The notes under the pieces: generated by a model
What the model saw: only the letters and a program-made list of their open reading frames with translations
Database searches by the model: none
What the model was told of the DNA's origin: nothing
From: an uncultured bacterium
GTDB lineage: Bacteria > Omnitrophota > Omnitrophia > Omnitrophales > Abzuiibacteriaceae
DNA length: 64,000 bases
Assembly: GCA_964387845.1 (NCBI GenBank)
Contig: CAYLXA010000008.1
Span: 32,001 to 96,000 of the forward strand
Reading direction: 5' to 3'
Shown here: positions 1 to 64,000 of the stretch, one piece after another
Layout of the letters: each line of letters begins with the position of its first letter
Position numbering within the stretch: position 1 is the first letter of the stretch
Program-made: the position numbers and the translations under genes

Positions 1-1
1 C

Positions 2-1213
2 GCGGGCGCCGCGGGTTTGATGGCGGCGATTACCGCTCAGCGCGAGGGATTGAAAGTTCTGCTGCTGGACGGGAAAGAAAAAATCGGCGCCAAAATTTTA
101 ATGTCGGGCGGCACGCGCTGTAACGTGACAAACGACCGGGTCAGCGAAAATGATTACGAGAGCGAAAACCTGCGCTTTGTGAAGCATGTTTTGAGTGCAT
201 TTACATCCGAAAAAGCCATCCGGTTTTTTGATGATCTCAATGTCAAATTGGTTTTGGAACTCGGCGGAAAATATTTCCCGGAAACCCACTCCGCGAAAAC
301 CGTTTTAGACGCATTATTAAAGGAAGCAAAACGCCTCGGCATTGAGCTCAAAGCCGGCCAGAAAATTACCGCCGCAAAATTTAATTCCGGCTATTTCACA
401 ATTTCAGGGCCTAAATTTTCTTATCAAGCTAAAAACATTGTTTTATGCACCGGCGGGCTTTCGTATCCTTCAAGCGGAAGCGACGGCACGGGTTATGAAA
501 TCGCAAAATCGTTCGGGCACACGCTCATTGAAACCACGCCGGCATTAACGCCGCTTTTAACCGATGACCGGAATTGGAAAAGCCTGTCGGGTATAACGCT
601 CAACGCAGAACTTACGCTTTGGCTGAACGCAAAGAAACATAAAACCTTCCGGGATTCCTTTTTATTTACGCATTTTGGTTTCAGCGGTCCGTCGGCATTG
701 AATATCAGCCGCTATTGGGTTCGGAATCAAAAATCAGCCAAGCTGACCGCTAATTTTCTGCCGGAAATCAAAGAGGATGATTTCGAAAACAAACTTATGG
801 AAGCGGCAAAATCAAATCCCGCAAAGCTGTTCAGGAATTTTCTTTCTGAAAATTTTCCAGACCGCTTCGCGGATGTCATCATAAAAAAGGCCGGTATTCC
901 AGAATCAGTCAAATTGAATCAATTAACCAGGGAAAACCGGGCATCGCTGATCAAAACCATATTTTCATCGCATCTTTCCATAACCGGGGTTTATGGGTAT
1001 CAAAAGGCAGAAGTAACGGCAGGCGGCATCAATCTCGATGAAGTAGATTCAAAAACGCTGGAGTCAAAACTTCAAAAAGGGCTTTTCTTCGCCGGCGAGA
1101 TTTTAGATGTGGATGGCCGGATCGGCGGATTTAATTTTCAGTGGGCGTGGTCGAGCGGAACCGTCGCGGCGCGCGCTATTTCTGCGACCACTGTCCGTTC
1201 GGAAGCTGAATGA
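2..1213 (+). CDS. NAD(P)/FAD-dependent oxidoreductase, HI0933/BaiN (aminoacetone oxidase-like) family; 5' end outside window
   Basis: Reading frame is open from base 2 (AGAAGLMAAI = GxGxxG dinucleotide-binding motif precedes the listed ATG). Length and motifs fit HI0933-like flavoproteins (~400 aa). Confidence 0.85.
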   Translation, partial: AGAAGLMAAITAQREGLKVLLLDGKEKIGAKILMSGGTRCNVTNDRVSENDYESENLRFVKHVLSAFTSEKAIRFFDDLNVKLVLELGGKYFPETHSAKTVLDALLKEAKRLGIELKAGQKITAAKFNSGYFTISGPKFSYQAKNIVLCTGGLSYPSSGSDGTGYEIAKSFGHTLIETTPALTPLLTDDRNWKSLSGITLNAELTLWLNAKKHKTFRDSFLFTHFGFSGPSALNISRYWVRNQKSAKLTANFLPEIKEDDFENKLMEAAKSNPAKLFRNFLSENFPDRFADVIIKKAGIPESVKLNQLTRENRASLIKTIFSSHLSITGVYGYQKAEVTAGGINLDEVDSKTLESKLQKGLFFAGEILDVDGRIGGFNFQWAWSSGTVAARAISATTVRSEAE

Positions 1214-1577
1214 GATCACCGGAGCGGGCATTCTCGCGCTGCACTTCCGCAAAAACAGTTTGAACTTTTGCCAGGCCGCCTGAGCCAAGCTGATTCTGGC
1301 TGACGATGGCGTTGTAAATCACCATGCGGTCGGCGTTTTCTTCCTGCGCAATTCCCGAACCAACCGGAGAAGGTTTCCGGATTTCAACCAGCCCGCCGTT
1401 ATTTTCGCCGATGATGCCTTGTGCTTTCAAGCTCTGGAGTTCCCCAAACCGCGCTTTTCGTGCATCGAGTGCATTCCGGACTTCCGGCGTCATTTCTTTG
1501 ATGTCATAATTTTCTGCCGATGCCGAAGATGCCAGCATGAGAAGACCAATGATTGAAAGCGCAATTATTTTTTTCAT
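1176..1577 (-). CDS. ydbL: YdbL-like periplasmic protein (DUF1318)
   Basis: 133 aa with a signal peptide (MKKIIALSIIGLLMLASSASA) and a DUF1318-like body. It is the last gene of a ydbH-ynbE-ydbL-like operon; a GGAGG RBS lies 8 nt upstream. Confidence 0.75.
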   Translation of the reverse strand: MKKIIALSIIGLLMLASSASAENYDIKEMTPEVRNALDARKARFGELQSLKAQGIIGENNGGLVEIRKPSPVGSGIAQEENADRMVIYNAIVSQNQLGSGGLAKVQTVFAEVQRENARSGDLIQLPNGQWSQK

Positions 1578-1582
1578 GATTG

Positions 1583-1753
1583 TTACCTCCCGGCGACCAT
1601 ATCTTCGATGTTGGTAGCTGTATTTTTAAGTCCGCGGATATCGACTGTGATGTTGGCGTTAATGGTAATAGGACGGTTCGGATCGCCGACGGTTTTGACC
1701 GTGCAGCCCGTTATCAAAATCAGCACTGCAGAAATCAGAAAATATTTTTTCAT
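1583..1753 (-). CDS. ynbE: YnbE-like small lipoprotein (56 aa); not in the ORF track (<60 aa)
   Basis: Hand translation of the minus strand gives MKKYFLISAVLILITGCTVKTVGDPNRPITINANITVDIRGLKNTATNIEDMVAGR. It has a lipobox (ITGC). Its start overlaps the stop of the upstream gene (ATGA), and its 3' end carries the RBS of ydbL. This is the classic ydbH-ynbE-ydbL arrangement. Confidence 0.7.
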   Translation of the reverse strand: MKKYFLISAVLILITGCTVKTVGDPNRPITINANITVDIRGLKNTATNIEDMVAGR

Positions 1754-2595
1754 GAGGCTTTAACGATTCCCATTAGTTGAGCCAAGTCGGTAAACGAATT
1801 TTGCTCATCCAGACGAATCAGCATATTGATATTAAGGTTTAGATTATAATCCGGAACCAGCATTTTTAAAATCACCTTTAATTGATTCGACCGAATCGTA
1901 TTTAAATGAAGTTCCGCAGTTTTATACCGCACAAGCCCGTTTAAAGATGCCAGCTGAAAAGCAGCTTCCTTGGAAGCCTGTGTCGGCAAGTAAGGCCTGA
2001 GGAGCCCAAAGAATTTGCCCTGCAAAAACCCGCCGGGATCCTTGACTGCGAGAACTACTTCTAAATTAGTGCTGCCTTTGTAATCCGTTCCGGCCTGTAC
2101 GATGCCGCTCAGTTTTCCGGTTGATCCCTTCAAATTGTCGGCATTGAGCCAAACAAGTTCCTCGAGACCGATGTCAATCACATTCAGATGAATTGTTAAT
2201 AGCCACTTCGGAAATTCGCGAATTTTCGCCTGTCCGTCAATTCCGATATGGCTCGAGCCGTCGAAATGAGCACCGCGGAATTCAAAATCTAAACCGTTTG
2301 GTTTTAAAACATGGTAAACGGGATTTTTTGAATCTATATTTCGAATCGTAATCGGAATCGGCCCGCTATCAGATGATAGGATAAATTTTAAATTCTCAAT
2401 TTTAAGTTTTAAGTTTCGATCTAAAAATGCTTTCTCGATTTTTGTTTCGCCGGCTGAAAATTCCCTTGCTGAATAATCAATCATAGATTCGAGGGCTTTC
2501 CTCAGTAATTCCTGATGAAATCCCAGGGCAAAGCAGGCTACGAACCCTGCTAATAGGGAAATGAAAAATATTTTTGATACTATGTGACGCTTCAT
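1750..2595 (-). CDS. membrane-anchored protein, candidate shortened YdbH/AsmA-like protein
   Basis: 281 aa from ATG 2595 (track uses TTG 2601). It has an N-terminal TM anchor, and its stop overlaps the ynbE start. The YdbH assignment rests on operon position only; there are no strong motifs. Confidence 0.5.
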   Translation of the reverse strand: MKRHIVSKIFFISLLAGFVACFALGFHQELLRKALESMIDYSAREFSAGETKIEKAFLDRNLKLKIENLKFILSSDSGPIPITIRNIDSKNPVYHVLKPNGLDFEFRGAHFDGSSHIGIDGQAKIREFPKWLLTIHLNVIDIGLEELVWLNADNLKGSTGKLSGIVQAGTDYKGSTNLEVVLAVKDPGGFLQGKFFGLLRPYLPTQASKEAAFQLASLNGLVRYKTAELHLNTIRSNQLKVILKMLVPDYNLNLNINMLIRLDEQNSFTDLAQLMGIVKAS

Positions 2596-2703
2596 ATACA
2601 ATCTCAGAAGTCAGAAATCAGATGCCAGATGTCAACGTAACTAACTCGATTATAATTCTGTCTTCTGTTATCTGTCCTCTGTTTTCTTAGTTTGGAGGTA
2701 ACT

Positions 2704-2931
2704 ATGTTCGACCAAATCAAAGTGATGATGAAGATGATGCAGGACCCGGACTTTCGGGCATTTATTTCACATCCGAAAGTTCAGGAAGTTTTTAAGGATC
2801 CGGCGTTTCAGGATGTGATTAAATCAAAGGATCCTGCGAAGGTGATGGCACATCCAAAGATGCAGATTTTGATGTCAAACCCCGAAGTTGCAACTCTTAT
2901 TCGCAAGGTAGATTTCACAAAATTTACGTGA
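2704..2931 (+). CDS. small hypothetical protein with repeated DPxF/HPK[VM]Q units (STI1/DP-like)
   Basis: GGAGG lies 7 nt upstream of ATG 2704. There is an internal repeat (DPDFRAF..HPKVQEVF / DPAFQDV..HPKMQILM). It has no homolog recognisable by eye. Confidence 0.4.
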   Translation: MFDQIKVMMKMMQDPDFRAFISHPKVQEVFKDPAFQDVIKSKDPAKVMAHPKMQILMSNPEVATLIRKVDFTKFT

Positions 2932-3003
2932 TTTTTGGCTTAGAAATTACAGGTAAAAAACAGTAACTAATTTAAATAGTTATAAAAAACTTATAAAAGT
3001 ACT

Positions 3004-3032
3004 TGACAAGTACCTGTCATAGTGTTAAATTA
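3004..3032 (+). promoter_or_regulatory. putative sigma70 promoter TTGACA-16-TTAAAT
   Basis: cttgacaagtacctgtcatagtgttaaat. It sits at the head of a ~620 nt largely non-coding, hairpin-rich region. Confidence 0.4.
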
Positions 3033-3359
3033 ACCGTAGATATATGAAATTAATCCATATATCCGGTATTTCGGCAGATAGATAAATTAAACAGTGACTT
3101 GCAGTGCCGAAATCAGTACAATGCAGGTCGCAATTCAAATGGCACTTGATGAGCCGCTCGAATTGCCGGCAGAATTAAGCGACTCTCTGGGCTGGATAGA
3201 GAGGGATTTAACATGAAAACCAATAGCTTAAAGTTCTGCTACTCCCGCTTAGACCCGACTCAAAAATCTTCTCTTTCCGCCGTCTTTTCCGATTTGTTCT
3301 CAGGCATCCAAAAATTCAACACCGTTTATAAACGCCAGGGCGAAGGTGTGATTTCAATC

Positions 3360-3560
3360 GAAGCGCTCAGGACACCGCGCCACCCGCGCGGTGCCAGACA
3401 AACGAGCGGCCACCCGCCGCTTAACCAACTGGCACCGAGCCGTATCGGTCGAATCCGCGCAGCTAGTCTGCAGCGTCCTCTCTGGCCTTCTGGAGCCTGT
3501 CTGCCGGCGGGTGACGGAAGCCGGGGAGTTCGTCCCGGCGTTTACCTTTTTTGATTTAAC
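3360..3560 (+). ncRNA. GC-rich (~65%) highly structured segment inside an AT-rich intergenic region; candidate structured RNA or leader of unknown class
   Basis: It contains several strong hairpins: caccgcgc-cacc-cgcgcggtg, cggtgccag..ctggcaccg, and ccggggagttcgtcccgg followed by tttacctttttt. The overlapping ORFs 3213..3554 and 3391..3657 translate to R/P/G-rich low-complexity peptide. Confidence 0.3.
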
Positions 3561-3653
3561 ATCCGGCAGCGAACAACGAACACTTGCGCAAATGCGCGAG
3601 TGCCATCTCGCGGGGCTTAAGGATAGCCCCGTCTCGATAGGAGGAGAATCAAA
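3557..3653 (+). promoter_or_regulatory. conserved 5' leader, copy A (upstream of 3654 gene)
   Basis: About 75% identical to copy B. It has the box CGAACACT..ATG.GCGAGTGCCATCTC, a hairpin (ggggct-taaggat-agcccc) and ATAGGAGGAG. It encodes a 21-aa uORF (3592..3657, MRECHLAGLKDSPVSIGGESK) whose TGA overlaps the main ATG. Confidence 0.55.
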
Positions 3654-4172
3654 ATGAGAATGATAAACCTCATATTATTGGTACTAGGGATATTGACGAT
3701 TTCCGGACCAGCATTTGCTCAAAAGCCATTAGCTGATTATGGCAACGTACCTCAAAATGCGGTGAGTGGAGTTGCGGACGCAGAACCGCCTTTTATTTTG
3801 GAGCTCGACGCGGGAGGCAATCAGTTTCGGGGAGGCAGGCAAATCGTGGTTAACCTTGATTTCACGAATACGTCTTCCTCAGCTAGGGTAGACAACATTG
3901 AGTTTGCTTTCGGTATCACGCCTGCCAGCGAACCTGCGAATCCTGTTTTTCAGGATTACGGCATTGTTGATAGTGCCTTTTCACGCGGCGGAAAATATAC
4001 GATCTATACCGCAAAAGTCGTACTGACAACCGGCGATTACGATGTTTGGAGTATAGTCACTTCGACCGATCAATTTGGCAATTATTCGAACGGCTGGACA
4101 AAAAAACGAATTGTGGTAACTGGCGGTCCGATACCTGTTCAATCGACGGATGTTGCGGTAGGTAAGTCATAA
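3654..4172 (+). CDS. secreted hypothetical protein (172 aa)
   Basis: Signal peptide (MRMINLILLVLGILTISGPAFA), a good RBS, and a terminator hairpin cgggactgtcccgg downstream at ~4193..4207. Confidence 0.6.
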   Translation: MRMINLILLVLGILTISGPAFAQKPLADYGNVPQNAVSGVADAEPPFILELDAGGNQFRGGRQIVVNLDFTNTSSSARVDNIEFAFGITPASEPANPVFQDYGIVDSAFSRGGKYTIYTAKVVLTTGDYDVWSIVTSTDQFGNYSNGWTKKRIVVTGGPIPVQSTDVAVGKS

Positions 4173-4215
4173 AAATAAAGTTTAAACCAACAATCGGGAC
4201 TGTCCCGGATTCAAA

Positions 4216-4312
4216 ACAATCCGGCGGAGAAAGACGAACACTCACACATGATGTGCGAGTGCCATCTCTCGAGACTCAAAGAAGTCTCGTATCGATAGAG
4301 GAGGAATAAAAA
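4216..4312 (+). promoter_or_regulatory. conserved 5' leader, copy B (upstream of 4313 gene)
   Basis: It shares the GCGAGTGCCATCTC box with copy A. Its hairpin (gagact-caaaga-agtctc) has compensatory changes relative to copy A. It encodes a 16-aa uORF (4248..4298, MMCECHLSRLKEVSYR). Confidence 0.55.
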
Positions 4313-6190
4313 GTGAATACTATGAAAGTAAATACTGCCGTAGCGTGGTTAACTTTGTATCTAGGAAATACCAAACTTGTAAAAAATAGTCGTTGCCTAG
4401 TGATTGCACTTGCATTGATGGGTTTTCCACCGCTGTTATTTGCAGAAACTCCAACTTTTGATTGGCTCCGAACCGTTCAAAATTTACAGGATGCACATAC
4501 TTCAACTGCTCATAAAGTCGCAGTTGACTCTGAGGGGAATGTTATCGTGATCGGACACTTCCATGGAACGATGAATTTCAATCCCGGACAAAATCCGCCT
4601 GTTTTGTTAACTTCCACCAATAGCTTCTATAATATTTTTATAACCAAGTACCGGCAAAACGGAGACCATGTTTGGACAAAAGCGATAGGTGGAGATTATT
4701 CTACTCTCTCTTTCTCGTCTTTTTTGGGGGTTGATCCCTACAGTCATCTTGTCATCGATCAAGACAATAACATTATTATTGCAGGCTACTTTGTAGGTTC
4801 GTCCGATTTCGATCCTTCTGAAGACACTGACATTCATGAGTCTAAGGGAGGGCGTGATATTTTTATTACAAAACTTTCGAATGATGGCTCCTATCAATAT
4901 ACTGTTACGATGGGCGGCGAAAGAGACGACATCCCTCTTGACCTTGCTCTTGACGCAACAGGTAGTTTGGTGCTCACCGGATTTTTTACTTCACCAGCTG
5001 TCGATTTTGATCCTACTTATGAAGGAACCGATACTCATCTGCTTCAAAGCAGTGTGGGCGGTTTTATAACGAAACTTGGCAACAATGGATCGTATGAATG
5101 GACACATACCTTTGACGGGTTCCCGAACGGTTTGATGGCGGGGAAAAGTGTGGCGATTAATCGTTCGAGAGAAATTTATGCTATGGGCATATTCCAAGGT
5201 CAGGTTGATTTTGATCCTACTGAAAACGAAGATATCCGCACCTCTAACGGCGAGCGGGATATTTACCTGACCAAATTTTCACCCAATGGAGCTTATATTT
5301 CCACGTTGATTTTTGGTGGCTCTCTGCGAGAACGGCCGACGGCAGTTCGAATCGATTCCCAGGATAACCTATATTTAACAGGCTCTTTTAATGACCGTGT
5401 TGATTTTGATCCAACAGCGGGCGAAGATTTTCACGAAGCCGTGAATATATGCGCTCCCAACGTCTGCGGTGATATTTTCATAACGAAAGTCACGGCTGAT
5501 CATTCTTACCAATGGACTAAAACCATAGGAGCGCCGGTATTGAATCGTCCTTACTATATGCACTTGGATTCAGAGGGCAATGTTTATTTGACCGGTAGTT
5601 TTGGTGGGACAATTGATTTTGATCCAACCAACGGAACTGATTTTCACACCGCTATCGCCTCTACGGACATTTATGCAGTCAAAATTTATACAGACGGAAG
5701 TTATGGATGGGCAGTCAATATGGGGTATGATTCAGGCCCGTTTGGCAGCGCTCCCACGAATCATCATCTAGGATCCGGTTTGGCAACGGACAGAGATCAA
5801 AATGCAATCTTGGTTGGCTTTTTCCGTTATCAGGTTGATTTTGACCCTGGCCCAGGAATTGTTTGGGGTTTAACTCGCACTTATTTTGAATCTGCTTTTA
5901 TTCTTCAGTTAAGACCACGATATTCCTTGAATATTAATGTGGTCGGAAGAGGAGCAGTTGTCAGACAGCCCGATCTCTCAACTTATGGAAGAGGAGAAGC
6001 AGTGTTGTTAAGAGCGGTTCGGGAAAATGCAAGATGGGATTTTGAGCGTTGGAGTGGAGATTTAATGGGGGCTCGGAATCCGGTGATTATTGGCTTCAAT
6101 CGAGATACTCAAATCACCGCTTGGTTTACTGCTAGAGGACCTGAGCCGCTTGCGATAGATTTTGTACCAAATGATGATAAAAATCAGTGA
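4313..6190 (+). CDS. secreted beta-propeller repeat protein (SBBP-like; repeated DFDP...G..D.F.TK...G.Y.WT units)
   Basis: GTG start with GGAGG 11 nt upstream. It has a signal peptide and at least 8 repeats of the ~50-aa motif ...G..DFDP(T/S)...D.H...(G)..DIF(I/L)TK(L/F)..DGSY.WTK..GG. Confidence 0.75.
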   Translation: MNTMKVNTAVAWLTLYLGNTKLVKNSRCLVIALALMGFPPLLFAETPTFDWLRTVQNLQDAHTSTAHKVAVDSEGNVIVIGHFHGTMNFNPGQNPPVLLTSTNSFYNIFITKYRQNGDHVWTKAIGGDYSTLSFSSFLGVDPYSHLVIDQDNNIIIAGYFVGSSDFDPSEDTDIHESKGGRDIFITKLSNDGSYQYTVTMGGERDDIPLDLALDATGSLVLTGFFTSPAVDFDPTYEGTDTHLLQSSVGGFITKLGNNGSYEWTHTFDGFPNGLMAGKSVAINRSREIYAMGIFQGQVDFDPTENEDIRTSNGERDIYLTKFSPNGAYISTLIFGGSLRERPTAVRIDSQDNLYLTGSFNDRVDFDPTAGEDFHEAVNICAPNVCGDIFITKVTADHSYQWTKTIGAPVLNRPYYMHLDSEGNVYLTGSFGGTIDFDPTNGTDFHTAIASTDIYAVKIYTDGSYGWAVNMGYDSGPFGSAPTNHHLGSGLATDRDQNAILVGFFRYQVDFDPGPGIVWGLTRTYFESAFILQLRPRYSLNINVVGRGAVVRQPDLSTYGRGEAVLLRAVRENARWDFERWSGDLMGARNPVIIGFNRDTQITAWFTARGPEPLAIDFVPNDDKNQ

Positions 6191-6192
6191 GT

Positions 6193-6245
6193 AATTGGGG
6201 TCAGTTCTTGAAAATTGAACGGCATTCAAAATTCAAGAATCGACC
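6193..6245. repeat. hairpin repeat, family 1 copy 1 (attggggtcagttcttgaa..ttcaagaa..gacc); likely terminator
   Basis: Imperfect palindrome immediately 3' of the 4313 gene. It is near-identical to 7786..7846. Confidence 0.6.
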
Positions 6246-6303
6246 TGAATAATCCGGCAAAATAAAAACAATTGCGGCAGCGGGAAAATAGGAGGAATAA
6301 AAA

Positions 6304-7770
6304 ATGAAAACGATAAAAACGATATTAATGTTAATGATAGCAACTTTTTCAATAGCAGGAGCGGCATTTGCAGACGGTTCAATTTCACCGTCGCCGGGTC
6401 TGACCGCGGCGTATGTGAATATTCCGCGTTCAAGCTGGCTGTTTGCATATTCTTCACCAAACGACGGAGCACAAGCACAACTTGTTGGAGACATTGTCCG
6501 CGTGACCCCGCCGGGCGGTAATTTTATTTATTCCATTAGCGGCGGATGGACGTTCGATAATCCGGATACTCCGGAAGTGGAAACGTACGACATGAGTTAC
6601 CTTACGTCACTCGTAGTCGGTCTTAAAGGTGGAATTTATACCACCTATGGGCCGGTTTTGGGGATGAGTTTGGAAGATAGCAGTGGAGCGTCTTCGGGCG
6701 TTTCATTGTTGTCTGTGAGCGACTCAACGGAGCAATATTGGTCGGTTCCAACAACCAATTTTTCCGCTGTTGACCTAACACGTGTCAAAAAAGTGACTTT
6801 TGGCGTTGGCTACACCTATAACGCTTCGGGAACAAATTTTGACATTCGCACTGTCCCGCCATCCTCAAATCCTTGTTTGATCAAAGTCCATGCAGGCGAG
6901 TCCATCCAAGCGGCTATTAATCAAGCCTCTGGCGATGGCTGCATGATTTGGGTTAGCGAAGGTACTTACGCAGAAAATATCACGATTGGGCAAGGCCGCA
7001 CTGACCTGAAAAATCTGACCATTTCCGGTGCCGGCATGGAAAAAACGGTGATTCAAGGCAGCGTAGTTGTTGATTTTACAGATCAAGATGGAAATCAAGT
7101 AGACGGTGGCGTGACCAGCATTCAGGATTTGAAAATCACGAACGCGAATTGGGGCGTGACGGTTGTGAATCAGAATGTAGTACTTGATCGCTTAAGATTG
7201 ACAGGGAATCAAGAGGGGGTTGTTGTCACGAGCGTTCGGGGCAATGTTGTTGTAGAAGGAAGCCCTAACGTGACAATTCAGCGCTCAGTAATCGATCATA
7301 ATACAGGCATCGGCGCTACGTTTTATCACGCCAACGAATTGAAGGCGTTTTTGGTCAATAACACCATTGTTGATAATAGTTTTGTGGGCGTGTTTGCACA
7401 ATTACCAGGACCGCAAACCCATCATCTAACTTTAATCAACAATATCATTTCGAGAAACTTCATCGGAATGGAAAATCATTCCGCGCCGAACGCCATAGTC
7501 AAGACTTTGTATGAATACAATGATAACTATGGAAATACCGCTGTTGATATACAAGGTGTTTTTAATTTTGTAGGAGATCAAAGCACCAATTTAAACGTTG
7601 ATCCGTTGTTTGTAAATCCAGCAGCCGGAAATTATCACTTACGGAGAGCATCGCCTATGATCAATGCGGGTGACCCGGTTTCACCTCGCGATCCGGATGG
7701 AAGCCGTTCGGATATCGGTGCGCTTCCGTTTTTTGGGAGGGTGATGAGTGTTGGATCAATCGAAGTTTAG
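6304..7770 (+). CDS. secreted right-handed parallel beta-helix repeat protein (pectate-lyase/NosD-like fold)
   Basis: Signal peptide (MKTIKTILMLMIATFSIAGAAFA). It shows repeated ~22-aa beta-helix rungs (NITIGQG.., VTVVNQNVVLDRLRLTGN.., NVTIQRSVIDHNTGIG..) and a conserved RBS ataggaggaataaaaaATG. Confidence 0.7.
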   Translation: MKTIKTILMLMIATFSIAGAAFADGSISPSPGLTAAYVNIPRSSWLFAYSSPNDGAQAQLVGDIVRVTPPGGNFIYSISGGWTFDNPDTPEVETYDMSYLTSLVVGLKGGIYTTYGPVLGMSLEDSSGASSGVSLLSVSDSTEQYWSVPTTNFSAVDLTRVKKVTFGVGYTYNASGTNFDIRTVPPSSNPCLIKVHAGESIQAAINQASGDGCMIWVSEGTYAENITIGQGRTDLKNLTISGAGMEKTVIQGSVVVDFTDQDGNQVDGGVTSIQDLKITNANWGVTVVNQNVVLDRLRLTGNQEGVVVTSVRGNVVVEGSPNVTIQRSVIDHNTGIGATFYHANELKAFLVNNTIVDNSFVGVFAQLPGPQTHHLTLINNIISRNFIGMENHSAPNAIVKTLYEYNDNYGNTAVDIQGVFNFVGDQSTNLNVDPLFVNPAAGNYHLRRASPMINAGDPVSPRDPDGSRSDIGALPFFGRVMSVGSIEV

Positions 7771-7785
7771 AGCGCGTTAATGAAT

Positions 7786-7846
7786 CATTGGGGTCAGTTC
7801 TTGAATTTTGAAGACCGTTCAATTTTCAAGAACCGACCCCAGTAAC
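7786..7846. repeat. hairpin repeat, family 1 copy 2; likely terminator
   Basis: cattggggtcagttcttgaattttgaagaccgttcaattttcaagaaccgaccccag lies 3' of the 6304 gene. The stem is 20+ bp. Confidence 0.6.
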
Positions 7847-7876
7847 ATTTAGAAGAAAGGTTAAAGGATATTGATT

Positions 7877-9457
7877 ATGCAAAGCAGTAAGCAGAAAAAA
7901 GATTTGGCTGTCAAAATAACAAGTTGGTTTATGGTTTTTTCAATTTTGCTTTTTGATCCGGCGAGCTCCTTGGCGATCGAGAGAATGTTCAATGTGTCGC
8001 ATGCGTCACTTTCAGTGGTGGAATGGGCTAGCGTCATCAGAGGATTCTCCGAAGGATCACGAGAACAAGTTTGGAGTGTGGCGGTTGATTCTAACGATGA
8101 TATCGTGGCAGCCGGACAATTTGATTCTCTCGTTGATTTTAATCCGGGGCCCGGATATGACGAACGAGATGGAAACAATACGCCTTTTCTGACCAAACTT
8201 CATTCTGATAGGTCATATGGATGGACCAAAACATTTGAAGGAACCGGCATCATCTCCAAGATTTTTATTGATCATGAGAATCACATTATCGGTGTCGGGA
8301 GTTTTTCCGGAACATTTGATTTTGATCCGGATGTCAGGGAATATCTAATGACTTCAAACGGAGGGGTTTCTAACGACAATTTTATCGTCAAATTTTTTCC
8401 GGATGGATCTTTGGAGTGGGTGCGCACATTCGGCAGTCCGCTGGGACTGGAAAGTGTCCGAGATCTTTTTGTAGATGATGAAGGAAATATTTATGTATCG
8501 GGCTGGTTTACTTCGTCGCCGGAAAACCCGATTGATTTTGATCCCAGTGACGGCGTTGATATTCATTTTTCAAACGGTTTGTATGACGGATATGTCATGA
8601 AATTAAAGCCGGACGGTTCTTACGACTGGACAAAAACCGTTGGCGGCACCGGTTTGGATTGGATCGAAGCCGTAACGGTTGATTATGATCAAAATGTTTA
8701 TTACACGGGAACTTTTAATGGAACGGTTGATTTTGACCCGTCGCCCAGCGGAGTTTATTTGCTCGCATCACATGAGCAAACCGATGTGTTTGTCAGCAAG
8801 TTGGATAAAGAAGGGAATTTTGAATTCACCTATTCCATTGGCGGTAATGAGATAGAAGAAGTGACCGATATCGCAACCGGAATCGATGGAGATTTATTTA
8901 TTTTGGGCGCCTTTTCATCTCTTCAAATAGATTTTAACCCGCATTTTGAAGGAAGTGATTACTTAGAGCCGAAAGGCAATTATGATCTTTTCCTTACGAA
9001 AATGAAGTTTGACGGATCCTACGCTTGGACAAAAGTGCTGAGCGGAGAATCGGATGATCGAGGCGCGAATCAGTTGACGGTAGACCCAGACGGAAATGTT
9101 ATTATCGCGGGCGGGTTTTGGAAATTAATAGATTTTGATCCTTCGGGCAACGGCGTTTATCGAGACGCGGGAACTACCCATGATATTTATGCGGTTCAAA
9201 TCAGCCCGGAAGGTGTTTACCAGCGGCTGATCGTATTTCCTACCAACGGAAGTTATCCGGGCCGGAGTATCACAAGCGCCGCGACTTGTGCTGCGCTGGA
9301 TTCCAGGGGGGCTCTTGTGTTGGGGGGTTATTTTATATTTCCGGTGGTGCTAGGCGGCATTCTTTATTTGCCGAGCGGGTATGAGGGGTTTGTTTTAAAA
9401 TTAGATCCTTCTTGGGCAGGGCTAAGTGCCGGCCATTCAACCAGTGATCGCGGTTAA
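7877..9457 (+). CDS. secreted beta-propeller repeat protein (SBBP-like), paralog of the 4313 gene
   Basis: ATG 7877 with AAGGA 8 nt upstream (track's TTG 7871 is less likely). It has the same DFDP../..DGS(Y).WTK repeat architecture. Confidence 0.75.
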   Translation: MQSSKQKKDLAVKITSWFMVFSILLFDPASSLAIERMFNVSHASLSVVEWASVIRGFSEGSREQVWSVAVDSNDDIVAAGQFDSLVDFNPGPGYDERDGNNTPFLTKLHSDRSYGWTKTFEGTGIISKIFIDHENHIIGVGSFSGTFDFDPDVREYLMTSNGGVSNDNFIVKFFPDGSLEWVRTFGSPLGLESVRDLFVDDEGNIYVSGWFTSSPENPIDFDPSDGVDIHFSNGLYDGYVMKLKPDGSYDWTKTVGGTGLDWIEAVTVDYDQNVYYTGTFNGTVDFDPSPSGVYLLASHEQTDVFVSKLDKEGNFEFTYSIGGNEIEEVTDIATGIDGDLFILGAFSSLQIDFNPHFEGSDYLEPKGNYDLFLTKMKFDGSYAWTKVLSGESDDRGANQLTVDPDGNVIIAGGFWKLIDFDPSGNGVYRDAGTTHDIYAVQISPEGVYQRLIVFPTNGSYPGRSITSAATCAALDSRGALVLGGYFIFPVVLGGILYLPSGYEGFVLKLDPSWAGLSAGHSTSDRG

Positions 9458-9471
9458 GCGACTTAAATTCA

Positions 9472-9510
9472 GGGCAGTCCCAATTATCATTAAAACATTT
9501 GGGGCTGCCC
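9472..9510. terminator. hairpin repeat, family 2 copy 1 (gggcagtcccaatt..ttggggctgccc); probable terminator
   Basis: 12-bp stem 3' of the 7877 gene. Its second copy lies at 32717..32775. Confidence 0.55.
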
Positions 9511-9573
9511 CTGTTTCCCGCCTTCCTTCATTTTTTGTACCTTCCTGCCGTATTAATTGGTAAAATTACCGTC

Positions 9574-10626
9574 ATGACTAGAGACCAATTTATCTCAATA
9601 TTCTTCATCGCACTGCTCGTATTTGTCGTGTATCAGATTTTCCACATTTTCGCGCCGTTTGTTCGCGCGATTTTCTGGGCATCCATTTTGGTTTTTGCTT
9701 GCTATCCGCTTTACACCAAATTGCTGAAAGCAGTCAAAAACAAGCCGATTATTGCGTCTGTATTGATGACATTGGCGCTTTTCCTCATCATTGTTCCGAC
9801 CACTATTTTGATTGCTTACAATATTTCCGGGCAGGCGATCGAGCTTTATCAATCGGCCTCTGATTATGTGCGCGAAGGCCGTTTAAACGAATTGGTGGAG
9901 CAAGTCAAAACGAACACCGTTTTTCAGAGGTTGACACTCGGCGTTTTTCAATTCGAACCGATTGAAAAAAGCCTGAGCGAGTGGTTTTTGGATGCCGCAA
10001 GGTCAGTTGGAAATTATGCCCTGCTGCAGGGAAGCGTTGTTACAAGAAACATTTTTCTGGTTATTTTGAATGTCTTGCTGACATTCGTGCTTGCGTTTGT
10101 GCTTTTTAAAGACGGCGAAAAGGTTTATGAGTTTATTTATCAAATCGCGCCGCTTGAAAAATCCAGTAAAAAAAGCATCTTTGGGCAAATTAATGAAACA
10201 TTCGCTGCCGTGATTCGAGGCCAGCTGCTGACCGCGATTGTACAGGCTTCGATTGCCGGCGTTATTTTTTGGATTCTTGGGATCCGGCTGCCGCTTTTTT
10301 TCGCTGCGCTCACGTTTTTTACTTCTATGATTCCGATTCTGGGCGCATCGGCCGTTTGGCTGCCGCTTGCGGCCTATTTGGTGATTCAAGGCGAGAACAT
10401 GAGGGCCGGGATTTTGTTTGTCTTCGGCGTCGGCGTTATCAGTATTATCGATAATATTATGAAACCGGCGTTGATCGGCGAAAAGACAAAACTTCCGTAT
10501 TTTCTTCTGTTTTTCGGAATCTTAGGCGGCATCAAAGTTTACGGCCTCGTCGGTATTTTTATCGCTCCCGTGGTTTTGTCATTATTCTTCGCATTGGTTA
10601 AGATTTACGAAGAAAAATATTTATAA
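9574..10626 (+). CDS. AI-2E family transporter (PerM/YhhT-like, UPF0118)
   Basis: About 8 TM helices, the typical length, and conserved C-terminal GxxGxxxxPxxxxS..Y segments. Start is taken at ATG 9574 (MTRDQ...); the upstream in-frame extension overlaps the terminator hairpin. Confidence 0.8.
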   Translation: MTRDQFISIFFIALLVFVVYQIFHIFAPFVRAIFWASILVFACYPLYTKLLKAVKNKPIIASVLMTLALFLIIVPTTILIAYNISGQAIELYQSASDYVREGRLNELVEQVKTNTVFQRLTLGVFQFEPIEKSLSEWFLDAARSVGNYALLQGSVVTRNIFLVILNVLLTFVLAFVLFKDGEKVYEFIYQIAPLEKSSKKSIFGQINETFAAVIRGQLLTAIVQASIAGVIFWILGIRLPLFFAALTFFTSMIPILGASAVWLPLAAYLVIQGENMRAGILFVFGVGVISIIDNIMKPALIGEKTKLPYFLLFFGILGGIKVYGLVGIFIAPVVLSLFFALVKIYEEKYL

Positions 10627-10641
10627 CCTAGACTTTCCCCA

Positions 10642-11037
10642 ATGAATTGTCCTGCTTGTAAAGACCCGATGATTGCCATCGAACTTCAAAAAATAGAAGT
10701 CGACCATTGCGTTGCCTGCGGCGGCGTTTGGCTAGACTCGGGGGAACTCGAGCTTTTGCTGGGCGATTCCGAGAGCAAGAATCAATTATTCGAAACTTTT
10801 CGCTCAAGCGGTTTGCGTGAGAATACTAAAAAAAGTTGTCCGATTTGCTCCAAGAAAATGGAAGAAGTGCATTACAAAAAGGATGAAGACATTCTGCTTG
10901 ATTTGTGCCGCTTGAATCATGGCATCTGGTTCGATAAAGGAGAGCTTGAAAAAGTAATCCGGCTGAATGACCTTAACGGAAATTCAGAAGTGCTTAAGCT
11001 TTTGCAGGAAATATTTGCACATAGCGGTAAGCGATAA
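10642..11037 (+). CDS. zinc-ribbon (zf-TFIIB-like, two CxxC pairs x2) domain protein
   Basis: MNCPACKDPM..HCVACGGVW and a second CPICSKKM..LCRLNHGIWF unit. It is followed by the hairpin gcgttaagttattcaatcaacttaacgc. Confidence 0.6.
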   Translation: MNCPACKDPMIAIELQKIEVDHCVACGGVWLDSGELELLLGDSESKNQLFETFRSSGLRENTKKSCPICSKKMEEVHYKKDEDILLDLCRLNHGIWFDKGELEKVIRLNDLNGNSEVLKLLQEIFAHSGKR

Positions 11038-11110
11038 GCGTTAGGCGTTAAGTTATTCAATCAACTTAACGCTTACCCCTTAACACTTAACGCTGACAAA
11101 AGGAGGACTC

Positions 11111-11665
11111 ATGGAAGCTTTGTGGATTGTGCTCGGAGTTATCGTTGTGGTGGCCTTGTCCGTGATCGGAATTTTCAACGCGCTGATCGGAATGAAAAAT
11201 CAGGTGAAGAATGCCTGGTCGCAAATCGATGTGCAGCTCAAGCGCCGTTACGATTTGATTCCGAATTTGGTTGAGACCGCAAAAGGGTTTATGCAGCATG
11301 AGCGCCAAACGCTTGAAAATGTGACCAATGCCCGCGCACAGGCGATGGGCGCCGAAGGGGTTGCGGCAAAATCAAAGGCCGAAGGCGTTTTGAGCGGCGC
11401 AATCAGCAAGTTTCTGCTGACAGTCGAGAATTATCCGCAGCTGAAGGCGAACCAGAATTTTCTTTCGCTTCAGGAAGAATTGACATCAACGGAGAATAAA
11501 ATCGCATTTGCCCGGCAAAATTACAACGACCAAGTGCTCTTCTATAATAATAAAATCCAAATGTTCCCCTCCAATTTGGTCGCGGGGTTTTTTAATTTTA
11601 AAGCTGAGCAATCTTTTGAAATTGGCGATCAAGCTCAAAAGAGCGCTCCAGCAGTTAAGTTCTAA
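11111..11665 (+). CDS. lemA: LemA family protein
   Basis: N-terminal TM helix plus the conserved LemA body (QIDVQLKRRYDLIPNLVETAKG...ENYPQLKAN...R..YN). Confidence 0.85.
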   Translation: MEALWIVLGVIVVVALSVIGIFNALIGMKNQVKNAWSQIDVQLKRRYDLIPNLVETAKGFMQHERQTLENVTNARAQAMGAEGVAAKSKAEGVLSGAISKFLLTVENYPQLKANQNFLSLQEELTSTENKIAFARQNYNDQVLFYNNKIQMFPSNLVAGFFNFKAEQSFEIGDQAQKSAPAVKF

Positions 11666-11758
11666 GGGGTAAGTGGTAAGTGATAAGCGATGGGGTTAAT
11701 TTTCAAAAGTAGTTTTTATACTTACCACTTGGCCCTTACCACTTACAACTGAATAATC

Positions 11759-13192
11759 ATGTGGCAGCTTATCCAATCCAACCAGCGTAAATCGATTATT
11801 CTTGTCGTCGCGATGGCCGTGTGTTTGCTGCTCCTAGGCTATGTAATCGGCATGATGTTTGACCCTGCCCGCGGCGGCCTATATGGGCTTCTCGTCGCGT
11901 TTGTGGTCTGGCTCGTGATGAGTCTTGTGAGTTTCTATTCCGGTGATTCGATTTTACTTGCCGTCAGCGGTGCAAAAGAAGTGACGCCGGATATCCATCC
12001 GCAGCTTTTCAATGTGGTTGAGGAAATTAAAATTGCCGCCAATCTGCCGGTGATGCCGCGCATTTTTATCATGCCAGAGTCAGCGCCGAATGCGTTTGCA
12101 ACGGGCATTAAACCCGAGCGGAGCGCGATTGCTGTGACAACCGGCCTGCTGTCGAAACTTAACCGCGATGAGCTGCAGGGCGTTATTGCGCATGAAATTT
12201 CGCACATCATTAACCGCGACGTTTTGTATATGACGATGGCCGGCGTGATGCTCGGAAGCATTGCGCTCATTACGCAGGTGTTTACGCGCGGAATGTGGTA
12301 CACAGGCAGTGCTTCGAGGCGGTACCGTTCAGGCTCCATCCGAGGCGGCGGCCAAATTCAGGTCCTGATTTTTGTTTTGTCGATTATTTTCATCATTCTC
12401 GCGCCGATTTTAGCGCAGCTTTTGTATTTTTCGCTTTCCAGAAAACGGGAATATCTGGCGGATGCTTCAGGCGTCCGCCTGACGCGCTACCCGGAAGGGC
12501 TTGCCTCTGCGCTCGAGAAAATCGCCGCGTCAGATTCTGAGATTTATGCGGCCAATGAAGTAACGGCTGCCATGTTTATCGAAAATCCGTTCACAAAAGA
12601 AAATCGTTTTACGAGCCTGCTGGGAACTCATCCGCCGATCCGGGAAAGAATCAAAATTTTGCGCCATATGTCGCAAGGCGCCAGTTTGGCCAACTATGAA
12701 ACCGCATTTCGCTCCGTAAAAGGAAATTCCGCGGCCGCGATTCCGGCGATGAGCCTTCAGGATGAAAAAGAAATATCGCTTCGAGCGGCGCATGCGGACG
12801 CAGGAAAGCCATTTGAAGAGCCGGAATCCAAAGAGTCCGTGCGCGATGCAACCGATTTGCTGCGTGCGGTCAGCGGATTTGCATTTTTAGCGTGTACTTG
12901 CGGCATTAAATTCAAAGTTCCCGCCGATTTTAACCGGCCTGAAATTATTTGTCCGCGCTGCAGCCGGATTACGGAAGTGCCGTTTGCCATTTTGGCCGGC
13001 GCTGCGATGGTGCATCAGGGAAGCGACGCATCCGGACAAAAAACAGCCGAAGAGCCGCAGGTTTACAAGCGGAAGGGCGAGGGCTGGGAATCGTTTTCCT
13101 GCCGCTGCACCAAGCTGCTTCAGCTTTCTCCGCAATTTCTAGCGCCGCAAATGACCTGCAGTGCCTGCGGCCGCACCACCTTGATTCAATAA
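11759..13192 (+). CDS. M48 family zinc metalloprotease (HtpX-like) with C-terminal duplicated zinc-ribbon extension
   Basis: HEISHI (HExxH) motif and TM helices. The ~130-aa C-terminal tail has two CxC/CxxC ribbon units (LACTCGIKFKVP..ICPRCSRI / FSCRCTKLL..TCSACGRT). Confidence 0.85.
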   Translation: MWQLIQSNQRKSIILVVAMAVCLLLLGYVIGMMFDPARGGLYGLLVAFVVWLVMSLVSFYSGDSILLAVSGAKEVTPDIHPQLFNVVEEIKIAANLPVMPRIFIMPESAPNAFATGIKPERSAIAVTTGLLSKLNRDELQGVIAHEISHIINRDVLYMTMAGVMLGSIALITQVFTRGMWYTGSASRRYRSGSIRGGGQIQVLIFVLSIIFIILAPILAQLLYFSLSRKREYLADASGVRLTRYPEGLASALEKIAASDSEIYAANEVTAAMFIENPFTKENRFTSLLGTHPPIRERIKILRHMSQGASLANYETAFRSVKGNSAAAIPAMSLQDEKEISLRAAHADAGKPFEEPESKESVRDATDLLRAVSGFAFLACTCGIKFKVPADFNRPEIICPRCSRITEVPFAILAGAAMVHQGSDASGQKTAEEPQVYKRKGEGWESFSCRCTKLLQLSPQFLAPQMTCSACGRTTLIQ

Positions 13193-13270
13193 GCCATTTT
13201 TCACTTTAAAAAATCAGAGAAGCGTGCGATAATTTTTCGTCTTTTTAATCTTGAATCAAGGAGATGAGCC

Positions 13271-13849
13271 ATGAAGAAATTATTAAACAGTGTTTTGATT
13301 TTATCCGCATTTTTGATTTCATTTTCGTCTGTTGCAGCGGCCGCGGCGTATGAAATTGACGAATCACATTCAAGCGTTGCTTTTAAAGTGAAGCATTTTG
13401 TATCGATCGTCAGAGGCAATTTCGAAAGTTTCAAAGGTACTGTCGAATTTGACGAAGCAAATCCGGCCGCATCTTCCACAAGCGTCAGCATTGATGCAAA
13501 AACCATCAACACAAGCAACGCAAAGCGCGATGAGCATTTGAGAAACCCCGACTTTTTTGAAGTCGAAAAATATCCGCAAATCACATTCACAAGTACAAAA
13601 GTTGAAGACGGAAAAATTACCGGAAATCTGACGATGCACGGCGTCACAAAAGAAGTGGTGCTGGATTACACATTCAATGGAACCGCGACCGATCCGTGGG
13701 GAGGCCAGCGCGCAGGTTTTTCGGCCACAACCGAAATCGACCGAAAAGATTTCGGCATTACCTTTAATAAGGTGCTCGACAACGGCGGCTTGATGCTCGG
13801 CGAAAAGGTCCAAATAGAGATCGAAATCGAAGCTGTGAAGAAATCGTAA
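13271..13849 (+). CDS. yceI: YceI family periplasmic protein
   Basis: Signal peptide plus the YceI-like body (YEIDESHSSVAFKVKHF..V.G.F..F.G...FD). Confidence 0.85.
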   Translation: MKKLLNSVLILSAFLISFSSVAAAAAYEIDESHSSVAFKVKHFVSIVRGNFESFKGTVEFDEANPAASSTSVSIDAKTINTSNAKRDEHLRNPDFFEVEKYPQITFTSTKVEDGKITGNLTMHGVTKEVVLDYTFNGTATDPWGGQRAGFSATTEIDRKDFGITFNKVLDNGGLMLGEKVQIEIEIEAVKKS

Positions 13850-13883
13850 GATTCTTGCTATTTCAGCCGATATTTCTATCGGC

Positions 13884-15212
13884 ATGGCACATCAGCTGAA
13901 GCGGGAACTTCATTTTTGGGATTCGGTTGCGATCAATATTGGCATCATCATCGGCGTCGGTATTTTCCGGGTTCCGGCTGAAGTTGCCAAACACCTCACC
14001 AATCCCGCCGTCATTTTATCCGCATGGGTCATCGGCGGCGCGATTGCGCATTTTGGCGCGCTTTGCTACGCCGAACTTTCATCTCGTTATCCGCATACGG
14101 GCGGCACCTATGTGTTTATCCGGGAAGGTTACGGAAACTTAGCTGGGTTTCTCTTCGGCTGGACCGAAATCGTGATCTTGAGGGCCGGTTCGATCGCAGC
14201 CGTTGCCTACGTTTTTTCCACCTATCTTCAAAATTTTTTGCAGCTCGGGCCGTGGGGCGAAAAAATCATCGCCATCGGCTTAATCACTGTTCTGACTTTC
14301 ATTAATATTCTGGGCGTGAAGCTGGGAACGCGAATTCAAAATGTTTTCAGCTCGCTGAAAGTACTCACAATTTTAGCGATGTCGGCCGCCATTTTCTTCC
14401 TGGCCGCTAAATCATCAAATGCCTCTGTTTTTACTTTCCCGAAATTTGAAACCGCACAGCTCAATTCACATTCATTGTTCTTATTCGCCGCGGCAATTGT
14501 TCCGATTTTATGGACTTACGGCGGCTGGCACGAAAGCGCTTTTATGTCAGGCGAGTTTCGCGACACCAAGTGGGAACTTCCGGCGTCGCTTTTGACAAGC
14601 GCGCTAGTCGTTACCATCCTTTATGTGACGATCAATATCGCGTATTTGCAGGTGATTCCGCCTTCTGAGATGGCAGGCACAAAAGCGATTGCATCCGAAG
14701 TGTTCCGCCGCATGTTCGGCTCTACCGGAACTATTATCATGACAACCGCAGTCCTCGTTTCATCCGTCGGCGCGCTGAACTCGACGATTATGACCGGCGG
14801 GCGAATTCCGTTTGCCGTGGCATCCGATTATCCGAAATTCAAATGGGTTGCTCAAGTTGATTCCAAATTTGAAACGCCCCGGAGGTCGCTCGAAATCAAC
14901 GGCATTTGGGCGGCGGCGCTGGTTTTGTTCGGTAGTTTTGAACAGCTGGTTTATTTCTGCCAATTCGCACAATGGCTTTTTTTCGGACTTGCGGGATTTA
15001 GTATTTTTATTGCCCGCGCAAAGCAAAAACAAATGGAAGCTTTTTCGATGCTCGGCTATCCGTTTATTCCGGCCGTCTTCACTTTGATCGCGATCGGCAT
15101 TTGCGCTTCCATTATTTGGTATACGCCGCAGGCTTCTTTTGTCGGTGTGGCTCTTATTTTATTAGGAGTTCCGGTTTACCACTGGGTGAAGGGCGCTCAA
15201 CATTCAAAATGA
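13884..15212 (+). CDS. APC superfamily amino-acid permease
   Basis: 12 TM helices and the conserved N-terminal LKRELHFWDSVAINIGIIIGVGIF signature. Confidence 0.85.
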   Translation: MAHQLKRELHFWDSVAINIGIIIGVGIFRVPAEVAKHLTNPAVILSAWVIGGAIAHFGALCYAELSSRYPHTGGTYVFIREGYGNLAGFLFGWTEIVILRAGSIAAVAYVFSTYLQNFLQLGPWGEKIIAIGLITVLTFINILGVKLGTRIQNVFSSLKVLTILAMSAAIFFLAAKSSNASVFTFPKFETAQLNSHSLFLFAAAIVPILWTYGGWHESAFMSGEFRDTKWELPASLLTSALVVTILYVTINIAYLQVIPPSEMAGTKAIASEVFRRMFGSTGTIIMTTAVLVSSVGALNSTIMTGGRIPFAVASDYPKFKWVAQVDSKFETPRRSLEINGIWAAALVLFGSFEQLVYFCQFAQWLFFGLAGFSIFIARAKQKQMEAFSMLGYPFIPAVFTLIAIGICASIIWYTPQASFVGVALILLGVPVYHWVKGAQHSK

Positions 15213-15231
15213 TTAGCCGAAAAATGAATCT

Positions 15232-15852
15232 ATGGGCATCTTAGATTTTGCGGTACTTTCGTTTACTTCGTTATTCGTGATCGTTGATCCTTTTTCGAGT
15301 TTGCCGGCGTTTTTAGTGATGACGCAGCGAAACTCAATTGATGAACGCATGCGGATGGCCGGGCTTGCGTCAATCGTGACGTTCTTTATTCTGGTAATTT
15401 CCTACATTGCGGGGCTCCAAGTTCTGCAGGCTTTCGGCATTACCGTCACGGCGTTTGAAATCGCGGGCGGCATCATTCTTTTGATTATCGCGCTTGACAT
15501 GCTCCAGGCGAAAAGAACGGCAATTAAAGAAACACCGGAAGAGCAGGCAGAGGGCGTCAGCAAAGAAGACGTGGCCATTACGCCGCTTGCGATTCCGATG
15601 CTCGCGGGCCCGGGTGCCATCACGGCCGTGATTCTTTTAAGCAGCCAGGCCGAAAGCTTTGTGCATCACAGCATCGCGCTTTTGAGTATATTACTTGTAT
15701 CACTTGTGACTTTTTTTGTGCTTTGGACTGCCGCAATAAAGTCGCACATGTTTTCGCGCATCACGATGAAAATTATTACGCGCGTGATGGGCCTTCTGCT
15801 TGCCGCGGTTGCCGTTCAGTTCATCATCAACGGCGTCCAGAATATTCTTTAA
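15232..15852 (+). CDS. marC: MarC family (UPF0056) membrane protein
   Basis: FVIVDPFSSLPAFLVMT signature, 6 TM helices, ~200 aa. Confidence 0.8.
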   Translation: MGILDFAVLSFTSLFVIVDPFSSLPAFLVMTQRNSIDERMRMAGLASIVTFFILVISYIAGLQVLQAFGITVTAFEIAGGIILLIIALDMLQAKRTAIKETPEEQAEGVSKEDVAITPLAIPMLAGPGAITAVILLSSQAESFVHHSIALLSILLVSLVTFFVLWTAAIKSHMFSRITMKIITRVMGLLLAAVAVQFIINGVQNIL

Positions 15853-15859
15853 TCGGAAC

Positions 15860-16633
15860 GTGGAACTCTTCCTGATTTGCCTCACGGCTTTAACGGCTTC
15901 GTGCCTGACACTTTTCTCCGGATTCGGGCTCGGAACCATCCTGCTGCCGGTTTTTGCGCTTTTTTTTCCGCTTGAAACCGCAGTTGCCGTGACCGCGATC
16001 GTTCATTTTTTGAATAATCTATTCAAACTGAAATTTTTCGCGCATCACGCGGATTTCAAAATCGTTCTCCGGTTCGGAATTCCAGCCGTGATTGCCGCAT
16101 TTTTCGGCGCAAAACTTCTTCAAATTCTTTCCGGCGCAGCTCCTTTTTATACCTATTCAATCGGTTCCAAACTCGCGGAAATGACGCTTTTAAAAATCGT
16201 GATCGCACTGCTTTTGGTATTTTTTGCGCTGCTTGAAATTTTTCCGGTTGAAAAGCGCCTGAAATTTGACAGCCGGTTTTTGCCGGCCGGCGGATTTTTG
16301 AGCGGATTTTTCGGCGGGTTGTCCGGAAATCAAGGTGCCTTCCGGAGCGCATTTTTGGCGCAGCTTCCGATTTCGAAGGAAGCGTTTATCGGCACGGGAG
16401 TCGTGATTGCGTGTTTGATTGATTTCATGCGGATTTACGTTTATAGTGCTACTTTCCTGGCAGGTGATTTACGGGAACAGGCAGTTTTGATTTTGGCGGC
16501 TGCGGCTTCGGCATTTTTGGGTGTTTATGCGGGCGCAAAACTTGTCCATAAAGTGACCATGGCGGCGATTCAAAAAATCGTAGCAATTTTACTTGTGATT
16601 TTAGCAGCCGGAATTGGTTCCGGAATTTTATAA
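15860..16633 (+). CDS. TauE/SafE family sulfite exporter-like membrane protein (DUF81)
   Basis: Duplicated 4-TM halves with GxGxGxxxxP motifs. The start is uncertain: the track begins at 15800 inside marC, and GTG 15860 is the first plausible in-frame start after the marC stop. Confidence 0.7.
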   Translation: MELFLICLTALTASCLTLFSGFGLGTILLPVFALFFPLETAVAVTAIVHFLNNLFKLKFFAHHADFKIVLRFGIPAVIAAFFGAKLLQILSGAAPFYTYSIGSKLAEMTLLKIVIALLLVFFALLEIFPVEKRLKFDSRFLPAGGFLSGFFGGLSGNQGAFRSAFLAQLPISKEAFIGTGVVIACLIDFMRIYVYSATFLAGDLREQAVLILAAAASAFLGVYAGAKLVHKVTMAAIQKIVAILLVILAAGIGSGIL

Positions 16634-16642
16634 GGGTGAAAA

Positions 16643-17566
16643 ATGGAATTTAATCAAATTTTATTGTGGACAGGGTTTGGCGTTTTCGTGGTCGCGATGC
16701 TGGTGCTTGATTTGGCGGTATTTCATAAGAAAGCGCATGCCGTAAAAATCAAAGAAGCGCTCATGTGGAGCGCCATTTGGATTGCGCTCGCTTTATTTTT
16801 TAATATCGGCGTTTATATTCACAAAGGCCCCGACACGGCGCTCAGGTTTTTAACCGGCTATCTGCTCGAGAAGTCGTTGAGTGTTGATAACCTCTTTGTT
16901 TTCTTGCTGATCTTCCAATATTTTCAAGTTCCGCAGAAATACCAGCACAAAATTCTTTTTTGGGGGATTTTGGGCGCTCTGATTTTCCGCGCTATTTTCA
17001 TAGCCGCCGGCATTACGCTGATTCATAAATTCCATTGGATTATTTATGTTTTTGGCGCGATTTTGATTTGGACGGGCTTGAAGCTGGCGCTCGAGAAAGA
17101 AAAGGAAGTGGAGCCGGAAAAAAATATCGTCCTTAAGATTTTCAAGAAGTTGATGCCGATTGCAAACCAATATGAAGGCGAGAAATTTTTTATCAAAAAA
17201 GACGGCCGAAATTTTGCGACACCGCTCTTTGTCGTGCTGTTAGTGATTGAAACGACGGACGTTATTTTCGCCGTAGATTCAATTCCCGCGATTTTGGCGA
17301 TCTCGCACGATCCGTTTATCGTTTATACATCAAACGTGTTTGCCATTTTGGGCCTCCGGGCGCTTTATTTTGCGCTTTCAGGCGTCATGCAAATGTTCAA
17401 ACACCTTCACTACGGGCTTGCTGCGATTCTTGTGTTTGTCGGTACTAAGATGCTGATTTCTGAGTTCTACAAAATTCCGATTTGGATTTCGCTAAGCGTT
17501 ATCGCATTTATCTTGTGCCTTTCGATTATTGCGTCTACCTGGAAATTACCTGAAAAACGCGCGTAA
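16643..17566 (+). CDS. TerC family membrane protein
   Basis: TerC/Alx-like pattern of TM helices and conserved D/E residues (SVDNLFVFLLIF, ETTDVIFAVDSIPAI). Confidence 0.85.
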   Translation: MEFNQILLWTGFGVFVVAMLVLDLAVFHKKAHAVKIKEALMWSAIWIALALFFNIGVYIHKGPDTALRFLTGYLLEKSLSVDNLFVFLLIFQYFQVPQKYQHKILFWGILGALIFRAIFIAAGITLIHKFHWIIYVFGAILIWTGLKLALEKEKEVEPEKNIVLKIFKKLMPIANQYEGEKFFIKKDGRNFATPLFVVLLVIETTDVIFAVDSIPAILAISHDPFIVYTSNVFAILGLRALYFALSGVMQMFKHLHYGLAAILVFVGTKMLISEFYKIPIWISLSVIAFILCLSIIASTWKLPEKRA

Positions 17567-17639
17567 AATCCGGTTTGCATTGAATCCGATTGTGAAATTT
17601 TATAAAATGACACCGGAATTATTGATTGTTAATAGTTGT

Positions 17640-17718
17640 GTCATCCTGAACGAAGTGAAGGATCTAAGTTCGTAGACCCTTCGCTCTGCTCAGGGTGACA
17701 GGAGTTGCTCAGGATGAC
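17640..17718. mobile_element. solo miniature copy (MITE-like) of the GIY-YIG element inverted repeats
   Basis: gtcatcctgaacgaagtgaaggatc + 11 nt + acccttcgctctgctcagggtgac + gctcaggatgac. The IR sequence and the partial terminal duplication match those flanking the GIY-YIG gene at 22509..22888. Confidence 0.6.
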
Positions 17719-17741
17719 ATTTTAATTAGGGAGGTAATCAC

Positions 17742-18449
17742 ATGAACACCAATGAAACGTTAAATTTAGGCCTTTCGCGCGAAGCAGTTTCCGAGCGCAG
17801 TTTTCTGTCACAGGTTTATTTGTGGATGTCTATGGCGCTTGCTTTGACGGGCATCGTGGCATTTGGATTTGCACAAAATCCGGCTGTCGTCGCCAATTTA
17901 ATGCGCAGCGGAATCGCGTTTTTCGTGATTATTATTGCACAGCTCGGGCTTGTATTTTGGTTAAGCGCCGGCATTATGCGGATGAGTCTCACGGCTGCAA
18001 CAGTCGCGTTCAGCGTTTATTCATTCCTGAACGGATTGATTTTCTCGACGCTTTTCCTGGTTTATACGGGAAGCTCAATCGCATCCACTTTCTTCGTCAC
18101 GGCCGGCACGTTTGCTGCCGTCAGTCTTTATGGCTATACGACAAAACGTGATCTGACTTCGATCGGCAGTTTCTTATTTATGGCGTTAATCGGCATGATC
18201 ATCGCTTCGATTGTAAACATGTTTCTCAAGAGTCCGGCGATGTATTGGATTTTGACCTATGCCGGTGTTGCGATTTTCGTGGGGCTCACGGCATACGACA
18301 CGCAGCGCCTGAAAAGAATCCACGAGCAGGGATTTCAAAGCGGTGAAATGCTTTCCAAAATGGCGCTATTGGGTGCGCTCGCACTTTACCTCGACTTCAT
18401 CAATTTGTTCCTGCTTCTTTTGCGGGTGATGGGCAGGCAGCGCAGTTAA
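17742..18449 (+). CDS. Bax inhibitor-1/YccA family membrane protein
   Basis: 7 TM helices with the BI-1-like C-terminal segment; 235 aa. Confidence 0.8.
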   Translation: MNTNETLNLGLSREAVSERSFLSQVYLWMSMALALTGIVAFGFAQNPAVVANLMRSGIAFFVIIIAQLGLVFWLSAGIMRMSLTAATVAFSVYSFLNGLIFSTLFLVYTGSSIASTFFVTAGTFAAVSLYGYTTKRDLTSIGSFLFMALIGMIIASIVNMFLKSPAMYWILTYAGVAIFVGLTAYDTQRLKRIHEQGFQSGEMLSKMALLGALALYLDFINLFLLLLRVMGRQRS

Positions 18450-18452
18450 TTC

Positions 18453-20087
18453 ATGAGCCTTTTCTGGATTGCGCTTTTTGTTTGCGCGGTTTTCTTGGCG
18501 GCTTATTGGACCTACGGACGGTTCTTAAGCCGCCATTTTTCTTTAAATCCAAGAGCCAAAACGCCTGCCTGCGAGATTAATGACGGTGTGGATTATGTTC
18601 CCGCCGAGAAAAACTTCCTTCTCAGCCAGCATTTTTCCGCGATTTCTGCCGCAGGGCCGATCGCTGGGCCGATCATTGCCGCCGTTTGGTTTGGCTGGCT
18701 GCCGGTGCTTTTATGGATTGTGTTAGGCGCGATTTTCTTCGGTGCTGTGCATGATTTTTCAAGTCTCGTCAATTCCGTCCGCCACCGCGCATTGTCAATC
18801 GTCGAAATTGTGCACGAATATTTAGGCCGGCGCGGTTATTTACTTTTTTCTGCTTTTGTTTGGCTGTCTTTGATTTACGTTATTACCGCTTTTGCTGATT
18901 TAACGAGCAATTCATTTGTCAATCCCGAACTGGGCGGCGGTGTTGCGGCTTCCTCAACTTTATATTTATTGATCGGCTTGGCGATGGGAATCGCGCTTTA
19001 TAAATTTCGGATGCCGCTAGGGCTCGCAACCGCCATTTTTCTTCCGCTCGTCATTTTCGCGATCTGGTTTGGCCAATATATTCCGATCGTGCTTCCGCAA
19101 CATACCTGGAACCTAATTTTATTGGTTTATTGTTTTATCGCTTCCGTGATTCCGGTATGGCTTTTGCTCCAGCCGCGCGGATTTTTGGGCGGATTTTTTC
19201 TCTATGTGACGCTTGCGGCCGGCCTCATCGGTCTTTTCTTGGGCGGGGAAACGATCCAATATCCGGCCTTCATCGGATTTAAAAGCGAAAAGGGTTTACC
19301 GCTTTTTCCGATTTTATTCGTGACGGTTGCCTGCGGCGCTTGTTCCGGATTTCACGGGATTGTGAGTTCAGGGACAACATCCAAGCAAATTGCGAAGGAG
19401 CCGGACTGCCGGATGATCGGTTATGGCGGCATGCTTTTGGAAGGTGTTGTGGCTTTGATTTCGCTTGCGACTGTGATGATTCTTGCGAAAGGTGATGCGC
19501 TCGTATCCGGTTCACCCGATCAAATTTACGCCGAAGGCCTCAGCCGTTTTGTAAGCAATTTCGGAATTCCGCGCGAATTTGCGCGTTCCTTCGCGCTTTT
19601 GGCTTTCACGACTTTCATTTATGACACACTCGATGTCGCAACGCGGCTTGCGCGTTATATTTTTCAAGAGGTAACCGGCTGGAAAAGCAATTGGGGAAAG
19701 TACGCCGCAACGTTTATCAGTCTTCTGATCCCGTTTTTTTGTGTCAGCATGAAATCGGTGGATGCTGCTGGCCATGCCGTTTCGGCGTGGCGGATTTTCT
19801 GGACGGTTTTCGGCACTTCCAATCAGCTTTTGGCGGCACTCACGCTCATGATGCTGACCGTTTGGCTTGTGAAAATTAATAAACCGTGGTGGATGAGCGG
19901 AATTCCGATGATTTTTATGTTTACGATGACCGTTTGGTCTTTATTTCTGATGGCTCAGCCGATGCTTTCCGGCTGGTTTTCTGGGAATTTTAGGCTGGAT
20001 TTGGTGGGTTCCGTATCGATCGTTCTTTTTGTCCTTACCGCGTTATTGATTGGGGAAGTGTTGAAATTGAAGAAAATATCGCATTAG
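18453..20087 (+). CDS. cstA: carbon starvation protein A (CstA) family transporter
   Basis: N-terminal ...QHFSAISAAGPIAGPIIAAVWFGWLP signature; multi-TM; 544 aa. Confidence 0.85.
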   Translation: MSLFWIALFVCAVFLAAYWTYGRFLSRHFSLNPRAKTPACEINDGVDYVPAEKNFLLSQHFSAISAAGPIAGPIIAAVWFGWLPVLLWIVLGAIFFGAVHDFSSLVNSVRHRALSIVEIVHEYLGRRGYLLFSAFVWLSLIYVITAFADLTSNSFVNPELGGGVAASSTLYLLIGLAMGIALYKFRMPLGLATAIFLPLVIFAIWFGQYIPIVLPQHTWNLILLVYCFIASVIPVWLLLQPRGFLGGFFLYVTLAAGLIGLFLGGETIQYPAFIGFKSEKGLPLFPILFVTVACGACSGFHGIVSSGTTSKQIAKEPDCRMIGYGGMLLEGVVALISLATVMILAKGDALVSGSPDQIYAEGLSRFVSNFGIPREFARSFALLAFTTFIYDTLDVATRLARYIFQEVTGWKSNWGKYAATFISLLIPFFCVSMKSVDAAGHAVSAWRIFWTVFGTSNQLLAALTLMMLTVWLVKINKPWWMSGIPMIFMFTMTVWSLFLMAQPMLSGWFSGNFRLDLVGSVSIVLFVLTALLIGEVLKLKKISH

Positions 20088-20892
20088 GCAATTCCAAGTA
20101 TTTCCGCCCCTCCTCCTTCTTTCCGCGCTTGATACAGCCCTCTCCGTAAATTTTGCATTTTGCTTCTAATTCTTTAAGCGCCAAGCCTGTTTGCTTTTCA
20201 TCTAAAATTCCTGATTTTAATATTTTTTCGATTGCTTGAATTCGGTAAAAATCCAAATTCGAAATTGTATGTGATAGTTGATCCTTGTGTCCGCCGTATT
20301 TGATGACCAATCTTTCTTTGATTAAATGAATCGGAAAACGCGCAGCGACGCGCAGCCATAAATCGTAATCTTCACAAGCAGGGAAGGATTCATCGAAGTT
20401 CCCCACGATGTCGAACAATTTCCGCCTCATCATTACAGCGGATGGGCTGACAATACATAATGGAAGACATTCTTTAAAAATCCACCCGCCAACTTTTTGA
20501 TGCTTCTTCAAAGGATTCAAATGTTTTCCGTTCCGAATCCAAATTTCATCAGTCTGACAAATCATCGCATCCGGATTGTTTTCGAAGAACTCGACCTGCC
20601 GTTCCAATTTTTTCGGCTTCCATTCATCATCCGAATCCAGAAACGCGATGAAATCGCCCTTGGCGTGTTCCAGCCCTGTGTTTCTGGCTTTACTGACACC
20701 TTGATTTTCTTTGTGAATCAGAGTGAGATGAGGATGATGTTCCAGATTGTGGACGGTTTGGTCGGTCGAGCCGTCATCAACTACGATGACTTCGAAATGT
20801 CTGTAAGTTTGCTTAAAAACCGACTCAAGCGCTCTGTTAAGCAGTTTCACGCGGTTATAGGTTGGAATAATGACGCTGACGAACGGATTCAT
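20035..20892 (-). CDS. family 2 glycosyltransferase
   Basis: VSVIIPTYNR...VIVVDDGSTDQT...DSDDEW motifs. It has a 53-nt convergent overlap with the cstA 3' end. Confidence 0.8.
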   Translation of the reverse strand: MNPFVSVIIPTYNRVKLLNRALESVFKQTYRHFEVIVVDDGSTDQTVHNLEHHPHLTLIHKENQGVSKARNTGLEHAKGDFIAFLDSDDEWKPKKLERQVEFFENNPDAMICQTDEIWIRNGKHLNPLKKHQKVGGWIFKECLPLCIVSPSAVMMRRKLFDIVGNFDESFPACEDYDLWLRVAARFPIHLIKERLVIKYGGHKDQLSHTISNLDFYRIQAIEKILKSGILDEKQTGLALKELEAKCKIYGEGCIKRGKKEEGRKYLELPNAIFSSISTLPQSITR

Positions 20893-20998
20893 AAGTCTAA
20901 ATATATCATAAAGTTATAACAGAAAACCAGAATGGCTATTTAAGGGCATTTTCTATATAATAATGGCTCTCTTTAACCTTAACCAATCTGAGCCCTAA

Positions 20999-21559
20999 AT
21001 GCTGACAAGTCAGTCGATTAAGTCGTATTTAAAAGCGCTTTCAAGCGATAGCCCGACGCCCGGAGGCGGGAGTTCGTCTGCACTTGTGGCAGCCATGGGA
21101 ACAGGGCTTCTATTAATGGTGGCCAAAATTGCGCGCCGGAAATTATCAAAAATAGAGCAAAAGGCGCTTGATAAGGTCATTAAATTACTCACCAAATGCT
21201 TGCGCGATATGGAAGCCGTCATTGACTTGGACGTCAAAGTGTATGATGCGGTGATGGCTGCTTATAAAAAGAAGGATGAAGCAAAAATTGAATCTGCGCT
21301 CGGCAATTCATTCCGGCTTCAGGCGGATCTGGCGTTCTTAATCGCGATGTCCAAAGAAACACTGCCGGCACTGTTTAAAGTTGTGAAGGGCTCGATCGGG
21401 AATGATTTGATCGTCGCGCGCGCATTTTTGGACGGCGCATTTCAAGGCGCGGTTGCGACCGCGAGAATTAATGTGAAATACATGCAATCGGCAAAGAAAG
21501 ATCATTTTAACCGTGCGCTTCAGCAGCTTGAGAAGCGGTATTACGGGATAAAAGCATAA
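20999..21559 (+). CDS. cyclodeaminase/cyclohydrolase family protein (formiminotransferase-cyclodeaminase C-domain-like; candidate methenyl-THF cyclohydrolase FchA)
   Basis: SPTPGGGSSSALVAAMGTGLLLMVAKIA motif; it sits immediately upstream of folD. Confidence 0.7.
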   Translation: MLTSQSIKSYLKALSSDSPTPGGGSSSALVAAMGTGLLLMVAKIARRKLSKIEQKALDKVIKLLTKCLRDMEAVIDLDVKVYDAVMAAYKKKDEAKIESALGNSFRLQADLAFLIAMSKETLPALFKVVKGSIGNDLIVARAFLDGAFQGAVATARINVKYMQSAKKDHFNRALQQLEKRYYGIKA

Positions 21560-21574
21560 CTAGAAAGGAAATGC

Positions 21575-21640
21575 CAAGCTCCAAATACCAAATTCCAAAA
21601 TGCGTTATTTAGAATTTGGAGTTTAGAATTTGGAATTTTA
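21575..21640 (+). terminator. rho-independent terminator-like palindrome between fchA-like gene and folD
   Basis: gctccaaataccaaattccaaa..agaatttggagtttagaatttggaatttt, a long stem followed by a T-run. Confidence 0.5.
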
Positions 21641-21645
21641 ATAAA

Positions 21646-22518
21646 ATGACTGCCAAACTTTTAGAAGGAAAAATCATAGCCGAAAAGCTGCAGAAGAAAA
21701 TTGCAGCAGAGGTGCGCGATCTGACGTCCAAAACAAAGCAAACGCCCAAAATGGTGGCAATCCGGATTAATGAAGACCAAGCCTCAGAGCTTTATTTGAA
21801 ATCACAGCGGAAAGCCGCGGAGCTTGCCGGCATGAAGCATGAAACGATTACGATTTTGGGTGCGACCGAAAGACAATTAATTCAGGCCATCGAAAAAGCC
21901 AATAAAGACGTATCCATTCATGGCATCATGATTCAAATGCCGCTTCCTCAGGATTTTCATCTCGAAAATATTTTGGATTCCATCGATCACAAGAAAGACA
22001 TCGAAGGCGTCACGAGTTTTAATTTAGGGCAATTGGTTCTCAAGAAAGACAAATTGGTTCCGTGCACGGCGCTTTCCTGCATCACTTTGATTGAAGAGAC
22101 AGGCGAGAAGCTGCGCGGCAAAGAAGCTGTGATCGTGGGCTCCAGCAAAGTCGTTGGGCGCCCGGTTTCGCTTTTACTTTTAGACCGGATGGCAACCGCG
22201 ACGGTTTGTCATATTGCGACTTCAGAAGCCGGGAAGCTTGAATCGCATGTGAAGCGTGCGGATATTTTGGTGGTGGCGGTCGGAAAAGAAAATGTAATTC
22301 CCGGGAAATGGGTCAAAGAAGGCGCGATTGTGATTGATGTCGGGATTAACCGTGTGAACGGAAAAACCGTGGGCGATGTGGAATTTGAAGAAGCAAAATC
22401 CAGAGCCAAATTCATTACGCCGGTCCCGGGCGGCGTGGGCCCAATGACGGTGACGATTTTAATGCACAATTTGGTAACGGCGTACAGGTGGCAGACAGAG
22501 AATGCGTCGTCATTCTGA
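21646..22518 (+). CDS. folD: bifunctional methylenetetrahydrofolate dehydrogenase / methenyl-THF cyclohydrolase FolD
   Basis: Start taken at ATG 21646 (MTAKLLEGKII...). Conserved FolD motifs are present (GxSxxVGxP, PGGVGPMTV). The last ~7 codons and the stop lie inside the element's left IR. Confidence 0.9.
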   Translation: MTAKLLEGKIIAEKLQKKIAAEVRDLTSKTKQTPKMVAIRINEDQASELYLKSQRKAAELAGMKHETITILGATERQLIQAIEKANKDVSIHGIMIQMPLPQDFHLENILDSIDHKKDIEGVTSFNLGQLVLKKDKLVPCTALSCITLIEETGEKLRGKEAVIVGSSKVVGRPVSLLLLDRMATATVCHIATSEAGKLESHVKRADILVVAVGKENVIPGKWVKEGAIVIDVGINRVNGKTVGDVEFEEAKSRAKFITPVPGGVGPMTVTILMHNLVTAYRWQTENASSF

Positions 22519-22888
22519 GCGTAGCGAAGAATCTCTGTTTCGATGAAGAAGGGTTACGTTTATTTGCTTGCGAACAAAGTTAACACTGTAATTTATATCG
22601 GAGTTACAAGCAATCTTGCAAAAAGAATTTGGGAACATAAAAAGAAGCTGGTAGAAGGATTTACAAAGAAATATAACGTAGACAAACTAGTTTATTATGA
22701 AATTTTCGAGTTAGTTGTTGATGCAATAAAAAGAGAAAAGCAAATTAAAGGTTGGGTCAGAAAAAAGAAAGTGGACTTAGTCGAATCACTTAACCCTAAT
22801 TGGAACGATCTATACAAGAACTTAAACGAATAAGATGTACGAGATCCTTCGCTTCGCTCAGGATGACGGGCGAAGGGTTCAGGATGAC
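22509..22888 (+). mobile_element. GIY-YIG mini-element: 25-bp imperfect terminal inverted repeats flanking a GIY-YIG endonuclease gene
   Basis: Left IR is gtcattctgagcgtagcgaagaatc (22509..22533). Right IR is gatccttcgcttcgctcaggatgac (22843..22867), followed by a partial duplicate cgaagggttcaggatgac. The element is inserted exactly between folD and panB. Confidence 0.7.
22543..22833 (+). CDS. GIY-YIG nuclease superfamily protein (96 aa)
   Basis: KGYVYLLANKVNTVIYIGVTSNLAKRIWEHK = GIY-(x10)-YIG with the conserved R and E residues. Confidence 0.85.
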   Translation: MKKGYVYLLANKVNTVIYIGVTSNLAKRIWEHKKKLVEGFTKKYNVDKLVYYEIFELVVDAIKREKQIKGWVRKKKVDLVESLNPNWNDLYKNLNE

Positions 22889-23684
22889 GATGAAAACCTC
22901 AATCCAACACATCCTTAATAAGAAAAAAGCCAAACAGAAAATCACGGCGCTTAGCACCTACGATTTTGCATTTGCGAAGCTCGTCGATCAATCAGGTGCG
23001 GATATTGTTTTGGTCGGCGATTCCGTCGGCATGGTCCAGCTCGGTTACGAATCCACGTTGCTTGTGACTTTGGATGAGATGATTCATCACACGAAGGCGG
23101 TTTCGCGCGCCGTAAAGCGTGCGCTTGTTGTGGCGGATATGCCGTATAAAACTTACGAAACAGCCGTTTCGGCGATTAAATCTGCACGGCGGTTTATTGA
23201 AGATGCCAAAGCTGATGCGGTGAAGTTAGAAGGCGGCGAGAAAGTTGTGAAGCAGGCCAAGGCACTCACACGGCTGGGTATTACAGTCATGGGCCATCTC
23301 GGAATGTTGCCGCAGTCGATTGAGAAGACAGGCGGCTATAAGGTTCAGGGTAAGGACAAAAAGCAAGCCGATCAAATTTTAAAAGATGCAAAAGCACTCG
23401 AAGAAGCCGGAGCATTTTCTATCGTTTTGGAATGCATTCCGTATGAGCTTGCGAAGAAAATCACGGAATCCATAAAAATTCCGACCATCGGAATCGGCGC
23501 CGGGCCTTATTGTGACGGACAAATTTTAGTGCTGCATGATTTACTTGGGTTTAAATCGAGTGTCAGCCCGCGCTTTGTGAGGCGCTACATGGATTTTGAT
23601 GCGCTGGCCAGTAAAGCTCTGGAGCAATTCCGCCATGATGTCGAAACCGCCAAATTTCCGTCTCTAAAAGAGAGTTTTGAGTAA
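22884..23684 (+). CDS. panB: 3-methyl-2-oxobutanoate hydroxymethyltransferase PanB
   Basis: ...ITALSTYDFAFAKL...VGDSVGMV... signature. Both candidate start codons (ATG 22884, ATG 22890) are supplied by the caggatgac motif of the element. Confidence 0.9.
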   Translation: MTMKTSIQHILNKKKAKQKITALSTYDFAFAKLVDQSGADIVLVGDSVGMVQLGYESTLLVTLDEMIHHTKAVSRAVKRALVVADMPYKTYETAVSAIKSARRFIEDAKADAVKLEGGEKVVKQAKALTRLGITVMGHLGMLPQSIEKTGGYKVQGKDKKQADQILKDAKALEEAGAFSIVLECIPYELAKKITESIKIPTIGIGAGPYCDGQILVLHDLLGFKSSVSPRFVRRYMDFDALASKALEQFRHDVETAKFPSLKESFE

Positions 23685-24505
23685 TGACCAGTTCCTATCT
23701 GATCCTTATTTTGCTAATCGTTCTTTATGCGGTTTCGTTTCTGGTACATTTAGGGAATTTTCTTAACAAAGAAACCAGATCGATCAATCCCAACCTGCTT
23801 TTTGAAATCGGATTCCTGCTCCACACATTTTTAATTTTCACGGAAGCGCGCGAAACCCAATTTTTTCTTCCGGTAACGACTTTCCGGGAAGTTTTGATCT
23901 TTTTTGCCTGGTCGCTCGCGTTTGTGTTTGTGATTTTACTCAGGCGAATCAAGCAGGAAAGTTTCGGAATTGTGCTCATTCCATTTTTGCTGAGTTTTCT
24001 GGCGGTCGCGCTCGTGATTGAAGACGGAAAAGCTATTCCGACGACTTATTTCAGCGACCATTATTTTTTGGTCCACATTTTATCGGCCTTTTTTGCTTAC
24101 GCCAGTTTCACACTTTCTTTCGTGGCGTCAGTTTTGTATTTAATTCAATCGCGCCTTATAAAATCCAAGCAGCTTGGCAGTTTTTACCACAAATTGCCGC
24201 CTTTAAATGAGCTGGAAAAATTCATTGTGTATGCAATTGCATGGGGCCTTGTGCTGCTTGGCATCGGGATTTTGAGCGGGTTTTTGTGGGCGCACAATTC
24301 GTTTAAATCTTTTTCGCTTTTGGAACCAAAAACGATTTCCAGCCTGGTGACGTGGCTGGCGTACGGCATTATTTCCTTTCTTTACCGTTTTTCCATTGTG
24401 CGCGGAAAACGGAACGCCAAAGTCGTTTCGCTGACGTTTGCACTTGTTTTGTTTACGTTTTTAGGAACCAGTTTGTTTCAAAATACTTTACATATCGGAA
24501 TGTAA
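23684..24505 (+). CDS. hemX: cytochrome c assembly (CcsA-like) membrane protein, HemX-type, upstream of hemA
   Basis: 8 TM helices; a W-rich CcsA-like segment (WLAYGIISFLYRF); sits immediately upstream of hemA as in hemAXCDBL clusters. Confidence 0.65.
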   Translation: MTSSYLILILLIVLYAVSFLVHLGNFLNKETRSINPNLLFEIGFLLHTFLIFTEARETQFFLPVTTFREVLIFFAWSLAFVFVILLRRIKQESFGIVLIPFLLSFLAVALVIEDGKAIPTTYFSDHYFLVHILSAFFAYASFTLSFVASVLYLIQSRLIKSKQLGSFYHKLPPLNELEKFIVYAIAWGLVLLGIGILSGFLWAHNSFKSFSLLEPKTISSLVTWLAYGIISFLYRFSIVRGKRNAKVVSLTFALVLFTFLGTSLFQNTLHIGM

Positions 24506-24507
24506 CC

Positions 24508-25806
24508 ATGAACCGGCTTTGCTGTATTGGAATTGACCATCATAAAACGCCCGTTGCGCTGCGCGAACGGCTCTCGATTTCGGATAAGAGAGTTCCGGAA
24601 GTGCTGGAGGCGGTCCGCAGAATCGAAGGTGTGCGCGAATGTTTTCTGCTTTCCACTTGTAACCGTTTTGAACTTTACGCGCGCGGCGATGAGTCCATTC
24701 TTCAGGCGCTCCCCAAATTTTTAAGTTCTTTGCACAATATCGAAGAAAACGAAATCAATGCGCATCGTTATTTGTTCCGCGGCGAGGAAGCTGCCCGGCA
24801 TTTGTTCCGGGTCACGTGCGGTTTGGAATCGATGGTGGTCGGCGAATACGAAATTTACGGGCAAATCAAACGGGCGTTTCAAGCCGCGATCGCAGCCGGC
24901 ACCGTCGATTCCGTAATGTTTCAGTTGATCGAACGGGCGCTTAAAATCGGCAAACGCGTCCGCGCAGAAACGAACATCAGCAAAGGCGCCGTCAGTGTTT
25001 CATCCGTTGCGGTGGAGCTTGCGGAGAAAATTTTCGGGCGTTTGAGCGGCGAGCAGGTGCTTGTGATCGGCACCGGCGAGATGAGCGAACTTGCGCTTCA
25101 GCATCTTGTTAAAGCAGGCGCCGGAAAAATTATTGTGACCAGCCGGAGTTTCGAAAGGGCGCTCGGACTTGCGCAAAAGTTCGGCGCAGAGCCCATCCCG
25201 TTTGACGAATGGCTGCGCGCGCTCAGAACAAGCGACATCGTCATTTCATCGACCGCCGCGCCGCACGCGATCATCAAAGCTGCCGACGTAAAATCGGTCA
25301 TGCAGGAGAGGCGCCGCAAGCCGCTTTTCTTTATTGATATTGCCGTGCCGCGCGATGTGGAATCGGCCGTTCAGCACATTGATGACGTCTATTTGTATAA
25401 CATTGATGATTTGCAGTCTGTGATTCACACCAACGTCCGCGAACGGAAACGCGAAATCGAAAAATGCGAAAAAATCATCGATCACGAGCTTTTGCAATTT
25501 GAAGGCTGGATCGAGCAATTAGAATTGAAACCGACTTTAAGCTGGTTTCAGAATTATTTCGAGACCGTGGTGCACGAAGAAATCGAAAAATCCCGGCCAA
25601 AATTTGCGGGCAAAGAAGATGAGCTTGAGAGTCTAATGGTGCGCGTTCGGAAGAAATTATTTCACCGGCCGCTTAAGAATCTCAAACAGGCCTCGCGCGA
25701 GGGAACGCTTTACCGGTATTTGCAAATGGTCCGCGAGCTCTTCTCCGATCATTCTCAAAAGTTCGGCCAGCCGTCGGAAAATCCAAAAGAAGATTCGCGT
25801 GTATGA
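24508..25806 (+). CDS. hemA: glutamyl-tRNA reductase HemA
   Basis: Start at ATG 24508 (MNRLCCIGIDHHKTPVALRE); active-site Cys and GxGxxG NADPH motif (VIGTGEMSELA). Confidence 0.9.
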   Translation: MNRLCCIGIDHHKTPVALRERLSISDKRVPEVLEAVRRIEGVRECFLLSTCNRFELYARGDESILQALPKFLSSLHNIEENEINAHRYLFRGEEAARHLFRVTCGLESMVVGEYEIYGQIKRAFQAAIAAGTVDSVMFQLIERALKIGKRVRAETNISKGAVSVSSVAVELAEKIFGRLSGEQVLVIGTGEMSELALQHLVKAGAGKIIVTSRSFERALGLAQKFGAEPIPFDEWLRALRTSDIVISSTAAPHAIIKAADVKSVMQERRRKPLFFIDIAVPRDVESAVQHIDDVYLYNIDDLQSVIHTNVRERKREIEKCEKIIDHELLQFEGWIEQLELKPTLSWFQNYFETVVHEEIEKSRPKFAGKEDELESLMVRVRKKLFHRPLKNLKQASREGTLYRYLQMVRELFSDHSQKFGQPSENPKEDSRV

Positions 25807-26732
25807 GTTTTTCGCTCCGGATCGGTACTCGGGGAAGCAAGCTTGCGCTTTATCAAGCGCAGCTGGTTGAATCCGGAATCCGGAAAGCTTTTCCGGATCT
25901 CAAAATCGAGACGGTGAAGATTAAAACAAAGGGCGATGCGGTTCAGCAGGGCTCCATCTCTTCGATCGGGCGCGGAATTTTTACCCGTGAAATTGAAGAA
26001 GCATTGTTGAGACGAGAAGTCGATCTGGCGGTCCACAGCGCGAAAGATTTAGAAACAGAGCTTCCGAAAGGATTGACGATCGGTGCTGTACTGGAGCGCG
26101 AAGATGCGCGCGATTGTTTGATTACGCTGGATCGGCGGAAATTCGGTGATTTGCCGAGAAAAGCCAAGATCGGTACGAGTTCTTTGAGGCGAAAAGCGCA
26201 GCTTTTGCATCTTCGGCCGGATTTCAATGTTGCCGATTTGCGCGGTAATGTGGATACGCGCGTCAAGAAGCTCGAATCCGGCGAGTTTGAAGCGATTGTG
26301 ATGGCCGCAGCCGGCATTAAACGGCTTGGGCTGTCGAGTTTGATTACGGAAATTCTGGATGACAGTAAAATGCTGCCGCAAGCCGCGCAGGGCGCTATCG
26401 CGGTTGAATTAAGGCAGGATGATCAGAAAGTGAGAGATCTTGTGAAGCTAATCAATCACGAGAAAAGTTTTCTACAAGCGGAAGCGGAACGCGCGTTTTT
26501 ACGGACTTTGCATGGCGGCTGCCAGATTCCAGTTGGGGTGAAAAGTGATTTTAATCAAACGCATTTTCATATGAAAGCTGCTGTATTTTCTTTGGACGGA
26601 AAAAAAGCGGTTCGGAATGAATTGTCGGGACCGAAAGAAAAAGCAAAAGAGCTCGGAATTCAGTTGGCTGAGAAATTATTGTCGCAGGGCGCGCGCGAAA
26701 TTCTGGAAGATATTCGAAAAAATTTAAAATGA
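25803..26732 (+). CDS. hemC: hydroxymethylbilane synthase (porphobilinogen deaminase) HemC
   Basis: IGTRGSKLALYQA N-terminus; ATGA overlap with the hemA stop. Confidence 0.9.
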   Translation: MSFSLRIGTRGSKLALYQAQLVESGIRKAFPDLKIETVKIKTKGDAVQQGSISSIGRGIFTREIEEALLRREVDLAVHSAKDLETELPKGLTIGAVLEREDARDCLITLDRRKFGDLPRKAKIGTSSLRRKAQLLHLRPDFNVADLRGNVDTRVKKLESGEFEAIVMAAAGIKRLGLSSLITEILDDSKMLPQAAQGAIAVELRQDDQKVRDLVKLINHEKSFLQAEAERAFLRTLHGGCQIPVGVKSDFNQTHFHMKAAVFSLDGKKAVRNELSGPKEKAKELGIQLAEKLLSQGAREILEDIRKNLK

Positions 26733-28246
26733 AGAAACTAGGAACCGTTTATTTAGTCGGTGCCGGCCCCGGAAATCCGAAATTGATTACGGTGCGTGGG
26801 CGCGAACTGCTTGAAGCTTGCGATATTGTGATTTACGATTCGCTGATTTCCGAATCGTTACTCAACTGCGCAAAAAATGCGGTCAAAATTTATGCCGGCA
26901 AAACCAGCAAAACACATAGAAAATTCAGCCAAGTTGAAATTGAAAAAATGTTGATTCATTATGCAAAACTCGGAAAATCGGTCGTCCGTTTAAAAGGCGG
27001 CGACCCCTTTATCTTTGGCCGCGGTGGTGACGAGGCGCTGGCTTTGCAAAACGCCAAAATTCCATATGAAATTGTGCCCGGCATTACAGCAGCGATTGGT
27101 GCATCCGCTTTTGCGGGAATTCCGATGACGCACCGGCAAATGGCTTCTGACGTCACATTTATCACTGCTCACGAAGATCCGCTGAAACCCGACGTTCAAG
27201 TGAATTGGAAAGCGATCGCGAGCCTCACCGGAACTCTCGTGATTTATATGGGCGTTTACAGGTTAGAAGATGTTGCAACTCGATTAATTCAACTTGGAAA
27301 AAATCCTGAAACGCCCACGGGAATTATCGAATGGGGAACCACTTCTAATCAAAAAACTGTGACAAGCACTTTGGATAAGATTGCAGAAACAGCAGAAATG
27401 GCGAACATAAAGTCGCCAGCAGTTATCGTGATCGGAGAAGTTGTTTCGCTTAGGAAGCAGCTTGCGTGGTTTGAGGAAAGGCCGCTTTTTGGAAAAACGG
27501 TTGTTGTCACGCGGCCTCGCCATCAAGCCGGGGCGCTCGCTGAACTTTTAGAAAGCCAAGGTGCGCGTGTGGTTGAAATTCCCACAGTTGAAATTCATCC
27601 CGTCAAAAATTTGAAAAAAGCGGACGAGTCCATCCGCCAGATTTCAAAATACAATTGGCTGGTGTTTACGAGTGAGAACGGCGTTGAATATTTTATGAAG
27701 CGGTTAAAGCAAATCGGTTTTGACGCGCGGAAGTTAAATAAAATTAAAATTGCAGTTGTCGGGCCGGGAACAGAAAAAAAAATAAATTCTTATTCATTGA
27801 AAGCAGATTTTGTTCCGGAAGTATTTTCAACCGAAGACCTTTTCCGGGATTTAAAGCGAAAAAAAATGGTTCGCGGGAACCATTTTTTGCTGGTCCGGAC
27901 GACAATTGCCAATGACGAACTCAAGAAATCGATTCAAAAAGAGGGCGGTTTTGCAACAGAGCTTTCGATTTATGAAACACGCAAACCAAAGTTAGACCGC
28001 CGAAAGGTAAAATCGGCGGTCGAAAAGGTCGATTATGTGACGTTTACGAGCGCATCAACCGCAAATAATTTTTTCAGTCTTTTTTCACGCGCGGAATTGA
28101 AAAATATAAGAAGTAAATTCATATCCATCGGGCCGGTTACCTCGCAAGCCATTCGAAGCTTCAAAGTTCCCGTGTATAAACAAGCGAATCCTTACACAAT
28201 TCCCGGGCTTGTGGACGCAATCACGAACGGAAACGGAAAAAACTAA
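26729..28246 (+). CDS. bifunctional uroporphyrinogen-III C-methyltransferase (CobA/SUMT) / uroporphyrinogen-III synthase (HemD) fusion
   Basis: N-terminal VYLVGAGPGNPKLITVRG...GGDPFIFGRGGDE (SUMT); the C-terminal ~250 aa are HemD-like. Confidence 0.85.
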   Translation: MKKLGTVYLVGAGPGNPKLITVRGRELLEACDIVIYDSLISESLLNCAKNAVKIYAGKTSKTHRKFSQVEIEKMLIHYAKLGKSVVRLKGGDPFIFGRGGDEALALQNAKIPYEIVPGITAAIGASAFAGIPMTHRQMASDVTFITAHEDPLKPDVQVNWKAIASLTGTLVIYMGVYRLEDVATRLIQLGKNPETPTGIIEWGTTSNQKTVTSTLDKIAETAEMANIKSPAVIVIGEVVSLRKQLAWFEERPLFGKTVVVTRPRHQAGALAELLESQGARVVEIPTVEIHPVKNLKKADESIRQISKYNWLVFTSENGVEYFMKRLKQIGFDARKLNKIKIAVVGPGTEKKINSYSLKADFVPEVFSTEDLFRDLKRKKMVRGNHFLLVRTTIANDELKKSIQKEGGFATELSIYETRKPKLDRRKVKSAVEKVDYVTFTSASTANNFFSLFSRAELKNIRSKFISIGPVTSQAIRSFKVPVYKQANPYTIPGLVDAITNGNGKN

Positions 28247-29217
28247 TGGCATATCCCAAAACGCGGCTTAGAAGGCTCCGGCGCACGGAAAATCTGAGGC
28301 GCCTTGTCAAGGAAACACATCTTTCTCCGGATCAGTTGATCATGCCGTATTTTGTTTCGGAACTGATCCGAGGCAAAGAGCCGATTCAATCAATGCCGGG
28401 ACAATTCCGGTATTCAATATCCGCGCTTTTATCAGAGCTCGATGGTTTAAGCCGCACAGGGGTTCGAAATATCATCCTGTTCGGAATTCCGAAGAACAAA
28501 GATGAAAAAGCGCGCAGTGCTTATTCATCAAAGGGAATTATTCAACAAACCACGCGCCAAATCAAAAAGCGTTTTCCGGGGCTGAATGTGATCACGGATG
28601 TTTGCCTGTGCGAATACATGAGCCACGGCCATTGCGGCATCATTCAAAAAAACCATGTTCAAAATGATGCAACGCTTACGCTTCTTGCCAAAACTGCGCT
28701 TTCGCATGCCGAGGCCGGCGCCGACATTGTGGCGCCGAGCGACATGATGGACGGCCGGATTGCCGCGATCCGCAAAAATTTAGACCGAAGCGGTTTTGAG
28801 GAATTGCCGATAATGAGTTATGCCGCGAAATTTGCCTCAGCTTATTATGGGCCGTTCCGTGAGGCCGCGCATTCTGCTCCGTCATTTGGCGACCGGAAAA
28901 GTTATCAGATGAATCCGGCCAACCGGAAAGAGGCCTTGCGCGAAATCGAAACGGATATTGAAGAAGGCGCCGATATTGTCATGATCAAGCCGGCGCTGCC
29001 GTATTTGGACGTGATTCGGGATGCGAACGCGAAGTTTCAAATTCCGTTTGCGGCCTATCAAGTGAGCGGTGAGTATTCGATGATCAAAGCGGGTGCCAAA
29101 GCCGGGTTTATGGATGAGCGGCAGCTGGTTTTGGAAACATTGCTTTCAATTAAACGGGCGGGAGCCAATATCATTCTGACGTATTTTGCAAAAGACGCTG
29201 CGAAATGGCTGAAATGA
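28246..29217 (+). CDS. hemB: porphobilinogen synthase (delta-aminolevulinate dehydratase) HemB
   Basis: RLRR..R..RLV.ET.L...LI.P.FV N-terminus and the active-site Lys region (ADIVMIKPALPYLDV). Confidence 0.9.
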   Translation: MAYPKTRLRRLRRTENLRRLVKETHLSPDQLIMPYFVSELIRGKEPIQSMPGQFRYSISALLSELDGLSRTGVRNIILFGIPKNKDEKARSAYSSKGIIQQTTRQIKKRFPGLNVITDVCLCEYMSHGHCGIIQKNHVQNDATLTLLAKTALSHAEAGADIVAPSDMMDGRIAAIRKNLDRSGFEELPIMSYAAKFASAYYGPFREAAHSAPSFGDRKSYQMNPANRKEALREIETDIEEGADIVMIKPALPYLDVIRDANAKFQIPFAAYQVSGEYSMIKAGAKAGFMDERQLVLETLLSIKRAGANIILTYFAKDAAKWLK

Positions 29218-30233
29218 ATCAATCAGTTTCAAAACACTCCTCACCCCAACCCTCTCCCATGGGGAGAGGGCAGGGTGAGGGGTCGAGAAGATTTCATTTT
29301 TCAATTCTTGTTTTTTTCGGTACGTTCATCCTTTGCTTCGCGCTCTGGATGACTTATCTACAGCAAGTCGGCTCCTCCGAAAATCATTTCGGAAGTTACC
29401 TGATTCTGATCATGGGCCTTTTATTTTCGGCAGCCTGCGGACTTTTTGTTTGGTCGCTTGAGTCCCGGGAACAGTTTCTCAAGAATGAAGTTGAGAAGCG
29501 GACGGTTCAGCTTCAAAGCATTAATGAGGAACTCGCCGAAAAGAATAAAGAAATCGAAAGCTTTGCTTACGCCATCTCGCACGATTTAAAAGCACCGCTG
29601 GTTTCCATTCAAGGTTTTACGTCATTATTAAAATCCGAACTCGGAAAAACTGCCGAAGGGCCTGTCGGTGCTCAACTAGACCGTATTTCAGCAAACGTAA
29701 AACAGATGAGTGCGCTTATTCAGGATATCTTGGAATTTTCAAGAGTCGGCCGCATGGAAGAAGAGCAGGAAAGTGTCGATATGAATGAGCTTTTCAAGGA
29801 AATCACGGCTGCGCTGAGGCCTCAAATTGAAAGCAAAAAAATCATACTTGAAATTAAACCGCCTTTTTCAACGCTGTGGGGATCCCGGAAGCGCCTTCAA
29901 CAGGTATTTATGAATTTGATCGGAAATTCCGTTAAATATATAGGTACTACGCCCAGCCCCAAGGTTAAAGTATATGGCCGGGAATCCGGAAACGGGCTTT
30001 TTGAGATTTGCGTTGAAGACAACGGCATCGGGATCCCGAAAGAAGCTCAGGAAAAGGTATTTAAAATTTTTCAGCGTTTTCATCCTAAATTGGGCGTCGA
30101 AGGGACCGGAATCGGTTTGAGCACCGTCAAGAAAATCGTAGAGACGAGCGGCGGGCGGATTTCGTTTACGTCGGAACCCGGCAAAGGAACGTCTTTTTTT
30201 ATCGCCTGGCCGAAAACGGATTTAAAAAAATGA
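29205..30233 (+). CDS. sensor histidine kinase (2 TM, HisKA + HATPase_c)
   Basis: H-box FAYAISHDLKAPL, N/G1/G2 boxes (DNGIGIP, GTGIGLS). The N-terminal cytoplasmic tail contains an in-frame palindromic insert. Confidence 0.8.
   Translation: MAEMNQSVSKHSSPQPSPMGRGQGEGSRRFHFSILVFFGTFILCFALWMTYLQQVGSSENHFGSYLILIMGLLFSAACGLFVWSLESREQFLKNEVEKRTVQLQSINEELAEKNKEIESFAYAISHDLKAPLVSIQGFTSLLKSELGKTAEGPVGAQLDRISANVKQMSALIQDILEFSRVGRMEEEQESVDMNELFKEITAALRPQIESKKIILEIKPPFSTLWGSRKRLQQVFMNLIGNSVKYIGTTPSPKVKVYGRESGNGLFEICVEDNGIGIPKEAQEKVFKIFQRFHPKLGVEGTGIGLSTVKKIVETSGGRISFTSEPGKGTSFFIAWPKTDLKK
29238..29283. repeat. REP/RPE-like palindrome inside the histidine-kinase N-terminus, in frame
   Basis: cctcaccccaaccctctcccatggggagagggcagggtgagg, a perfect nested palindrome encoding SPQPSPMGRGQGEG. 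Confidence 0.65.
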
Positions 30234-30643
30234 AACAGATTTTCATGGTCGAAGATAATCCCGATCATGCGTTTTTGATTCAAACCGCAATCGGGGAAGA
30301 TGACTGCAAAATTACGCATTTTCCGGAAGGGCTGTCGCTATTTGAATTTTTTGAATCAAACCAAAGCCCCGAAGCGCTCCCGGAGCTGGTTTTGCTGGAC
30401 CTGAATCTTCCGCAGCTGGATGGTTTTCAGATTTTGAGCAAAATGCGGGCAAATGCGAGGTTAAAACTCATTCCGGTCGTCATGCTTACGACTTCGAAAA
30501 GGCCGGAAGAAATTAAGCGTGCTTATGAGTTGGGTGCACATGGGTTTGTATCGAAGTCAGAAGATTTCGGAAACCTAAAGAATCAGTTGGCATGTGTTAA
30601 AAATTATTGGCTGAAAACAGTGGAGAAACCGAGCGTCACATGA
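30230..30643 (+). CDS. single-domain response regulator (receiver only)
   Basis: D..D..D54-like (LLDLNLP), T and K residues; 137 aa. Confidence 0.8.
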   Translation: MKQIFMVEDNPDHAFLIQTAIGEDDCKITHFPEGLSLFEFFESNQSPEALPELVLLDLNLPQLDGFQILSKMRANARLKLIPVVMLTTSKRPEEIKRAYELGAHGFVSKSEDFGNLKNQLACVKNYWLKTVEKPSVT

Positions 30644-31854
30644 TGAAGCGGGCGTCATTCCGGATTTTAGTTGTTGAAGATAACCCTGACCACGCGCAGC
30701 TTGTCAAATCCACGATCGAAATGGCAAAAAAGGGCGCTTACGAAGTCCAGGTTGCGGCGAGCGTTGAAGAAGCGGTTGAAATTCTGGGGCGCGATAGTTT
30801 CAGTTTAATCATGTCCGATTTTAATTTGCCGGGTAAAAGCGGGCTTCATTTGCTTGAATGGCTGAACGAAAAAGGCAGCACGGCGCCTTTTATCATGTTG
30901 ACCGGTTCCGGGGATGAAAAAATTGCAGTCAAAGCGATGCAGGAAGGTGCATACAATTATGTGGTGAAAGACGAATCCTACCTGCAGGTTGTGCCGCATG
31001 TGATTGATGAGGCGCTCCTTAAGTATTTAGCCAACCAGGAAAAAGAGCATCTCGAAAAGGAAATCCGTGAGAAAAATATTGCGCTCGACCAGGCCAACCG
31101 CAAACTCAGGAAGCTTGATGAATTAAAATCCAATTTTACGGCGTCGGTGAGCCACGAAATCAGGACGCCGCTTAATTCGGTCCGCGAAAGTTTGACGCTT
31201 CTTTTAGACGGCGTTGCCGATCCCAAAACGGAACGCGGGCAGCGCGTGCTTGAAATTGCGCGGCGCAATATTGACCGTTTGACGTCTATGATTAATGATT
31301 TGCTTGATTTTTCAAAAATCGAGGCCGGAAAATTGCAGGTCCATTTGGCGGACTGCAATTTAGAAACACTGCTTGACGAAGTTGTGACGGGTTTTCAAGG
31401 GCTCGCCCAATCCAAAAAAATCAAGCTGGTTTTTCAACCAAAAGAGAAAACACAGAACGTTTATGCCGATGCCGAGCGCGTGATTCAAATCATCACAAAT
31501 TTAGTCAATAATGCGGTTAAATTTACGGCGCCGGGCGGCACCATTACGGCTGACTATCGTTTGACCGAAAATGACATGGCGCAGGTTACCGTCACGGATT
31601 CGGGGCTCGGAATTCCGAAAGAGGATTTGGAACGTATTTTTGAACGTTTTGAACAATCTGAGCATTCAAACCAAAATATTCCGAAAGGTACGCGCGGAAC
31701 GGGCATCGGGCTTTCGATTTGCAGCGAGCTTATCAAGATGCATCATGGTAGGATTTGGGCGGATAGTGAACTCGGCAAAGGAAGCAAGTTTCATTTTACG
31801 CTTCCGTTAACGCAGGCGGTATTTGAAAAAGCAGAAGGCGTCAAGCAGTCTTAA
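30640..31854 (+). CDS. hybrid response regulator-histidine kinase (REC + coiled coil + HisKA + HATPase_c)
   Basis: Receiver (ILVVEDNPDH..SDFNLPG), H-box SVSHEIRTPLN, G-boxes (DSGLGIP, GTGIGLS). ATG 30640 overlaps the upstream stop. Confidence 0.8.
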   Translation: MMKRASFRILVVEDNPDHAQLVKSTIEMAKKGAYEVQVAASVEEAVEILGRDSFSLIMSDFNLPGKSGLHLLEWLNEKGSTAPFIMLTGSGDEKIAVKAMQEGAYNYVVKDESYLQVVPHVIDEALLKYLANQEKEHLEKEIREKNIALDQANRKLRKLDELKSNFTASVSHEIRTPLNSVRESLTLLLDGVADPKTERGQRVLEIARRNIDRLTSMINDLLDFSKIEAGKLQVHLADCNLETLLDEVVTGFQGLAQSKKIKLVFQPKEKTQNVYADAERVIQIITNLVNNAVKFTAPGGTITADYRLTENDMAQVTVTDSGLGIPKEDLERIFERFEQSEHSNQNIPKGTRGTGIGLSICSELIKMHHGRIWADSELGKGSKFHFTLPLTQAVFEKAEGVKQS

Positions 31855-31868
31855 CGAGGAGAGGCGAG

Positions 31869-32270
31869 ATGAAGCGAAAATTGCTGTTGGTGGATGACGA
31901 CAGGGAGTTTGCGGAACTATTCCGGAAGCGCGCTGAAGGGTCCGATTGGCAGATGGTTTGGCTGAACGACGGTACGGACGCGGTCAAGATTGCCAAAGCC
32001 GAAAAGCCGGACGTCATTATTCTGGACGTTTTTTTGCCGGAAATGGACGGCTTTACGACTTTGAAGAGCCTTAAAATGAAAGTGGACCCAGAAACCAAAA
32101 CACCTTCAGCAGTTTGCGATATTCCGGTCGTGGTCATGACCGGCAAAGCGCCGATGATGGAAGATATGGTCCGGTTTGAAGGAGCAGTCGATTTTTTTAC
32201 GAAGCCGGTCGACGGCGCTTCGCTTCTCAAGCGCATCAACGAGATTGTGGAGAAGAAACAAAAAGCATAA
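31869..32270 (+). CDS. single-domain response regulator
   Basis: LLLVDDD...IILDVFLPEMDGF receiver motifs. Confidence 0.8.
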   Translation: MKRKLLLVDDDREFAELFRKRAEGSDWQMVWLNDGTDAVKIAKAEKPDVIILDVFLPEMDGFTTLKSLKMKVDPETKTPSAVCDIPVVVMTGKAPMMEDMVRFEGAVDFFTKPVDGASLLKRINEIVEKKQKA

Positions 32271-32275
32271 CGCCG

Positions 32276-32665
32276 ATGAAACGCGTTCTCATTATCGATG
32301 ACGACAAAGATTATGCCGATCTTCTGATGATCCGGCTGAACCAAGCCGGTTACGAAGCCGAATGGTTCAACGGATGTGAAGCTGCGACACAACGCCTCGA
32401 TAAGAGCATGGATTTTGATGTGGTTGTCTTGGATGTTGAAATGCCGGAGAAAAACGGCATGGCCACTCTCGCTTACCTCAAAAATCATTTCAAAGCCCGA
32501 GGATTTAACAAATTCCCCATTCCCGTCATTGTCGCAACCGGCCTTCAAAGCCAGGAGCTCCGCGAAATTTTCCTCGATCAAGACGTCGCCGATTACATTC
32601 AGAAACCCTTCGATTCCTCCGTCCTCACCAAGAAAATCGAAAACATCCTCTCCAAAAATAAATAA
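32276..32665 (+). CDS. single-domain response regulator
   Basis: VLIIDDD...VVLDVEMPEKNG receiver motifs. Confidence 0.8.
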   Translation: MKRVLIIDDDKDYADLLMIRLNQAGYEAEWFNGCEAATQRLDKSMDFDVVVLDVEMPEKNGMATLAYLKNHFKARGFNKFPIPVIVATGLQSQELREIFLDQDVADYIQKPFDSSVLTKKIENILSKNK

Positions 32666-32677
32666 GTAAGTAAGCAC

Positions 32678-32931
32678 CCAAGGAGAGTGTTCCGTCGGCG
32701 CCGGCGTTCATTCGCTCCAGTCCCAATTGTCATCAAAGCCTTAAAGCGCTTATTTATAGGTGAATTGGGGCTGCCCTCACCTTCAAAGAAAATACAATGT
32801 AGGTGATGGGCTGCAGTGAATGCCGCCTGCCGCTCACTCATTGAACCCGCGCCACTTTGCTTCACGAAGTAAAGTGGCGGGGACCAAGCTTCAACGAGCT
32901 CCGAGAGCCGCCTTTGGAACACTCTCCTTGG
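32678..32931. repeat. MITE-like / structured element: 16-bp perfect terminal inverted repeats (ccaaggagagtgttcc ... ggaacactctccttgg) enclosing ~220 nt with internal hairpins, including family-2 hairpin copy 2 (32717..32775)
   Basis: Both TIR sequences were read directly. Internal hairpins include cgccactttgcttcacgaagtaaagtggcg and cagtcccaattgtcat...aattggggctgccc. It is GC-rich relative to its surroundings. Confidence 0.5.
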
Positions 32932-33151
32932 ATGCAGAAGGGCGGGAGTGAGCCGAGATGTTCTCCGGAGCGCCATTATTCGGAAAGATTGAAGGGCTCA
33001 ATCTTTCCGAATAGGCTGAGCACGGCAATTTTTGCTTAGGCAATACGCCTAAAAATTGCCGCGCGGAGGAAAGCGTAAGAGAAGCGTCTCGGCGAATGAC
33101 CTCATATTTATTCTTGAAGCAGTGCGTGTTTCATGCTTCAATAGCGGTCTC

Positions 33152-33490
33152 ATGAGCATTCAGGAATTCCCCGAAATAGAAACATTTCATAAGCTTCCGC
33201 GCAAAGTCATCGTCAAAGGCGGAAGTTCCGGCTTCTCCGCGCAAGGCAAACCTGAGCTTCGCGGTATCGTTATCAACAATATCGGCCATACCGTCAAGGA
33301 AGTCCGTGTATCGCTCATTATTTTCAACCAGGATGAAATTCCGGTTTTAAACACGAGCATATCCGCGGACCCCGAAATTCTGCAGCAGGGCGGTATCGGC
33401 TCGTTTACATTTACTTTGGATGATTACGGCAAAGAAATTACCAACTACTACCTCTATGCCAACTGGAAGTACGACGACTCAAACTGGTAA
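33152..33490 (+). CDS. hypothetical protein (112 aa)
   Basis: ORF from ATG 33152 ([14 protein letters not shown]...). It has no recognisable domain. Its 3' end overlaps the acs start. Confidence 0.4.
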
Positions 33491-35462
33491 ATCTAAAAAA
33501 TCCGAAACGATTGATTCGCTTCTTTCGGAAACACGCAAGTTCAAGCCTTCCGTTTCTTTTCAAAAATCCGCCTGGGTCAAAAGTTCTTCAATCTATAAAA
33601 CCGCCGGGAAAAATTCTCAGAAATTTTGGGAATCGTTTGCCCGAGAACTGGCGTGGTTTAAGCCCTGGAAAAAAACGCTCGAATGGAATCCGCCGTATGC
33701 GAAATGGTTTATCGGTGGAAAGATTAACGTGAGCTTCAATTGCGTCGACCGGTGGGCGCAGTCCAATGCACGCAATAAAGCCGCGATCATTTGGGAGGGC
33801 GAACCGGGCGATGAGCGGACCCTTACGTATTGGGATTTGTATAGGGAAGTTTCAAAATTTGCGAACGCTCTGAAATCACTTGGTGTTCGCAAAGGTGACC
33901 GGGTGGCGATTTATATGCCGCTTGTGCCCGAAGCCGCGATCGCAATGCTGGCTTGTACGCGGATTGGTGCGGTTCACAGCGTTGTTTTCGGCGGATTCAG
34001 TGCCGAAGCACTTCGCGACCGGATCAATGATGCCGAAGCGAAAGTTTTAATTACTGCTGACGGCGGATGGCGCCGGGGCGGGGTGATTCCGCTCAAGAAA
34101 TTTGCAGATGAAGCGTTGAAGGCTACGCCGAGCATCAAGCATGTTGTGATTTTAAAGCGCACGGGCACGGAAATTCATGTACAGGAAGGCCGCGATCATT
34201 GGTGGCACCGTTTGATGCAGGATGCGAAATCAGATTGCAAACCCGAGGCGATGGATTCTGAAGATATGCTCTTTACACTTTACACATCCGGCACAACGGG
34301 AAAGCCGAAAGGAATTGTTCATACAACCGGCGGCTATTTGACCGGAACTTACGCAACAACCAAATGGGTTTTTGATTTAAAGCCGGAAGATGTTTATTGG
34401 TGCACAGCCGATGTCGGCTGGATCACGGGGCACAGTTACCTGGTTTACGGCCCGCTTGCTAACGGCGCAACGGTTGTGATGTACGAAGGAAGCCCCGATT
34501 GGCCCGAAAAGGAACGTTTCTGGCGCATTATCGAAAAATACGGCGTCACGATCTTTTACACGGCCCCAACCGCGATTCGTACTTTTATGAAATGGGGCAC
34601 GGAATTTCCGGAGCGCTGCAATTTATCATCGCTCCGCCTTCTCGGAAGTGTCGGTGAGCCGATCAATCCCGAAGCGTGGATGTGGTATCACAAATATATC
34701 GGCCGCGGCAAATGTCCGATTGTCGATACCTGGTGGCAAACGGAAACGGGCGCCATCATGATTACACCGCTTGCGGGTGTCACGACACTCCGGCCCGGGT
34801 CAGCATCACGGCCTTTTCCTGGAGTTGAAGCAAAAGTGATGAATGAAGCAGGCGAAGAAGTCAAAATCGGTGGCGGTTATTTGGCGCTCACCAAACCTTG
34901 GCCGTCCATGCTGCGCGGTATTTTTAATGATCCGGAACGTTACGAAAAACAATACTGGTCCAAGTGGCCTCATCTCATTGGCACCAAGAAAAACGTTTAC
35001 TTTACGGGCGATGGCTGCAAAATCGACAAAGACGGTAATTATTGGCTGCTCGGACGCGTCGACGATGTGATGAATGTTTCGGGCCACCGGATTTCCACAA
35101 TGGAAGTTGAAAGCGCGCTTGTCGATCATCCGGCGGTTGCCGAATCGGCGGTCGTGAGCAAGCCGCATGACGTGAAAGGCGAGGGAATCGCCGCATTTGT
35201 GACGATCAAGGAAGGATTTTCTGCCAGTAAAGAATTAGTCAACGAACTAAAAGAGCATGTTGTCAAAAAAATCGGTTCACTCGCGCGCCCCGAAGATATT
35301 ATTTTCTCAGCCGACCTCCCCAAAACCCGCTCCGGCAAAATCATGCGCCGGCTCCTCAAAGATATAGCAGCCGGGAAAGTCCTGGGCGATACGACCACGC
35401 TCGCCGATCCTGGTGTTGTGGAGCGGCTTAAGCAATCCTACGCCGAAGATGCCGAATCTTAG
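33456..35462 (+). CDS. acs: acetyl-CoA synthetase (AMP-forming) Acs
   Basis: [18 protein letters not shown] and the C-terminal K...[11 protein letters not shown] motifs. No start codon exists after the upstream stop, so the start must be ATG 33456 or ATG 33420 (exact start uncertain). Confidence 0.9.
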
Positions 35463-35475
35463 GGCTGTAACACGT

Positions 35476-35565
35476 AAAGTAGGGTCAAGGGTCACGTAGC
35501 AAGGGGCAAGGTAAGAATAACAATTTCATTTGCGCCTTGACCTATGACCCTTAGCACTTGACCCT
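35476..35565 (+). terminator. long imperfect inverted repeat 3' of acs (tagggtcaagggtcacgtagcaagggg ... ccttgacctatgacccttagcacttgaccct)
   Basis: Read directly; likely the acs terminator/insulator ahead of the giant-gene promoter. Confidence 0.45.
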
Positions 35566-35647
35566 ATGGTTTGCCTTCCAAAATCTCCTAATATTATTAC
35601 TAATAAGTCATAATTAATAACATTTATAACATTTTTAAGTCCTGATA

Positions 35648-35676
35648 TTGAGTTTTATCAGTTTTCGAGATATAAT
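35648..35676 (+). promoter_or_regulatory. near-consensus sigma70 promoter TTGAGT-17-TATAAT for the giant gene
   Basis: ttgagttttatcagttttcgagatataat in a 150-nt AT-rich tract, about 40 nt upstream of GTG 35716. Confidence 0.55.
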
Positions 35677-35715
35677 TTACCCAATCTTTATCTCGAAAGG
35701 ATTTCAAGCTCCCCA

Positions 35716-38700
35716 GTGCGCAAAAAGCCATTTTTCATCAAAGCAATTGCCCTAGCGCTTTGCTTTACTTTTATCGCTACCGATACCATCGCTTATTCCG
35801 ACGCAGCTCAGACATCTCCGCAACTGGCGGAGATGCTGAAGCAGTCCTCGAACTGGTTGAGTTTGAGGGCCGCTACCATTTCGGGACTTTTCCGCAACGC
35901 CGCACCTTCTGTTTCCGGTACGCGTTTACCTGCCGCAGCTCCCAAGTTCGCCCGTTACTTGTCAGAACTTCGAAATGAAGCCAATGAAAAACCGGTTACG
36001 GCTGACTACATATCCGCTCAAACAATTCAGAATCAAAAAACCAATGAAATTACGCCTCCGCCTCAATCTGAATTACGCCAAGAGAAGCCCAGATTTAAAT
36101 CGCGGCACAGCTTTTTTAACCATGCCATACAGTTAAGCCGCAACTTATTCAAGCTTTCAGAGTGGAAACACCGGATTTTGAGATTGTCCAGCAGCTTCGG
36201 AAACCTTCCAGATGACATTCTGTTTCTAGTTACAACTCTTCCCATATTGATCGGAATATTGATAGTGGATGCTCTTGATAATTTTCATGATAACCCCAAA
36301 ACAAACGCAAGAATATGGTTCTGGGTTGTTACGAGTTCAGCGGTGTGGCTCTTCTCAGTGTTAACTGCCAATGTTGTTTTATTCAGATTTCAGAAACCTG
36401 CAAAAAGAAAATTGCCGGCAAAATCTGATCAGAAAGTTCAACGATCTGAATTGCGCGGCCATTCGGGCGTAGGGAGTTATGTCATTGGCGATTTGGAATT
36501 TAATAAAGGTGATCCAACCGGCTTTGAATTGATTAAACGGTTGATCGGAGAAGTAAGAGCAGGTCTTTTAACCGGCGAACTTCAAAAAGCCGGCTTGGAT
36601 CAAGATTCTATTTCACATATATTCCGGCTTGCTTCTTCGCCTAGTAAAAGTGCGCGCGAGCCAATTGGTTTCAAATACAGTGAAGCGGCCGGTCAGTTTG
36701 AGCTGATTAAAAATGATTTGCGCACCTATCTTCATCAGCTTCAGAAAACACAAAATCATGATCACGAAATCAATGTTTATGCGCTTGGGTTAGGCAATCT
36801 TCCGGTTGAAGCAGAGGAAGTCATCAAGTTGTTTCTGAACGTCATGGAAGAGGAGCTTGGCGAAGCAGCCAAAAATTGGTCTTTTAATTTTATCGGAATT
36901 GATTTTCAAGACGAACCCATCAAAGTCGCGCGAAAATACTTTGCAGAAGATATGGCTTCTCTAAAAGAAAAAGGATTCCGGAAAGTCACTTTACAAGCTG
37001 TGAAGGCAAACGCACTGTCATCTTCAGAGCTGACGCGGGTATTTGAAGAAACGGGTGGCTCTAAGAAAGCAGACTATTTATTTCATCGGCATGTGATGTA
37101 TGTAAACCGTGCTTCAAGTTGGTTAAATCAGCTTCGAGGCCTCACTCCTATCACGATGTTACGGCCTGTGCTTGCTGACGCGTTGGAGTCGTACCTTCAA
37201 TCACAGAATTTGATCGGCGCATTTACAAAAACAGGTACACGTTATGTTATTGAACCTCTCGCCAGCTCAGACCCAAGCATACGGGAAGTTGTCATTCCGG
37301 GATCCAGCGTTTTGCCGCAGGAAAATGGCGCAGCCGGCAGCGGGATTTATATTGTGAATGACCCCGCCGTTTTTACAGCAACCGGCTTCATTCAATATCT
37401 CCAGGATCAGCTTGGAGAAAATTTCTCCATCTCCGGCCCTCTTCGGGTCGATCGGACTGGAGGCCGGGGAGAGCTGCGCCGGGCTTCGAATTTTCATTTT
37501 GTAAACACAGTACGCAGAGTGTTGCGGCGGGAAATCGCCCAAATAGAAAAAGACAAGTGGCAAAACTGGGCAGTTGGTTTTGAGCCTGTGCAAGATGTTG
37601 CAAGCCACCTTGTCCGCGGTGCAAAGGGCGAGCTATGGATTCATTTGCACTTAACCTACCACGGACATGATAAACGTGCTCGTTTCGCCGAAAATGGCGT
37701 CTATGACTTGGGATTGCTTTTCCGGATAACCGATCGAGAGAATCAATTAACTCTTGATGCCCCCATGATTGAACCGCAAATAGGCCGGTCTGACTATTTT
37801 GCTTTTACACGCGCCGAAACGGTGCTTTCTTCCGAGCAGGCGGCCCGGCTTGTGAAGGAGGGAACGGAATTTGTCAATTCGCACGCCGGTCCGATCCGCA
37901 GTGCAATGCGTCTTGCCAAGAAAAAACCGAGCTCAATTCATAATCTATTGGGCCGTGCAGTATCGCCCCGGCACGCACGAGGCCTTTACAACATGATGAC
38001 ATTAGGGCATGAGGAAAAGCGTGTGATTGACCGTACAAAAAGGCGCTCGGTTACTTATCGGTTTGTGGGCAGCCGGCGAAGCGAGCTGCGTCAAAAATCG
38101 GAATTAGATTCGGCCCGAGAGTTTGTGGCTCACGCTATCCAAACCGGCCAATTGAAATTAGATCTGTTTGATCGGGGAAGGGAGCCTGCAAAACAAATTC
38201 TTCAGGAAGTTTTAGCTGAAAATCAAAAGCGAAAAACGGATCATATTCAAGAAGTCGAAACCGCAAGGCACAAAATAGCAACTTTCGAATCAAGGTTCAA
38301 AAAAATCCGTGATGAAATTGATTTTGACCCGTTTAAACCTCTGGCGCCGACGGAGCAGGAAAAAATCATGGAATGGTGGGCTGATGACCTGTACATGATG
38401 GAATATGAAATCAGAAATTATTTAGCCGAAATTCAGTCGGGGCAGCATCCGTTTTCAGGAAACGAATTGGATCAAGTAGTGGATGCTTTAATAGCCGCTT
38501 ACCGGTGGAGTATGGATGTTGTTGCTTTTTTTGAAAAACAAAAAGCAGAACTATTATTCTTTCGAAATCAAGAGACCACCGACAGCGAAGAGTCGGCCGA
38601 TACCATGGCGGCACTTTCAGGCGCATTTTCAGTTTTAGCCGACATCAAATCTCCGCGCGGACAAATCCCGGAAAATGTTTTTTTTGCCATAGCTGCAACC

Positions 38701-41700
38701 AAGCGCCACAAAGCGAAAGAATTTTTACTTTCTGTTCTTCGTGAGATTGGTTTCGATAAAACAAAATCCGAAACCCAGAAAATCGTGAGAGGAAGGGCGC
38801 TTAATTATCTGTTTGCCCACTTTCACAGCTCGGAACTTGCAGCACTGGCCCGGCAGGCAATTGAAAATTTAGGCAGAGAGCAAAGATTTGATTACGATGG
38901 CTGGGCATTTGATAGCGCGTTCATGGAACTTTTGCCTTATCTCGGAGATGAGAATGTTAAAGCGTATATTTTTAATTACTTAAAAGATGATTTTCAATTC
39001 GGAAAAGCTCTCGAAGCTGGGAACTGTTTGGAATACTTGCTGTTCGATTTAGAAACCGCGGAGGTCCCGGGTTGGTTTAAGGAGCGCTTGCAGATTTATT
39101 CGGAAAAAAATGCAGCGGCTATGGATGATTTTGGAATTACGGAAAATCAGGAAGCCTATTTAAATCGAATTAAAAAATTAAATGATTTTCTAGCTCTAAA
39201 AGAAGCCGGAATCGGGCTGCCGTCTTATCAATTTTCAAAATACGTTTTTCGGCCTATTCATTCACAGGATGAAATAGACACACTGCGCAAAATGAGCGGT
39301 TCATTTCCCGGACGACGCCCTGGTTGGAGCCCATGGGATATGACCGATTTTGTATTGGAAGATAGCAAGACCCGTCAAATTGTCGGAGGCGGCATGATTT
39401 CGGAGCATGACTACGACACAGAAGCGCACCATATTCATCTTGTTGCTCTGAGTGACCAGCTGCAAGGCCGGGATAGGGCAGATGCGTTTGTGTTTATTCT
39501 CGCCGGCATGTTGCAATCCATGTCGCCAAAAATCAAAGGCCGGAAAGTTGTTTGGCGCACATGGGTAAAAGATATTCTGGAAAAGACACTCGCGCTTGAT
39601 TTGGCGGGCGTTGATTTAGAACCTCTCATCAATCAAAACCCTGATGATGCACGCTCGGAATTGCTCAGTAAGCCTGAATCGCAGAATCCTATCCTCGAAA
39701 TCAATCAAGATTGGCGAAACATTTTTGATGACAACGCAAAACCGCTGGTGGTGGATGTCGGGTTCGGAAACGGAGAAACACTGCTTTACCGAGCACAGCA
39801 CGAGCCGGACAAAAATTTCATCGGTATCGAACTTCCCGAAGAGCCGTATGCGGATATGCTGGCTGAAAGGATTCAAACAGTGGGAATCAAAAACCTAAAA
39901 GTCCTCAAAGTGGCTGATTTTGAGGCATTTCGCACTCAACTCAAATTCGGGAACCAAGCAATCGTTTCAGAGCTAACTTATTACGATCCGTTTCCGGATA
40001 GTCCTTATGTATTTAGAGAACATACCGCTGATTTACAGCAAATTTTAAAACCCGGCGCGCTCGTTAAAATCATGGTTTTTGAACACGAATTTTGGCAAGA
40101 ACTGTCCGGCATTTTTGAATCCAACGGATTTCAAACGCTAAATCCTGCCGACCATGTTTTTGAGGATAATCATGATACGCAGGATTCAAATGAGGCATTT
40201 AGCACTCAACTGAAACTTATTTTCCGATGGCCCGGTCTATCATCAAATCGTTCCGAATTGCGCCAAGACCTCAAAATTCAGACGATTCTAAACGATATTG
40301 CCCAAAGCAGATTGATTTCGGAGAATCAGCCGGAAACTCGGTCTTTTTTTAATAGAATTTCGGATCGGTTAAAACAAAAATCAGTTTCCCAAACTTTCTT
40401 TTTGACCGGATTGTTACTTTCATCTTATGTCTATATTTTATTCGAGCGCTGGCTTGCTGCCGAGCCGGTCGAATCGAATGCTCAAGAAATAGCTGCCGCC
40501 ATTTTACTATTGGGCATTATTTCTACGATTTTTACCACGATCGTTAAGAGAATGAATAAGTCTAGTACATCCTGGCGCTGGGATGTTATTAGCTTTTCGG
40601 AAAATCAAATCATAGAAGATGCATTGACTTTTCTGGACCCTCACAAACATCAATTAAATCCCAATGTGGATATTATTGTTGAGAAAAGAAGCCACAGGTT
40701 TAAGCGTATTGCCATCGGATTTTTCAAAGAAAGTTTAAAAAATCTTGGCGCCGGTGCAATGTTTTTATTGATAGGAGGCTTTTTAGCTTGGAAAATTGGA
40801 TACGGCCTTCTTGATTTGTACAAGCAAGACCTGCACGCTGCATTTAAAGTCCCTGTCTATGGCATATTCGGCGCGGGGCTGATTGTGTTTGGTTTTGTGG
40901 GCATGATGGGATTTACCGTGCTTTTTCTATCTCCGTTCATTGCTCTTATGCAGGCTTGGGATGGAGAGTTTTCAGATAAGGGAATCGAGGACCAAAGAAT
41001 TTTTGTCCAGCACCAAGAATCCGAAGATGTTTTTTACGAGACGCTAGTTGAAGAATTAAATCACCGTTTCAAACTCCGCCGAGAGCCGCTTCCGGAGTTT
41101 CCAAAAACACTGGATGGTTTGCGGCTCGCCATGATACTCAAACGCTACGGCCTCCCCGGCAGTGAAATTGCGAATCGTTCCGCCTCCGGCCTCCTCCGGG
41201 TCTTGCGCCCTGAAGGGTCAGAGACCGCAGACCGTAACGCTCTCCGAGCCAACGGCTCGATGGAGCCGAGGGCACGGGGGGAACTTCGGCAGTCGGAACC
41301 TCGGAAGATGAGCAGGGCTGAGCTCGCCTCTTTATTCAGGGCGCAGCTACGCGAGGCGAATTTCATTGCATCGATACCGGTGTTGATACAACACGTATGG
41401 AATGTAATCGCCAAATTAGCAAAGCCCCTCAACTTCCAGTTTCGCGAACTAGGCCTAACGCAAGAGCTCCTCCGTTTGCAGACAGGGTTTTGGATCACCC
41501 GATTTGGGCCTGAAGACCGGATGTGGTGGGGACTCCGCGACGGCATGAAGTTCGGAGATACCGTTAATTGGTGGGGGCCTAAACAAAAAAGACCGGAGCC
41601 CCTGGGTTTTCATACCGGGATTGATTTTGTGATGTATCAAAATTTTCAAAAGGCCTGGAAAACAATTCCGGAAGGAACCGAAGTGCAGGCACTCTACGGA

Positions 41701-44700
41701 GGCACGGTGGTTTCCGTATTTCAAGACGACATGCAGAGCACCCTTGTTGTCAATCAAGAGATTACCGATACAGACGGAGGAAATACGCTGGTCACCATTT
41801 ATGCGCACATAGAGCCGGAAACTAACGTTCAGCCGGGCGTAAAAATTGAGGCTGGCGATGTCCTGGGCCGAATCAGGCGGTCGCGCAATGAGCGTTCGAT
41901 TGTTTCGCCTCATCTTCACTTATCGATCGGATGGGCAAAGCCCGAATTTTTTGAACGTCTCAAAAGCGACGGCGTCGATTGGCCGTTTGTGGATGCTTTG
42001 GCAAAAGAAGGCCTTCTGACTTATGTCGATCCGCTTACATTTTTGGATAAAAATGAAGCCGATCATTTTTTTATGAATGCCCAGCACAACAAATTAAAGA
42101 AAATTCTGATTCTAAATACACAGCCAGGCGCTCAATTTTTTCTGACCCGGCAAGTGATTGAAAAACAATTTCCCGGTGTCACGACACTCGCTGTAAGAAG
42201 TTTTGAAGAAGCGCAGAAAATTTTAAATGACCCGTCCAGCGAAATTGATGCGGTAGTCCGTGTTGACGAATCGGCATCAATCAGTTTCCCTAGAAAATAT
42301 TTAAAACGCACGGCCGTTTTAGATTATCAAGAAAAAAACAAAAGAGAATTCTTACGCCAACTGCATGTCGTGAATGTGATCGGCCGCTTGTATCACGAAC
42401 CGATCAGCCGTCTCAACATTCGCTACCGGCTTCAGCGGCGCATCCGTCAGGCGGGAATCCGGACAGTGGGGCAATTGGTTGACCTTGCCAACCTGCCGAA
42501 GAAATTTCGAAAGTTTACAACGGGCCTTTCTAAAGTTCCGGAGGGCCTTGAGCGCCGTTTGCAAGGCTCTCGCTACAAGGATGAGATCATCCGCGCAATC
42601 GTCTCTGTCCAGCCCCAGGCCATTCTGACACGCTCCATTTTGCACAGGCGGTCGCTTGGATTTTTCCAAATGGCGTACCGACTCACATTTGGATTTGAAT
42701 ACCATCCCGAGACGCGCAATTTTGCGGAGCTGATTTTATTCTTAAATGGTTTATCCGGCAGTGTTTTCAAAGAGCTGGTCAAACAATTTGACGTCCATAT
42801 TCAAACCGATTTAATCGATATTTTGCAGCGTGTTGCTCGGATTGCGCCCGAAGCCATTTCTGTCAACGTTCTGGAGATGTTTATCGATGACGAAGAGACT
42901 CCCAAGCGCATGCGCGAAAATTTCAATACCCTGGCAGATTTAATTCACATGGCAAGGAATGATACCAAACGGTTTAAGGAGATTTTTGGATATCAAATTT
43001 CATGGCATGTTTTGCTCTTGCTTCTTGAAATTCTTTACGATGCGGTTCCGGGAGAAATCATGTGGCAGGAATGGCCTGACCTTGTCCACACCGTTCTGAA
43101 TCCGCACAATCTTCCACGCACATTCGGCAGCGGCGGGTTAAGCGGGCATATCAACGCTTACTCAGCGGCCATTCAAGCACATTGGCGCCGGTTGATGGCG
43201 GAGCATAAGGGATATGCAAAAAGAAAAGACCGCTCAGAACTTCGGCAGGCGGGAGATCGGCAAATTTTCCAGAGGGCATTTCAGGGAATTGCTTTCGGTG
43301 GATATGGAGCGGGGCTTATTGCTGCGACTTGGCAGATGCTTACCGTTTATCCGCAAATGTTGAGGCCGTCCTTATTTGTGATTCTGCTTACCTGGAATTT
43401 CTATCAGATCGTGAAACTAATTCTCAAGCAGCCGTTTGTCAGTCAGGAAAAGATAAACCAAGAAAAGTATATTAACCGCCAACTTATCATTACCCATTTG
43501 CCGCAGCTTGGACTCATCAAGGCGCACATGCTAGCACCGTGGCTTGAGGCTTTTATGCAAGCGCCGGAAGTTGGGGCCTTGTTTTTGACGGTCTCCGGTT
43601 TGCTGGTTTCAAAATTGGCCTTTGACAGCTATCTGCGCAATGACGGCAGAGCATCGGGAAGGTCCGAATTGCGCACCAATGACCCGGAAGAGCCGAATGC
43701 CAAAAATCCACGCACGTCTACTTACGAGACTATTATCTCTAACCGCCCGCAAATGAACCCAACTGAAAGTAATACTGAACAAGCAAGCCTGTTCATGGCA
43801 CCGCTTGAAAACGTAACACCGGATGCGGTCCGGTGGCTTGACCGAGTGTTTAATAGCCGGCTTCCGAAGGGCCAGTATGTTTTTGTCGGTGTTGTTGTCG
43901 ATCGCAAAAGCAAAGACATCCAGGCTTTTCAGGATGGCGTTTACATGATTGCAAAATTTCTGGAAGTCGGCGGCGCATTTGAAGAAATCGGATTGAACGA
44001 GATCAAAAATAAAAAACTTCGCCGCAGAATCACGGCCGTCGGCAAAGGATCGTCGGTGCGCGTGATCGAATTTGCGAGTGTCGGCGGGGGCGATGATTAT
44101 GAAATTCCGCTGCGCCGCCTTCAGGGTGTAGTGGAAGATTATTACAGCAATGAACCGATTGTCTGGATCCCGATATCACCGGAAGGAGAACTTTCAAGCA
44201 CATTGGGCTGGAAGCCCAAAAACCGGGCTTTTCATTTGACGTTAGTGCATCAGGCACCGGAGCAAGAGCCGGAGGCGCGCTCTGAGCTTCGCAATGATGG
44301 TGGAATTATTCTTGAAGCCGGACAGCAAATCAAAGCGGTTGAAGGTTATCAAATGCAGCTTCAAGAAAACGGTAGCGTTGCATTTTACCGTGAACGGTTA
44401 AGCAGCCCTGAGCCGGACCCTGTTGAGGTAGTCAAACCCACCATGGCCGGCATGCCTGTTTATGATGAAGCAGGCAATATCATGGGCTATGTTGGCATCA
44501 CACATGACTTTGAAGGCCAAGGGGAAGATAGAAAATTAATTGCAAGAACCGCATTTTATCCGGAGCCTGAATTTGATATTGAGAAAACGCATGTGCCGTC
44601 TACATGGCCTGCTTGGGAGCTGCTCAAGGCGGTTGGGCTTTTGATTCCAAAAGAGGACGCGCATATTCTAAAAATTGAAGACATCAGCCAAACATCTGAT

Positions 44701-47700
44701 TCAAAAATTCACCGGATTACGGTGCGCGTACCGGAAGAGCAGAGTTTTCCGCTTCGCGGTATTGAAATTCTAGCACGCGAATTAATTGAGAATCCATCCG
44801 CTGAACAGCAGTTTGATCTTGTTTACAATGAGAAAGGACATTTGTTGGCTGTATTTCCCGTTTTTGGAAATGAAAATAGGGCCGCTGCGGAGGATGGCTT
44901 ATTTCTTGATGTCAGTCCGTACTATTTTGAAGTTCCGAAGGACATTCGAGGAGAGTCGAAACTCCTGATAGATCAATTTTTGCGCGAGTGGAGACAAAAC
45001 CAACAGCATATCCAAGCCTATCAAAAAAAGCATTTCGGTTCTAATCGGATGAATTTCTGGCATTTTAGTTATAACAATGACGAAAATAATGATGAAGATA
45101 ATAAAGAGGAGCCTCTTTATCAGTTTTATCATTTACTTCATAGTCACGGCCATGATCTTAGTTATTTGGGGGAAGTTGAAGTTCAATCTTTGGAGCATAT
45201 TTTTTACTACGTTAGTAAAGATCCGGATAGGAAAATGTTATTGTTACCAATTTTCCCAACGGTCTTCCCGCCATCCGGCGATCCCCAGCACGACACGGAA
45301 TATCATAAGGCTATTTTGATCGATCCCAGATTTGATTTAAATGAGAATCAGCGGACTCTTGTGGTAGGTTCCGGAAGCGGATTTGACACATGGCTTGTTT
45401 CCCTCAAAACACGCAAGACCGTGAGTGTAATTGACATTAATCCACTGGCGGTAGCCAACACAAAAGCGCTTGCGAAAATTGCAGGCTTCAAAGTTTTAGC
45501 TAGAACGGCTGACAATATCGTCGATGAAAGCGGAAAGCCCACTTTTCCAGATGCCCGGTTTGATCGAATTATTTGGAATATGCCCGAGCATGTTGAAGGT
45601 GATGGGCCCAGCCACGGGCAATTAGCAACCCAAAGGACCAAGTGGTATTTAACAGATCATTGGGATGGCGACGTCGATGGTTTCAGCTTGACCCGGTTTG
45701 CTTCAGGGCTTTGCGACATTTTAAATCCTGACTCGCGCGTTTTAATTTGGAATTCGAATAACGAAGATTCAATTTTGAATGCCTTTGAAAACCGCGGCAT
45801 GGAAGTTGAACGTGCAGGCCTCAATTATCGGTACAGTTTGTATTTTATTCAACCATCTGCCGCTGCAGGCGAGCTTTTGGAACCGATTTCTAACTCTGCA
45901 GATCAACGAAGCGAACCTCAAAAACACATTGCCGTGCTTCAACGGTTCAAGCACAATCCGACCGGATTTATGGGGTGGCTCAAGAACGAAATCGCCGAAG
46001 TTTTGACAATCATTGACATGCCGAGCGGTCAGTTTATGAAACTGCCTGATGCGGAAAGAAGGAAGAAAAATCAACGTATTGAAAACGCAATTTCCATGCT
46101 TTACGGCGTAGAAGATTTTATTTCGGCTAAAGATGCGGCAAAAATTATCAAGAATATTGACGAGGCACGCCGCATGTTGGACGAGATTTACCAAATGTCC
46201 GAATGGCGTAAAAATGATTTTTCCGCTATCCGCGGAGGGAAGCAAGATTCCAAACTTCCGGCAAGCACCGAGCAAGCGTGGCACGCACGGGATATTTTTA
46301 ACGAATTTCTTCCGAAAAATGGGCTAGGAGAAGCGCTTCAGAAATACACGGGGGATAAAAAAGTATTGGATACCGCAGCGGAGAAATGGCTGCCTGTTTT
46401 TACGCGCGTTCCGAAACATTTATTCATGCCGAAATATTTGCGGCAGGATGCTTATTTGCATGATGCGCCGTACCGAATCGGTTATGGCCAGACAATCTCA
46501 CAACCGTCTCTGGTTGCATTTATTCTGGCGCTGCTTGATTTAGAGCCCTCGGATGAAGTTTTGGAAGTCGGCGCAGGCAGCGGATGGTTGGCCGCGCTGA
46601 TGTCGCAGCAAGCGGCGCATGTCTATGCGACAGAACTCATTCCGCAGCTTGCGGGCCGTGCGGAGCGGGTGATTGAGAATATGGGAATTCAAAATGTCAG
46701 CATTGTTGAAGCCGATGGTTCGGTTGGTTATCCACAGGCGGCTCCGTTCGATAAAATCGTCGTTTCAGCCGGCAGCCCCAATGTTCCGGAACTGCTTGTG
46801 AACCAGCTCCGCGAAGGAGGCTTGCTGATCATTCCGGTTTTGGATCCTGCAGCGTCAAAAAAGCAGAAGTCTTACAAGCTGACATTATTTGTGAAAGAAG
46901 GCGGTAAATTGACAGAAAAACTTGCCATCGATAGGGTTAATTTTGTTGATCTGCGCGGTGTGCACGGTTGGCAGCCGGCGCCAAAACGTTCCGAGCTTCG
47001 CCGAGCCGCACAGCCGAAAGATTCAAACAGTGAAAAATCAACGCCGAAGCCCGAGACCGAGTCAGACCGGCGCATCATCCGGGCAGTTAATTATTTTCTG
47101 AAAGAAAAGAGGCCATTCAATCAAGGCGATATCGCCAAAAAAGCAAGAGTCAGCTTGCAAACGGTTACAAACCGGAAGCACGCAAATCCGTCGATCGCTC
47201 GGTTTGTTGATTGGGCCCTGGAGAAAGCGCCTAAGGCTGAGCCTAAATCCGTTCAAGCTCTAATCCGGGCCGCAAAGCAGTTGAAAAAAGAAGGAAAATC
47301 GGGCGTGACCAATTCAGTTGTTGCGGACCTAGCCGGTTATCATCCACAAACCGTTACCAGCATAAGCAAGTTATATCCTAAGGTAAAACAAGCTGTGCAG
47401 GGGGCGCGTCAATCTCCGCACGCACAGATTTCTCCCACGATTCAGAAAGTTGTGGATGTTATTAAAGCGGCCGCGAAGAAAAAACAAGTGTTTCAAAACG
47501 AAGGCCAAATCGCGCAAGCAGCCGAAATCAGGCCTGAAACGTTGAGCCGGATTAAGAAGCGGCGGTCCTCCTATCGGGAACCATTTCTCCAACTGCTTCA
47601 ATACGCCGTAAGCGACCCGGACCGTGCGCTTGAGATCATTAAAAAACACTTCTCGATTCATTCCGAACAGCGGGTTTCTGTCCAAGCATCCGCTCAAGAC

Positions 47701-50700
47701 GAGAACTTGAGGTCGGAACTACGGGCTGACGGTGCTATCCAAGATCCGGGCATGGTCGTTACGGCTTTGATCGGGGTAGCCGCATTCGGAATCCTGATTT
47801 TTGGTTTTGATTCAGTCCGAGAGCGGGCATTTAAAGTTGGAAGTGCTGCACTCAAATTGATCCGCCGACTCTTCTGGCTATGGACCGGTGTTTTGTGGAT
47901 TTCCACCCATTTGGCTTACGCTGCTCATCGTGTCCGCCCGGATTCTCAAGATAAAATTTACCAAGCAACAGGTTTTGACCCCGGCGATCTAAATTATTCA
48001 GAGTTTTTGTATCCATGGGCTATTTTTACCGTGTTTATTTATCCCGTTGCCGCGTTCGGCTTGATGCGTTACCTGAATCGCTTGGTCATGCGCCGAAACG
48101 TTCTGCCATTCGAAACTTCGCCCTCAAGGTCCATTCCGGCTCACCCTACAACGTCCGAGTTAGATATTAATCGGAAAGTCGGGACGGCCCAGCCTTCCGA
48201 TCAATATTCAAAAGATCCTTTAATGAAAGGCAGGGCTGAACTCAGAGCGTCGGGTTCGAATCCCAAGAAGAAAGACACAAGTAAAGCAACGGACTTGGAA
48301 AAAAGGTTTAAGGAACTTTTGGAAGAGGCAGATAGAACGCTTGAGGCAAACAAACAACTTGAGGATGGACTTGATGAAATCCACAAAGTGCTGCCGGAAT
48401 TACCCAAAGACATCATCGATGGACGCTCCGAGCTGCGCCAATCTGACCCGATTGGCACTGCTTCGGCTTTGCCAGGCCCTCTGGCAAAGTCCGAGCTGCG
48501 CAATTTCTTGCCGAATCAGAACCCGATCAACCGTTTGGACGCCAAGCAAGGTTCCGGAATTGGTGCACGGGGCAACGTTTTGGAAGGCCGTTCCGGATCA
48601 AATTCTGAGTTTTATAATTATCGGGGCGAAAAAGTACTTGTACTGCCGACTAGCACCGCAAAAGGAATATTAGGTTTGGGTGATTTTATCGTTGTGATGC
48701 CACGCCCCAAGCCCGGCACGCAAGATCACATTCTCTTTTATAATTCGTCCGGCAGTTTGTTGTTTGAAGCAGTGAACGTTTCAGACTATTCGTTAGTAGG
48801 AGAAAATATGGCCATTAAATTTGCCAACGGCAATATCCAGTTTTATGACAAGACAGGCAAGAAGCTACTTAGTTCATTCGATCATTTTTCAAACTTTCAC
48901 CCAAGCCAAATTGACTTACAGGGCGATTTATTGGTATTTAAAAAATCAAGCAATGAGGTTGGTTTTTATAATTCGACAGGTTCACTTATTTTACGAAAGT
49001 CAAAAGGCACTGATTTTGACAGTTTTTATGTGAAAGGTTCATTTATCGTATTGGTTAAAAAAGATAATCACCATGTCTACAGTGGGCTTACAGGTAAGCT
49101 GATTGCAAAAACCCAGGCAAGCGTGGGTGAAACCGCGCAATTTGACGGCGACTTTTTTGCTGTGGTTAATTGGAATGAATTTACATTCTATAATCTTCAA
49201 GGGAAAAAAATTCTTGAGAAACGAACAGGTTCAGGTGACGATAATTTTATTAACTGGTCCGGCGAAGGCGGCCTTTTGACTTTTGATAAAACACATTCCC
49301 GGACGTTTTACGATGAAAACGGGAAGTTATTAGCTGCCATCCAAAAGCGTGTATTCGCTTCCAGAGTTGTCAACAAAGTGTTGCGCTTAGAAGACAACGC
49401 TGATTTTTATGAATGGTACGATTTCAGCCCTAATGCGTTATCGGCGTCTTCAAAAGGACAAAAATCGCTTGATCAAATTTTTAGCCATAACCCGGCCATG
49501 CTCTCGCGGATCCGGGATTATGTAAAAAGAAGGTACGATAATCCGCTCATGTCGCGCGAAGAGCCGAACCACGATCTTTCATCCGACCTGGATGACGCAT
49601 CGAATTTGATTCAATTGGAAAAAATGCCAACCGAATGGATTGACGACCTCTCATCCTTGGTTTTAACCGGTTACAATCCGTCGGACAAGGGCGCGCGTTC
49701 AATTTTAAAGGAAGCCGCGATTCAGCTTGGATTGATTCAAGCTCCGTCATCTCAAACGAAAGAAGCGGTTCCCATTACCTATAACCAAAAAGCGCTTATG
49801 CGGATCTTAAGCAGCGGTGTCATTACGGAAGCCATCCGAAACGGGCAATTTTCCTTTCCAACAACAGGTAAGAGAAGTAGTCTTATTTTTCTTTCTGACG
49901 ATGGAACCAATGTAAAGAGGATTGATGAAACGGATTCTGCTAAAGCCAACGTGCAGCTCGAATTTTATCTGTCGAGCGATAATCGCACAGTGGGTGTGTC
50001 CATCAGTGTCCGAGATGATAATAAGGCAAGTGGGTGGCGAGTACAGCATGAAGAACCTAAGCAACTCAAAGATCTTCAGACATCCATTGAACCTGCAAGC
50101 TCGAAACCCTCGTTGACTATTGTTAGCGCGAGAAAACAACGCACCCTTGATGAATTGATAAACAAAGTGAGCAAGTTCCCAGGTTGGAGCAATCCTGGCC
50201 CTTCAACATATTCTTTCGCTCATCAGGCAACGCAGATATCTGCTTTCTATACCGGAATTGTCCCTAACTTGCAACCACGCTGGGCATGGCATTTAAAAGT
50301 GATCTCGTCTGGTTATAACCTAAGCGTTGTTGTTGAAGATCATATTCAATCGCCAGGGAAATGGATAACGGTAGTTAAATTTAATAACTCCGGAAGTAAT
50401 AATTCTGTGGCCTCGCAAGAATGGGGTAACCATCTGATCGATATTGAACAAAATGGTTTAAAAACAAATATCTACATGACGAAGGCTTATGTGGATTCTT
50501 TGGTCAAAAACAGAATCCCGCTTAAAGGTGCAACTATAGATGGAGTTGAGTGGGAATTTATTCCGATCAATCCGAAACAAATTCTTCCGGCAAAATCAGA
50601 ATTGAGAACCCAAGCAGAGCAGGTTTCTATAGAAACGCTGGATGCGGCGCTTTCGGTGGAGCCCAAAGCACAAAACAGGTTGGATGCCGTCATTCATGAA

Positions 50701-51261
50701 ATCCGGAATAATTCATCAAGTGCCGTACGTTCAGAATTAAAAGTTCAGAGCGAGAAATTGGTTCAATTTTTAACCGGCGGACAAAATAGAGCCACGTCAT
50801 TGTCGGGCACTGCCGAAGCTGCCAACGCGCGCTCGGCGTTTGTCTTTTTGCCCGGAACCACCAATGAGCTGGGCGCTGTTTTTAACCAGATTACAGAAGC
50901 TCTTGCCGCCAAAAGCGAATTGAGAGCCGAAATCATTGCTTACGTGGATGGCCCGTTGATGGCGCGCACAATCCGTGAAATCATCCTCGGTGTTCAGGGC
51001 GCTGAGCGTGTCCATATCGTGGCGAGTAATGAAGAGGCCGTGGCTAAAGCTCAGTCTCTAAACGTTGCGCATGCACATTTGATCGGATGGGAGGGGGAGC
51101 TTGAAGCGCCGTTTGTCCAAAATTTGGAGGACAGCTACCTGAAGCTCGGTATTCGCGTGGTGAAGAAAAATGTAAGTGATTTCATGAGTTTTCTCGGGCG
51201 TGAGGCCGCTCGTTTTATCCAAGGATGGAAATCAGCAGTTCTCTACGCCAAATCCGCATAA
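35716..51261 (+). CDS. giant multidomain secreted/membrane protein (5181 aa): signal peptide, 4 TM clusters, two class-I SAM-MTase folds, M23 peptidase, protein-L-isoaspartate O-methyltransferase domain, 3x HTH, beta-repeats; ~18 [RK][SGA]EL[RK] linker motifs
   Basis: Single uninterrupted ORF of 15.5 kb. GTG start with a signal-peptide-like N-terminus (MRKKPFFIKAIALALCFTFIATDTIAYS). Domain motifs are listed as separate features. Confidence 0.9.
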   Translation: MRKKPFFIKAIALALCFTFIATDTIAYSDAAQTSPQLAEMLKQSSNWLSLRAATISGLFRNAAPSVSGTRLPAAAPKFARYLSELRNEANEKPVTADYISAQTIQNQKTNEITPPPQSELRQEKPRFKSRHSFFNHAIQLSRNLFKLSEWKHRILRLSSSFGNLPDDILFLVTTLPILIGILIVDALDNFHDNPKTNARIWFWVVTSSAVWLFSVLTANVVLFRFQKPAKRKLPAKSDQKVQRSELRGHSGVGSYVIGDLEFNKGDPTGFELIKRLIGEVRAGLLTGELQKAGLDQDSISHIFRLASSPSKSAREPIGFKYSEAAGQFELIKNDLRTYLHQLQKTQNHDHEINVYALGLGNLPVEAEEVIKLFLNVMEEELGEAAKNWSFNFIGIDFQDEPIKVARKYFAEDMASLKEKGFRKVTLQAVKANALSSSELTRVFEETGGSKKADYLFHRHVMYVNRASSWLNQLRGLTPITMLRPVLADALESYLQSQNLIGAFTKTGTRYVIEPLASSDPSIREVVIPGSSVLPQENGAAGSGIYIVNDPAVFTATGFIQYLQDQLGENFSISGPLRVDRTGGRGELRRASNFHFVNTVRRVLRREIAQIEKDKWQNWAVGFEPVQDVASHLVRGAKGELWIHLHLTYHGHDKRARFAENGVYDLGLLFRITDRENQLTLDAPMIEPQIGRSDYFAFTRAETVLSSEQAARLVKEGTEFVNSHAGPIRSAMRLAKKKPSSIHNLLGRAVSPRHARGLYNMMTLGHEEKRVIDRTKRRSVTYRFVGSRRSELRQKSELDSAREFVAHAIQTGQLKLDLFDRGREPAKQILQEVLAENQKRKTDHIQEVETARHKIATFESRFKKIRDEIDFDPFKPLAPTEQEKIMEWWADDLYMMEYEIRNYLAEIQSGQHPFSGNELDQVVDALIAAYRWSMDVVAFFEKQKAELLFFRNQETTDSEESADTMAALSGAFSVLADIKSPRGQIPENVFFAIAATKRHKAKEFLLSVLREIGFDKTKSETQKIVRGRALNYLFAHFHSSELAALARQAIENLGREQRFDYDGWAFDSAFMELLPYLGDENVKAYIFNYLKDDFQFGKALEAGNCLEYLLFDLETAEVPGWFKERLQIYSEKNAAAMDDFGITENQEAYLNRIKKLNDFLALKEAGIGLPSYQFSKYVFRPIHSQDEIDTLRKMSGSFPGRRPGWSPWDMTDFVLEDSKTRQIVGGGMISEHDYDTEAHHIHLVALSDQLQGRDRADAFVFILAGMLQSMSPKIKGRKVVWRTWVKDILEKTLALDLAGVDLEPLINQNPDDARSELLSKPESQNPILEINQDWRNIFDDNAKPLVVDVGFGNGETLLYRAQHEPDKNFIGIELPEEPYADMLAERIQTVGIKNLKVLKVADFEAFRTQLKFGNQAIVSELTYYDPFPDSPYVFREHTADLQQILKPGALVKIMVFEHEFWQELSGIFESNGFQTLNPADHVFEDNHDTQDSNEAFSTQLKLIFRWPGLSSNRSELRQDLKIQTILNDIAQSRLISENQPETRSFFNRISDRLKQKSVSQTFFLTGLLLSSYVYILFERWLAAEPVESNAQEIAAAILLLGIISTIFTTIVKRMNKSSTSWRWDVISFSENQIIEDALTFLDPHKHQLNPNVDIIVEKRSHRFKRIAIGFFKESLKNLGAGAMFLLIGGFLAWKIGYGLLDLYKQDLHAAFKVPVYGIFGAGLIVFGFVGMMGFTVLFLSPFIALMQAWDGEFSDKGIEDQRIFVQHQESEDVFYETLVEELNHRFKLRREPLPEFPKTLDGLRLAMILKRYGLPGSEIANRSASGLLRVLRPEGSETADRNALRANGSMEPRARGELRQSEPRKMSRAELASLFRAQLREANFIASIPVLIQHVWNVIAKLAKPLNFQFRELGLTQELLRLQTGFWITRFGPEDRMWWGLRDGMKFGDTVNWWGPKQKRPEPLGFHTGIDFVMYQNFQKAWKTIPEGTEVQALYGGTVVSVFQDDMQSTLVVNQEITDTDGGNTLVTIYAHIEPETNVQPGVKIEAGDVLGRIRRSRNERSIVSPHLHLSIGWAKPEFFERLKSDGVDWPFVDALAKEGLLTYVDPLTFLDKNEADHFFMNAQHNKLKKILILNTQPGAQFFLTRQVIEKQFPGVTTLAVRSFEEAQKILNDPSSEIDAVVRVDESASISFPRKYLKRTAVLDYQEKNKREFLRQLHVVNVIGRLYHEPISRLNIRYRLQRRIRQAGIRTVGQLVDLANLPKKFRKFTTGLSKVPEGLERRLQGSRYKDEIIRAIVSVQPQAILTRSILHRRSLGFFQMAYRLTFGFEYHPETRNFAELILFLNGLSGSVFKELVKQFDVHIQTDLIDILQRVARIAPEAISVNVLEMFIDDEETPKRMRENFNTLADLIHMARNDTKRFKEIFGYQISWHVLLLLLEILYDAVPGEIMWQEWPDLVHTVLNPHNLPRTFGSGGLSGHINAYSAAIQAHWRRLMAEHKGYAKRKDRSELRQAGDRQIFQRAFQGIAFGGYGAGLIAATWQMLTVYPQMLRPSLFVILLTWNFYQIVKLILKQPFVSQEKINQEKYINRQLIITHLPQLGLIKAHMLAPWLEAFMQAPEVGALFLTVSGLLVSKLAFDSYLRNDGRASGRSELRTNDPEEPNAKNPRTSTYETIISNRPQMNPTESNTEQASLFMAPLENVTPDAVRWLDRVFNSRLPKGQYVFVGVVVDRKSKDIQAFQDGVYMIAKFLEVGGAFEEIGLNEIKNKKLRRRITAVGKGSSVRVIEFASVGGGDDYEIPLRRLQGVVEDYYSNEPIVWIPISPEGELSSTLGWKPKNRAFHLTLVHQAPEQEPEARSELRNDGGIILEAGQQIKAVEGYQMQLQENGSVAFYRERLSSPEPDPVEVVKPTMAGMPVYDEAGNIMGYVGITHDFEGQGEDRKLIARTAFYPEPEFDIEKTHVPSTWPAWELLKAVGLLIPKEDAHILKIEDISQTSDSKIHRITVRVPEEQSFPLRGIEILARELIENPSAEQQFDLVYNEKGHLLAVFPVFGNENRAAAEDGLFLDVSPYYFEVPKDIRGESKLLIDQFLREWRQNQQHIQAYQKKHFGSNRMNFWHFSYNNDENNDEDNKEEPLYQFYHLLHSHGHDLSYLGEVEVQSLEHIFYYVSKDPDRKMLLLPIFPTVFPPSGDPQHDTEYHKAILIDPRFDLNENQRTLVVGSGSGFDTWLVSLKTRKTVSVIDINPLAVANTKALAKIAGFKVLARTADNIVDESGKPTFPDARFDRIIWNMPEHVEGDGPSHGQLATQRTKWYLTDHWDGDVDGFSLTRFASGLCDILNPDSRVLIWNSNNEDSILNAFENRGMEVERAGLNYRYSLYFIQPSAAAGELLEPISNSADQRSEPQKHIAVLQRFKHNPTGFMGWLKNEIAEVLTIIDMPSGQFMKLPDAERRKKNQRIENAISMLYGVEDFISAKDAAKIIKNIDEARRMLDEIYQMSEWRKNDFSAIRGGKQDSKLPASTEQAWHARDIFNEFLPKNGLGEALQKYTGDKKVLDTAAEKWLPVFTRVPKHLFMPKYLRQDAYLHDAPYRIGYGQTISQPSLVAFILALLDLEPSDEVLEVGAGSGWLAALMSQQAAHVYATELIPQLAGRAERVIENMGIQNVSIVEADGSVGYPQAAPFDKIVVSAGSPNVPELLVNQLREGGLLIIPVLDPAASKKQKSYKLTLFVKEGGKLTEKLAIDRVNFVDLRGVHGWQPAPKRSELRRAAQPKDSNSEKSTPKPETESDRRIIRAVNYFLKEKRPFNQGDIAKKARVSLQTVTNRKHANPSIARFVDWALEKAPKAEPKSVQALIRAAKQLKKEGKSGVTNSVVADLAGYHPQTVTSISKLYPKVKQAVQGARQSPHAQISPTIQKVVDVIKAAAKKKQVFQNEGQIAQAAEIRPETLSRIKKRRSSYREPFLQLLQYAVSDPDRALEIIKKHFSIHSEQRVSVQASAQDENLRSELRADGAIQDPGMVVTALIGVAAFGILIFGFDSVRERAFKVGSAALKLIRRLFWLWTGVLWISTHLAYAAHRVRPDSQDKIYQATGFDPGDLNYSEFLYPWAIFTVFIYPVAAFGLMRYLNRLVMRRNVLPFETSPSRSIPAHPTTSELDINRKVGTAQPSDQYSKDPLMKGRAELRASGSNPKKKDTSKATDLEKRFKELLEEADRTLEANKQLEDGLDEIHKVLPELPKDIIDGRSELRQSDPIGTASALPGPLAKSELRNFLPNQNPINRLDAKQGSGIGARGNVLEGRSGSNSEFYNYRGEKVLVLPTSTAKGILGLGDFIVVMPRPKPGTQDHILFYNSSGSLLFEAVNVSDYSLVGENMAIKFANGNIQFYDKTGKKLLSSFDHFSNFHPSQIDLQGDLLVFKKSSNEVGFYNSTGSLILRKSKGTDFDSFYVKGSFIVLVKKDNHHVYSGLTGKLIAKTQASVGETAQFDGDFFAVVNWNEFTFYNLQGKKILEKRTGSGDDNFINWSGEGGLLTFDKTHSRTFYDENGKLLAAIQKRVFASRVVNKVLRLEDNADFYEWYDFSPNALSASSKGQKSLDQIFSHNPAMLSRIRDYVKRRYDNPLMSREEPNHDLSSDLDDASNLIQLEKMPTEWIDDLSSLVLTGYNPSDKGARSILKEAAIQLGLIQAPSSQTKEAVPITYNQKALMRILSSGVITEAIRNGQFSFPTTGKRSSLIFLSDDGTNVKRIDETDSAKANVQLEFYLSSDNRTVGVSISVRDDNKASGWRVQHEEPKQLKDLQTSIEPASSKPSLTIVSARKQRTLDELINKVSKFPGWSNPGPSTYSFAHQATQISAFYTGIVPNLQPRWAWHLKVISSGYNLSVVVEDHIQSPGKWITVVKFNNSGSNNSVASQEWGNHLIDIEQNGLKTNIYMTKAYVDSLVKNRIPLKGATIDGVEWEFIPINPKQILPAKSELRTQAEQVSIETLDAALSVEPKAQNRLDAVIHEIRNNSSSAVRSELKVQSEKLVQFLTGGQNRATSLSGTAEAANARSAFVFLPGTTNELGAVFNQITEALAAKSELRAEIIAYVDGPLMARTIREIILGVQGAERVHIVASNEEAVAKAQSLNVAHAHLIGWEGELEAPFVQNLEDSYLKLGIRVVKKNVSDFMSFLGREAARFIQGWKSAVLYAKSA
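39718..40095 (+). other. giant protein domain: class-I SAM-dependent methyltransferase fold (TrmB-like; VVDVGFGNGE...IGIE)
   Basis: aa ~1335-1460; motif I VDVGFGNGE and a post-I acidic residue. Confidence 0.6.
41578..41940 (+). other. giant protein domain: M23 (LytM-type) metallopeptidase
   Basis: aa ~1955-2075; HTGIDF (HxxxD) ... GDVLGRI ... SPHLHLSIGW (HxH). Confidence 0.7.
45328..45750 (+). other. giant protein domain: second class-I SAM-MTase fold (LVVGSGSGFDTW...VIDINP)
   Basis: aa ~3205-3345; glycine-rich motif I and a DxN/P motif. Confidence 0.55.
46423..46875 (+). other. giant protein domain: protein-L-isoaspartate O-methyltransferase (PIMT/Pcm)
   Basis: aa ~3570-3720; IGYGQTISQPSLVAFILALLDLEPSDEVLEVGAGSGWLAALMS closely matches the PIMT consensus (GxTISQP...VLEIGTGSGY). 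Confidence 0.75.
47083..47595 (+). other. giant protein region: three tandem helix-turn-helix-like units
   Basis: aa ~3790-3960; FNQGDIAKKARVSLQTVTN / VTNSVVADLAGYHPQTVTS / QNEGQIAQAAEIRPETLSR. Confidence 0.5.
48613..49395 (+). other. giant protein region: ~5 beta-strand repeats (FY[ND]xxGxLL..., WG-repeat-like)
   Basis: aa ~4300-4560; FYNSSGSLLF, FYDKTGKKLL, FYNSTGSLIL, FYNLQGKKIL, FYDENGKLLA with ~50-aa periodicity. Confidence 0.5.
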
Positions 51262-51307
51262 TTTTCCAGTTGCCTCCAAAACCTTCTCAGCCGTATGATG
51301 TTGCGCT

Positions 51308-52573
51308 ATGAGTCAATCAAGTAAGCTGTTCCAGCAGTCTAAAACACATTTCCCGGGAGGTGTGAATTCACCGGTACGGGCGTTTCGTGCTGTCGGAGGA
51401 TCGCCGCGTTTTATTGCGAAAGCCAAAGGGCAATTTATTTGGGACGCAGACGGCAAAAAATATCTCGATTTCTGCCAGTCTTGGGGCCCGATGATTTTGG
51501 GCCACGCGCATCCGAAAGTAGCGAAAGCAATCTCCGATCAAGCCAAAAAAGGAACGAGTTACGGCGCGCCGACCGAAAATGAATCGAAACTTGCTTCCTT
51601 AATTAAAGAAGCATTTCCATCCATTCAGAAAATGCGGTTTACGTCATCCGGCACGGAAGCCGCGATGTCCGCAATCCGGGTTGCGCGCGGATTCACGAAA
51701 CGGAAGAAAATCCTCAAATGCGACGGCTGCTATCATGGCCATAGCGATTCGTTGCTTGTGAAAGCCGGCTCGGGTGGTGCGACATTCGGTGTTCCGGATT
51801 CGGCCGGTGTGCCGGAAGACCTCGCGAAGCTCACGATTACGATTCCGTACAACGATTTTGACGCGCTTGAGCGTATATTTAAAAAAGAAGGAAAAAACAT
51901 CGCTGTTTTTGCTCTGGAGCCCGTTCCGGCCAATATGGGCGTTGTATTGCCAAAACCCGGCTTCCTGGAGTTTGCGAGGGCCCTGACTAAGAAATACGGC
52001 ACTTTGCTCATGTTTGACGAAGTCATTACGGGTTTTCGCATCGCTTTTGGCGGTGCGCAGGAATATTACGGAATTAAAGCTGATCTCACATGCCTAGGAA
52101 AAATCGTAGGCGGCGGGCTTCCGATCGGTGTTTTCGGCGGCCGCGCAGACATTATGAGCAAAATTTCACCGGAGGGGGCTGTTTATCAAGCCGGAACTTT
52201 GTCGGGAAATCCTCTGGCGACTGCGGCCGGCATTGCGACCTTGACGGAATTAAAGAAAAAGGATTTTTACAAGCAGCTTAATATCAAGGCTCTTGAATTT
52301 TTCGGGATGCTGGATGATGTGTTCGAACGGGGAAGTTATCCGGTAACGCTCAACCGGATCGGCTCCATGTTCACAATTTTTTGTACACCAAACCCCGTAT
52401 TTGATTACGAGTCCGCAAAATTTGCACATCCGGAGTGTTACGCCCAAATGTTTCAAAGTTTGCTTTCCAAAGGGGTTTATTTCGCGCCGTCACAGTTTGA
52501 AGCCAACTTTATTTCACAGGCAATGACACGCGAAAATCTTCAAAAAGTCGTTTCAGTTATTTCTCGTTTTTAA
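51308..52573 (+). CDS. hemL: glutamate-1-semialdehyde 2,1-aminomutase HemL
   Basis: PLP-dependent aminotransferase class III motifs (MFDEVITGFR, active-site K in ...LGKIVGGGLP); 421 aa. Confidence 0.9.
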   Translation: MSQSSKLFQQSKTHFPGGVNSPVRAFRAVGGSPRFIAKAKGQFIWDADGKKYLDFCQSWGPMILGHAHPKVAKAISDQAKKGTSYGAPTENESKLASLIKEAFPSIQKMRFTSSGTEAAMSAIRVARGFTKRKKILKCDGCYHGHSDSLLVKAGSGGATFGVPDSAGVPEDLAKLTITIPYNDFDALERIFKKEGKNIAVFALEPVPANMGVVLPKPGFLEFARALTKKYGTLLMFDEVITGFRIAFGGAQEYYGIKADLTCLGKIVGGGLPIGVFGGRADIMSKISPEGAVYQAGTLSGNPLATAAGIATLTELKKKDFYKQLNIKALEFFGMLDDVFERGSYPVTLNRIGSMFTIFCTPNPVFDYESAKFAHPECYAQMFQSLLSKGVYFAPSQFEANFISQAMTRENLQKVVSVISRF

Positions 52574-52760
52574 TTTTCTCACCTGCTATACATTCAAAAA
52601 ATACACGGCAAATTTTAGTTTGCAAGCAAACCGAAAAAGAAAATTCAGGGATAATTTTCTAAGGTTTTGCCGGATAGATGAGCGGTTGAAAAACCGCTTG
52701 TCGGAAACTTTTTAAAAGTAGGCAGCGGGGCGCGCGAACTTTTAAAAAGTTCGGATGAGA

Positions 52761-54755
52761 TTATTCGTAACGAAGTGCTTCGATAGGATCGAGTTTGGCA
52801 GCTTTTTGTGCGGGCCAAATGCCGAAAATGATGCCGACGGCGGAGGAGAATCCGACGGAGAGCAGAATTGAATTGAGGGAAACACGGACGGCCCATCCAA
52901 AAGCATGCGCTAAACCGTAAGCGACGGCAGAACCGATCAAAATGCCGGCAGCGCCTCCGATCAAGCTGACCACCATCGATTCAACCAAAAATTGCAAATA
53001 AATGTCCTTCCTCTTTGCGCCGATGGCCTTCCGGAGGCCGATCTCTTTTGTTCTTTCCGTAACGGATACGAGCATGATGTTCATGATACCGATTCCGCCG
53101 ACAAGAAGCGCAATTCCGGCGATAGAGCCCAGAAAAATCGTCATGGTTTGAGTGACTTTTGCGATGGATTCCTGAATCTCCGTCATGTCGCGGATTGTGA
53201 AGCTGTCTTTACGGGTTTCGGGGAGCCGGTGGCTTCTGATGAGCATGGGAATAATCGCATCCTTTACGTCCTGAATTTTTTCTTTTGCTTCAACTTCAAC
53301 TTCGATGGTGCGCAAATAATCGGTGCCGATGAGCCGTTTCATGGCGGTCATGATCGGAATGATGACCACATCGTCTTGATCGCGCCACTGGTTTCCGCCT
53401 TTTTCGGGAAGGACGCCGATGACGCGGAAGGCGATCCGGTTGATACGGATAATTTTGTTAATCGGATCTTCTTTATCAAAAAGTTTCTGGCGGACTGTTT
53501 TGCCGATCACAACTACTTTGGCTCTTGTCATATTTTCCCTGTCCGTAAAGAACCGTCCGAGAACAGGTTCTGCCGCGCGCATTGAAGCGTATTCGGGAGC
53601 AACGCCCTGGACTTCCGAATTCCAATTTTTGTTTTGATACACCAGCTGTACGCCGGCCTGGACCGTGGGGTTGACGCGTTTAACATTCGGAAGTTCACGA
53701 ACGGATTTCAGGTCGTCCAACGTGAGCCGCGCCGCAGCGCCTTCTGCCATGGCAACGCCGCGCAAAATCGCGTTGTTGGGCCTCACGACGATTAAATTAG
53801 AGCCCAATCTTTCGAGGTCAGCCGTCATGGAAGCTTTGGTGCCTTCACCGAGCGCGAGCATCGCAATCACGGATCCGACACCGATTAAAATTCCGAGCAT
53901 TGAAAGCACCGAACGGACTTTATTGGCAAGAATGGCGGTGATGGCTTGTTGAACAAAGATGCTGATTTCTTTGAGGATTGAAGAAGAAGGCTTCCCCTCA
54001 CCCTTACCCTCTCCCCTTAGGGGAGAGGGAAAAGAATTCGATCCCCCTCTCCCTCCGGGAGAGGGTGGGGTGAGGGAGGTTGAAGAGCCTGAGTCAGAAA
54101 CGATCTGCCCGTCTTTCATTCGGATTTGGCGCTTTGCATATTCCGCGACTTCTTCTTCATGCGTCACCAGAATAATCGTGAGCCCCTTTTCATTCAGATT
54201 TTTAAGCAGTTTCATAATTTCAGTTTGCGTGTGTGAATCCAAATTTCCTGTCGGTTCATCCGCCATGATGATTTTAGGATCGTTGATGAGTGCGCGAGCG
54301 ATGGCAACGCGCTGCTGTTCGCCGCCTGAGAGTTGGTTGGGTTTGTGCTGTGCGCGTTTCTCGAGATTGACTTCGCGTAAGCGTGTCAGAATTTTCTCTT
54401 CATTTTGGGAATCTGCATTCGGGCTATAAATCAGCGGCAGCGCCACATTTTTGGATGCGGTCGTGCGGGAAAGCAGGTTGAACATTTGAAAAATAAAGCC
54501 GATTTTTTGATTTCTCAAAACCGCAAGCGCATCATCCGAAAGCTCCGAAATTTGCTCGCCGTCCAAAATAAATTCGCCGGAGTCCGGAACATCCAAAAGG
54601 CCCAGGACGTGCATCAAAGTTGATTTTCCGGAGCCCGACGGGCCCATGATGGCAATAAATTCGCCGGGTTGAATGTCGAGTGAAACACCGCGGAGTGCGT
54701 GGACTGAGGTTTCGCCGGAAGAGTAGGTTTTTTGAATATTTTTGAGCTTGATCAT
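52761..54755 (-). CDS. macB: MacB-type ABC transporter, fused ATPase + FtsX permease
   Basis: Walker A GPSGSGKST, signature LSGGEQQRVAIARAL, Walker B IIMADEPTGNLD, and a C-terminal 4-TM FtsX domain. The ATPase-permease linker carries a 28-aa palindrome-encoded insert. Confidence 0.85.
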   Translation of the reverse strand: MIKLKNIQKTYSSGETSVHALRGVSLDIQPGEFIAIMGPSGSGKSTLMHVLGLLDVPDSGEFILDGEQISELSDDALAVLRNQKIGFIFQMFNLLSRTTASKNVALPLIYSPNADSQNEEKILTRLREVNLEKRAQHKPNQLSGGEQQRVAIARALINDPKIIMADEPTGNLDSHTQTEIMKLLKNLNEKGLTIILVTHEEEVAEYAKRQIRMKDGQIVSDSGSSTSLTPPSPGGRGGSNSFPSPLRGEGKGEGKPSSSILKEISIFVQQAITAILANKVRSVLSMLGILIGVGSVIAMLALGEGTKASMTADLERLGSNLIVVRPNNAILRGVAMAEGAAARLTLDDLKSVRELPNVKRVNPTVQAGVQLVYQNKNWNSEVQGVAPEYASMRAAEPVLGRFFTDRENMTRAKVVVIGKTVRQKLFDKEDPINKIIRINRIAFRVIGVLPEKGGNQWRDQDDVVIIPIMTAMKRLIGTDYLRTIEVEVEAKEKIQDVKDAIIPMLIRSHRLPETRKDSFTIRDMTEIQESIAKVTQTMTIFLGSIAGIALLVGGIGIMNIMLVSVTERTKEIGLRKAIGAKRKDIYLQFLVESMVVSLIGGAAGILIGSAVAYGLAHAFGWAVRVSLNSILLSVGFSSAVGIIFGIWPAQKAAKLDPIEALRYE
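53994..54078. repeat. tandem/nested REP/RPE-like palindromes inside macB linker, in frame
   Basis: cccctcacccttaccctctccccttaggggagaggg + aaaagaattcgatc + cccctctccctccgggagagggtggggtgaggg. It is the same family as 29238..29283 and encodes ...PPSPGGRGGSNSFPSPLRGEGKGEG... on the - strand. Confidence 0.65.
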
Positions 54756-54761
54756 GAACGA

Positions 54762-55718
54762 TTAAGCCGACATGAAGGATTTCTTTTTGTTGGACCTTTT
54801 TGTATCCTCTTTTTTTGATTTGATGACAATCGTATCATTTTCTTGAAGGCCGCTCATGATTTCATAAGAAATATTGTCATCAATTCCGACTTCAATTTCG
54901 CGGGAAGCAGTTTTGGATTTTTCTTTGACCATTACATGCTTTTTATTGCCGCGCTCCTGCACGGCTTCAATTGGAATTAAAAGTGCATTGTCTTTACGCG
55001 CAATTTCGATTTCAACATTGGCGGTCATGCCTGAAGCGAATTGATCGGGAACTTTTTCGGGCAGGATGTCGACTTTATAGATGATGACATTATTGACCGT
55101 TTCGGATTCGTACGCGATATGGTCTACTCTCGATGAAATTTTCAAATCCGGATACGCATCCAGATAAATTACAGCATGCTGGCCGATTTTGACTTGTCCG
55201 ATGTCGGTTTCGTCCACAGACGCTTTCACAATTAAGCGGTCGGCAAGAACGAGCACCACGTCGCTTGTATTCACGGTTTGGCCCGGCTCAACACGGCGGA
55301 CAATCACCGTACCGTCAATCGGCGCAAGGAGCGGCGTGGGTTTGTAAACATTCTGCCAGTCCGTACTTTGTTCGCCGCCATTTCCCTGAAGATGCATCGC
55401 ATCCAAAAGCACGACACGGTCTGTGGAGCTCATCCAAGCCAGGATTTCACCTTTTTTAACTTCGCGGCCTTCTTTGACAAGAACATCGTCGATACGGCCT
55501 GCGACAGGCGGTTTAATTTCAAGTCTGTTTTGCGGTTTCACTTCGCCGGTCGCTGTGATGGTGACGGTCAAATCGCCGCGCGTTACTTTGATTTGCTTCT
55601 CAACTTCTTTGCTATCTTTTTCAGATAGTTTTCCGCTGACGATGCGGAAGCCTGCGAAAGCGATCAGTAAAACGACCAGAATTTTAATGGGTGTTAATTT
55701 AAGATTGCCGGAAGCCAT
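54762..55718 (-). CDS. macA: efflux pump periplasmic adaptor (MacA/HlyD family)
   Basis: N-terminal TM anchor, coiled-coil/lipoyl/beta-barrel pattern. Start taken at ATG 55718 (MASGNLKLTPIKILVV...), giving a 20-nt overlap with the tolC-like stop; the track start is 55763. Confidence 0.8.
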   Translation of the reverse strand: MASGNLKLTPIKILVVLLIAFAGFRIVSGKLSEKDSKEVEKQIKVTRGDLTVTITATGEVKPQNRLEIKPPVAGRIDDVLVKEGREVKKGEILAWMSSTDRVVLLDAMHLQGNGGEQSTDWQNVYKPTPLLAPIDGTVIVRRVEPGQTVNTSDVVLVLADRLIVKASVDETDIGQVKIGQHAVIYLDAYPDLKISSRVDHIAYESETVNNVIIYKVDILPEKVPDQFASGMTANVEIEIARKDNALLIPIEAVQERGNKKHVMVKEKSKTASREIEVGIDDNISYEIMSGLQENDTIVIKSKKEDTKRSNKKKSFMSA

Positions 55719-57027
55719 ATTCAAAACCCAATCCCTGCCGTTGAATCCAGCGCGCAATGGCAATCAGCGCATCGCGTTGTGCGTCCAAATACGCCTTTCG
55801 CGCGCTTGATAATTCGTCTTCAATTTGATTCCAATCCTCAAACAGTTCCGTGCCGCTGGCATATTGCGCAGATGAAACTTCGGCGCGGAGCATTGCGGCG
55901 TCCAGGAATAATTTTCGCACATCGACTTGCGCAATTGCATCAATTGCCCGCGCCCATTGATCTTCAATATTGATTACTACGTCATTGAAAGCGCCTTGCT
56001 CATCATCAATCGCTTTCTCGTAATCTGCTTTTGCCTTGGAAAGTGCAAATACTTTTTCGCCGCCTTCAAATAGCGGCTGCCGGACAGTTGCCAAGATGCT
56101 CCACGAATGCCCATTGACGGCACGCCAACGGTCGGGTGCGCTGAGTTGCTGTGAGACCGACAAATCCAGAGTCGGGAAAAATTCCGCCCACTTGCTGACA
56201 ACAGTCCAGCGTTCGGATTTGCGGCTTGCCGCTGCTTGAAGCAAGCCCGGGTGTTTGGCGGCTAACTCATCCGGTTTAATTTCATCTTCGATTGGCTTGA
56301 TGTCAAAATTGCCTTGCGCGACAAGCGGCGTGAATTCCCGGCGCCCGAGTGTTTGATTCAGTCTCCGCTGATTCACCCGGAGCCCGCGTTTGGCTTGTTC
56401 GATTTCAAATTTGGCCTGTGCAAGATTGGCTTGCGCGCGAAGCAAGGCGCCACGGTTTTCGCGGCCGCCTTGATAGCGCAAATCAACCAAGTTCACGTTG
56501 ATTTGCCGCCGCTCGGCGATTTCTTCCGTGATTTGGATTAATCTCTGAGTCCGCAGCAATTCTACAAAGTTTGACCTTAATTCAAGCAGAATATCCGCGG
56601 AGGCTGCCGCATAAAATTGCCGCGCCGCTTCCAAAAGCTGTGATTGCGATAAAATATTGGCCGGCGTTTTAAAGGAATCAAAAATGAGCTGGCTTCCCGA
56701 GAGTTCGTAATCAGTGTCGTAGGTATGTTTGACATGTGGTGTCTTTGCGACCGTGTTGTCCATATTGACGGAAACCTGGGGCAGGTAAGCGCTGATAGCT
56801 CCTCGCTTATCCGCAAGCGCCGATTTGATACTTTCCCGGGCGGCGTTCAGATCAGGGTTATTGTTGTAAGTCTCAAGCAAGCACTCATCCAAGGTCAGAG
56901 ACCATTTTGCCGTAATCTGAGCTTCCTGTGCGGCCAATGGATTGGAGAATGACAATACAAATGCAATAGCCGACAAAACAGGCAAAACATGGAAGGAGTT
57001 CGATTTAACTATCTGCAAAAGCTTCAT
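55699..57027 (-). CDS. TolC-family outer-membrane efflux protein
   Basis: Signal peptide plus two OEP repeats with coiled-coil alpha-hairpins; it is the first gene of the tolC-macA-macB operon. Confidence 0.8.
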   Translation of the reverse strand: MKLLQIVKSNSFHVLPVLSAIAFVLSFSNPLAAQEAQITAKWSLTLDECLLETYNNNPDLNAARESIKSALADKRGAISAYLPQVSVNMDNTVAKTPHVKHTYDTDYELSGSQLIFDSFKTPANILSQSQLLEAARQFYAAASADILLELRSNFVELLRTQRLIQITEEIAERRQINVNLVDLRYQGGRENRGALLRAQANLAQAKFEIEQAKRGLRVNQRRLNQTLGRREFTPLVAQGNFDIKPIEDEIKPDELAAKHPGLLQAAASRKSERWTVVSKWAEFFPTLDLSVSQQLSAPDRWRAVNGHSWSILATVRQPLFEGGEKVFALSKAKADYEKAIDDEQGAFNDVVINIEDQWARAIDAIAQVDVRKLFLDAAMLRAEVSSAQYASGTELFEDWNQIEDELSSARKAYLDAQRDALIAIARWIQRQGLGFEYGFRQS

Positions 57028-57141
57028 AGGTCACTTTTATCGGCCAATTTTATCAGTTTACTAACCAGATAAGAAGCGTAAAGTTAATCTCATGGTTAGG
57101 CTGATTAAGACGATAATGAATGGAGCAAGGTTTAAAAGAAA

Positions 57142-57354
57142 ATGGATTCAGAAACACTAATTAAATTACTAGCAGTATTCGGTGTGAGCGGGCTCTGCAC
57201 GCTGGTCGTTTATTGTGCGACAGCGCTGCCCGGCCTGGCTTCGGAGGATCATCCCAACAAGATGCGCACTTATCTTATCGTTACCGTGATGGTTGCTTTT
57301 ATTGTTTTAAGCTTCCTTGGTATTTTCTTCCTGGTTAAATACAAGCCGGAATAA
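57142..57354 (+). CDS. small hypothetical membrane protein (2 TM, 70 aa)
   Basis: ORF with two hydrophobic helices; no recognisable homology. Confidence 0.4.
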   Translation: MDSETLIKLLAVFGVSGLCTLVVYCATALPGLASEDHPNKMRTYLIVTVMVAFIVLSFLGIFFLVKYKPE

Positions 57355-57401
57355 AACCTGCCTAGACCCCAGTTTCAGTTTGCGTTATAATCGCCATCCC
57401 T

Positions 57402-58631
57402 ATGAAGATCGAAAAATCCGATAAACATATCCGCACCAGTATGGGCTTCCGGGATGAAGTACTTCCGGTCCTGAATGAAGCCTACGCAAGTCCTTTAATT
57501 GAAAGGATTAAGGAAAATAACTATCAGTTAAAAGCGGGCAATATTTTGATTTGCCTGGCAGTCGAATTCGGCTTTTGCTACGGCGTTGACCGGGCCGTCA
57601 TTTTGGCCTACGAAACCCGCAAAAAATTCCCCAATAAGCGCATTTTTCTGACTTCTGAAATCATCCACAATCCGCAGGTCAATTCCAAACTGAAAGAGAA
57701 GGGAATCTATTTTCTGTCTGATCCGGAATGGAAAGACCAGGGTTATGACGCCATCCAAGCGGAAGATGTCGTGATTATTCCGGCCTTTGGAACCACAACG
57801 GAAGATTTATTGAAGCTTCAAAATAAAGGTGCCACACTCGTGGATACAACCTGCGGTTCCGTGATGAATGTATGGAAGCGGGTTGATAGTTACGGCCGCG
57901 ACGGATTTACATCTGTGATTCACGGTAAATATGACCACGAAGAAACGCGCGCTACCAGTTCGCGTGCGACGGAATTTCCGAACGGGCACTTTTTGATTGT
58001 TCGCGATTTAGAGCAGGCGAAGGTCGTTTGCGATTTTATCCGAGGGGAAATTTCAAAATCCGATTTCATTGCAAACTTCAAGTCCGAAGCCATGTCCGAA
58101 GGATTTGACCCCGGGCGCGATCTTGAAAAAGTCGGCTGCGCGAATCAGACGACGATGCTTTCCAGTGAATCGATTGAAATCGCGGACATGATTCAAGAAG
58201 CCATGAAGGAACGCTACGGCCCGGAAGCGCATAAACACTTCCGCCATTTTGATACGATTTGCAGCGCGACGCAGGACCGGCAGGATGCAATTATTAAATT
58301 GGTCCGGAATGGGATCGATTTGGCGCTGGTGATCGGTGGCTACAATTCATCGAATACCGGGCATTTGGTCGAAATTGCTTCTGAATTCTGTCCGGCCTTT
58401 CATATTAATGATGCTTCAGAGATTCTCTCTAAGACCGAAATACGGCATCAGCCGGCATTTAAGAAGGAAACCGTCATAAAAAAAGAGTGGCTTCCGGATA
58501 GGCCATTGAAAATCGGCGTGACTGCAGGCGCCTCGACGCCGAACCGTGTAATAGAAGACGTGATTTGCCGGATTTTGGAAGTCACCGGTAATCTTCCAGA
58601 AGATTTACATCCCCTCCTTAAGTCAGTGTAA
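57402..58631 (+). CDS. ispH: 4-hydroxy-3-methylbut-2-enyl diphosphate reductase IspH (long form, 409 aa)
   Basis: GFCYGVDRAV, IIHNPQV and three conserved Cys; N- and C-terminal extensions relative to the ~310-aa E. coli enzyme. Confidence 0.8.
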   Translation: MKIEKSDKHIRTSMGFRDEVLPVLNEAYASPLIERIKENNYQLKAGNILICLAVEFGFCYGVDRAVILAYETRKKFPNKRIFLTSEIIHNPQVNSKLKEKGIYFLSDPEWKDQGYDAIQAEDVVIIPAFGTTTEDLLKLQNKGATLVDTTCGSVMNVWKRVDSYGRDGFTSVIHGKYDHEETRATSSRATEFPNGHFLIVRDLEQAKVVCDFIRGEISKSDFIANFKSEAMSEGFDPGRDLEKVGCANQTTMLSSESIEIADMIQEAMKERYGPEAHKHFRHFDTICSATQDRQDAIIKLVRNGIDLALVIGGYNSSNTGHLVEIASEFCPAFHINDASEILSKTEIRHQPAFKKETVIKKEWLPDRPLKIGVTAGASTPNRVIEDVICRILEVTGNLPEDLHPLLKSV

Positions 58632-58812
58632 AGGATGCGTAAAAAATTAATTGACAGTGTTTTGAGGATTGAATATCATCGCCTCACTGGGGGAGGCCCA
58701 GCCAAAGCAATTCTCGCTTCATTCATTAAAATTAAATAATAATTTGAAATATTTATTTTTTAAATTAAATCAAACAAAAGCCAAATCAATCATCTCAAGC
58801 GGAGAAAAACCA

Positions 58813-59364
58813 ATGAGACAAAAATTTCTGGCCTTACTGCCGGTGTTGACGCTTGCTTTTGCGTTTTCAATGCCGTCAGCATTGCATGCCGAAGATTCCT
58901 ACATTGATCAATTAGCACGCCAAGTTCAGCAAGACATCCAATCCGGCGCCATTAAAGACAAAGTTAAGCCGGTGGACACTACCACGCAGACAACTCCGCC
59001 TGCGCAGCCGCAAACACCTCCACGGAGCCAATATGACCGTGAGTTAGATCAGCTTCATCTTGCAAGGTTTTTCGGAACTATCTTAGGTCCGGATGAATTT
59101 TCAAAGGATGAATTTTGGGAAGGACCGGATGATGAATCGGGCGACTATATGTTTGGCGATAGCTTGATCAATGTAACGCACATTGATTATCTTGGTACCG
59201 GCAATGGCCGTGTCATCGGTTCCGACACAGACTATGCAAGGCCTTGGAGTGTTAATGATAATATTCTTCGCGATGCTATTAATAGCAATGATTTTTCTAC
59301 CCTAAGCCAGCGTCTTATTGAGTTGGGGTATCGCACTGGCGAGTTCAGGATTGAGGCTCAGTGA
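58813..59364 (+). CDS. secreted hypothetical protein (183 aa)
   Basis: Start at ATG 58813 (MRQKFLALLPVLTLAFAFSMPSALHA); the upstream in-frame extension lacks an RBS. Stop overlaps the next ORF. Confidence 0.5.
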   Translation: MRQKFLALLPVLTLAFAFSMPSALHAEDSYIDQLARQVQQDIQSGAIKDKVKPVDTTTQTTPPAQPQTPPRSQYDRELDQLHLARFFGTILGPDEFSKDEFWEGPDDESGDYMFGDSLINVTHIDYLGTGNGRVIGSDTDYARPWSVNDNILRDAINSNDFSTLSQRLIELGYRTGEFRIEAQ

Positions 59365-59411
59365 TCATCATGCGTAAATCACAGCTCATAAAATCAAAGG
59401 GACCTGTCACC

Positions 59412-60743
59412 ATGGATAAAAAAATCATAAAATTGCTTGTTCTTCATTTGGTAATGGCGCTTGCATTCAGCGCCGTTCCGTTTACGCCGGCCTATGCTTC
59501 TGATGGCGTTAGTGCTGCCGCCGGTTTTGCGGATGATATTTTAAACGGGCTCGAAAACCTCGTCCACAAGAGCGGGTTGATCGATCTCAAGTATAAGATT
59601 AAAGAACAATACGGTTTGCTGGTAAAGCCGTTCTTGAAAACGGGTTATGACTATTCTTCTAACGTTTTCAAAGCCAACAGCGTGAATTCAGCCGGTGATA
59701 ATATTTGGACCGTCACGCCGGGCGTTCAGTTCAAGTACAAGAATGAACAAGCCACTATCGGTGGTGCCTATGAAGCGCCTTTCCGCTGGCTGGCGAATTA
59801 TTCCGAACAAAATACACAGACACAGCGTTTCATGGTGTATGCCAATTTAGAGCCTTCCGATGATTTTTACATCAACATCGGCGAGCGCTTTGCGTCGGAA
59901 GAATCGATCTCTGGCTCTTCAACGTCAGAGCCGGTTGCTTTCTTGGACAATACTGTGAACGTTACTTTAGGATACCGCGCTGACGAGGATTACACCTACG
60001 AAGTTGGTTATGAATTGTTTGACCGCAACTTCCGTTCCACAGCAGCGGATATCTATAGCTATTCTGTTAACAAATTCTCACCCCGAGTTTACCGCAAAGT
60101 TGAAGGCGGCAAAGTGTATACGGGCGTTGATGTCGGTATTGTGAATTTCAACAAAACCGATAGCCGCGATACCGTTTACACCGAAATTCCGGTGGGCTAT
60201 CAAGGCGAACTTCCGTTTTGGGGTTTGATCGGCGATGTGAAGGTTGGTTATCATAATCGCAGTCTCCAAGGCCACGCAGGGCGCAATGACTGGAGAAACA
60301 TTGTTACCAATCTTGCGGTTCAAAAACGCCTGAATGGCGACAAAACCGTTGTGTCGGCTGGTTTCACGCGTCAACCGGTTGAGTCCAGCTTTGCAACTGC
60401 CACGACCTATGACGAGAAGTCATTTTTTGGTTCCGTGAAGCATTTAATCACGCCAAAACTCAGAGGCCGCGCTTCGGTGCGTTTTGCCAATGAGGATTAT
60501 TATGACGGAACGGCAGTTGGCAGCCGCATAGCGGTTGCAGGCACGAATGTTATTATTGTTGTTCCGGGTGGCATTGTGAAAAGAGACGATGATGTATTCA
60601 ACTATAATCTCGGCCTCGATTACAATGTCCGCAAATGGCTGATATTGCACGCGGATTATCAGTTTACGCGCCGCAATTCTAACATTTCAGCTTTGGATTA
60701 TACGGACAACACAATTTCACTCGGCAGCACCATCCCGCTCTAA
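59412..60743 (+). CDS. putative outer-membrane beta-barrel protein
   Basis: Signal peptide (MDKKIIKLLVLHLVMALAFSAVPFTPAYA) and alternating amphipathic beta-strand pattern (YxYxVxY...). Start at ATG 59412 with AAGGGA 8 nt upstream. Confidence 0.5.
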   Translation: MDKKIIKLLVLHLVMALAFSAVPFTPAYASDGVSAAAGFADDILNGLENLVHKSGLIDLKYKIKEQYGLLVKPFLKTGYDYSSNVFKANSVNSAGDNIWTVTPGVQFKYKNEQATIGGAYEAPFRWLANYSEQNTQTQRFMVYANLEPSDDFYINIGERFASEESISGSSTSEPVAFLDNTVNVTLGYRADEDYTYEVGYELFDRNFRSTAADIYSYSVNKFSPRVYRKVEGGKVYTGVDVGIVNFNKTDSRDTVYTEIPVGYQGELPFWGLIGDVKVGYHNRSLQGHAGRNDWRNIVTNLAVQKRLNGDKTVVSAGFTRQPVESSFATATTYDEKSFFGSVKHLITPKLRGRASVRFANEDYYDGTAVGSRIAVAGTNVIIVVPGGIVKRDDDVFNYNLGLDYNVRKWLILHADYQFTRRNSNISALDYTDNTISLGSTIPL

Positions 60744-60774
60744 AGAAATAAAGCGGTTTCTGAGAATCAAATAC

Positions 60775-60812
60775 AAAACGGGACAGCTTTTAAGCTGTCC
60801 CGTTTTGTATTT
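60775..60812 (+). terminator. rho-independent terminator
   Basis: aaaacgggacagc-ttttaa-gctgtcccgtttt + gtattt. Confidence 0.75.
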
Positions 60813-60957
60813 GACCCTTCTGTGTAGGTTCTAGCAATTCAGATTCTGATATGAAAGGTTACAATATTAGGTCGATAAATATATATAATCGGTATATTCA
60901 ATTTAGAATATCAATGTAAGTCTTTTATTTATAATACTTTATGTATTTATATTTCAT

Positions 60958-60986
60958 TTGAACAAACGAGATTAAAGTGCTAAGAT
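60958..60986 (+). promoter_or_regulatory. putative sigma70 promoter TTGAAC-17-TAAGAT in a 190-nt AT-rich tract
   Basis: catttgaacaaacgagattaaagtgctaagat lies 15 nt upstream of ATG 61001. Confidence 0.35.
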
Positions 60987-61000
60987 TCGATCACGGTTAA

Positions 61001-64000
61001 ATGAAAGTTATGCAAGGCCAAAAATATACCGCTCACCTTAAATTTGTTTCCTTATTCTTAATTATCACACTTCTTTTAAACTCAGTTGCTTGGGCAGATC
61101 CGCCGAACGCTCATTTCTCGAAACTACCGCCCCATGTTTCGGTTTCTCATGTTAGTGAACCGATTCAACTCCGCGATTTAAATGTCCTCGTTGATTACTT
61201 GACCGCCGACTTAAAGAACGAAGTTAAAATTGATATATCCAAAGAAACAGGAATCATTCGATCTATTTTACGACATGATTCGCATTCTAGCCCTTTTGAT
61301 TTTGATGTTGTTTTAATTCAGGATGCGCATGTCGATAACGAAGCGCAAACCAATATTCGACAAATTCTTCATTCTTTGTCAAAACAGATCGACCAACCGT
61401 TACTTATTGCGTTGGAGGGTACGAGCGGAAATTTAGAACCGAATATATTAAATTTCTTTCCGGACTATCCAAAAATCAATTCAATAATTGTGGAGGACTT
61501 GGAAAAGAGGGGAGAGCTGACAGGCGCTGAACGCTTCGCGTTTGAAAATCAACGGAATAAAACGCTTCTGGAATTTTGGGGGGCCGAAAACATTGATCAA
61601 TACAAACAAAACCTTTCCGAATTTCGAGACGCTCTTCGGTTTTTTATAAATCATACCTCAGAACTCGAGCAAGCTGAGAGCCGGCTTGCCGGATTTCGCA
61701 AGCAAATTTTGAATCCTGAATTATGGTTCTTCCTAGAAAAGAGGGATGCTTTTTTAAAGGAAGAAGTTGATTTAGCTGCTTATCTTACTTTTCTTCAGAG
61801 TGAGGCGATTCAGCATATAAAGCTTAATTTAGCCGATATTAAGCACCAATTTGATTTTCCAAATCTGGTTCGCTTTTCAAAACTTAAATACGAGGAAAAT
61901 AAATTAAATCCTGAAAAGGCTTTGGAAGAATGCAGCAAACTTCTCTCTCTCGTTCAGAAGGAAATACCGAAAGGAAAAATTCAAAGTTATCTAACAGAAC
62001 ATCTCTGGCATCTTTCAAGAGATGTTTCTTTGCAACTGCCACAAAGTTCTCATCAAAATTTTTTTACTTCTGACCGACCTGTTATTACAGAAAAATCGCC
62101 GAACGTACGAGAGTTGTTTGAAATACTTCACGCTTCTTCGTTTATCTACAAATTTTCATTAGTACCGTTTCGAAACCTCATCCGTCTCGGACGTTTTTTG
62201 GCATTTCAATCGGAAATTGATGCCGCATCATTTTTTCAGGAGGTCCGTAAATTAGAAAGTTTGATCATTCGACGATTGGCCAAAACGCGCGAAGAGAAAA
62301 GACTTTTAGCTGCTGTGACTCGATGGAATTTGGTAAAAAAACTTTATGCACTTGAACTCAGTCGTTCGGAATTTTTGGATTATCAAAAATCGAAGCCACG
62401 GATATTAAAAACAATCTTGCGCTTTTTCCCCGCGCTTCCGGCGCCTGCACTTTCAGAAAAATTCTACGATGGAGCATTAAAGCGCGACCATGTTCTTGTC
62501 CAAAACGCGCTTAATCATGCGGCCGGACGGCCCGTCATCATGGTAGCGGGCGGGTTTCATGCTGACGGAATCGAATCTTATCTTCAAGACAACAATTTAT
62601 CGTACGCAACCATTTCTCCGTCTATCAAAAACCCGAGCAAAGACCGCGAATCCTATTTTAAAACCTTTCAAGACGAAAACATCTCCTTTATTGTGGATAT
62701 GCTGCGCACGAGCAATCCCGGCTTTTTTCGATCTGTCCGCGGCGAAAGACAATTCAATCTATTCGCTTTGGCAATTAGAAATCAGGAGGCCAATTTAGTT
62801 CGCATTTATTCTTTGACCCCCGAACAAGCGCGCTCGGAAATCAGGCAGGCGCTGGATCGGTGGCGTTTTCAATCCAGATCGGAATTGCGGCAAGACAGAA
62901 GTACCATTGTTACACCTGATAAAATCGAATCAAATTTTTCCAACAGTTCAGCAAGTCGCGCTCGAGAAACGATCATTCCTCAAAGAATTCATCCCGGCAC
63001 AATTGAAAAAATGCAAATTCCGTGGAGTTACAAATTAAGTCCAAAGTATTTTTGGAATTATCACAAAGCTTTAAGCCTGTCGGGCCTGGTTGTTTTTGGC
63101 CTGCTTTTATTTACAGCCGTAACCGGAAGAATTTTAGAACCGTTTACTGTTTTTTACTCCACGGTTTTTGCAGGCCTTTTAATGGCTCAAGCGGCCCGGT
63201 TTATCAAGAACCTCCTGATTCCTCCGGCGCATTATGTCATGCGAGATGACGGTGTCGCATTATTAGATACTCATAACATAGAAATATTAAATCAAATCGT
63301 CTATCAATCCGAGATTCCATCCGCGATTTACATTGCCGTTGAAGATCAATTTGAAGGCAAAGATGAGAAAAGGCCGAATTATGAGGCCGTAAAAGCCTAT
63401 GTTGAATTTCGCCAGGGATCATCACAGGGGTTTCGAAAAGTGAAAATCATTCCGCTCAGTAGATTGGGGCGGTTGTATTACACAAACCTTTACAATCAAA
63501 ATCAAACCGGTGTGAAAAACATCATTTCAAGAAGTTTTCTCTTTGTGTGGAAATGGAAATTGTGGATATGGATGCCTTTACTGCTTCCGGTTTGGTTGGC
63601 CGCAAATTTTCTCACGTTTGGTTATCTCAATCACGATTCTTTAATTCATTTTTACGGCGTAAAACCATTGCAAGGATGGGTAAGCTTGACGGATGTATCC
63701 GAATGGCTTCTGCATCTCAAATGGAGTTTTCTGCATCGAATCGAAATTCTCTTGTTCCTGGCGAATGATTGGTTTAACAACACAAACAGCCTGTCCCCAT
63801 GGTTTCAAACTATCGTATCGAATATTTTAACCAATCTAAGCGCCAAGTTATTTTCGTTATCAGAAACGCCGGGGTTATTCAGCTTGTACGCGGCAAAAGA
63901 AAAGGCAACAGACTACATTGCCTGGACTACGGTGATGGAGTCACTGACGTTTATCAGTTTTTTAGGTTTGGTAACGTTGGCGATGCTTTGGCTCCATTGG
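61001..64000 (+). CDS. large secreted/membrane protein, >=1000 aa, 3' end beyond window; absent from the ORF track (no in-window stop); carries an RSELRQ motif
   Basis: Hand translation of the frame starting at 61001 gives no stop codon through 64000. N-terminus MKVMQGQKYTAHLKFVSLFLIITLLLNSVAWADPP (signal peptide). It contains ...FQSRSELRQDRS... at ~62873..62890 and TM helices after ~63060. Confidence 0.7.
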   Translation, partial: MKVMQGQKYTAHLKFVSLFLIITLLLNSVAWADPPNAHFSKLPPHVSVSHVSEPIQLRDLNVLVDYLTADLKNEVKIDISKETGIIRSILRHDSHSSPFDFDVVLIQDAHVDNEAQTNIRQILHSLSKQIDQPLLIALEGTSGNLEPNILNFFPDYPKINSIIVEDLEKRGELTGAERFAFENQRNKTLLEFWGAENIDQYKQNLSEFRDALRFFINHTSELEQAESRLAGFRKQILNPELWFFLEKRDAFLKEEVDLAAYLTFLQSEAIQHIKLNLADIKHQFDFPNLVRFSKLKYEENKLNPEKALEECSKLLSLVQKEIPKGKIQSYLTEHLWHLSRDVSLQLPQSSHQNFFTSDRPVITEKSPNVRELFEILHASSFIYKFSLVPFRNLIRLGRFLAFQSEIDAASFFQEVRKLESLIIRRLAKTREEKRLLAAVTRWNLVKKLYALELSRSEFLDYQKSKPRILKTILRFFPALPAPALSEKFYDGALKRDHVLVQNALNHAAGRPVIMVAGGFHADGIESYLQDNNLSYATISPSIKNPSKDRESYFKTFQDENISFIVDMLRTSNPGFFRSVRGERQFNLFALAIRNQEANLVRIYSLTPEQARSEIRQALDRWRFQSRSELRQDRSTIVTPDKIESNFSNSSASRARETIIPQRIHPGTIEKMQIPWSYKLSPKYFWNYHKALSLSGLVVFGLLLFTAVTGRILEPFTVFYSTVFAGLLMAQAARFIKNLLIPPAHYVMRDDGVALLDTHNIEILNQIVYQSEIPSAIYIAVEDQFEGKDEKRPNYEAVKAYVEFRQGSSQGFRKVKIIPLSRLGRLYYTNLYNQNQTGVKNIISRSFLFVWKWKLWIWMPLLLPVWLAANFLTFGYLNHDSLIHFYGVKPLQGWVSLTDVSEWLLHLKWSFLHRIEILLFLANDWFNNTNSLSPWFQTIVSNILTNLSAKLFSLSETPGLFSLYAAKEKATDYIAWTTVMESLTFISFLGLVTLAMLWLHW

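Follow-up and report, generated by a model that had tools for sequence, protein, structure and literature searches.

The spacer between a series of two-component genes and an acetyl-CoA synthetase operon in this genome raises the question of what kind of entity the hairpin-rich DNA within it is: a mobile element, a regulatory appendage of the neighbouring operons or a gene in its own right. The window, by which we mean the whole 64,000-nucleotide stretch of DNA that was analysed, encodes beside this spacer a 112-aa protein with homologs in Candidatus Omnitrophota only, a phylum of uncultivated, ultra-small and probably host-dependent bacteria. The spacer is 486 nt long and the flanking genes all lie on the plus strand. 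Upstream, the response regulator at 32276-32665 (TAA at 32663-32665) is the last in the series of two-component genes, and downstream the gene for the 112-aa protein (33152-33490, ATG at 33152) is followed by acetyl-CoA synthetase (acs) and then by a 5181-aa ORF. A first-pass annotation of the sequence had described a 254-bp element here, bounded by 16-bp terminal inverted repeats (TIRs), and had left two options for it: a miniature transposable element (MITE) carrying a repetitive extragenic palindrome (REP), or a structured small RNA of ~250 nt closed by a long-range helix.

The inverted repeats are exactly as that annotation gave them, with CCAAGGAGAGTGTTCC (32678-32693) and GGAACACTCTCCTTGG (32916-32931) being perfect reverse complements that leave 222 nt between them. 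Simple arithmetic puts the chance expectation of perfect 16-mer inverted repeats no more than 400 nt apart at ~0.006 in 64 kb, and a scan of the window and ~50 related loci returned a handful of inverted repeats with arms of at least 16 nt, every one of them intergenic. Pairing of the arms reaches 20 positions (32674-32693 with 32916-32935), across one C/A mismatch that becomes a G.U pair on the minus strand. Both of the strong inner hairpins that had been reported are also present, at 32847-32863/32866-32882 (17-nt arms, 88%) and at 32718-32728/32763-32773 (11-nt arms, 91%). Predicted fold energies for the region 32670-32940 are -124.7 kcal/mol (z -8.7) for the plus strand and -128.3 kcal/mol (z -8.3) for the minus strand, values that none of 200 dinucleotide shuffles matched. 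Two further points of the description hold in part: the interior is richer in GC than its flanks, but only modestly so (0.52-0.575 vs 0.45-0.49), and the hairpin taken as a second copy of one at 9472-9510 has exactly the same stem arms, CAGTCCCAATTRTCAT and TTGGGGCTGCCC, but an unlike loop. The same locus in a Logan assembly made independently for this organism (L001) is identical across 601 nt, which excludes an assembly artefact.

The extent of the extra DNA is given by comparing the same locus across six clade lineages, whose 112-aa proteins are 84-95% identical to that of the window. Empty sites are found in L003 (and its duplicates), L070 (L070-72) and L073, where only 45-71 nt separate the regulator from the 112-aa gene; L074 has a spacer of 162 nt that likewise lacks the element, its extra DNA being an unrelated palindromic repeat. 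In the lineage L010, whose 112-aa protein shows 84% identity, a homologous element occupies the identical site in the identical orientation. Alignment of occupied with empty sites assigns ~435 nt of extra DNA to the window and ~340 nt to L010, and identifies the final ~45 nt before the 112-aa ATG as native spacer common to every clade lineage. On this alignment the 16-bp inverted repeats are one predicted internal helix (P1) of a ~435-nt element and not its ends. A minus-strand segment that covers the whole element, 33130->32660, folds at -203.9 kcal/mol (z -9.2). The element and its parts, in plus-strand coordinates and with the strand predicted for each, are as follows.

~32669..33103, minus strand: whole extra non-coding element, ~435 nt, delimited by alignment of occupied with empty sites (ends +/- ~10 nt)
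32654..32673, minus strand: T-rich tail directly after P1, TTACTTACTTATTTATTTTT, overlapping the regulator stop codon
32674..32693, minus strand: left arm of P1, the closing helix of the 3' domain, including the left "TIR" 32678-32693
32703..32716, minus strand: arm of the P2 hairpin, GGCGTTCATTCGC..., partner of 32815-32827, inside a 20-nt block identical in window and L010, GCGCCGGCGTTCATTCGCTC
32718..32811, no strand: nested insert of ~95 nt in the P2 loop, an alignment gap that marks its absence from L010
32815..32827, minus strand: 3' arm of the P2 hairpin on the plus-strand map, GTGAATGCCGCC, from the window/L010 alignment and consensus fold
32832..32847, minus strand: one strand of the long helix P3, GCTCACTCATTGAACC, partner of 32884-32900
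32847..32882, minus strand: variable tip of P3, the cgccactttgcttcacgaagtaaagtggcg hairpin, which in L010 has another sequence and length but is a hairpin nonetheless
32884..32900, minus strand: partner strand of P3, CCAAGCTTCAACGAGCT, a 17-nt block identical in window and L010
32916..32935, minus strand: other arm of P1, including the right "TIR" 32916-32931
32936..32951, minus strand: interdomain linker, from the window/L010 alignment and fold
32952..32958, minus strand: closing helix of the 5' domain, GCCGAGA, pairing with TCTCGGC at 33087-33093
32977..33013, minus strand: H2, a perfect 16-bp hairpin (helix 6) that covaries with L010
33012..33080, minus strand: H1 module, in which a pyrimidine-rich flank of 16 nt lies 5' of an 18-bp hairpin (33020-33064) that has a bulge of 4 nt and one conserved G.U pair
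33087..33093, minus strand: partner arm of the 5'-domain closing helix, TCTCGGC, pairing with 32952-32958
33104..33122, no strand: AT-rich native spacer adjoining the right end of the element, ATATTTATTCTTGAAGCAG

Read on the minus strand, the element would fold into two domains. The 5' domain (33093->32952) would be a three-way junction of its closing helix, H1 (33064->33020) and H2 (33013->32977), and in the 3' domain (32935->32674) the 20-bp P1 would close P3, with its variable tip, and P2, followed by the T-rich tract after P1. P3 is formed by the two most conserved blocks of the element, 32832-32847 with 32884-32900. A conserved GAGTGAGC (32946-32953; GCUCACUC on the minus strand) extends from the linker into the helix that closes the 5' domain, and its complementarity to part of a P3 strand could possibly allow an alternative pairing. 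The loop of P2 measures 6 nt in L010 and appears in this genome to have taken up a repeat-derived insert of ~95 nt, which forms the hairpins 32718-32728/32763-32773 (the stems shared with 9472-9510) and 32774-32782/32801-32810. The suggestion that the element carries a REP is borne out by this insert, which sits nested in one hairpin loop and is missing from L010.

The ends of the predicted transcript are marked by weaker sequence features. The T-rich tail, whose minus-strand counterpart in L010 is ...AATTCTTTTT, may be a termination tract, although it follows a helix with arms 222 nt apart and not a short terminator hairpin, and a consensus scan of 32400-33400 for intrinsic terminators (a GC-rich hairpin with a T run) returned none on either strand. 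At the other end a weak -10-like TAAATA lies on the minus strand at 33110->33105, just ahead of the first helix, and its role as a promoter element is speculative; a consensus scan of the element region for sigma-70-type promoters found none on either strand.

The comparison with L010 provides the main evidence that this fold is meaningful. In the alignment of the two elements, identical blocks of 13-20 nt stand between helices that change in compensatory fashion, and the single-stranded blocks are conserved alongside the stems. The minus-strand consensus fold comprises 96 pairs in 13 helices, all of them paired in both sequences. Both sides differ in 17 of the 96 pairs, as against 0-1 in controls with the pairing partners offset by 1-3 columns and 8.4 +/- 2.0 after shuffling; compensatory substitutions in homologs, the generic mark of a structured non-coding RNA, are thus present, in a comparison that rests on two orthologous sequences and one shared module, is of low statistical power and uses a structure derived from those same sequences. 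P1 and its outer extension contain six of these double changes, such that the "TIR" arms CCAAGG/CCTTGG of the window correspond to GAGCGG/CCGCTC in L010, a compensatory replacement. The 5'-domain closing helix (helix 1) has two double changes and reads GCGGAAGT/ACTTCAGC in L010, H2 changes from GATTGA/TCAATC to GCTTGA/TCAAGC, and the 13 pairs of P3 (helix 11) include four one-sided changes, none of which breaks a pair on the minus strand. Over 345 aligned columns the two elements are 69% identical, compared with 47% identity at third codon positions of the 112-aa gene. The proposal of a structured small RNA with a long-range helix is therefore sound as regards the helix, which is real and covaries, but the unit is larger than was proposed, with two domains and ~435 nt (~340 nt in L010), and it is likely to be read from the minus strand.

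Between window and L010 all six reading frames are equally poorly conserved and none is preferred. For a spurious 125-aa ORF on the minus strand, searched against 1.84 billion representative proteins, the outcome was two weak matches in several segments (E 1.8e-6 and 7e-4), which we take as spurious. A GGDEF-HD gene occupies the position in other lineages; descent of the element from such a gene as a pseudogene was considered and rejected, as there is no translated similarity. Searches of Rfam 15 at gathering score, run on the window and on 15 related loci, matched nothing, and with E values up to 10 over 32400-33500 they returned only four chance-level matches to eukaryotic families; ARAGORN found no tRNA or tmRNA. 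The element is not a member of any Rfam 15 family, and this includes riboswitches, 6S RNA, RNase P, tmRNA, SRP RNA, OLE, GOLLD, ROOL, group I and II introns and ribozymes.

Several features of the helices distinguish the two strands. The consensus energy is -119.8 kcal/mol on the minus strand vs -107.2 kcal/mol on the plus strand. At the two R positions of GCTCRCTCRTTGAACC, L010 has G, forming G-C pairs. The A residues of the window at these positions would face C on the plus strand (A.C) but form U.G pairs on the minus strand; only in the minus-strand reading, consequently, is P3 intact in both sequences. The extension of P1 favours the minus strand in the same way, its C/A mismatch becoming G.U, and H1 retains a G.U pair in all three sequences that contain it, a pair that would be A.C on the other strand. 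In L023, the third of these sequences, the strand corresponding to minus folds 12.5 kcal/mol better. Other observations are neutral or point the opposite way: single-sequence energies are alike on both strands (-202.5/-201.0 for the window and -154.6/-153.3 for L010), the prediction for each strand recruits a comparable number of G.U pairs, and the U.G wobble of the nested hairpin 32718-32776, like that of the related hairpin at 9472-9510, is on the plus strand. Weighing these energies and pairings, we consider the minus strand to be probably the relevant one.

One module of the element is found outside the clade. H1 with its 16-nt pyrimidine-rich 5' flank, located by nhmmer and then by a covariance model, is present at 5310-5378 of L023, a distant GTDB Omnitrophota MAG with a 112-aa protein 68% identical to that of the window, and is the only part of the element that the two share. 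The covariance model of H1 (R3) scores 90 bits in the window, 87.9 bits in L010 and 84.3 bits in L023, and across the three sequences 18 of 18 pairs are held, six of them with double changes. In L023 the module lies in the spacer between acs and hemL, downstream of acs and on the same strand as those genes; this spacer is 405 nt long in L023 and 18-70 nt in other genomes. The orientation of H1 relative to the acs operon is thus opposite in L023 and in the window, which makes a single cis-regulatory role unlikely. The L023 spacer has the same two-domain layout: in the first domain a 17-nt helix encloses H1 together with a perfect hairpin, and another long-range helix closes the second (z -7.3). 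Homology of this second domain to the 3' domain was considered and is unsupported, as a covariance model built on the 3' domain of window and L010 (R2) scores it at 4.8 bits (E ~7), which is no detection, and the remainder of the L023 spacer is unrelated in sequence; the comparison supports homology for H1 but does not prove it for the rest of the unit.

Further copies were sought at several scales. Within the window, nhmmer with the element and the covariance models found no second copy, H1 occurs once, and the 16-mer of the inverted repeats has no second copy even when up to 3 mismatches are allowed. In ~345 kb of related loci there are no copies beyond L001 (same locus), L010 and the H1 module of L023. 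Statements on copy number here cover the 64-kb window and these ~345 kb, and three sequences (window, L010 and L023) carry any part of the element. Viral contigs gave no match to the P2 20-mer or to the H1 pattern and eight single chance matches to the 16-mer. In the JGI metagenome collection the conserved 20-base block CCAAGCTTCAACGAGCTSCG has six matches, every one of them in high-GC DNA that has no relation to the element and that, by eye, resembles a putative pyruvate dehydrogenase E1-type coding region.

The distribution of the element among close relatives bears on its age and on its importance. It is present in two of the six close lineages, a patchy pattern, and the four sister lineages without it have intact empty sites, which indicates that the element is dispensable. 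It is absent from 42 more distant Omnitrophota loci collected through the 112-aa protein, in which the spacer upstream of the 112-aa gene is usually below 130 nt (16-130 nt for most relatives). A search with the response-regulator protein yielded no further clade members, and the P0078 contig stops short of the acs-hemL spacer. Because they share the same site, the same orientation and homologous flanks, the window and L010 copies are argued to be orthologous by descent; the alternative is two independent insertions at exactly one site, which would need extreme target specificity. Comparison of window and L010 for locally raised similarity beside the element, a sign of recombination, gave no clear signal. 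If the copies are orthologous, selection would have preserved the structure over a long period in two lineages, with loss in four others. L073 retains the 9-mer AACATCTCG, which is present at the right end of the L010 element and is possibly a deletion scar that records former presence and subsequent loss.

Taken together, these observations lead us to favour, tentatively and at a confidence just short of even, the interpretation that the ~435-nt element is an accessory gene for a structured non-coding RNA, most likely transcribed from the minus strand and hence opposite to both of its neighbours. It may represent a previously undescribed, Omnitrophota-specific class, a suggestion that we advance with more reserve: a two-domain structured RNA of ~340-440 nt with its own transcription unit, here antisense to its neighbours, with H1 as its signature and with peripheral loops that tolerate the insertion of repeats. 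Such an RNA would be a free-standing molecule that might serve as a scaffold for proteins or act by means of the conserved single strand rich in pyrimidines; we prefer this to a role as a cis leader because the orientation to the neighbouring genes differs between the window and L023. We infer its transcription, strand, start and stop sites and free-standing action from sequence and modelled folding. The long-term keeping of a complex fold at one orthologous locus, which is hard to explain for a dead repeat, argues for this interpretation; patchy presence and the occurrence of unrelated inserts in the same spacer, as expected for mobile repeats, speak against it.

The explanation that competes most seriously, and that we regard as a real though lesser possibility, is that the element is a nested mosaic of small palindromic modules (REP/BIME/REPIN-like or foldback-MITE-like) that insert in spacers and in each other's loops, so that the "closing helices" would arise without any dedicated RNA function and would provide at most a generic transcript-end or insulator structure. 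The ~95-nt insert in the P2 loop, absent in L010 and with one hairpin that has both of its stems in common with 9472-9510, is consistent with such a history, as is the sharing of H1 alone with the otherwise unrelated L023 spacer. H1 itself shows a faint resemblance (25.8 bits with R3, E ~1e-4) to a palindrome in L017 that is perfect and belongs to the GTCATCCTGAGC family. The window also contains this palindromic family, as GTCATYCTGAGC, with seven matches vs 0.48 expected, among them inverted repeats that flank a small ORF at ~22544-22834 which is GIY-YIG-like by eye (putative), and the family occurs in L017 and L074 as well. Unrelated hairpin-rich inserts occupy the very same spacer in five other lineages: L020 has a long-range inverted repeat of 20 nt, L022 one of 17 nt, L021 four hairpins, L027 an insert of ~430 nt (z -11.8/-14.2) and L074 a repeat of its own. 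The presence of the element beside intact empty sites fits the same picture, and its helices are long and near-perfect (several of 16-20 bp), contain only 4-7% G.U pairs and are equally stable on both strands, properties in which they resemble DNA palindromes more than typical bacterial RNAs. What such a mosaic does not readily explain is the state of the L010 copy, since a dead insert should decay and yet not one of the 13 helices has been lost at a divergence that has brought synonymous sites close to saturation; 17 changes are compensatory, the overall identity is that given above, and the unpaired blocks are conserved like the stems. Insertion at the same site on two occasions would again demand extreme target specificity, and neither the element nor H1 recurs in the sequence searched beyond L001, L010 and the L023 module. 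The two explanations are not fully exclusive, as repeat modules could well have supplied the material for an RNA gene.

We consider it improbable that the element is instead a cis-acting RNA of the plus strand, that is, the 3' end of the response-regulator operon and/or the 5' leader of the 112-aa/acs operon, with a function in termination, in insulation or as a leader that regulates. The genes on either side are plus-strand genes, from which read-through would yield plus-strand RNA, the single-sequence fold is about equally good on that strand, and the wobble of the nested hairpin and of its relative at 9472-9510 favours it. The consensus fold is nevertheless worse on the plus strand, where P3 of the window would hold A.C mismatches, and no single cis relation fits an H1 module that in L023 lies downstream of acs in the opposite orientation to the acs operon. 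The absence of any terminator-like site in the region scanned and of any match to a riboswitch or leader family also weighs against a cis-acting element, as does the observation that a spacer of 16-130 nt suffices in most relatives.

The least tenable option, a classical 254-nt MITE in the sense of a non-autonomous transposon with 16-bp TIRs recognised by a transposase and flanked by target-site duplications, draws on the perfect repeats, a size in the MITE range and the presence/absence polymorphism at the locus, but is very improbable given that the polymorphic unit is ~435 nt with the repeats inside it, that the arms covary where transposase-binding TIRs would be conserved, that no second copy of them occurs in the window and only single chance matches in viral contigs, and that the 254-nt unit has no direct repeat around it, its flanks GCAC / ATGC being inverted and continuing the helix. 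For the ~435-nt unit the only candidate target-site duplication is TAAT, found in L010 and not in the window, and too short to count.

The element can be placed beside several known systems. OLE, GOLLD, ROOL, HEARO/omega RNA and raiA are large structured bacterial non-coding RNAs of unknown function. Like them, the element is hundreds of nucleotides long and multi-domain, with long-range closing helices and variable inserts in peripheral loops, has a narrow and patchy distribution and came to light through comparison of intergenic DNA. Unlike them, it has no Rfam 15 match, its helices are unusually perfect, it is known from three examples only, and no IscB/TnpB or reverse transcriptase gene adjoins it.

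Comparison with short palindromic repeats is equally mixed. REPs are 20-40 bp long and usually present in more than 100 copies per genome (PMC2817692, PMC3116915, PMC3733652). The element shares with REP, BIME and REPIN sequences an intergenic position, the formation of hairpins, a modular or mosaic build, patchiness and modules that can be nested, and the genome has at least one clear palindromic family. It differs from them in being ~435 nt long, multi-branched and single-copy in the sequence searched, with an ortholog that kept its structure over a long divergence. In place of short high-copy palindromes we find stems of 11-20 bp arranged in nested, branched domains, and only the hairpin at 32718-32776 recurs (at 9472-9510). 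With bacterial MITEs such as Correia, ERIC, RPE and bcr1 (reviewed in PMC10969869), the element has in common a length of 100-400 nt, inverted repeats, a strong predicted fold, an intergenic location and presence/absence polymorphism; unlike these MITEs, it has no target-site duplication, its repeats are internal and covary, and multiple copies were not observed in the sequence searched.

Our literature searches found no work on non-coding RNAs or repeats of Omnitrophota, and given the small sample we regard the present finding as a lead and not a result. Few bacterial RNAs combine a complex structure with a length of several hundred nucleotides, and new classes have tended to point to new biochemistry. 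If the element is an RNA gene, it would found a new family for which window, L010 and L023 provide a clear test set. Should it prove to be a mosaic of hairpin repeats, it would show that nested insertion of palindromes can mimic a multi-branched RNA with "terminal inverted repeats", which would be a warning for genome scans, and the spacer upstream of the 112-aa/acs operon would be an insertion hot spot across the phylum.

The 112-aa protein encoded at window positions 33152-33490 has no Pfam match and has 288 homologs, apparently all in Omnitrophota, and in every locus inspected the acetyl-CoA synthetase gene (acs) lies directly downstream of its gene, sometimes overlapping it. In the native spacer just 5' of the 112-aa gene there is an inverted repeat, CTTGAAGCA / TGCTTCAA(T), at 33114-33141. 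No Shine-Dalgarno sequence is visible before the ATG in the window, and the motif pair TTGAAG-17 nt-TTCAAT lies a few bases 5' of it; therefore, judging from these sequence features, the mRNA may be nearly leaderless. Further downstream, a giant ORF of 5181 aa (35716-51261) separates acs from a hemL-like aminotransferase gene. This ORF also occurs in the closest relatives (5133 aa in L003, a locus of the same clade), while more distant genomes lack it and carry the aminotransferase gene directly 3' of acs.

Hairpins and repeats also occur elsewhere in the window. A hairpin at 9472-9510, GGGCAGTCCCAATT...TTTGGGGCTGCCC, lies 3' of an ORF that ends at 9457 and shares both stem arms with the hairpin at 32718-32776, which is nested within the 435-nt structured element preceding the 112-aa gene. 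On the plus strand, each of the two hairpins has a U.G wobble; they may belong to a family of palindromic repeats or of terminators with few copies. Two copies of a 65-nt palindrome, 78% identical (6188-6252 and 7781-7845), each lie immediately 3' of one of two neighbouring ORFs. A 32-nt direct repeat, ATGCGCGAGTGCCATCTCGCGGGGCTTAAGGA (3592-3623 and 4251-4282, 81% identity), precedes each of two successive ORFs by about 30 nt and may be a shared regulatory motif.

On the plus strand, a small ORF at ~22544-22834, whose product is by eye a candidate GIY-YIG-like protein, is bordered on both sides by the inverted repeats GTCATTCTGAGCGTAGCGAAGAATCTC / GAGATCCTTCGCTTCGCTCAGGATGAC (region 22509-22888). 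Further units of this palindromic family are found in the spacer at 17640-17718, and the window as a whole gives 7 matches against 0.48 expected. The ORF and its flanking repeats resemble a small selfish element that has a repeat family to itself. The same palindromic family, GTCATYCTGAGC, is also present in other Omnitrophota genomes, at 1129-1192 and 5546 of locus L017 and at 283-370 of locus L074. In L074 it fills the very spacer in which the window has its 435-nt element.

In another Omnitrophota MAG (locus L027), an extremely structured insert of ~430 nt lies at 2460-2885, between a GGDEF-HD gene and the 112-aa gene, with an MFE of -215 to -230 kcal/mol and z-scores of -11.8 (plus strand) and -14.2 (minus strand). 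It has no sequence relation to the 435-nt element, and an Rfam search with it returned no match. Inserts in the same spacer were found in three further loci.

Inserts upstream of the 112-aa gene in other Omnitrophota loci
L020, 2792-2942: closed by a perfect long-range inverted repeat of 20 nt
L022, 2861-2963: closed by a perfect long-range inverted repeat of 17 nt
L021, 530-740: multi-hairpin

Each of these three lineages has an insert of its own there. The spacer upstream of the 112-aa gene seems to be a hot spot where structured DNA inserts.

Follow-up and report, generated by a model that had tools for sequence, protein, structure and literature searches.

The question raised by this locus is whether one bacterial gene of 15.5 kb specifies a single very long chain or many separate products, a matter that concerns bacterial giants in general. 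Within the window analyzed, which is a stretch of DNA of 64 kb, an ORF of 5181 aa (35716..51261, + strand) starts at a GTG codon and runs without an internal stop between the genes for an acetate-CoA ligase (acs, 33420/33456-35462) and HemL (51308-52573), both supported by NCBIfam matches, which confirms the uninterrupted reading frame described in an earlier note on this DNA. The GC content (0.463) and codon usage (r = 0.86 against housekeeping genes) are uniform along the ORF and like those of its neighbors, and the window sequence including the giant gene is identical over 21 kb in a Logan assembly, possibly built from the same source reads; the ORF is confirmed as real, with native codon usage. 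Stop-codon reassignment and a gene fusion made by assembly were considered and ruled out by the Logan identity together with the syntenic giant of 5133 aa that a relative carries. The near-consensus promoter of the earlier note does match at 10/12 positions, but such matches arise in shuffled sequence about 0.9 times per 700 bp, i.e. at chance-level frequency; relative L206, however, keeps the -10 block GATATAATTTA and an RBS-like block GAAAGGATT ahead of its own syntenic giant.

The unit-by-unit map of the protein (Table 1) bears out most of what the earlier note had read by eye. A signal-peptide-like leader and four hydrophobic clusters are seen by hydropathy at about the positions given before (clusters at aa ~168-222, 1560-1745, 2524-2636, and 4013-4120), and a Pfam search of the translated ORF returned the M23, PCMT, and methyltransferase matches. 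The Peptidase_M23 domain (aa 1984-2071, E 3e-9 to 6e-10) scores 37-40 bits against a PF01551 cut-off of 28.7, and when 13 homologues are aligned, H52, D56, H117, H152, and H154 (H/D/H/HxH) do not vary. The PCMT unit, approximately 40% identical to ordinary PCMTs, passes TIGR00080 (169.6 bits vs a cut-off of 159.05) and falls just under NF001453 (187.0 vs 188), which upholds the protein-L-isoaspartate O-methyltransferase assignment. Both further methyltransferase regions were recovered as well, one being a TrmB-like unit of 195 aa from motif to motif (Methyltransf_4 at aa 1342-1454), for which this fold-level Pfam family alone passes while the TrmB equivalog cut-offs are missed (TIGR00091, 51.1 vs 112.65), and the other a HemK2/MTS-like region (Pfam MTS, E 3.7e-6; TIGR00537, E 7.5e-16, below cut-off). 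A fourth methyltransferase-like region, at aa 377-467, matches Methyltransf_31 below the cut-off (E 5e-4 to 5e-3). The three tandem HTH-like units can be retained only as Pfam matches that are all sub-threshold, and the beta repeats are present as six FY[ND]xxGxxL units, whose spacing is 35-41 aa in most cases and 74 aa in one, with weak Pfam matches (DUF5711, MORN_2). PADLOC gave only a fold-level mad2 match on the PCMT unit, from which no defense system is deduced. PDB sequence searches with the M23 unit and the unrecognized units returned no match, phmmer and jackhmmer detected no homology between the C-terminal unit and other C-termini of the family, and the giant protein contains no internal paralogy apart from the junction motif described below. 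Scanning the protein against genome contigs gave no match, and word-indexed searches returned no giant homologue, nor did they return the query protein itself.

Table 1. Features of the giant ORF, its upstream region, and the second long ORF (positions in the 64-kb window)
Feature	aa	Nucleotides	Strand	Basis or remark
Promoter-like TTGAGT-17-TATAAT		35648..35676	+	10/12 matches, upstream of giant ORF
Signal-peptide-like leader	1-28	35716..35799	+	hydropathy; hydrophobic segment aa 7-25
LSELR	82-86	35959..35973	+	junction motif copy
QSELR	117-121	36064..36078	+	junction motif copy
Unit with 2 TM helices	122-243	36079..36444	+	hydropathy
RSELR	243-247	36442..36456	+	junction motif
Unit, weak methyltransferase-like match	248-584	36457..37467	+	Pfam Methyltransf_31
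RGELR	584-588	37465..37479	+	junction motif
Unit without recognized family	589-788	37480..38079	+	Pfam/NCBIfam, PDB sequence searches
RSELR	788-792	38077..38091	+	junction motif
Unit without recognized family	793-1313	38092..39654	+	Pfam/NCBIfam, PDB sequence searches
RSELL	1313-1317	39652..39666	+	degenerate junction motif
TrmB-like methyltransferase unit	1318-1512	39667..40251	+	Pfam Methyltransf_4, E 1e-11
RSELR	1512-1516	40249..40263	+	junction motif
Membrane unit, TM cluster 2, ~4 TM	1517-1854	40264..41277	+	hydropathy
RGELR	1854-1858	41275..41289	+	junction motif
M23 unit, peptidase and conserved downstream domains	1859-2506	41290..43233	+	Pfam
RSELR	2506-2510	43231..43245	+	junction motif
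Membrane unit, TM cluster 3	2511-2649	43246..43662	+	hydropathy
RSELR	2649-2653	43660..43674	+	junction motif
Unit, family not recognized	2654-2855	43675..44280	+	Pfam, PDB sequence searches
RSELR	2855-2859	44278..44292	+	junction motif
Unit with HemK2/MTS-like methyltransferase (aa ~3207-3295)	2860-3384	44293..45867	+	Pfam MTS
AGELL	3384-3388	45865..45879	+	degenerate junction motif
PCMT unit	3389-3758	45880..46989	+	Pfam PCMT, E 3e-48, aa ~3556-3746
RSELR	3758-3762	46987..47001	+	13 aa past end of PCMT profile match
Unit with three HTH-like repeats	3763-3999	47002..47712	+	sub-threshold Pfam HTH, E 0.004-0.1
RSELR	3999-4003	47710..47724	+	junction motif
Membrane unit, TM cluster 4	4004-4173	47725..48234	+	hydropathy
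RAELR	4173-4177	48232..48246	+	junction motif
RSELR	4237-4241	48424..48438	+	junction motif
KSELR	4258-4262	48487..48501	+	junction motif
Unit with six FY[ND]xxGxxL beta repeats	4263-4960	48502..50595	+	repeats aa 4299-4531
KSELR	4960-4964	50593..50607	+	RSELR at aligned position in relative L202
RSELK	5005-5009	50728..50742	+	junction motif
KSELR	5066-5070	50911..50925	+	RSELR in relative L202, different codons
C-terminal unit, ends -AKSA	5071-5181	50926..51258	+	38% identical to relative L202
Second long ORF		61001..64000	+	extends beyond window, 1564 aa in Logan gene call
ARSEIR		62831-62845	+	second ORF, starts 94 aa past GGFH motif of N-domain
SRSELR		62876-62890	+	second ORF, starts 109 aa past GGFH motif of N-domain

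The map is punctuated by a short junction motif, [RK]-S-E-L-R (with the preceding residue, [AG]-[RK]-S-E-L-R), present in 17 in-frame copies (20 with the degenerate ones) from aa 83 through aa 5067 of the giant ORF. SELR occurs 14 times and [SGA]ELR 17 times in this frame, whereas shuffles average 0.15 and never exceed 3, and the rest of the window holds three motif matches only in all six frames, one of them in the second long ORF and two on the minus strand outside long ORFs. The codons differ from copy to copy (Ser as TCA, TCT, TCC, TCG, or AGC; Leu as CTT, CTG, CTA, TTA, or TTG; Arg as CGN or AGR), which suggests that the amino-acid motif is selected in its own right and rules out a DNA repeat or palindrome as its source. 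The flanks are rich in P, Q, A, R, and N and poor in W, C, F, M, and Y, with a disorder propensity exceeding that of all of 20000 random position sets. Pfam matches contain no copy of the motif, and the TM clusters and recognized enzymes each lie between two copies. The junction motif lies in linker-like stretches that separate about 15-20 protein-sized units.

The gene order hemA-hemC-cobA/hemD-ALAD-HK-RR-RR-RR-acs(-hemL) is common to three Omnitrophota MAG loci (L002, L013, and L055) at 44-81% identity, and this conserved synteny, together with the best identities, places the host most probably in the Omnitrophota. Since acs and hemL are adjacent in other Omnitrophota, the giant gene is a lineage-specific insertion. 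In relatives L206 and L207, whose Acs is 91% identical, the syntenic giant of 5133 aa, found in a 136-kb JGI contig and in another Logan run, shares only the leader (47% identity by BLAST between aa 4-62 and aa 4-84 of the relative's giant; 54% over the first 100 aa in a separate alignment), yet carries [RK][SA]ELR copies, with a Bac_transf domain (aa 102-266) sitting between those at aa 79 and 291. In relative L202, HemL and MacB are 94% and 91% identical, whereas the last 304 aa of the giant are just 31% identical; its C-terminus is nonetheless kept beside hemL, ending in -AMSA (an -[SA]A end recurs across the long-protein family), and three RSELR copies persist there, two of them at aligned positions with different codons. 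Aligned motif copies in the relatives differ at 7-8 of 15 nt. The gene thus appears to be hypervariable, in that genus-level relatives swap modules or fall to 31% identity: a giant gene can lie within a housekeeping cluster that is itself conserved and turn over its content while its neighbors stay 73-94% identical, which points to strong diversifying pressure and some mechanism of module exchange. Neither this variability among close relatives nor the 17-20 RSELR-type copies had been recorded in the earlier note, which had offered a giant protein of an uncultivated lineage or a polyprotein as alternatives; the synteny now gives the former a phylum, and the junction motif supports the latter.

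The motif is also found in otherwise unrelated long proteins. When recurrent gapped 5-mers are ranked in five independent long ORFs of different metagenomic origin, 'RSE.R' comes first, and R[SA]E.R has a density of 0.61 per 1000 aa in ORFs of the family vs 0.13 in other frames. Most motif-bearing proteins of the family start with a Tiki/ChaN-like N-domain, and the first copy lies 69-145 aa past it in 12 proteins of the R[SA]ExR type and 94-224 aa past it in four proteins that use other motifs; counting against a processing role, in many long members of this N-domain family no recurrent motif reached significance. A single SELR inside the N-domain of L147 is a chance occurrence. Downstream of the N-domain, the short motifs of other lineages are different ones (AARLA, G.SLG), as is expected if the site and its reader co-evolve. 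The units bracketed in L106 are an epimerase, an NDK, and a receiver domain, and in L110 a complete hybrid histidine kinase is bracketed as one unit, suggesting that the motif separates protein-sized units and not domains.

The reading that we favor, with a probability of roughly 0.45, is that the giant ORF encodes a lineage-specific, hypervariable, Sec-targeted, membrane-threaded polyprotein, in which the junction motif serves as a processing or recognition site. In this model, one precursor would hold the units (methyltransferases, PCMT, M23, HTH, beta-repeat, four small membrane units, and several without a recognized family) joined by linker-like stretches, and a dedicated endopeptidase would recognize RSELR and cut the precursor at the junctions, such that a single promoter and a single translation event would yield a changeable set of separate proteins, with a delivery logic like that of viral polyproteins or MARTX toxins. 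It has to be noted that we infer cleavage from the motif pattern, and that we know of no protease of this specificity. Simple hydropathy counting also speaks against this model, as it distributes the motif copies and the SAM-dependent enzymes over both faces of the membrane; some sites would be out of reach of a protease confined to one compartment, and any methyltransferase that is exported would be deprived of SAM.

A motif conserved in linkers might also have a role in binding or folding that needs no cleavage. This is the basis of a second model, possible but in our estimation rather unlikely, in which the protein stays uncut as one membrane-anchored multi-enzyme scaffold and RSELR, acting in the linkers either as a place where a chaperone or a factor for targeting or assembly docks, or as an insulator of folding, lets adjacent units stay independent. 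Consistent with that, the motif is located in linker-like sequence, the searches identified no protease, published accounts treat the long proteins of Omnitrophota as single membrane-anchored chains, and the retention of 5181 codons in one frame, likewise in the relatives, suggests that linkage or co-localization matters. What speaks against the scaffold model is that the units match whole proteins which in other settings work by themselves (PCMT, NDK, epimerase, hybrid histidine kinase), and that the four small TM-only units would not obviously serve as spacers; lineage-different motifs at equivalent junctions also fit a co-evolving pair of enzyme and site better than a generic linker.

If the polyprotein model holds, the most plausible reader of the motif, which is speculative, would be the Tiki/ChaN-like domain, which here is provided in trans: the second long ORF consists of a signal peptide, this N-domain, two junction motifs, and then a TM-rich part. 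PF04187 (Tiki superfamily) is matched by 5/7 N-domains with scores below the Pfam cut-off (best E 5.4e-5), that of the second ORF reaching 14.5 vs 27.7, and two His and two Glu residues of the N-domain (H17, E46, E206, H427) are invariant. RRSP, a TIKI-family protein, is an endopeptidase that cleaves site-specifically, its catalytic set being 2His/2Glu (PMC6254334). An hhalign comparison of the N-domain with an Ere-domain alignment paired QDAH..LEG with EATHG..VEADW at a probability of 10%, the N-domain profile had no match among PDB sequences, and the single-sequence AF2 model of the second ORF's N-domain has a pLDDT of 36.9, too low for use. A wider form of the polyprotein model, which we offer tentatively, is a chromosomal system in Omnitrophota and neighbors with exchangeable cassettes, lineage-specific sites (R[SA]ExR; AARLA, G.SLG), and a co-evolving Tiki-like endopeptidase, the released enzymes and small membrane proteins making up a rapidly changing set that might be sent into host or prey cells, or used against them, as MARTX effectors are.

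The M23 unit is the sole part of the giant shared with other long proteins, and in 6/6 motif-bearing homologues it is flanked by each lineage's own motif, measuring 356-652 aa from motif to motif, and 602-652 aa where the protein is one of the three longest; scanning its alignment against metagenomes gave no match. As a cis-acting processing enzyme it is a weakened candidate, there being complete motif-bearing family members without M23. The earlier note had taken the giant for a single envelope-anchored surface protein engaged in predation or competition, its M23 domain degrading cell wall, which we now regard as improbable. The signal-peptide-like leader and TM clusters, the intact M23 catalytic residues, the published links of Omnitrophota giants to the degradation of prey cell walls, and a divergence among relatives as extreme as that of an arms-race protein would all fit. 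Against this, stand-alone relatives of about 200 aa in this M23 subfamily, which has a GMxFG..WWG extension, lack a signal peptide in 36/36 cases inspected, making a role as a cell-wall hydrolase doubtful; the recognized units are mostly SAM-dependent enzymes of cytoplasmic type, the flanks are housekeeping genes and not the secretion, pilus, or glycoside-hydrolase genes adjoining published giants, and the junction motif would be left unexplained.

Lower still in probability is a reading of the motif as the trace, at the protein level, of a DNA junction for module exchange by cassette shuffling, resembling the conserved VENN-type boundary of polymorphic toxins. Units do move from one protein to another bordered by the motif, and at the same locus genus-level relatives differ wholly in their modules while leader and motif persist, but the 15 nt of the motif are not conserved (TCN/AGC, CTN/TTR, CGN/AGR; 7-8/15 differing in relatives) and would offer no substrate for homologous or site-specific recombination; shuffling and processing can, however, coexist. 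An assembly chimera or sequencing artifact fusing ordinary genes can be dismissed, as no point in its favor was found other than that the second assembly may share the same reads, and it is opposed by the Logan identity, the uniform composition and codon usage, the motif along the whole ORF, the 5133-aa giant at the same locus, and the C-terminal end beside hemL in a further relative.

The 2023 study of giant genes stated that cleavage points were not known, which blocked piecewise structure prediction (bioRxiv 10.1101/2023.11.21.568195). The junction motif supplies natural boundaries for structure prediction and for annotation of the 'dark' units, predicts exact peptide termini for metaproteomics, and allows a simple k-mer test on catalogued long ORFs, and its being countable makes the question of one chain or many products testable. 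If a Tiki-like domain indeed reads the site, it would represent a new class of bacterial site-specific processing proteases.

Among known systems, viral polyproteins consist of protein-sized units in a single ORF with a short lineage-specific protease site at every junction, an arrangement that the giant, with its own repeated short lineage-specific site, resembles; it differs in its location on a bacterial chromosome, between acs and hemL, and in encoding housekeeping-type enzymes and small membrane proteins. Polymorphic toxins such as CdiA and Rhs carry a short boundary motif before a variable module; each protein has a single such boundary, and the junction is conserved at the nucleotide level. 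In the giant, too, a short peptide motif borders exchangeable modules in a fast-diversifying protein, yet there are about 20 boundaries and the DNA at the junctions is not conserved. Unlike in the single-domain M23 and PCMT families, these domains are internal units of a 5181-aa chain. MARTX toxins are likewise modular chains of 3.5-5 kAA with unrelated effector enzymes and a strain-variable repertoire (PMC6254334). In them a dedicated protease cuts between the modules, and a TIKI-family RRSP occurs in the same proteins (PMC6254334), whereas here cutting is what the motif pattern suggests; the giant also has a Sec-type leader and internal TM clusters in place of type 1 secretion, its junction motif is a fixed pentapeptide, and the MARTX cysteine protease and repeat regions had no Pfam match in it (whole protein, E <= 0.01; per segment, E <= 1). 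The closest comparison is with the very long, membrane-anchored 'multi-enzyme' proteins catalogued in Omnitrophota (Nielsen & Lui 2026, bioRxiv 10.64898/2026.06.07.730766), following earlier work on giant genes that included this phylum (West-Roberts et al. 2023, bioRxiv 10.1101/2023.11.21.568195), which contradicts the earlier view of the architecture as non-standard. Neither study speaks of any motif recurring at junctions, and the 2026 text has 0 occurrences each of 'motif', 'linker', and 'cleav' (bioRxiv 10.64898/2026.06.07.730766). Searching the literature for the motif, or for a polyprotein in Omnitrophota, likewise brought up no description. The giant differs from the published ones in its length, half of the catalogue's 10,000-aa threshold, and in its housekeeping flanks, in place of secretion, pilus, and glycoside-hydrolase genes. 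It shares with them the phylum, as judged by synteny, a signal peptide and many TM helices, a mostly unique sequence, and, with class 1 in particular, the tiling of many unrelated Pfams with none dominating and methyltransferases among the commonest; the multi-unit architecture itself is of a known Omnitrophota kind, and the RSELR junction motif is apparently new.

The giant open reading frame, which encodes a 5181-aa protein without interruption, is flanked by acetate-CoA ligase (acs) on one side and glutamate-1-semialdehyde aminomutase (hemL) on the other, as the earlier note had claimed, and the finding is real. An assembly join is countered by 21 kb identical between the window and a Logan assembly, by GC that is even along the ORF and by native-like codon usage (correlation with the housekeeping neighbours, r = 0.86); the full protein is also encoded on a 108-kb NCBI contig. 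The near-consensus promoter reported upstream is present as TTGAGT-17-TATAAT, 40 bp before the ORF, yet taken alone this match is at chance level; the -10 block and an RBS-like GAAAGGATT are, however, conserved in a relative, ahead of its syntenic giant gene. The gene order hemA-hemC-cobA/hemD-ALAD-HK-RR-HK/RR-RR-RR-acs is common to three Omnitrophota MAG loci and two other MAGs, and the Acs proteins of the window and of a Candidatus Omnitrophota MAG share 77-79% identity. Since hemL directly follows acs in the MAGs sharing this order, with a gap of ~30-520 bp, the giant gene is, judged by gene order, an insertion specific to this lineage within a conserved cluster of housekeeping genes.

Features of the window and of retrieved loci and homologous proteins
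Feature	Position	Strand	Length	Remarks
Giant ORF	35716-51261	+	5181 aa	GTG start
Fourth methyltransferase-like match	giant aa 377-467			weak
TrmB-like Methyltransf_4 fold	giant aa 1342-1454			below TrmB equivalog cut-offs
Peptidase_M23	giant aa 1984-2071			Pfam/NCBIfam
MTS/HemK2-like fold	giant aa ~3207-3295			Pfam/NCBIfam
Protein-L-isoaspartate O-methyltransferase (PCMT)	giant aa ~3556-3746			E 3e-48; above TIGR00080 cut-off
PADLOC mad2 match of PCMT unit	46456-46920 (aa ~3580-3735)			E 2e-33; looks like fold-level similarity only
Second long ORF	61001-64000	+	1564 aa in Logan gene call	runs off window end
HtpX-type zinc metalloprotease	11759-13192		477 aa	typical ~290-300 aa; C-terminal extension ~170 aa
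Three successive beta-propeller-type protein genes	4313-9457			two match SBBP/LipL53-like lipoprotein model; middle one DUF5123
Peptidase_S8+PKD gene and three small ORFs, between OEP gene and ispH	L202 7527-9713; L204 3143-5329		728 aa (S8+PKD)	absent from window (55699-57402)
P0073			5822 aa	RSEQR, 10 copies
P0117			2554 aa	RSExR, 5 copies
P0074			5936 aa	xELR[ST], about 9 copies
P0093			949 aa	RSELR, 2 copies
P0104			3387 aa	AARLA, 7-9 copies

The M23 peptidase, the PCMT and two further methyltransferase regions read by eye in the giant were confirmed by Pfam and NCBIfam, and hydropathy agrees on the position of the signal-peptide-like leader and the four TM clusters. The three tandem HTH-like units gave matches that were all sub-threshold, and the supposed WG-like beta repeats are six FY[ND]xxGxxL units. 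About half of the giant is without a match in Pfam, NCBIfam or PDB sequences, and it contains no internal paralogy apart from the junction motif. In many of the nearest relatives of the PCMT unit (P0001-P0064), PCMT is fused to an erythromycin-esterase domain (PF05139, Tiki superfamily) in a protein of 650-690 aa, an independent PCMT-Tiki association.

The giant is modular: protein-like units follow one another, and every junction carries a pentapeptide under selection. In the frame of the ORF there are 14 copies of SELR and 17 of [SGA]ELR (shuffles: mean 0.15, maximum 3), or 20 when degenerate SELL, GELL and SELK are counted, with a consensus of [AG]-[RK]-S-E-L-R-[QNA]; three matches lie elsewhere in the six frames of the window, one in the second long ORF and two in non-genes. 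A DNA repeat as the source is ruled out because the codons vary for Ser (TCA, TCT, TCC, TCG, AGC), Leu (CTT, CTG, CTA, TTA, TTG) and Arg (CGN, AGR). The flanks are linker-like, rich in P, Q, A, R and N but poor in W, C, F, M and Y, with a disorder propensity above that of all 20000 random position sets. None of the copies falls inside a Pfam match of the giant, and every TM cluster and recognised enzyme is bracketed by two copies, e.g. at 195 aa motif to motif for the TrmB-like unit and with a copy 13 aa past the end of the PCMT profile match.

In the closely related locus L202 (SRR18669186), HemL and MacB are 94.3% and 91.3% identical to those of the window, but identity drops to 30.6% in the C-terminal 304 aa of the giant. 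Its giant end keeps three RSELR copies, two of them at aligned positions with differing codons (AAA TCA GAA TTG AGA in the window vs CGT TCG GAA CTT CGA, and AAA AGC GAA TTG AGA vs CGT TCA GAA CTC AGG), and has the same C-terminal -SA. In L206 (a 136-kb JGI contig) and L207 (another Logan run) the position behind acs is likewise taken by a giant, of 5133 aa, among neighbours 73-91% identical to those of the window; BLAST found the leader alone to be shared (aa 4-62 vs 4-84 of the window giant, 47% identity), with no homology beyond it in the 1761 aa compared. That giant has motif copies of its own (PRAELRT, QKSELRT, DRSELRN, RRSELR), and its Bac_transf domain (aa 102-266) lies between copies at aa 79 and 291. 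In these giants, then, the modules have been exchanged, while leader, promoter and motif were retained.

The motif is kept while its surroundings change and is in use across a wide family. An exhaustive HMMER search with aa 1513-2660 of the giant retrieved long proteins that share the M23 unit alone with it and carry their own recurrent motifs; in 6/6 motif-bearing proteins this unit is flanked on both sides by the lineage's own motif, with none inside, at a motif-to-motif length of 356-652 aa (602-652 aa in the three longest). Most of these long proteins begin with a ~500-aa domain homologous to the N-domain of the second long ORF, which defines a large family of long metagenome proteins: its DNA pattern retrieved 120 metagenome stretches, from which 108 ORF fragments match the domain profile. 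Among recurrent gapped 5-mers, RSE.R ranks first in five independent long ORFs of this family, and R.EAR, A.RLA and G.SLG rank first in three others; family ORFs contain R[SA]E.R at 0.61 per 1000 aa vs 0.13 in other frames. The first copy lies 69-145 aa past the GGFH of the N-domain in 12 R[SA]ExR-type proteins and 94-224 aa past it in four with other motifs, and a single chance match was found inside the domain. Bracketing of an epimerase/dehydratase, a nucleoside diphosphate kinase and a receiver domain (locus L106), and of a complete hybrid histidine kinase (4 PAS, HisKA, HATPase, receiver) as a single unit (L110), indicates that the motif delimits protein-sized units rather than domains.

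Alternative motifs after the N-domain comprise AARLA (6-9 copies), G[AQ]SLG (6 copies) and SSLG (P0104; L159 2769-12959; L093 1440-13424; L175), and in the RSELR, AARLA and GASLG types the first residue equals the last and the fourth is Leu. One family ORF (L156 6018-13577) has LK.LG ten times and GSHI and KGLG six times each, probably a true tandem repeat domain and not a junction motif. A C-terminal -[SA]A, similar to the left-hand part ([RK][SA]) of the junction motif, ends 8/13 long homologues and 12/29 family ORFs with an in-locus stop vs 16/370 other frames (window 51247-51258, -AKSA; P0073-P0131; L082-L201).

From these sequences we infer that the giant gene encodes a polyprotein precursor with the junction motif as its processing site, because the units equal free-standing proteins, because lineages differ in the motif at equivalent junctions, as expected of a co-evolving protease and site, and because the small TM-only units are readily understood as membrane proteins in their own right. 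In the main rival reading the chain would stay uncut as a scaffold, with the motif serving as a docking or insulating linker element. By a simple topology count, motif copies and SAM-dependent enzymes fall on both membrane sides, which counts against cleavage. Lack of conservation in the junction DNA makes a recombination scar unlikely.

Were the polyprotein processed, a protease co-evolving with its site would act at the junctions, and the N-domain is, with a weak Tiki-type assignment, the candidate reader of the motif. The second long ORF (GC 0.41, below the rest of the window; codon-usage correlation 0.72) consists of a signal peptide, the ~500-aa Tiki/ChaN-like N-domain with the signature IQDAH...LEG...RD..M...GGFH, the motifs ARSEIR and SRSELR, and a TM-rich part. 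Pfam PF04187 (ChaN, Tiki superfamily) is matched by 5/7 N-domain members (best E 5e-5), and two His and two Glu are invariant; RRSP, of the TIKI family, has a 2His/2Glu set and acts as a site-specific endopeptidase (PMC6254334). hhalign gave the Tiki assignment a probability of 10%, no PDB match was found and the AF2 model was unusable. The M23 unit is a poorer candidate, since complete motif-bearing proteins without it exist. Its widespread stand-alone relatives of ~190-210 aa (P0077-P0125), with a PGMxFG..WW..R..PHEG.D N-extension, lack a signal peptide in 36/36 inspected and appear to be cytoplasmic enzymes, so that of the proposed cell-wall hydrolase the M23 domain stands and the cell-wall role is not a given.

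In function, MARTX toxins and viral polyproteins are the closest analogues of the giant; it does not belong to the MARTX family itself, because the cysteine protease domain and repeat regions were not found by Pfam. The architecture, held in the earlier note to be non-standard, fits the 'multi-enzyme' SP+TM class of Omnitrophota very long proteins (Nielsen & Lui 2026, bioRxiv 10.64898/2026.06.07.730766), of which the giant (5.2 kAA) is a new and smaller member, below the 10-kAA threshold of that catalogue. Published Omnitrophota giants have secretion, pilus and glycoside-hydrolase neighbours, whereas the window giant sits in a housekeeping cluster. The junction motif is not reported in Nielsen & Lui 2026 or in West-Roberts et al. 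2023 (bioRxiv 10.1101/2023.11.21.568195), and nothing on it was found in the literature searched; the new observations are the motif, its generality and the swapping of modules between close relatives. Together they make the processing of giant proteins, whose cleavage points were stated as unknown by West-Roberts et al., directly testable.

What the first reader, a model, noticed from the sequence alone, without database searches (positions are those of the whole stretch)
36064..50925. About 18 copies of an [RK][SGA]EL[RK] ('RSELR') peptide motif punctuate the giant protein's linkers
Read from the translation: QSELRQ(aa117), RSELRG(243), RGELRR(585), RSELRQ(788), RSELL(1313), RSELRQ(1512), RGELRQ(1853), RSELRQ(2506), RSELRT(2649), RSELRN(2855), RSELRR(3757), RSELRA(3999), RAELRA(4173), RSELRQ(4237), KSELRN(4258), KSELRT(4960), RSELK(5005), KSELRA(5066). 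An exact pentapeptide would be expected about 0.002 times by chance in a protein this size. The underlying codons differ from copy to copy (S = tct/agc/tcc/tcg/tca; L = tta/ttg/ctg/ctt/cta/ctc; R = cgc/cgt/cgg/aga). Conservation is therefore at the peptide level, not a DNA repeat. Most copies sit in charged, low-complexity stretches between recognisable domains or just before TM clusters. The inference is that they are recognition sites for a dedicated processing protease (polyprotein-like maturation) or a conserved module-boundary/sorting signal. I know of no described motif of this form.
Basis: seen in the sequence. Interest (0 to 1): 0.85.

Follow-up and report, generated by a model that had tools for sequence, protein, structure and literature searches.

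The report
Linker punctuation motif in Omnitrophota giants
The RSELR peptide that recurs through this 5,181-residue bacterial protein is real. It is one genome's version of a motif (Arg-Ser/Ala/Pro-Glu-hydrophobic-Arg) that marks the joints between enzyme-sized modules in giant proteins across the phylum Omnitrophota, and it gives the first concrete candidate sites at which these proteins might be cut into pieces.

Summary
Observation confirmed. The ORF 35716-51261 (5,181 aa) holds 9 exact RSELR (0.01 expected) and 16 [RK][SGA]EL[RK] (0.115 expected). They occur only in the coding frame and with varied codons. The other 42 ORFs of the window hold none, but the next large ORF (61001-) holds two.

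The organism is an Omnitrophota bacterium. In 80 Omnitrophota loci (1.24 Mb), R-S-E-x-R is the most over-represented gapped word in ORFs of 1,000 aa or more (268 against 5.6 expected). It stays near chance in ORFs under 600 aa.

The motif is an island of conservation in unalignable, hydrophilic linkers, with a median spacing of 341 aa. It sits where stand-alone homologues begin or end: PCMT here, UDP-glucose dehydrogenase and a histidine phosphatase elsewhere.

Each genome uses its own version (RSELR 17/17, RPE[AS]R, RSE[VM]R, or [AG]xSLG instead). This implies one trans-acting reader per genome.

A sister giant shares only the N- and C-terminal caps plus one relocated module that starts at the motif.

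The likeliest role is a site-specific processing site of a polyprotein. Cleavage is inferred, not shown. A possible reader is the TIKI/RRSP-like domain at the N-terminus of the neighbouring ORF and of many Omnitrophota giants. I found no description of the motif in the searchable literature.

The parts
35716..51261 (+). Giant ORF, 5,181 aa. It has an N-terminal signal or anchor helix, about 9 hydrophobic helices, and five Pfam-detectable modules separated by long unannotated stretches.
   Evidence: It is identical to database protein P0022 except for the start residue.
35716..35967 (+). N-terminal cap (aa 1-84), shared at 46% identity with the sister giant P0024
36064..36078 (+). QSELR (aa 117), a degenerate copy
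36442..36456 (+). RSELR (aa 243)
37465..37479 (+). RGELR (aa 584)
38077..38091 (+). RSELR (aa 788)
39652..39666 (+). RSELL (aa 1313), a degenerate copy about 10 aa before the TrmB-like methyltransferase module
39694..40173 (+). TrmB-like SAM methyltransferase module (aa 1327-1486)
40249..40263 (+). RSELR (aa 1512), at the projected C-terminal end of the TrmB-like module
41275..41289 (+). RGELR (aa 1854)
41665..41928 (+). Peptidase M23 domain (aa 1984-2071)
43231..43245 (+). RSELR (aa 2506), 46 aa before a hydrophobic helix
43660..43674 (+). RSELR (aa 2649)
44278..44292 (+). RSELR (aa 2855). It is the first residues of a roughly 100-aa module that recurs at a different position (aa 4781-4882) in the sister giant P0024, where it also starts at RSELR.
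44272..44574 (+). Relocated module (aa 2853-2953), 32% identical to P0024 4781-4882
45313..45816 (+). HemK/MTS-like methyltransferase module (aa 3200-3367)
46381..46971 (+). Complete protein-L-isoaspartate O-methyltransferase (PCMT) module (aa 3556-3752), 42-48% identical to stand-alone 204-270 aa enzymes
46987..47001 (+). RSELR (aa 3758). It starts 6 aa after the '..GW' at which stand-alone PCMTs end.
47710..47724 (+). RSELR (aa 3999), 14 aa before a hydrophobic helix
48232..48246 (+). RAELR (aa 4173)
48424..48438 (+). RSELR (aa 4237)
48487..48501 (+). KSELR (aa 4258)
50593..50607 (+). KSELR (aa 4960)
50728..50742 (+). RSELK (aa 5005)
50911..50925 (+). KSELR (aa 5066). It lies inside the conserved C-terminal domain, aligned to 'NSREE' in P0024, and is probably not a linker site.
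50545..51258 (+). Conserved C-terminal tail domain (aa 4944-5181), ending ..AKSA. It is shared with P0023, P0024 and P0025 and resembles the [KQ][AS]A-ending tails of other Omnitrophota giants.
61001..64000 (+). Second large ORF ('ORF2'; full length 1,564 aa = P0001, cut by the window end). It has a signal peptide, a TIKI/EreA/ChaN-like domain, motif copies, then TM helices.
61238..62635 (+). TIKI/EreA/ChaN-like domain of ORF2 (aa 80-545). Invariant residues are D108-x-H110, E139, R495 and H520. It is a candidate reader or protease.
   Evidence: Foldseek was not significant.
62831..62845 (+). RSEIR (ORF2 aa 611)
62876..62890 (+). RSELR (ORF2 aa 626), in a low-confidence segment between the N-terminal domain and the TM helices

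Best explanation
RSELR is this genome's version of a short linear peptide motif, R-[S>A>P]-E-[L/V/A/M/S/T]-R, flanked by small residues upstream and acidic residues downstream. The motif punctuates the linkers between enzyme-sized modules of long, multi-module proteins throughout the phylum Omnitrophota.

Shown: the motif is selected at the peptide level, marks module boundaries, and is uniform within a genome while differing between genomes.

Inferred, step 1: all copies in a cell are read by one trans-acting protein whose specificity drifts, and the sites follow it.

This would be polyprotein maturation, as in viral polyproteins or MARTX toxins. The standard junction would also let modules be swapped between giants.

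Inferred, step 3 (weakest): a candidate reader is the TIKI/RRSP-like domain, with an intact His/acid/His constellation, that opens the neighbouring ORF2 and many Omnitrophota giants. It would act in cis on its own protein and in trans on this giant.

The confidence of 0.5 is for the statement including the protease step. That the motif is a functional boundary mark read at the peptide level I would put near 0.9.
For: Enrichment:
- 9 RSELR against 0.01 expected, in frame only.
- In 80 Omnitrophota loci, RSExR occurs 268 times in ORFs of 1,000 aa or more against 5.6 expected (48-fold). It is the top gapped 4-mer (z = 119) and occurs in 63 of 89 long ORFs. ORFs under 600 aa hold 6 against 2.25 expected.

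Boundary position:
- Stand-alone PCMTs end 0-9 aa after '..GW', and the giant's RSELR starts 6 aa after it.
- RSEVR ends 8 aa before profile position 2 of a complete UDP-glucose dehydrogenase in P0004.
- The His_Phos_1 domain in L035 and the intein in L057 are bracketed by motifs.
- No Pfam envelope contains a motif.
- Flanks are depleted in hydrophobic residues (0.283 against 0.323, p = 1.6e-22).
- Spacing has a median of 341 aa and an interquartile range of 206-525 aa, about ordinary protein size.

Selection as a short linear motif:
- 30-50% of aligned positions keep the motif, while the flanks are only 21% identical and full of gaps.
- Both Arg and the Glu are near-invariant.

One reader per genome:
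- JAUYMS01 has 17/17 RSELR with six different Leu codons. JAFGHI01 and CAYSSX01 each have 9/9 with x = L. CAZGID01 has RPE[AS]R in 7 of 9. JAHQRI01 has RSE[VM]R.
- Lineages without RSExR carry [AG]xSLG in the same kind of place.

Module swapping:
- The sister giant P0024 shares only aa 1-84, the last 240 aa, and one module that begins at RSELR in both proteins but sits 1,900 residues apart.

Candidate reader:
- The AF2 model of ORF2 aa 80-545 has pLDDT 85-95.
- D108-x-H110, E139 29 residues later, and H520 are invariant in 93 members. This mirrors RRSP's E3900-x-H3902, E3930 and H4030 (PMC6254334).

Literature:
- Published work suspects cleavage of Omnitrophota giants but states that cleavage points are unknown (bioRxiv 10.1101/2023.11.21.568195).
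Against: - No cleavage product, neo-terminus or protease activity can be seen with sequence tools.
- The giant itself has no TIKI-like domain, and no protease gene is a conserved neighbour in the 80 loci.
- Foldseek gives no significant PDB match for the ORF2 domain. The TIKI superfamily also contains esterases and haem-binding proteins.
- Several related giants carry the motif 3-5 residues from their C-terminus ('YLARSEVRKAA*'). Cutting there would release nothing.
- AF2 places RSELR-3758 at the start of a short helix with pLDDT 75-82 rather than in clear disorder.
- Not every module junction has a copy. Giant aa 2856-3757 holds two methyltransferase modules and no motif.
- Synonymous sites are not neutral: the first Arg is CGY in 82% of copies against 42% background, and Ser is TCN in 95%. 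This hints at an additional constraint at the nucleotide or translation level.
Confidence: 0.5

Rival explanations
1. The motif is a docking or recognition site for a non-proteolytic reader. Candidates are a chaperone or assembly factor, a translocation component, or a modifying enzyme that acts on each module. The giant protein stays in one piece.
For: Everything that argues for a single trans-acting reader applies equally here: strict consensus, genome-specific versions, linker position. Copies a few residues from the C-terminus of related giants make more sense as binding sites than as cleavage sites. AF2 predicts a short helix of moderate confidence at RSELR-3758. The giants carry many methyltransferase modules.
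Against: Ser is replaceable by Ala (8.7-fold enriched) and Pro (5-fold), so Ser phosphorylation or O-glycosylation is unlikely to be the point. Module spacing that matches the size of free proteins, and placement exactly where free homologues start or stop, fits release of the modules. Free exchange of modules between sister giants suggests the modules work independently.
Confidence: 0.25
2. The peptide motif is the by-product of a nucleotide-level element: a recombination or insertion junction used to assemble and shuffle modules, or an mRNA signal. The peptide itself has no reader.
For: Synonymous sites are biased towards a consensus C-CGY-TCC-GAA-NTG-CGG. A module shared with P0024 begins exactly at the motif.
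Against: The motif is enriched in one frame only: 268 copies against 6-12 in the other five frames. Leu and the last Arg use all their codons, even in genomes where the peptide is 17/17 identical. The tolerated substitutions S/A/P and L/V/A/M/S/T are classes of amino acids, not of nucleotides. The possible 4-bp hairpin shows no covariation: 0.59 observed against 0.56 expected. A Ser restricted to TCN is what purifying selection with an S/A/P neighbourhood predicts.
Confidence: 0.1
3. The motif is a purely structural linker element, such as a helix start or cap with a salt bridge, that is favoured between domains and has no dedicated reader. A related version holds that it is a nascent-chain signal read by the ribosome.
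For: Ser followed by Glu and then acidic residues suits a helix N-terminus. AF2 predicts helices starting at the motif in both models.
Against: A generic structural preference would not be near-invariant at four positions. It would not be absent from ordinary multi-domain proteins of the same genomes. It would not switch as a block between genomes (RSELR, RPE[AS]R, [AG]xSLG). The ribosome tunnel is too conserved to explain genome-specific versions.
Confidence: 0.08

Closest known systems
MARTX toxins (multifunctional autoprocessing repeats-in-toxin; Vibrio and relatives)
   Different: No RTX or glycine-rich repeats and no cysteine protease domain were detected. MARTX linker sites are little more than a Leu, not a strict five-residue consensus. 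The modules here are housekeeping-type enzymes (PCMT, TrmB-like, HemK-like, M23). Cleavage is not demonstrated.
Viral polyproteins with protease-specific junction consensus (picornavirus 3C, flavivirus NS3, potyvirus NIa)
   Same: One ORF encodes several protein-sized units. A short consensus recurs at the junctions and co-evolves with the protease, so each lineage has its own version (own knowledge; compare).
   Different: This is a cellular bacterial chromosome with ordinary neighbours. There are dozens of sites per protein and several such proteins per genome.
Gingipain/HagA polyproteins of Porphyromonas gingivalis
   Same: Bacterial multi-domain precursors cut after Arg (or Lys) at domain junctions into separate catalytic and adhesin pieces (own knowledge).
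   Different: There the protease is part of the precursor and its specificity is essentially the P1 residue. The domains are homologous adhesin repeats, not unrelated enzymes. There is no sequence relationship to the proteins here.
Omnitrophota giant proteins, 'Archaeovorin' type (West-Roberts et al. 2023) and 'multi-enzyme metabolic cluster' class (bioRxiv 10.64898/2026.06.07.730766)
   Same: Same phylum. Membrane-associated very long proteins that string together methyltransferases, peptidases and other enzymes between poorly conserved stretches. Cleavage is suspected.
   Different: Those studies treat proteins of 30,000 aa or more. They report C39, S8 and SecA-like domains that are not detected here. 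They describe no junction motif and state that cleavage points are unknown.
Pro-hormone and alpha-factor precursors processed by Kex2/furin-type convertases
   Same: A basic consensus ending in Arg, followed by small and acidic residues, repeated between the units of one precursor (own knowledge; compare).
   Different: That system is eukaryotic and secretory, with a dibasic P2-P1 that is absent here. The units are small peptides rather than enzymes.

Membership tests
Omnitrophota giant proteins ('Archaeovorin' type, West-Roberts 2023) | Encoded by an Omnitrophota genome | tested here: met
   Homologues of the neighbouring ORF2 are named Candidatus Omnitrophica/Omnitrophota. 80 related loci are nearly all Omnitrophota MAGs.
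Omnitrophota giant proteins ('Archaeovorin' type, West-Roberts 2023) | Gene longer than 90 kb (protein of 30,000 aa or more) | tested here: not met
   15.5 kb / 5,181 aa. This is a small relative at best.
Omnitrophota giant proteins ('Archaeovorin' type, West-Roberts 2023) | Many TM helices, plus a mix of methyltransferases, peptidases, glycosyl transferases/hydrolases, NUDIX and SecA-like domains | tested here: inconclusive
   About 9 hydrophobic helices. Three or four methyltransferase modules and an M23 peptidase. No GT, GH, NUDIX, C39, S8 or SecA hit at E <= 0.01.
Polyprotein with protease-specific junction sites | Several complete, independently foldable protein units in one ORF | tested here: met
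   The PCMT module is full length and 42-48% identical to free enzymes. AF2 gives pLDDT above 90 for the fold. TrmB-like and HemK-like modules are present.
Polyprotein with protease-specific junction sites | A recurring consensus located at the unit junctions | tested here: met
Polyprotein with protease-specific junction sites | A cognate protease encoded by the same genome | tested here: inconclusive
   The candidate is the TIKI/RRSP-like domain in ORF2. It is absent from the giant. There is no conserved protease neighbour.
Polyprotein with protease-specific junction sites | Cleavage products observed | not testable with these tools
   Needs proteomics. The Kizina et al. 2022 paper is not held.
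MARTX toxins | N- and C-terminal RTX/glycine-rich repeat regions and an internal cysteine protease domain | tested here: not met
   No such Pfam or NCBIfam hits.
MARTX toxins | Conserved termini with an exchangeable internal module repertoire | tested here: met
   The giant and P0024 share only aa 1-84, the last 240 aa and one relocated module. This is a resemblance in design, not homology.
TIKI / EreA / ChaN superfamily (for the ORF2 N-terminal domain) | Parallel beta-sheet core fold of the superfamily | tested here: inconclusive
   [not shown]
TIKI / EreA / ChaN superfamily (for the ORF2 N-terminal domain) | 2His/2Glu catalytic constellation after the core strands | tested here: met
   D108-x-H110, E139 and H520 are invariant or near-invariant in 93 members and follow strands E103-108, E134-138 and E512-517. 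The layout matches RRSP E3900-x-H3902, E3930, H4030, with Asp in place of the first Glu. The two His residues were partly fixed by the regular expression used to collect members.
TIKI / EreA / ChaN superfamily (for the ORF2 N-terminal domain) | Hydrolytic (peptidase or esterase) activity | not testable with these tools
   Needs biochemistry.
C-terminal sorting signals (LPXTG/sortase, PEP-CTERM/exosortase, GlyGly-CTERM/rhombosortase) | Motif near the C-terminus, followed directly by a TM helix and a basic tail | tested here: not met
   The copies are internal and number up to 16 per protein. Only 3% have a TM within 30 aa downstream and 15% within 150 aa.
Twin-arginine (Tat) signal | Adjacent Arg-Arg in S/T-R-R-x-F-L-K, at the N-terminus before a hydrophobic stretch | tested here: not met
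   The two Arg are separated by three residues, and the motif is internal and repeated.
DNA repeat (REP-like or other interspersed repeat) | Conservation at the nucleotide level on either strand | tested here: not met
   Codons vary. Enrichment is in one frame only. There is no hairpin covariation. A residual synonymous bias remains unexplained.

The most novel reading that the evidence does not exclude
Omnitrophota giant ORFs are true cellular polyproteins, built as chains of exchangeable enzyme or effector cassettes between fixed N- and C-terminal caps. Every cassette junction carries a genome-specific 'cut here' code (RSELR, RSE[VM]R, RPE[AS]R, [AG]xSLG). The code is read by a dedicated site-specific endopeptidase, plausibly the TIKI/RRSP-like domain that opens many of these proteins. 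This would be a bacterial counterpart of viral polyprotein expression and of MARTX effector delivery. It may serve to supply many enzymes in fixed amounts to, or into, a prey or host cell.
Probability: 0.3. Interest if true: 0.92.

Novelty: new variant of a known kind. Interest (0 to 1): 0.8.

Why it matters
Giant ORFs are a hallmark of Omnitrophota, and their function is an open problem. Published work calls them poorly conserved and poorly understood (PMC10066038). It also says that the lack of known cleavage points blocked attempts to split them into analysable units (bioRxiv 10.1101/2023.11.21.568195).

A strict five-residue junction mark present about once per 800 residues would help in three ways:
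- It gives an objective way to cut these proteins into modules for structure prediction and annotation.
- It turns 'are they cleaved, and where?' into a targeted proteomics question with predicted termini.
- It offers a marker whose genome-specific versions can be correlated with candidate proteases across the roughly 1,900 available genomes.

If cleavage is confirmed, it would establish routine polyprotein expression in a cellular organism.

Tried and rejected
- Relatives of the giant by close similarity. Scans of genome contigs and metagenome contigs with the giant found nothing. The word-indexed search with aa 788-1855 found nothing. The full HMMER search with aa 3989-5181 found only tail-domain relatives.
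- An mRNA or DNA hairpin (CCGC/GCGG) around the motif. The position-specific base frequencies fit, but there is no covariation, so I rejected it.
- P0025 (225 aa, starting MSRLNARAELR) as a free-standing C-terminal module that begins at a motif. The frame is open to the contig edge, so it is a truncated gene call.
- A conserved protease neighbour. Clustering all short ORFs of the 80 loci gave only ordinary genes. The M48 peptidase at 11759-13192 sits next to a LemA gene, which I recall to be a common pairing (own knowledge), and it is 22 kb away.
- A Pfam-based boundary test on five large relatives. They have too few Pfam hits for a strong statistic: roughly p = 0.002 that no motif would fall in a domain by chance, by my own arithmetic.
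- Reading Kizina et al. 2022 for proteomic evidence of fragments. The paper is not held.
- The afdb50 fold library was unavailable.
Full report
**1. The observation**

The window holds one ORF of 5,181 codons, 35716-51261 on the + strand. Three residue numbers are off by one.

- Exact RSELR occurs 9 times against 0.0099 expected from composition.
- [RK][SGA]EL[RK] occurs 16 times against 0.115 expected.
- In 2,000 residue shuffles the maxima were 1 and 3.
- In 1,000 codon shuffles the maximum for RSExR was 2, and the other five frames of the same DNA gave none.
- SELR is the commonest 4-mer of the protein.
- Nothing outside [A/G]-R-S-E-L-R-[Q] is conserved between copies.
- Codons vary.

The 42 other ORFs of the window (14,463 aa) contain no R[SAG]ExR against 0.46 expected. 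This rules out a compositional habit of the genome.

The next large ORF (61001 to the window end; 1,564 aa in full, P0001) has RSEIR and RSELR 15 residues apart, plus a third copy beyond the window.

**2. Context and organism**

The neighbours are ordinary chromosomal genes. They include haem biosynthesis, folD, panB, cstA, two histidine kinases, acetyl-CoA synthetase, an aminotransferase, a MacB/HlyD/OEP pump and ispH.

The same DNA is in a Logan assembly of run SRR15237813 and, according to the protein database, in an NCBI record with a 108-kb contig. Homologues of ORF2 are named Candidatus Omnitrophica/Omnitrophota.

The giant carries these modules, plus about nine hydrophobic helices:
- a TrmB-like methyltransferase (aa 1327-1486)
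- an M23 peptidase domain (1984-2071)
- a HemK-like methyltransferase (3200-3367)
- a complete PCMT (3556-3752)

**3. The motif is phylum-wide**

The ORF2 homologues carry RSEMR, RSEVR, RSEIR, RSEAR, RSETR and RSELR. That is 18 RSExR in 19 proteins against 0.57 expected, while every other permutation of the same residues occurs at most twice.

A scan of one genome per species with the N-terminal domain of this family returned 80 loci (1.24 Mb), nearly all from Omnitrophota MAGs. I counted RSExR in non-overlapping ORFs of these loci:

| ORF length (aa) | RSExR per 10,000 residues |
|---|---|
| 2,000 or more | 12.7 |
| 1,000-2,000 | 10.6 |
| 600-1,000 | 1.4 |
| 300-600 | 0.63 |
| 100-300 | 0.21 |

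- Long ORFs hold 268 copies against 5.6 expected. ORFs under 600 aa hold 6 against 2.25 expected.
- In an unbiased count of gapped 4-mers, 'RSE.R' ranks first (z = 119) and occurs in 63 of 89 long ORFs.
- The other five frames give 6-12 copies.

Position by position:
- The first Arg is essential; Lys is only 2.8-fold enriched.
- Position 2 is Ser, then Ala (8.7-fold), then Pro (5-fold).
- Glu is essential.
- Position 4 is L, V, A, M, S or T.
- The last Arg is essential.

Flanks: small residues at -3 to -1 and at +1 after the motif, acidic residues over the next four positions, and hydrophobic residues depleted throughout.

**4. It marks module boundaries**

- Stand-alone PCMTs of 204-270 aa, 42-48% identical to the giant's module, end 0-9 residues after a conserved '..GW'. 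The giant's RSELR-3758 starts six residues after that GW, which is where free enzymes have their stop codon.
- In P0004 an RSEVR ends eight residues before profile position 2 of a complete UDP-glucose dehydrogenase.
- The TrmB-like module of the giant is preceded by RSELL-1313 and followed by RSELR-1512.
- In L035 a histidine phosphatase domain (1327-1529) lies between motifs at 1288 and 1566. In L057 an intein (1976-2356) lies between motifs at 1940 and 2385.
- No Pfam envelope examined contains a motif.
- Spacing between successive motifs has a median of 341 aa and an interquartile range of 206-525 aa.
- Flanks are less hydrophobic than random positions of the same proteins (0.283 against 0.323, p = 1.6e-22). 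A TM helix follows within 150 residues about twice as often as by chance, but only for 15% of copies.
- In alignments between long ORFs at 30-45% identity, 34% of motifs face a motif in the partner, although the ten residues on either side are only 21% identical and gappy.
- In the AF2 model of ORF2, the N-terminal domain is confident and the motif-bearing segment 545-760 has pLDDT below 50.
- In the AF2 model of giant aa 3500-3830, the PCMT fold is confident. RSELR begins a short helix at pLDDT 75-82, followed by a low-confidence Pro/Ser/Glu/Lys stretch. The motif is therefore outside the folds but not necessarily disordered.

**5. Genome-specific versions**

Within a genome the variable positions are nearly fixed:
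- JAUYMS01: 17/17 RSELR
- JAFGHI01 and CAYSSX01: 9/9 each with x = L
- this window: x = L throughout
- CAZGID01: RPE[AS]R in 7 of 9
- JAHQRI01: RSE[VM]R
- JBAYGD01: mostly RAE or RPE

In the all-Leu genomes the Leu and last-Arg codons are varied, so this is not gene conversion.

Genome JAJDCD01 (L080) has no RSExR in 7,286 residues of long ORFs. Its top enriched word is A.SLG (8 against 0.21 expected), and the same [AG]xSLG occurs in P0002, P0005 and P0014 after the shared N-terminal domain.

Unrelated linkers that change together within a genome point to one trans-acting reader per genome. This is the strongest argument against a purely structural or ribosomal explanation.

**6. Modules are exchangeable**

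A full HMMER search of 1.84 billion representatives with giant aa 3989-5181 found, apart from the giant itself, only three proteins, and they share only the last 150-240 residues. One of them, P0024 (5,133 aa), is a sister giant. It shares three things with the window giant:
- the first 84 residues (46% identity)
- the tail (29% identity)
- one module of about 100 residues, at giant 2853-2953 and P0024 4781-4882, which begins at RSELR in both

P0024 has 13 copies of [RK][SAGP]ELR.

Related giants also share a tail that ends in [KQ][AS]A. In a few of them the motif lies 3-5 residues from the end ('YLARSEVRKAA*').

**7. A candidate reader**

The N-terminal domain of ORF2 (aa 80-545) has no Pfam, NCBIfam or PDB-sequence match.

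- Its AF2 model has pLDDT 85-95.
- Foldseek gives nothing significant.
- Across 93 members, Q107, A109, H110, E139, G194, F488, Y489, R495 and G517 are invariant, and D108 and H520 nearly so. The two His residues were partly imposed by my selection pattern.
- D-x-H, then Glu 29 residues later, then a distal His, each following a core strand, matches RRSP's E3900-x-H3902, E3930 and H4030. Those residues are needed for site-specific cleavage of Ras (PMC6254334).

The first motif follows this domain in most family members.

Three cautions apply:
- The giant lacks the domain, so it would have to be served in trans.
- Several family members with the domain have no RSExR.
- The superfamily also includes esterases and a haem-binding protein.

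**8. What remains unexplained**

Synonymous sites in the motif are biased:
- The first Arg is CGC or CGT in 82% of copies, against 42% background and 45% in other Arg-Ser pairs.
- Ser is TCN in 95% of copies against 67% background, and TCC in 46%.
- The last Arg is near background.

The CGY preference is not explained. A 4-bp hairpin fits the position-specific base frequencies but shows no covariation.

**9. Interpretation**

Shown:
- a peptide-level, frame-specific motif
- restricted to long multi-module Omnitrophota proteins
- placed at module boundaries
- conserved within diverged linkers
- uniform within genomes and different between them

Inferred:
- one reader per genome
- most probably a site-specific endopeptidase that matures a polyprotein

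The main rival is a non-proteolytic docking site. It is favoured by the C-terminal copies and the predicted helix.

Published work on these proteins suspects cleavage but reports no sites or motif. Full-text searches for the motif strings found nothing relevant. Kizina et al. 2022 could not be read.

**10. Verdict**

I rate it a new variant of a known kind (junction consensus of a polyprotein, MARTX-like design) and of high interest. It converts an open question about Omnitrophota giant proteins into a testable one.

Noticed in passing
[not shown]
   Followed up: yes
window 50545-51258; C-termini of long ORFs in L002-L081: Omnitrophota giants share a C-terminal tail that ends in [KQ][AS]A-stop (KAA, QAA, KSA; here ..LYAKSA). 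Its last residues often read like a worn motif (YLA-RSEVR-KAA, AQSETQKAA). The function is unknown. An Ala-Ala end recalls ssrA-type or secretion signals.
   Followed up: partly
L080 (JAJDCD010000005.1) long ORFs; P0002, P0005, P0014: Lineages that lack RSExR carry a different over-represented linker word, [AG]-x-S-L-G (A.SLG 8 against 0.21 expected in L080). It sits in the same position after the N-terminal domain.
   Followed up: partly
RSExR copies in L002-L081; window motif copies: Synonymous-site bias inside the motif. The first Arg is CGC/CGT in 82% of copies (background 42%), Ser is TCN in 95% and TCC in 46%, and the third base of the x codon is G in 60%. The consensus is C-CGY-TCC-GAA-NTG-CGG. 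There is no hairpin covariation. The bias is weaker in the window giant.
   Followed up: partly
P0024 (5,133 aa) against window 35716-51261: The sister giant has the same signal peptide and tail but an entirely different interior. This implies rapid wholesale turnover of the internal modules between related organisms.
   Followed up: partly
L057:9947-21967 (MHFT01000019.1), aa 1976-2356: An intein splicing domain (PF14890, E = 3.7e-22) almost fills one inter-motif module of a giant ORF, with only about 30 residues between it and the RAEVR on each side.
   Followed up: no
window 52761-57027 (- strand): A MacB-type ABC/permease fusion, a HlyD-family adaptor and an OEP/TolC-like outer-membrane protein lie about 1.5 kb downstream of the giant, beyond an aminotransferase gene and on the opposite strand. 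This may be coincidental, or it may be an export route.
   Followed up: no
L082 (Logan ERR12080971 contig, 1,670 bp), bases 1-824: Database protein P0025 (225 aa, called from a TTG) is the cut-off end of a longer ORF that is open to the contig edge. The upstream frame holds a further LSELR.
   Followed up: yes
window 24352-29217: A contiguous haem-precursor cluster: glutamyl-tRNA reductase, porphobilinogen deaminase, a fused uroporphyrinogen-III methylase/synthase, and ALA dehydratase. It is followed by two histidine-kinase genes.
   Followed up: no
window 11111-13192: A LemA-family gene is directly followed by an M48 (HtpX-like) peptidase gene. It is the only stand-alone peptidase detected among the 40 window ORFs scanned against Pfam, and it is 22 kb from the giant.
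   Followed up: no
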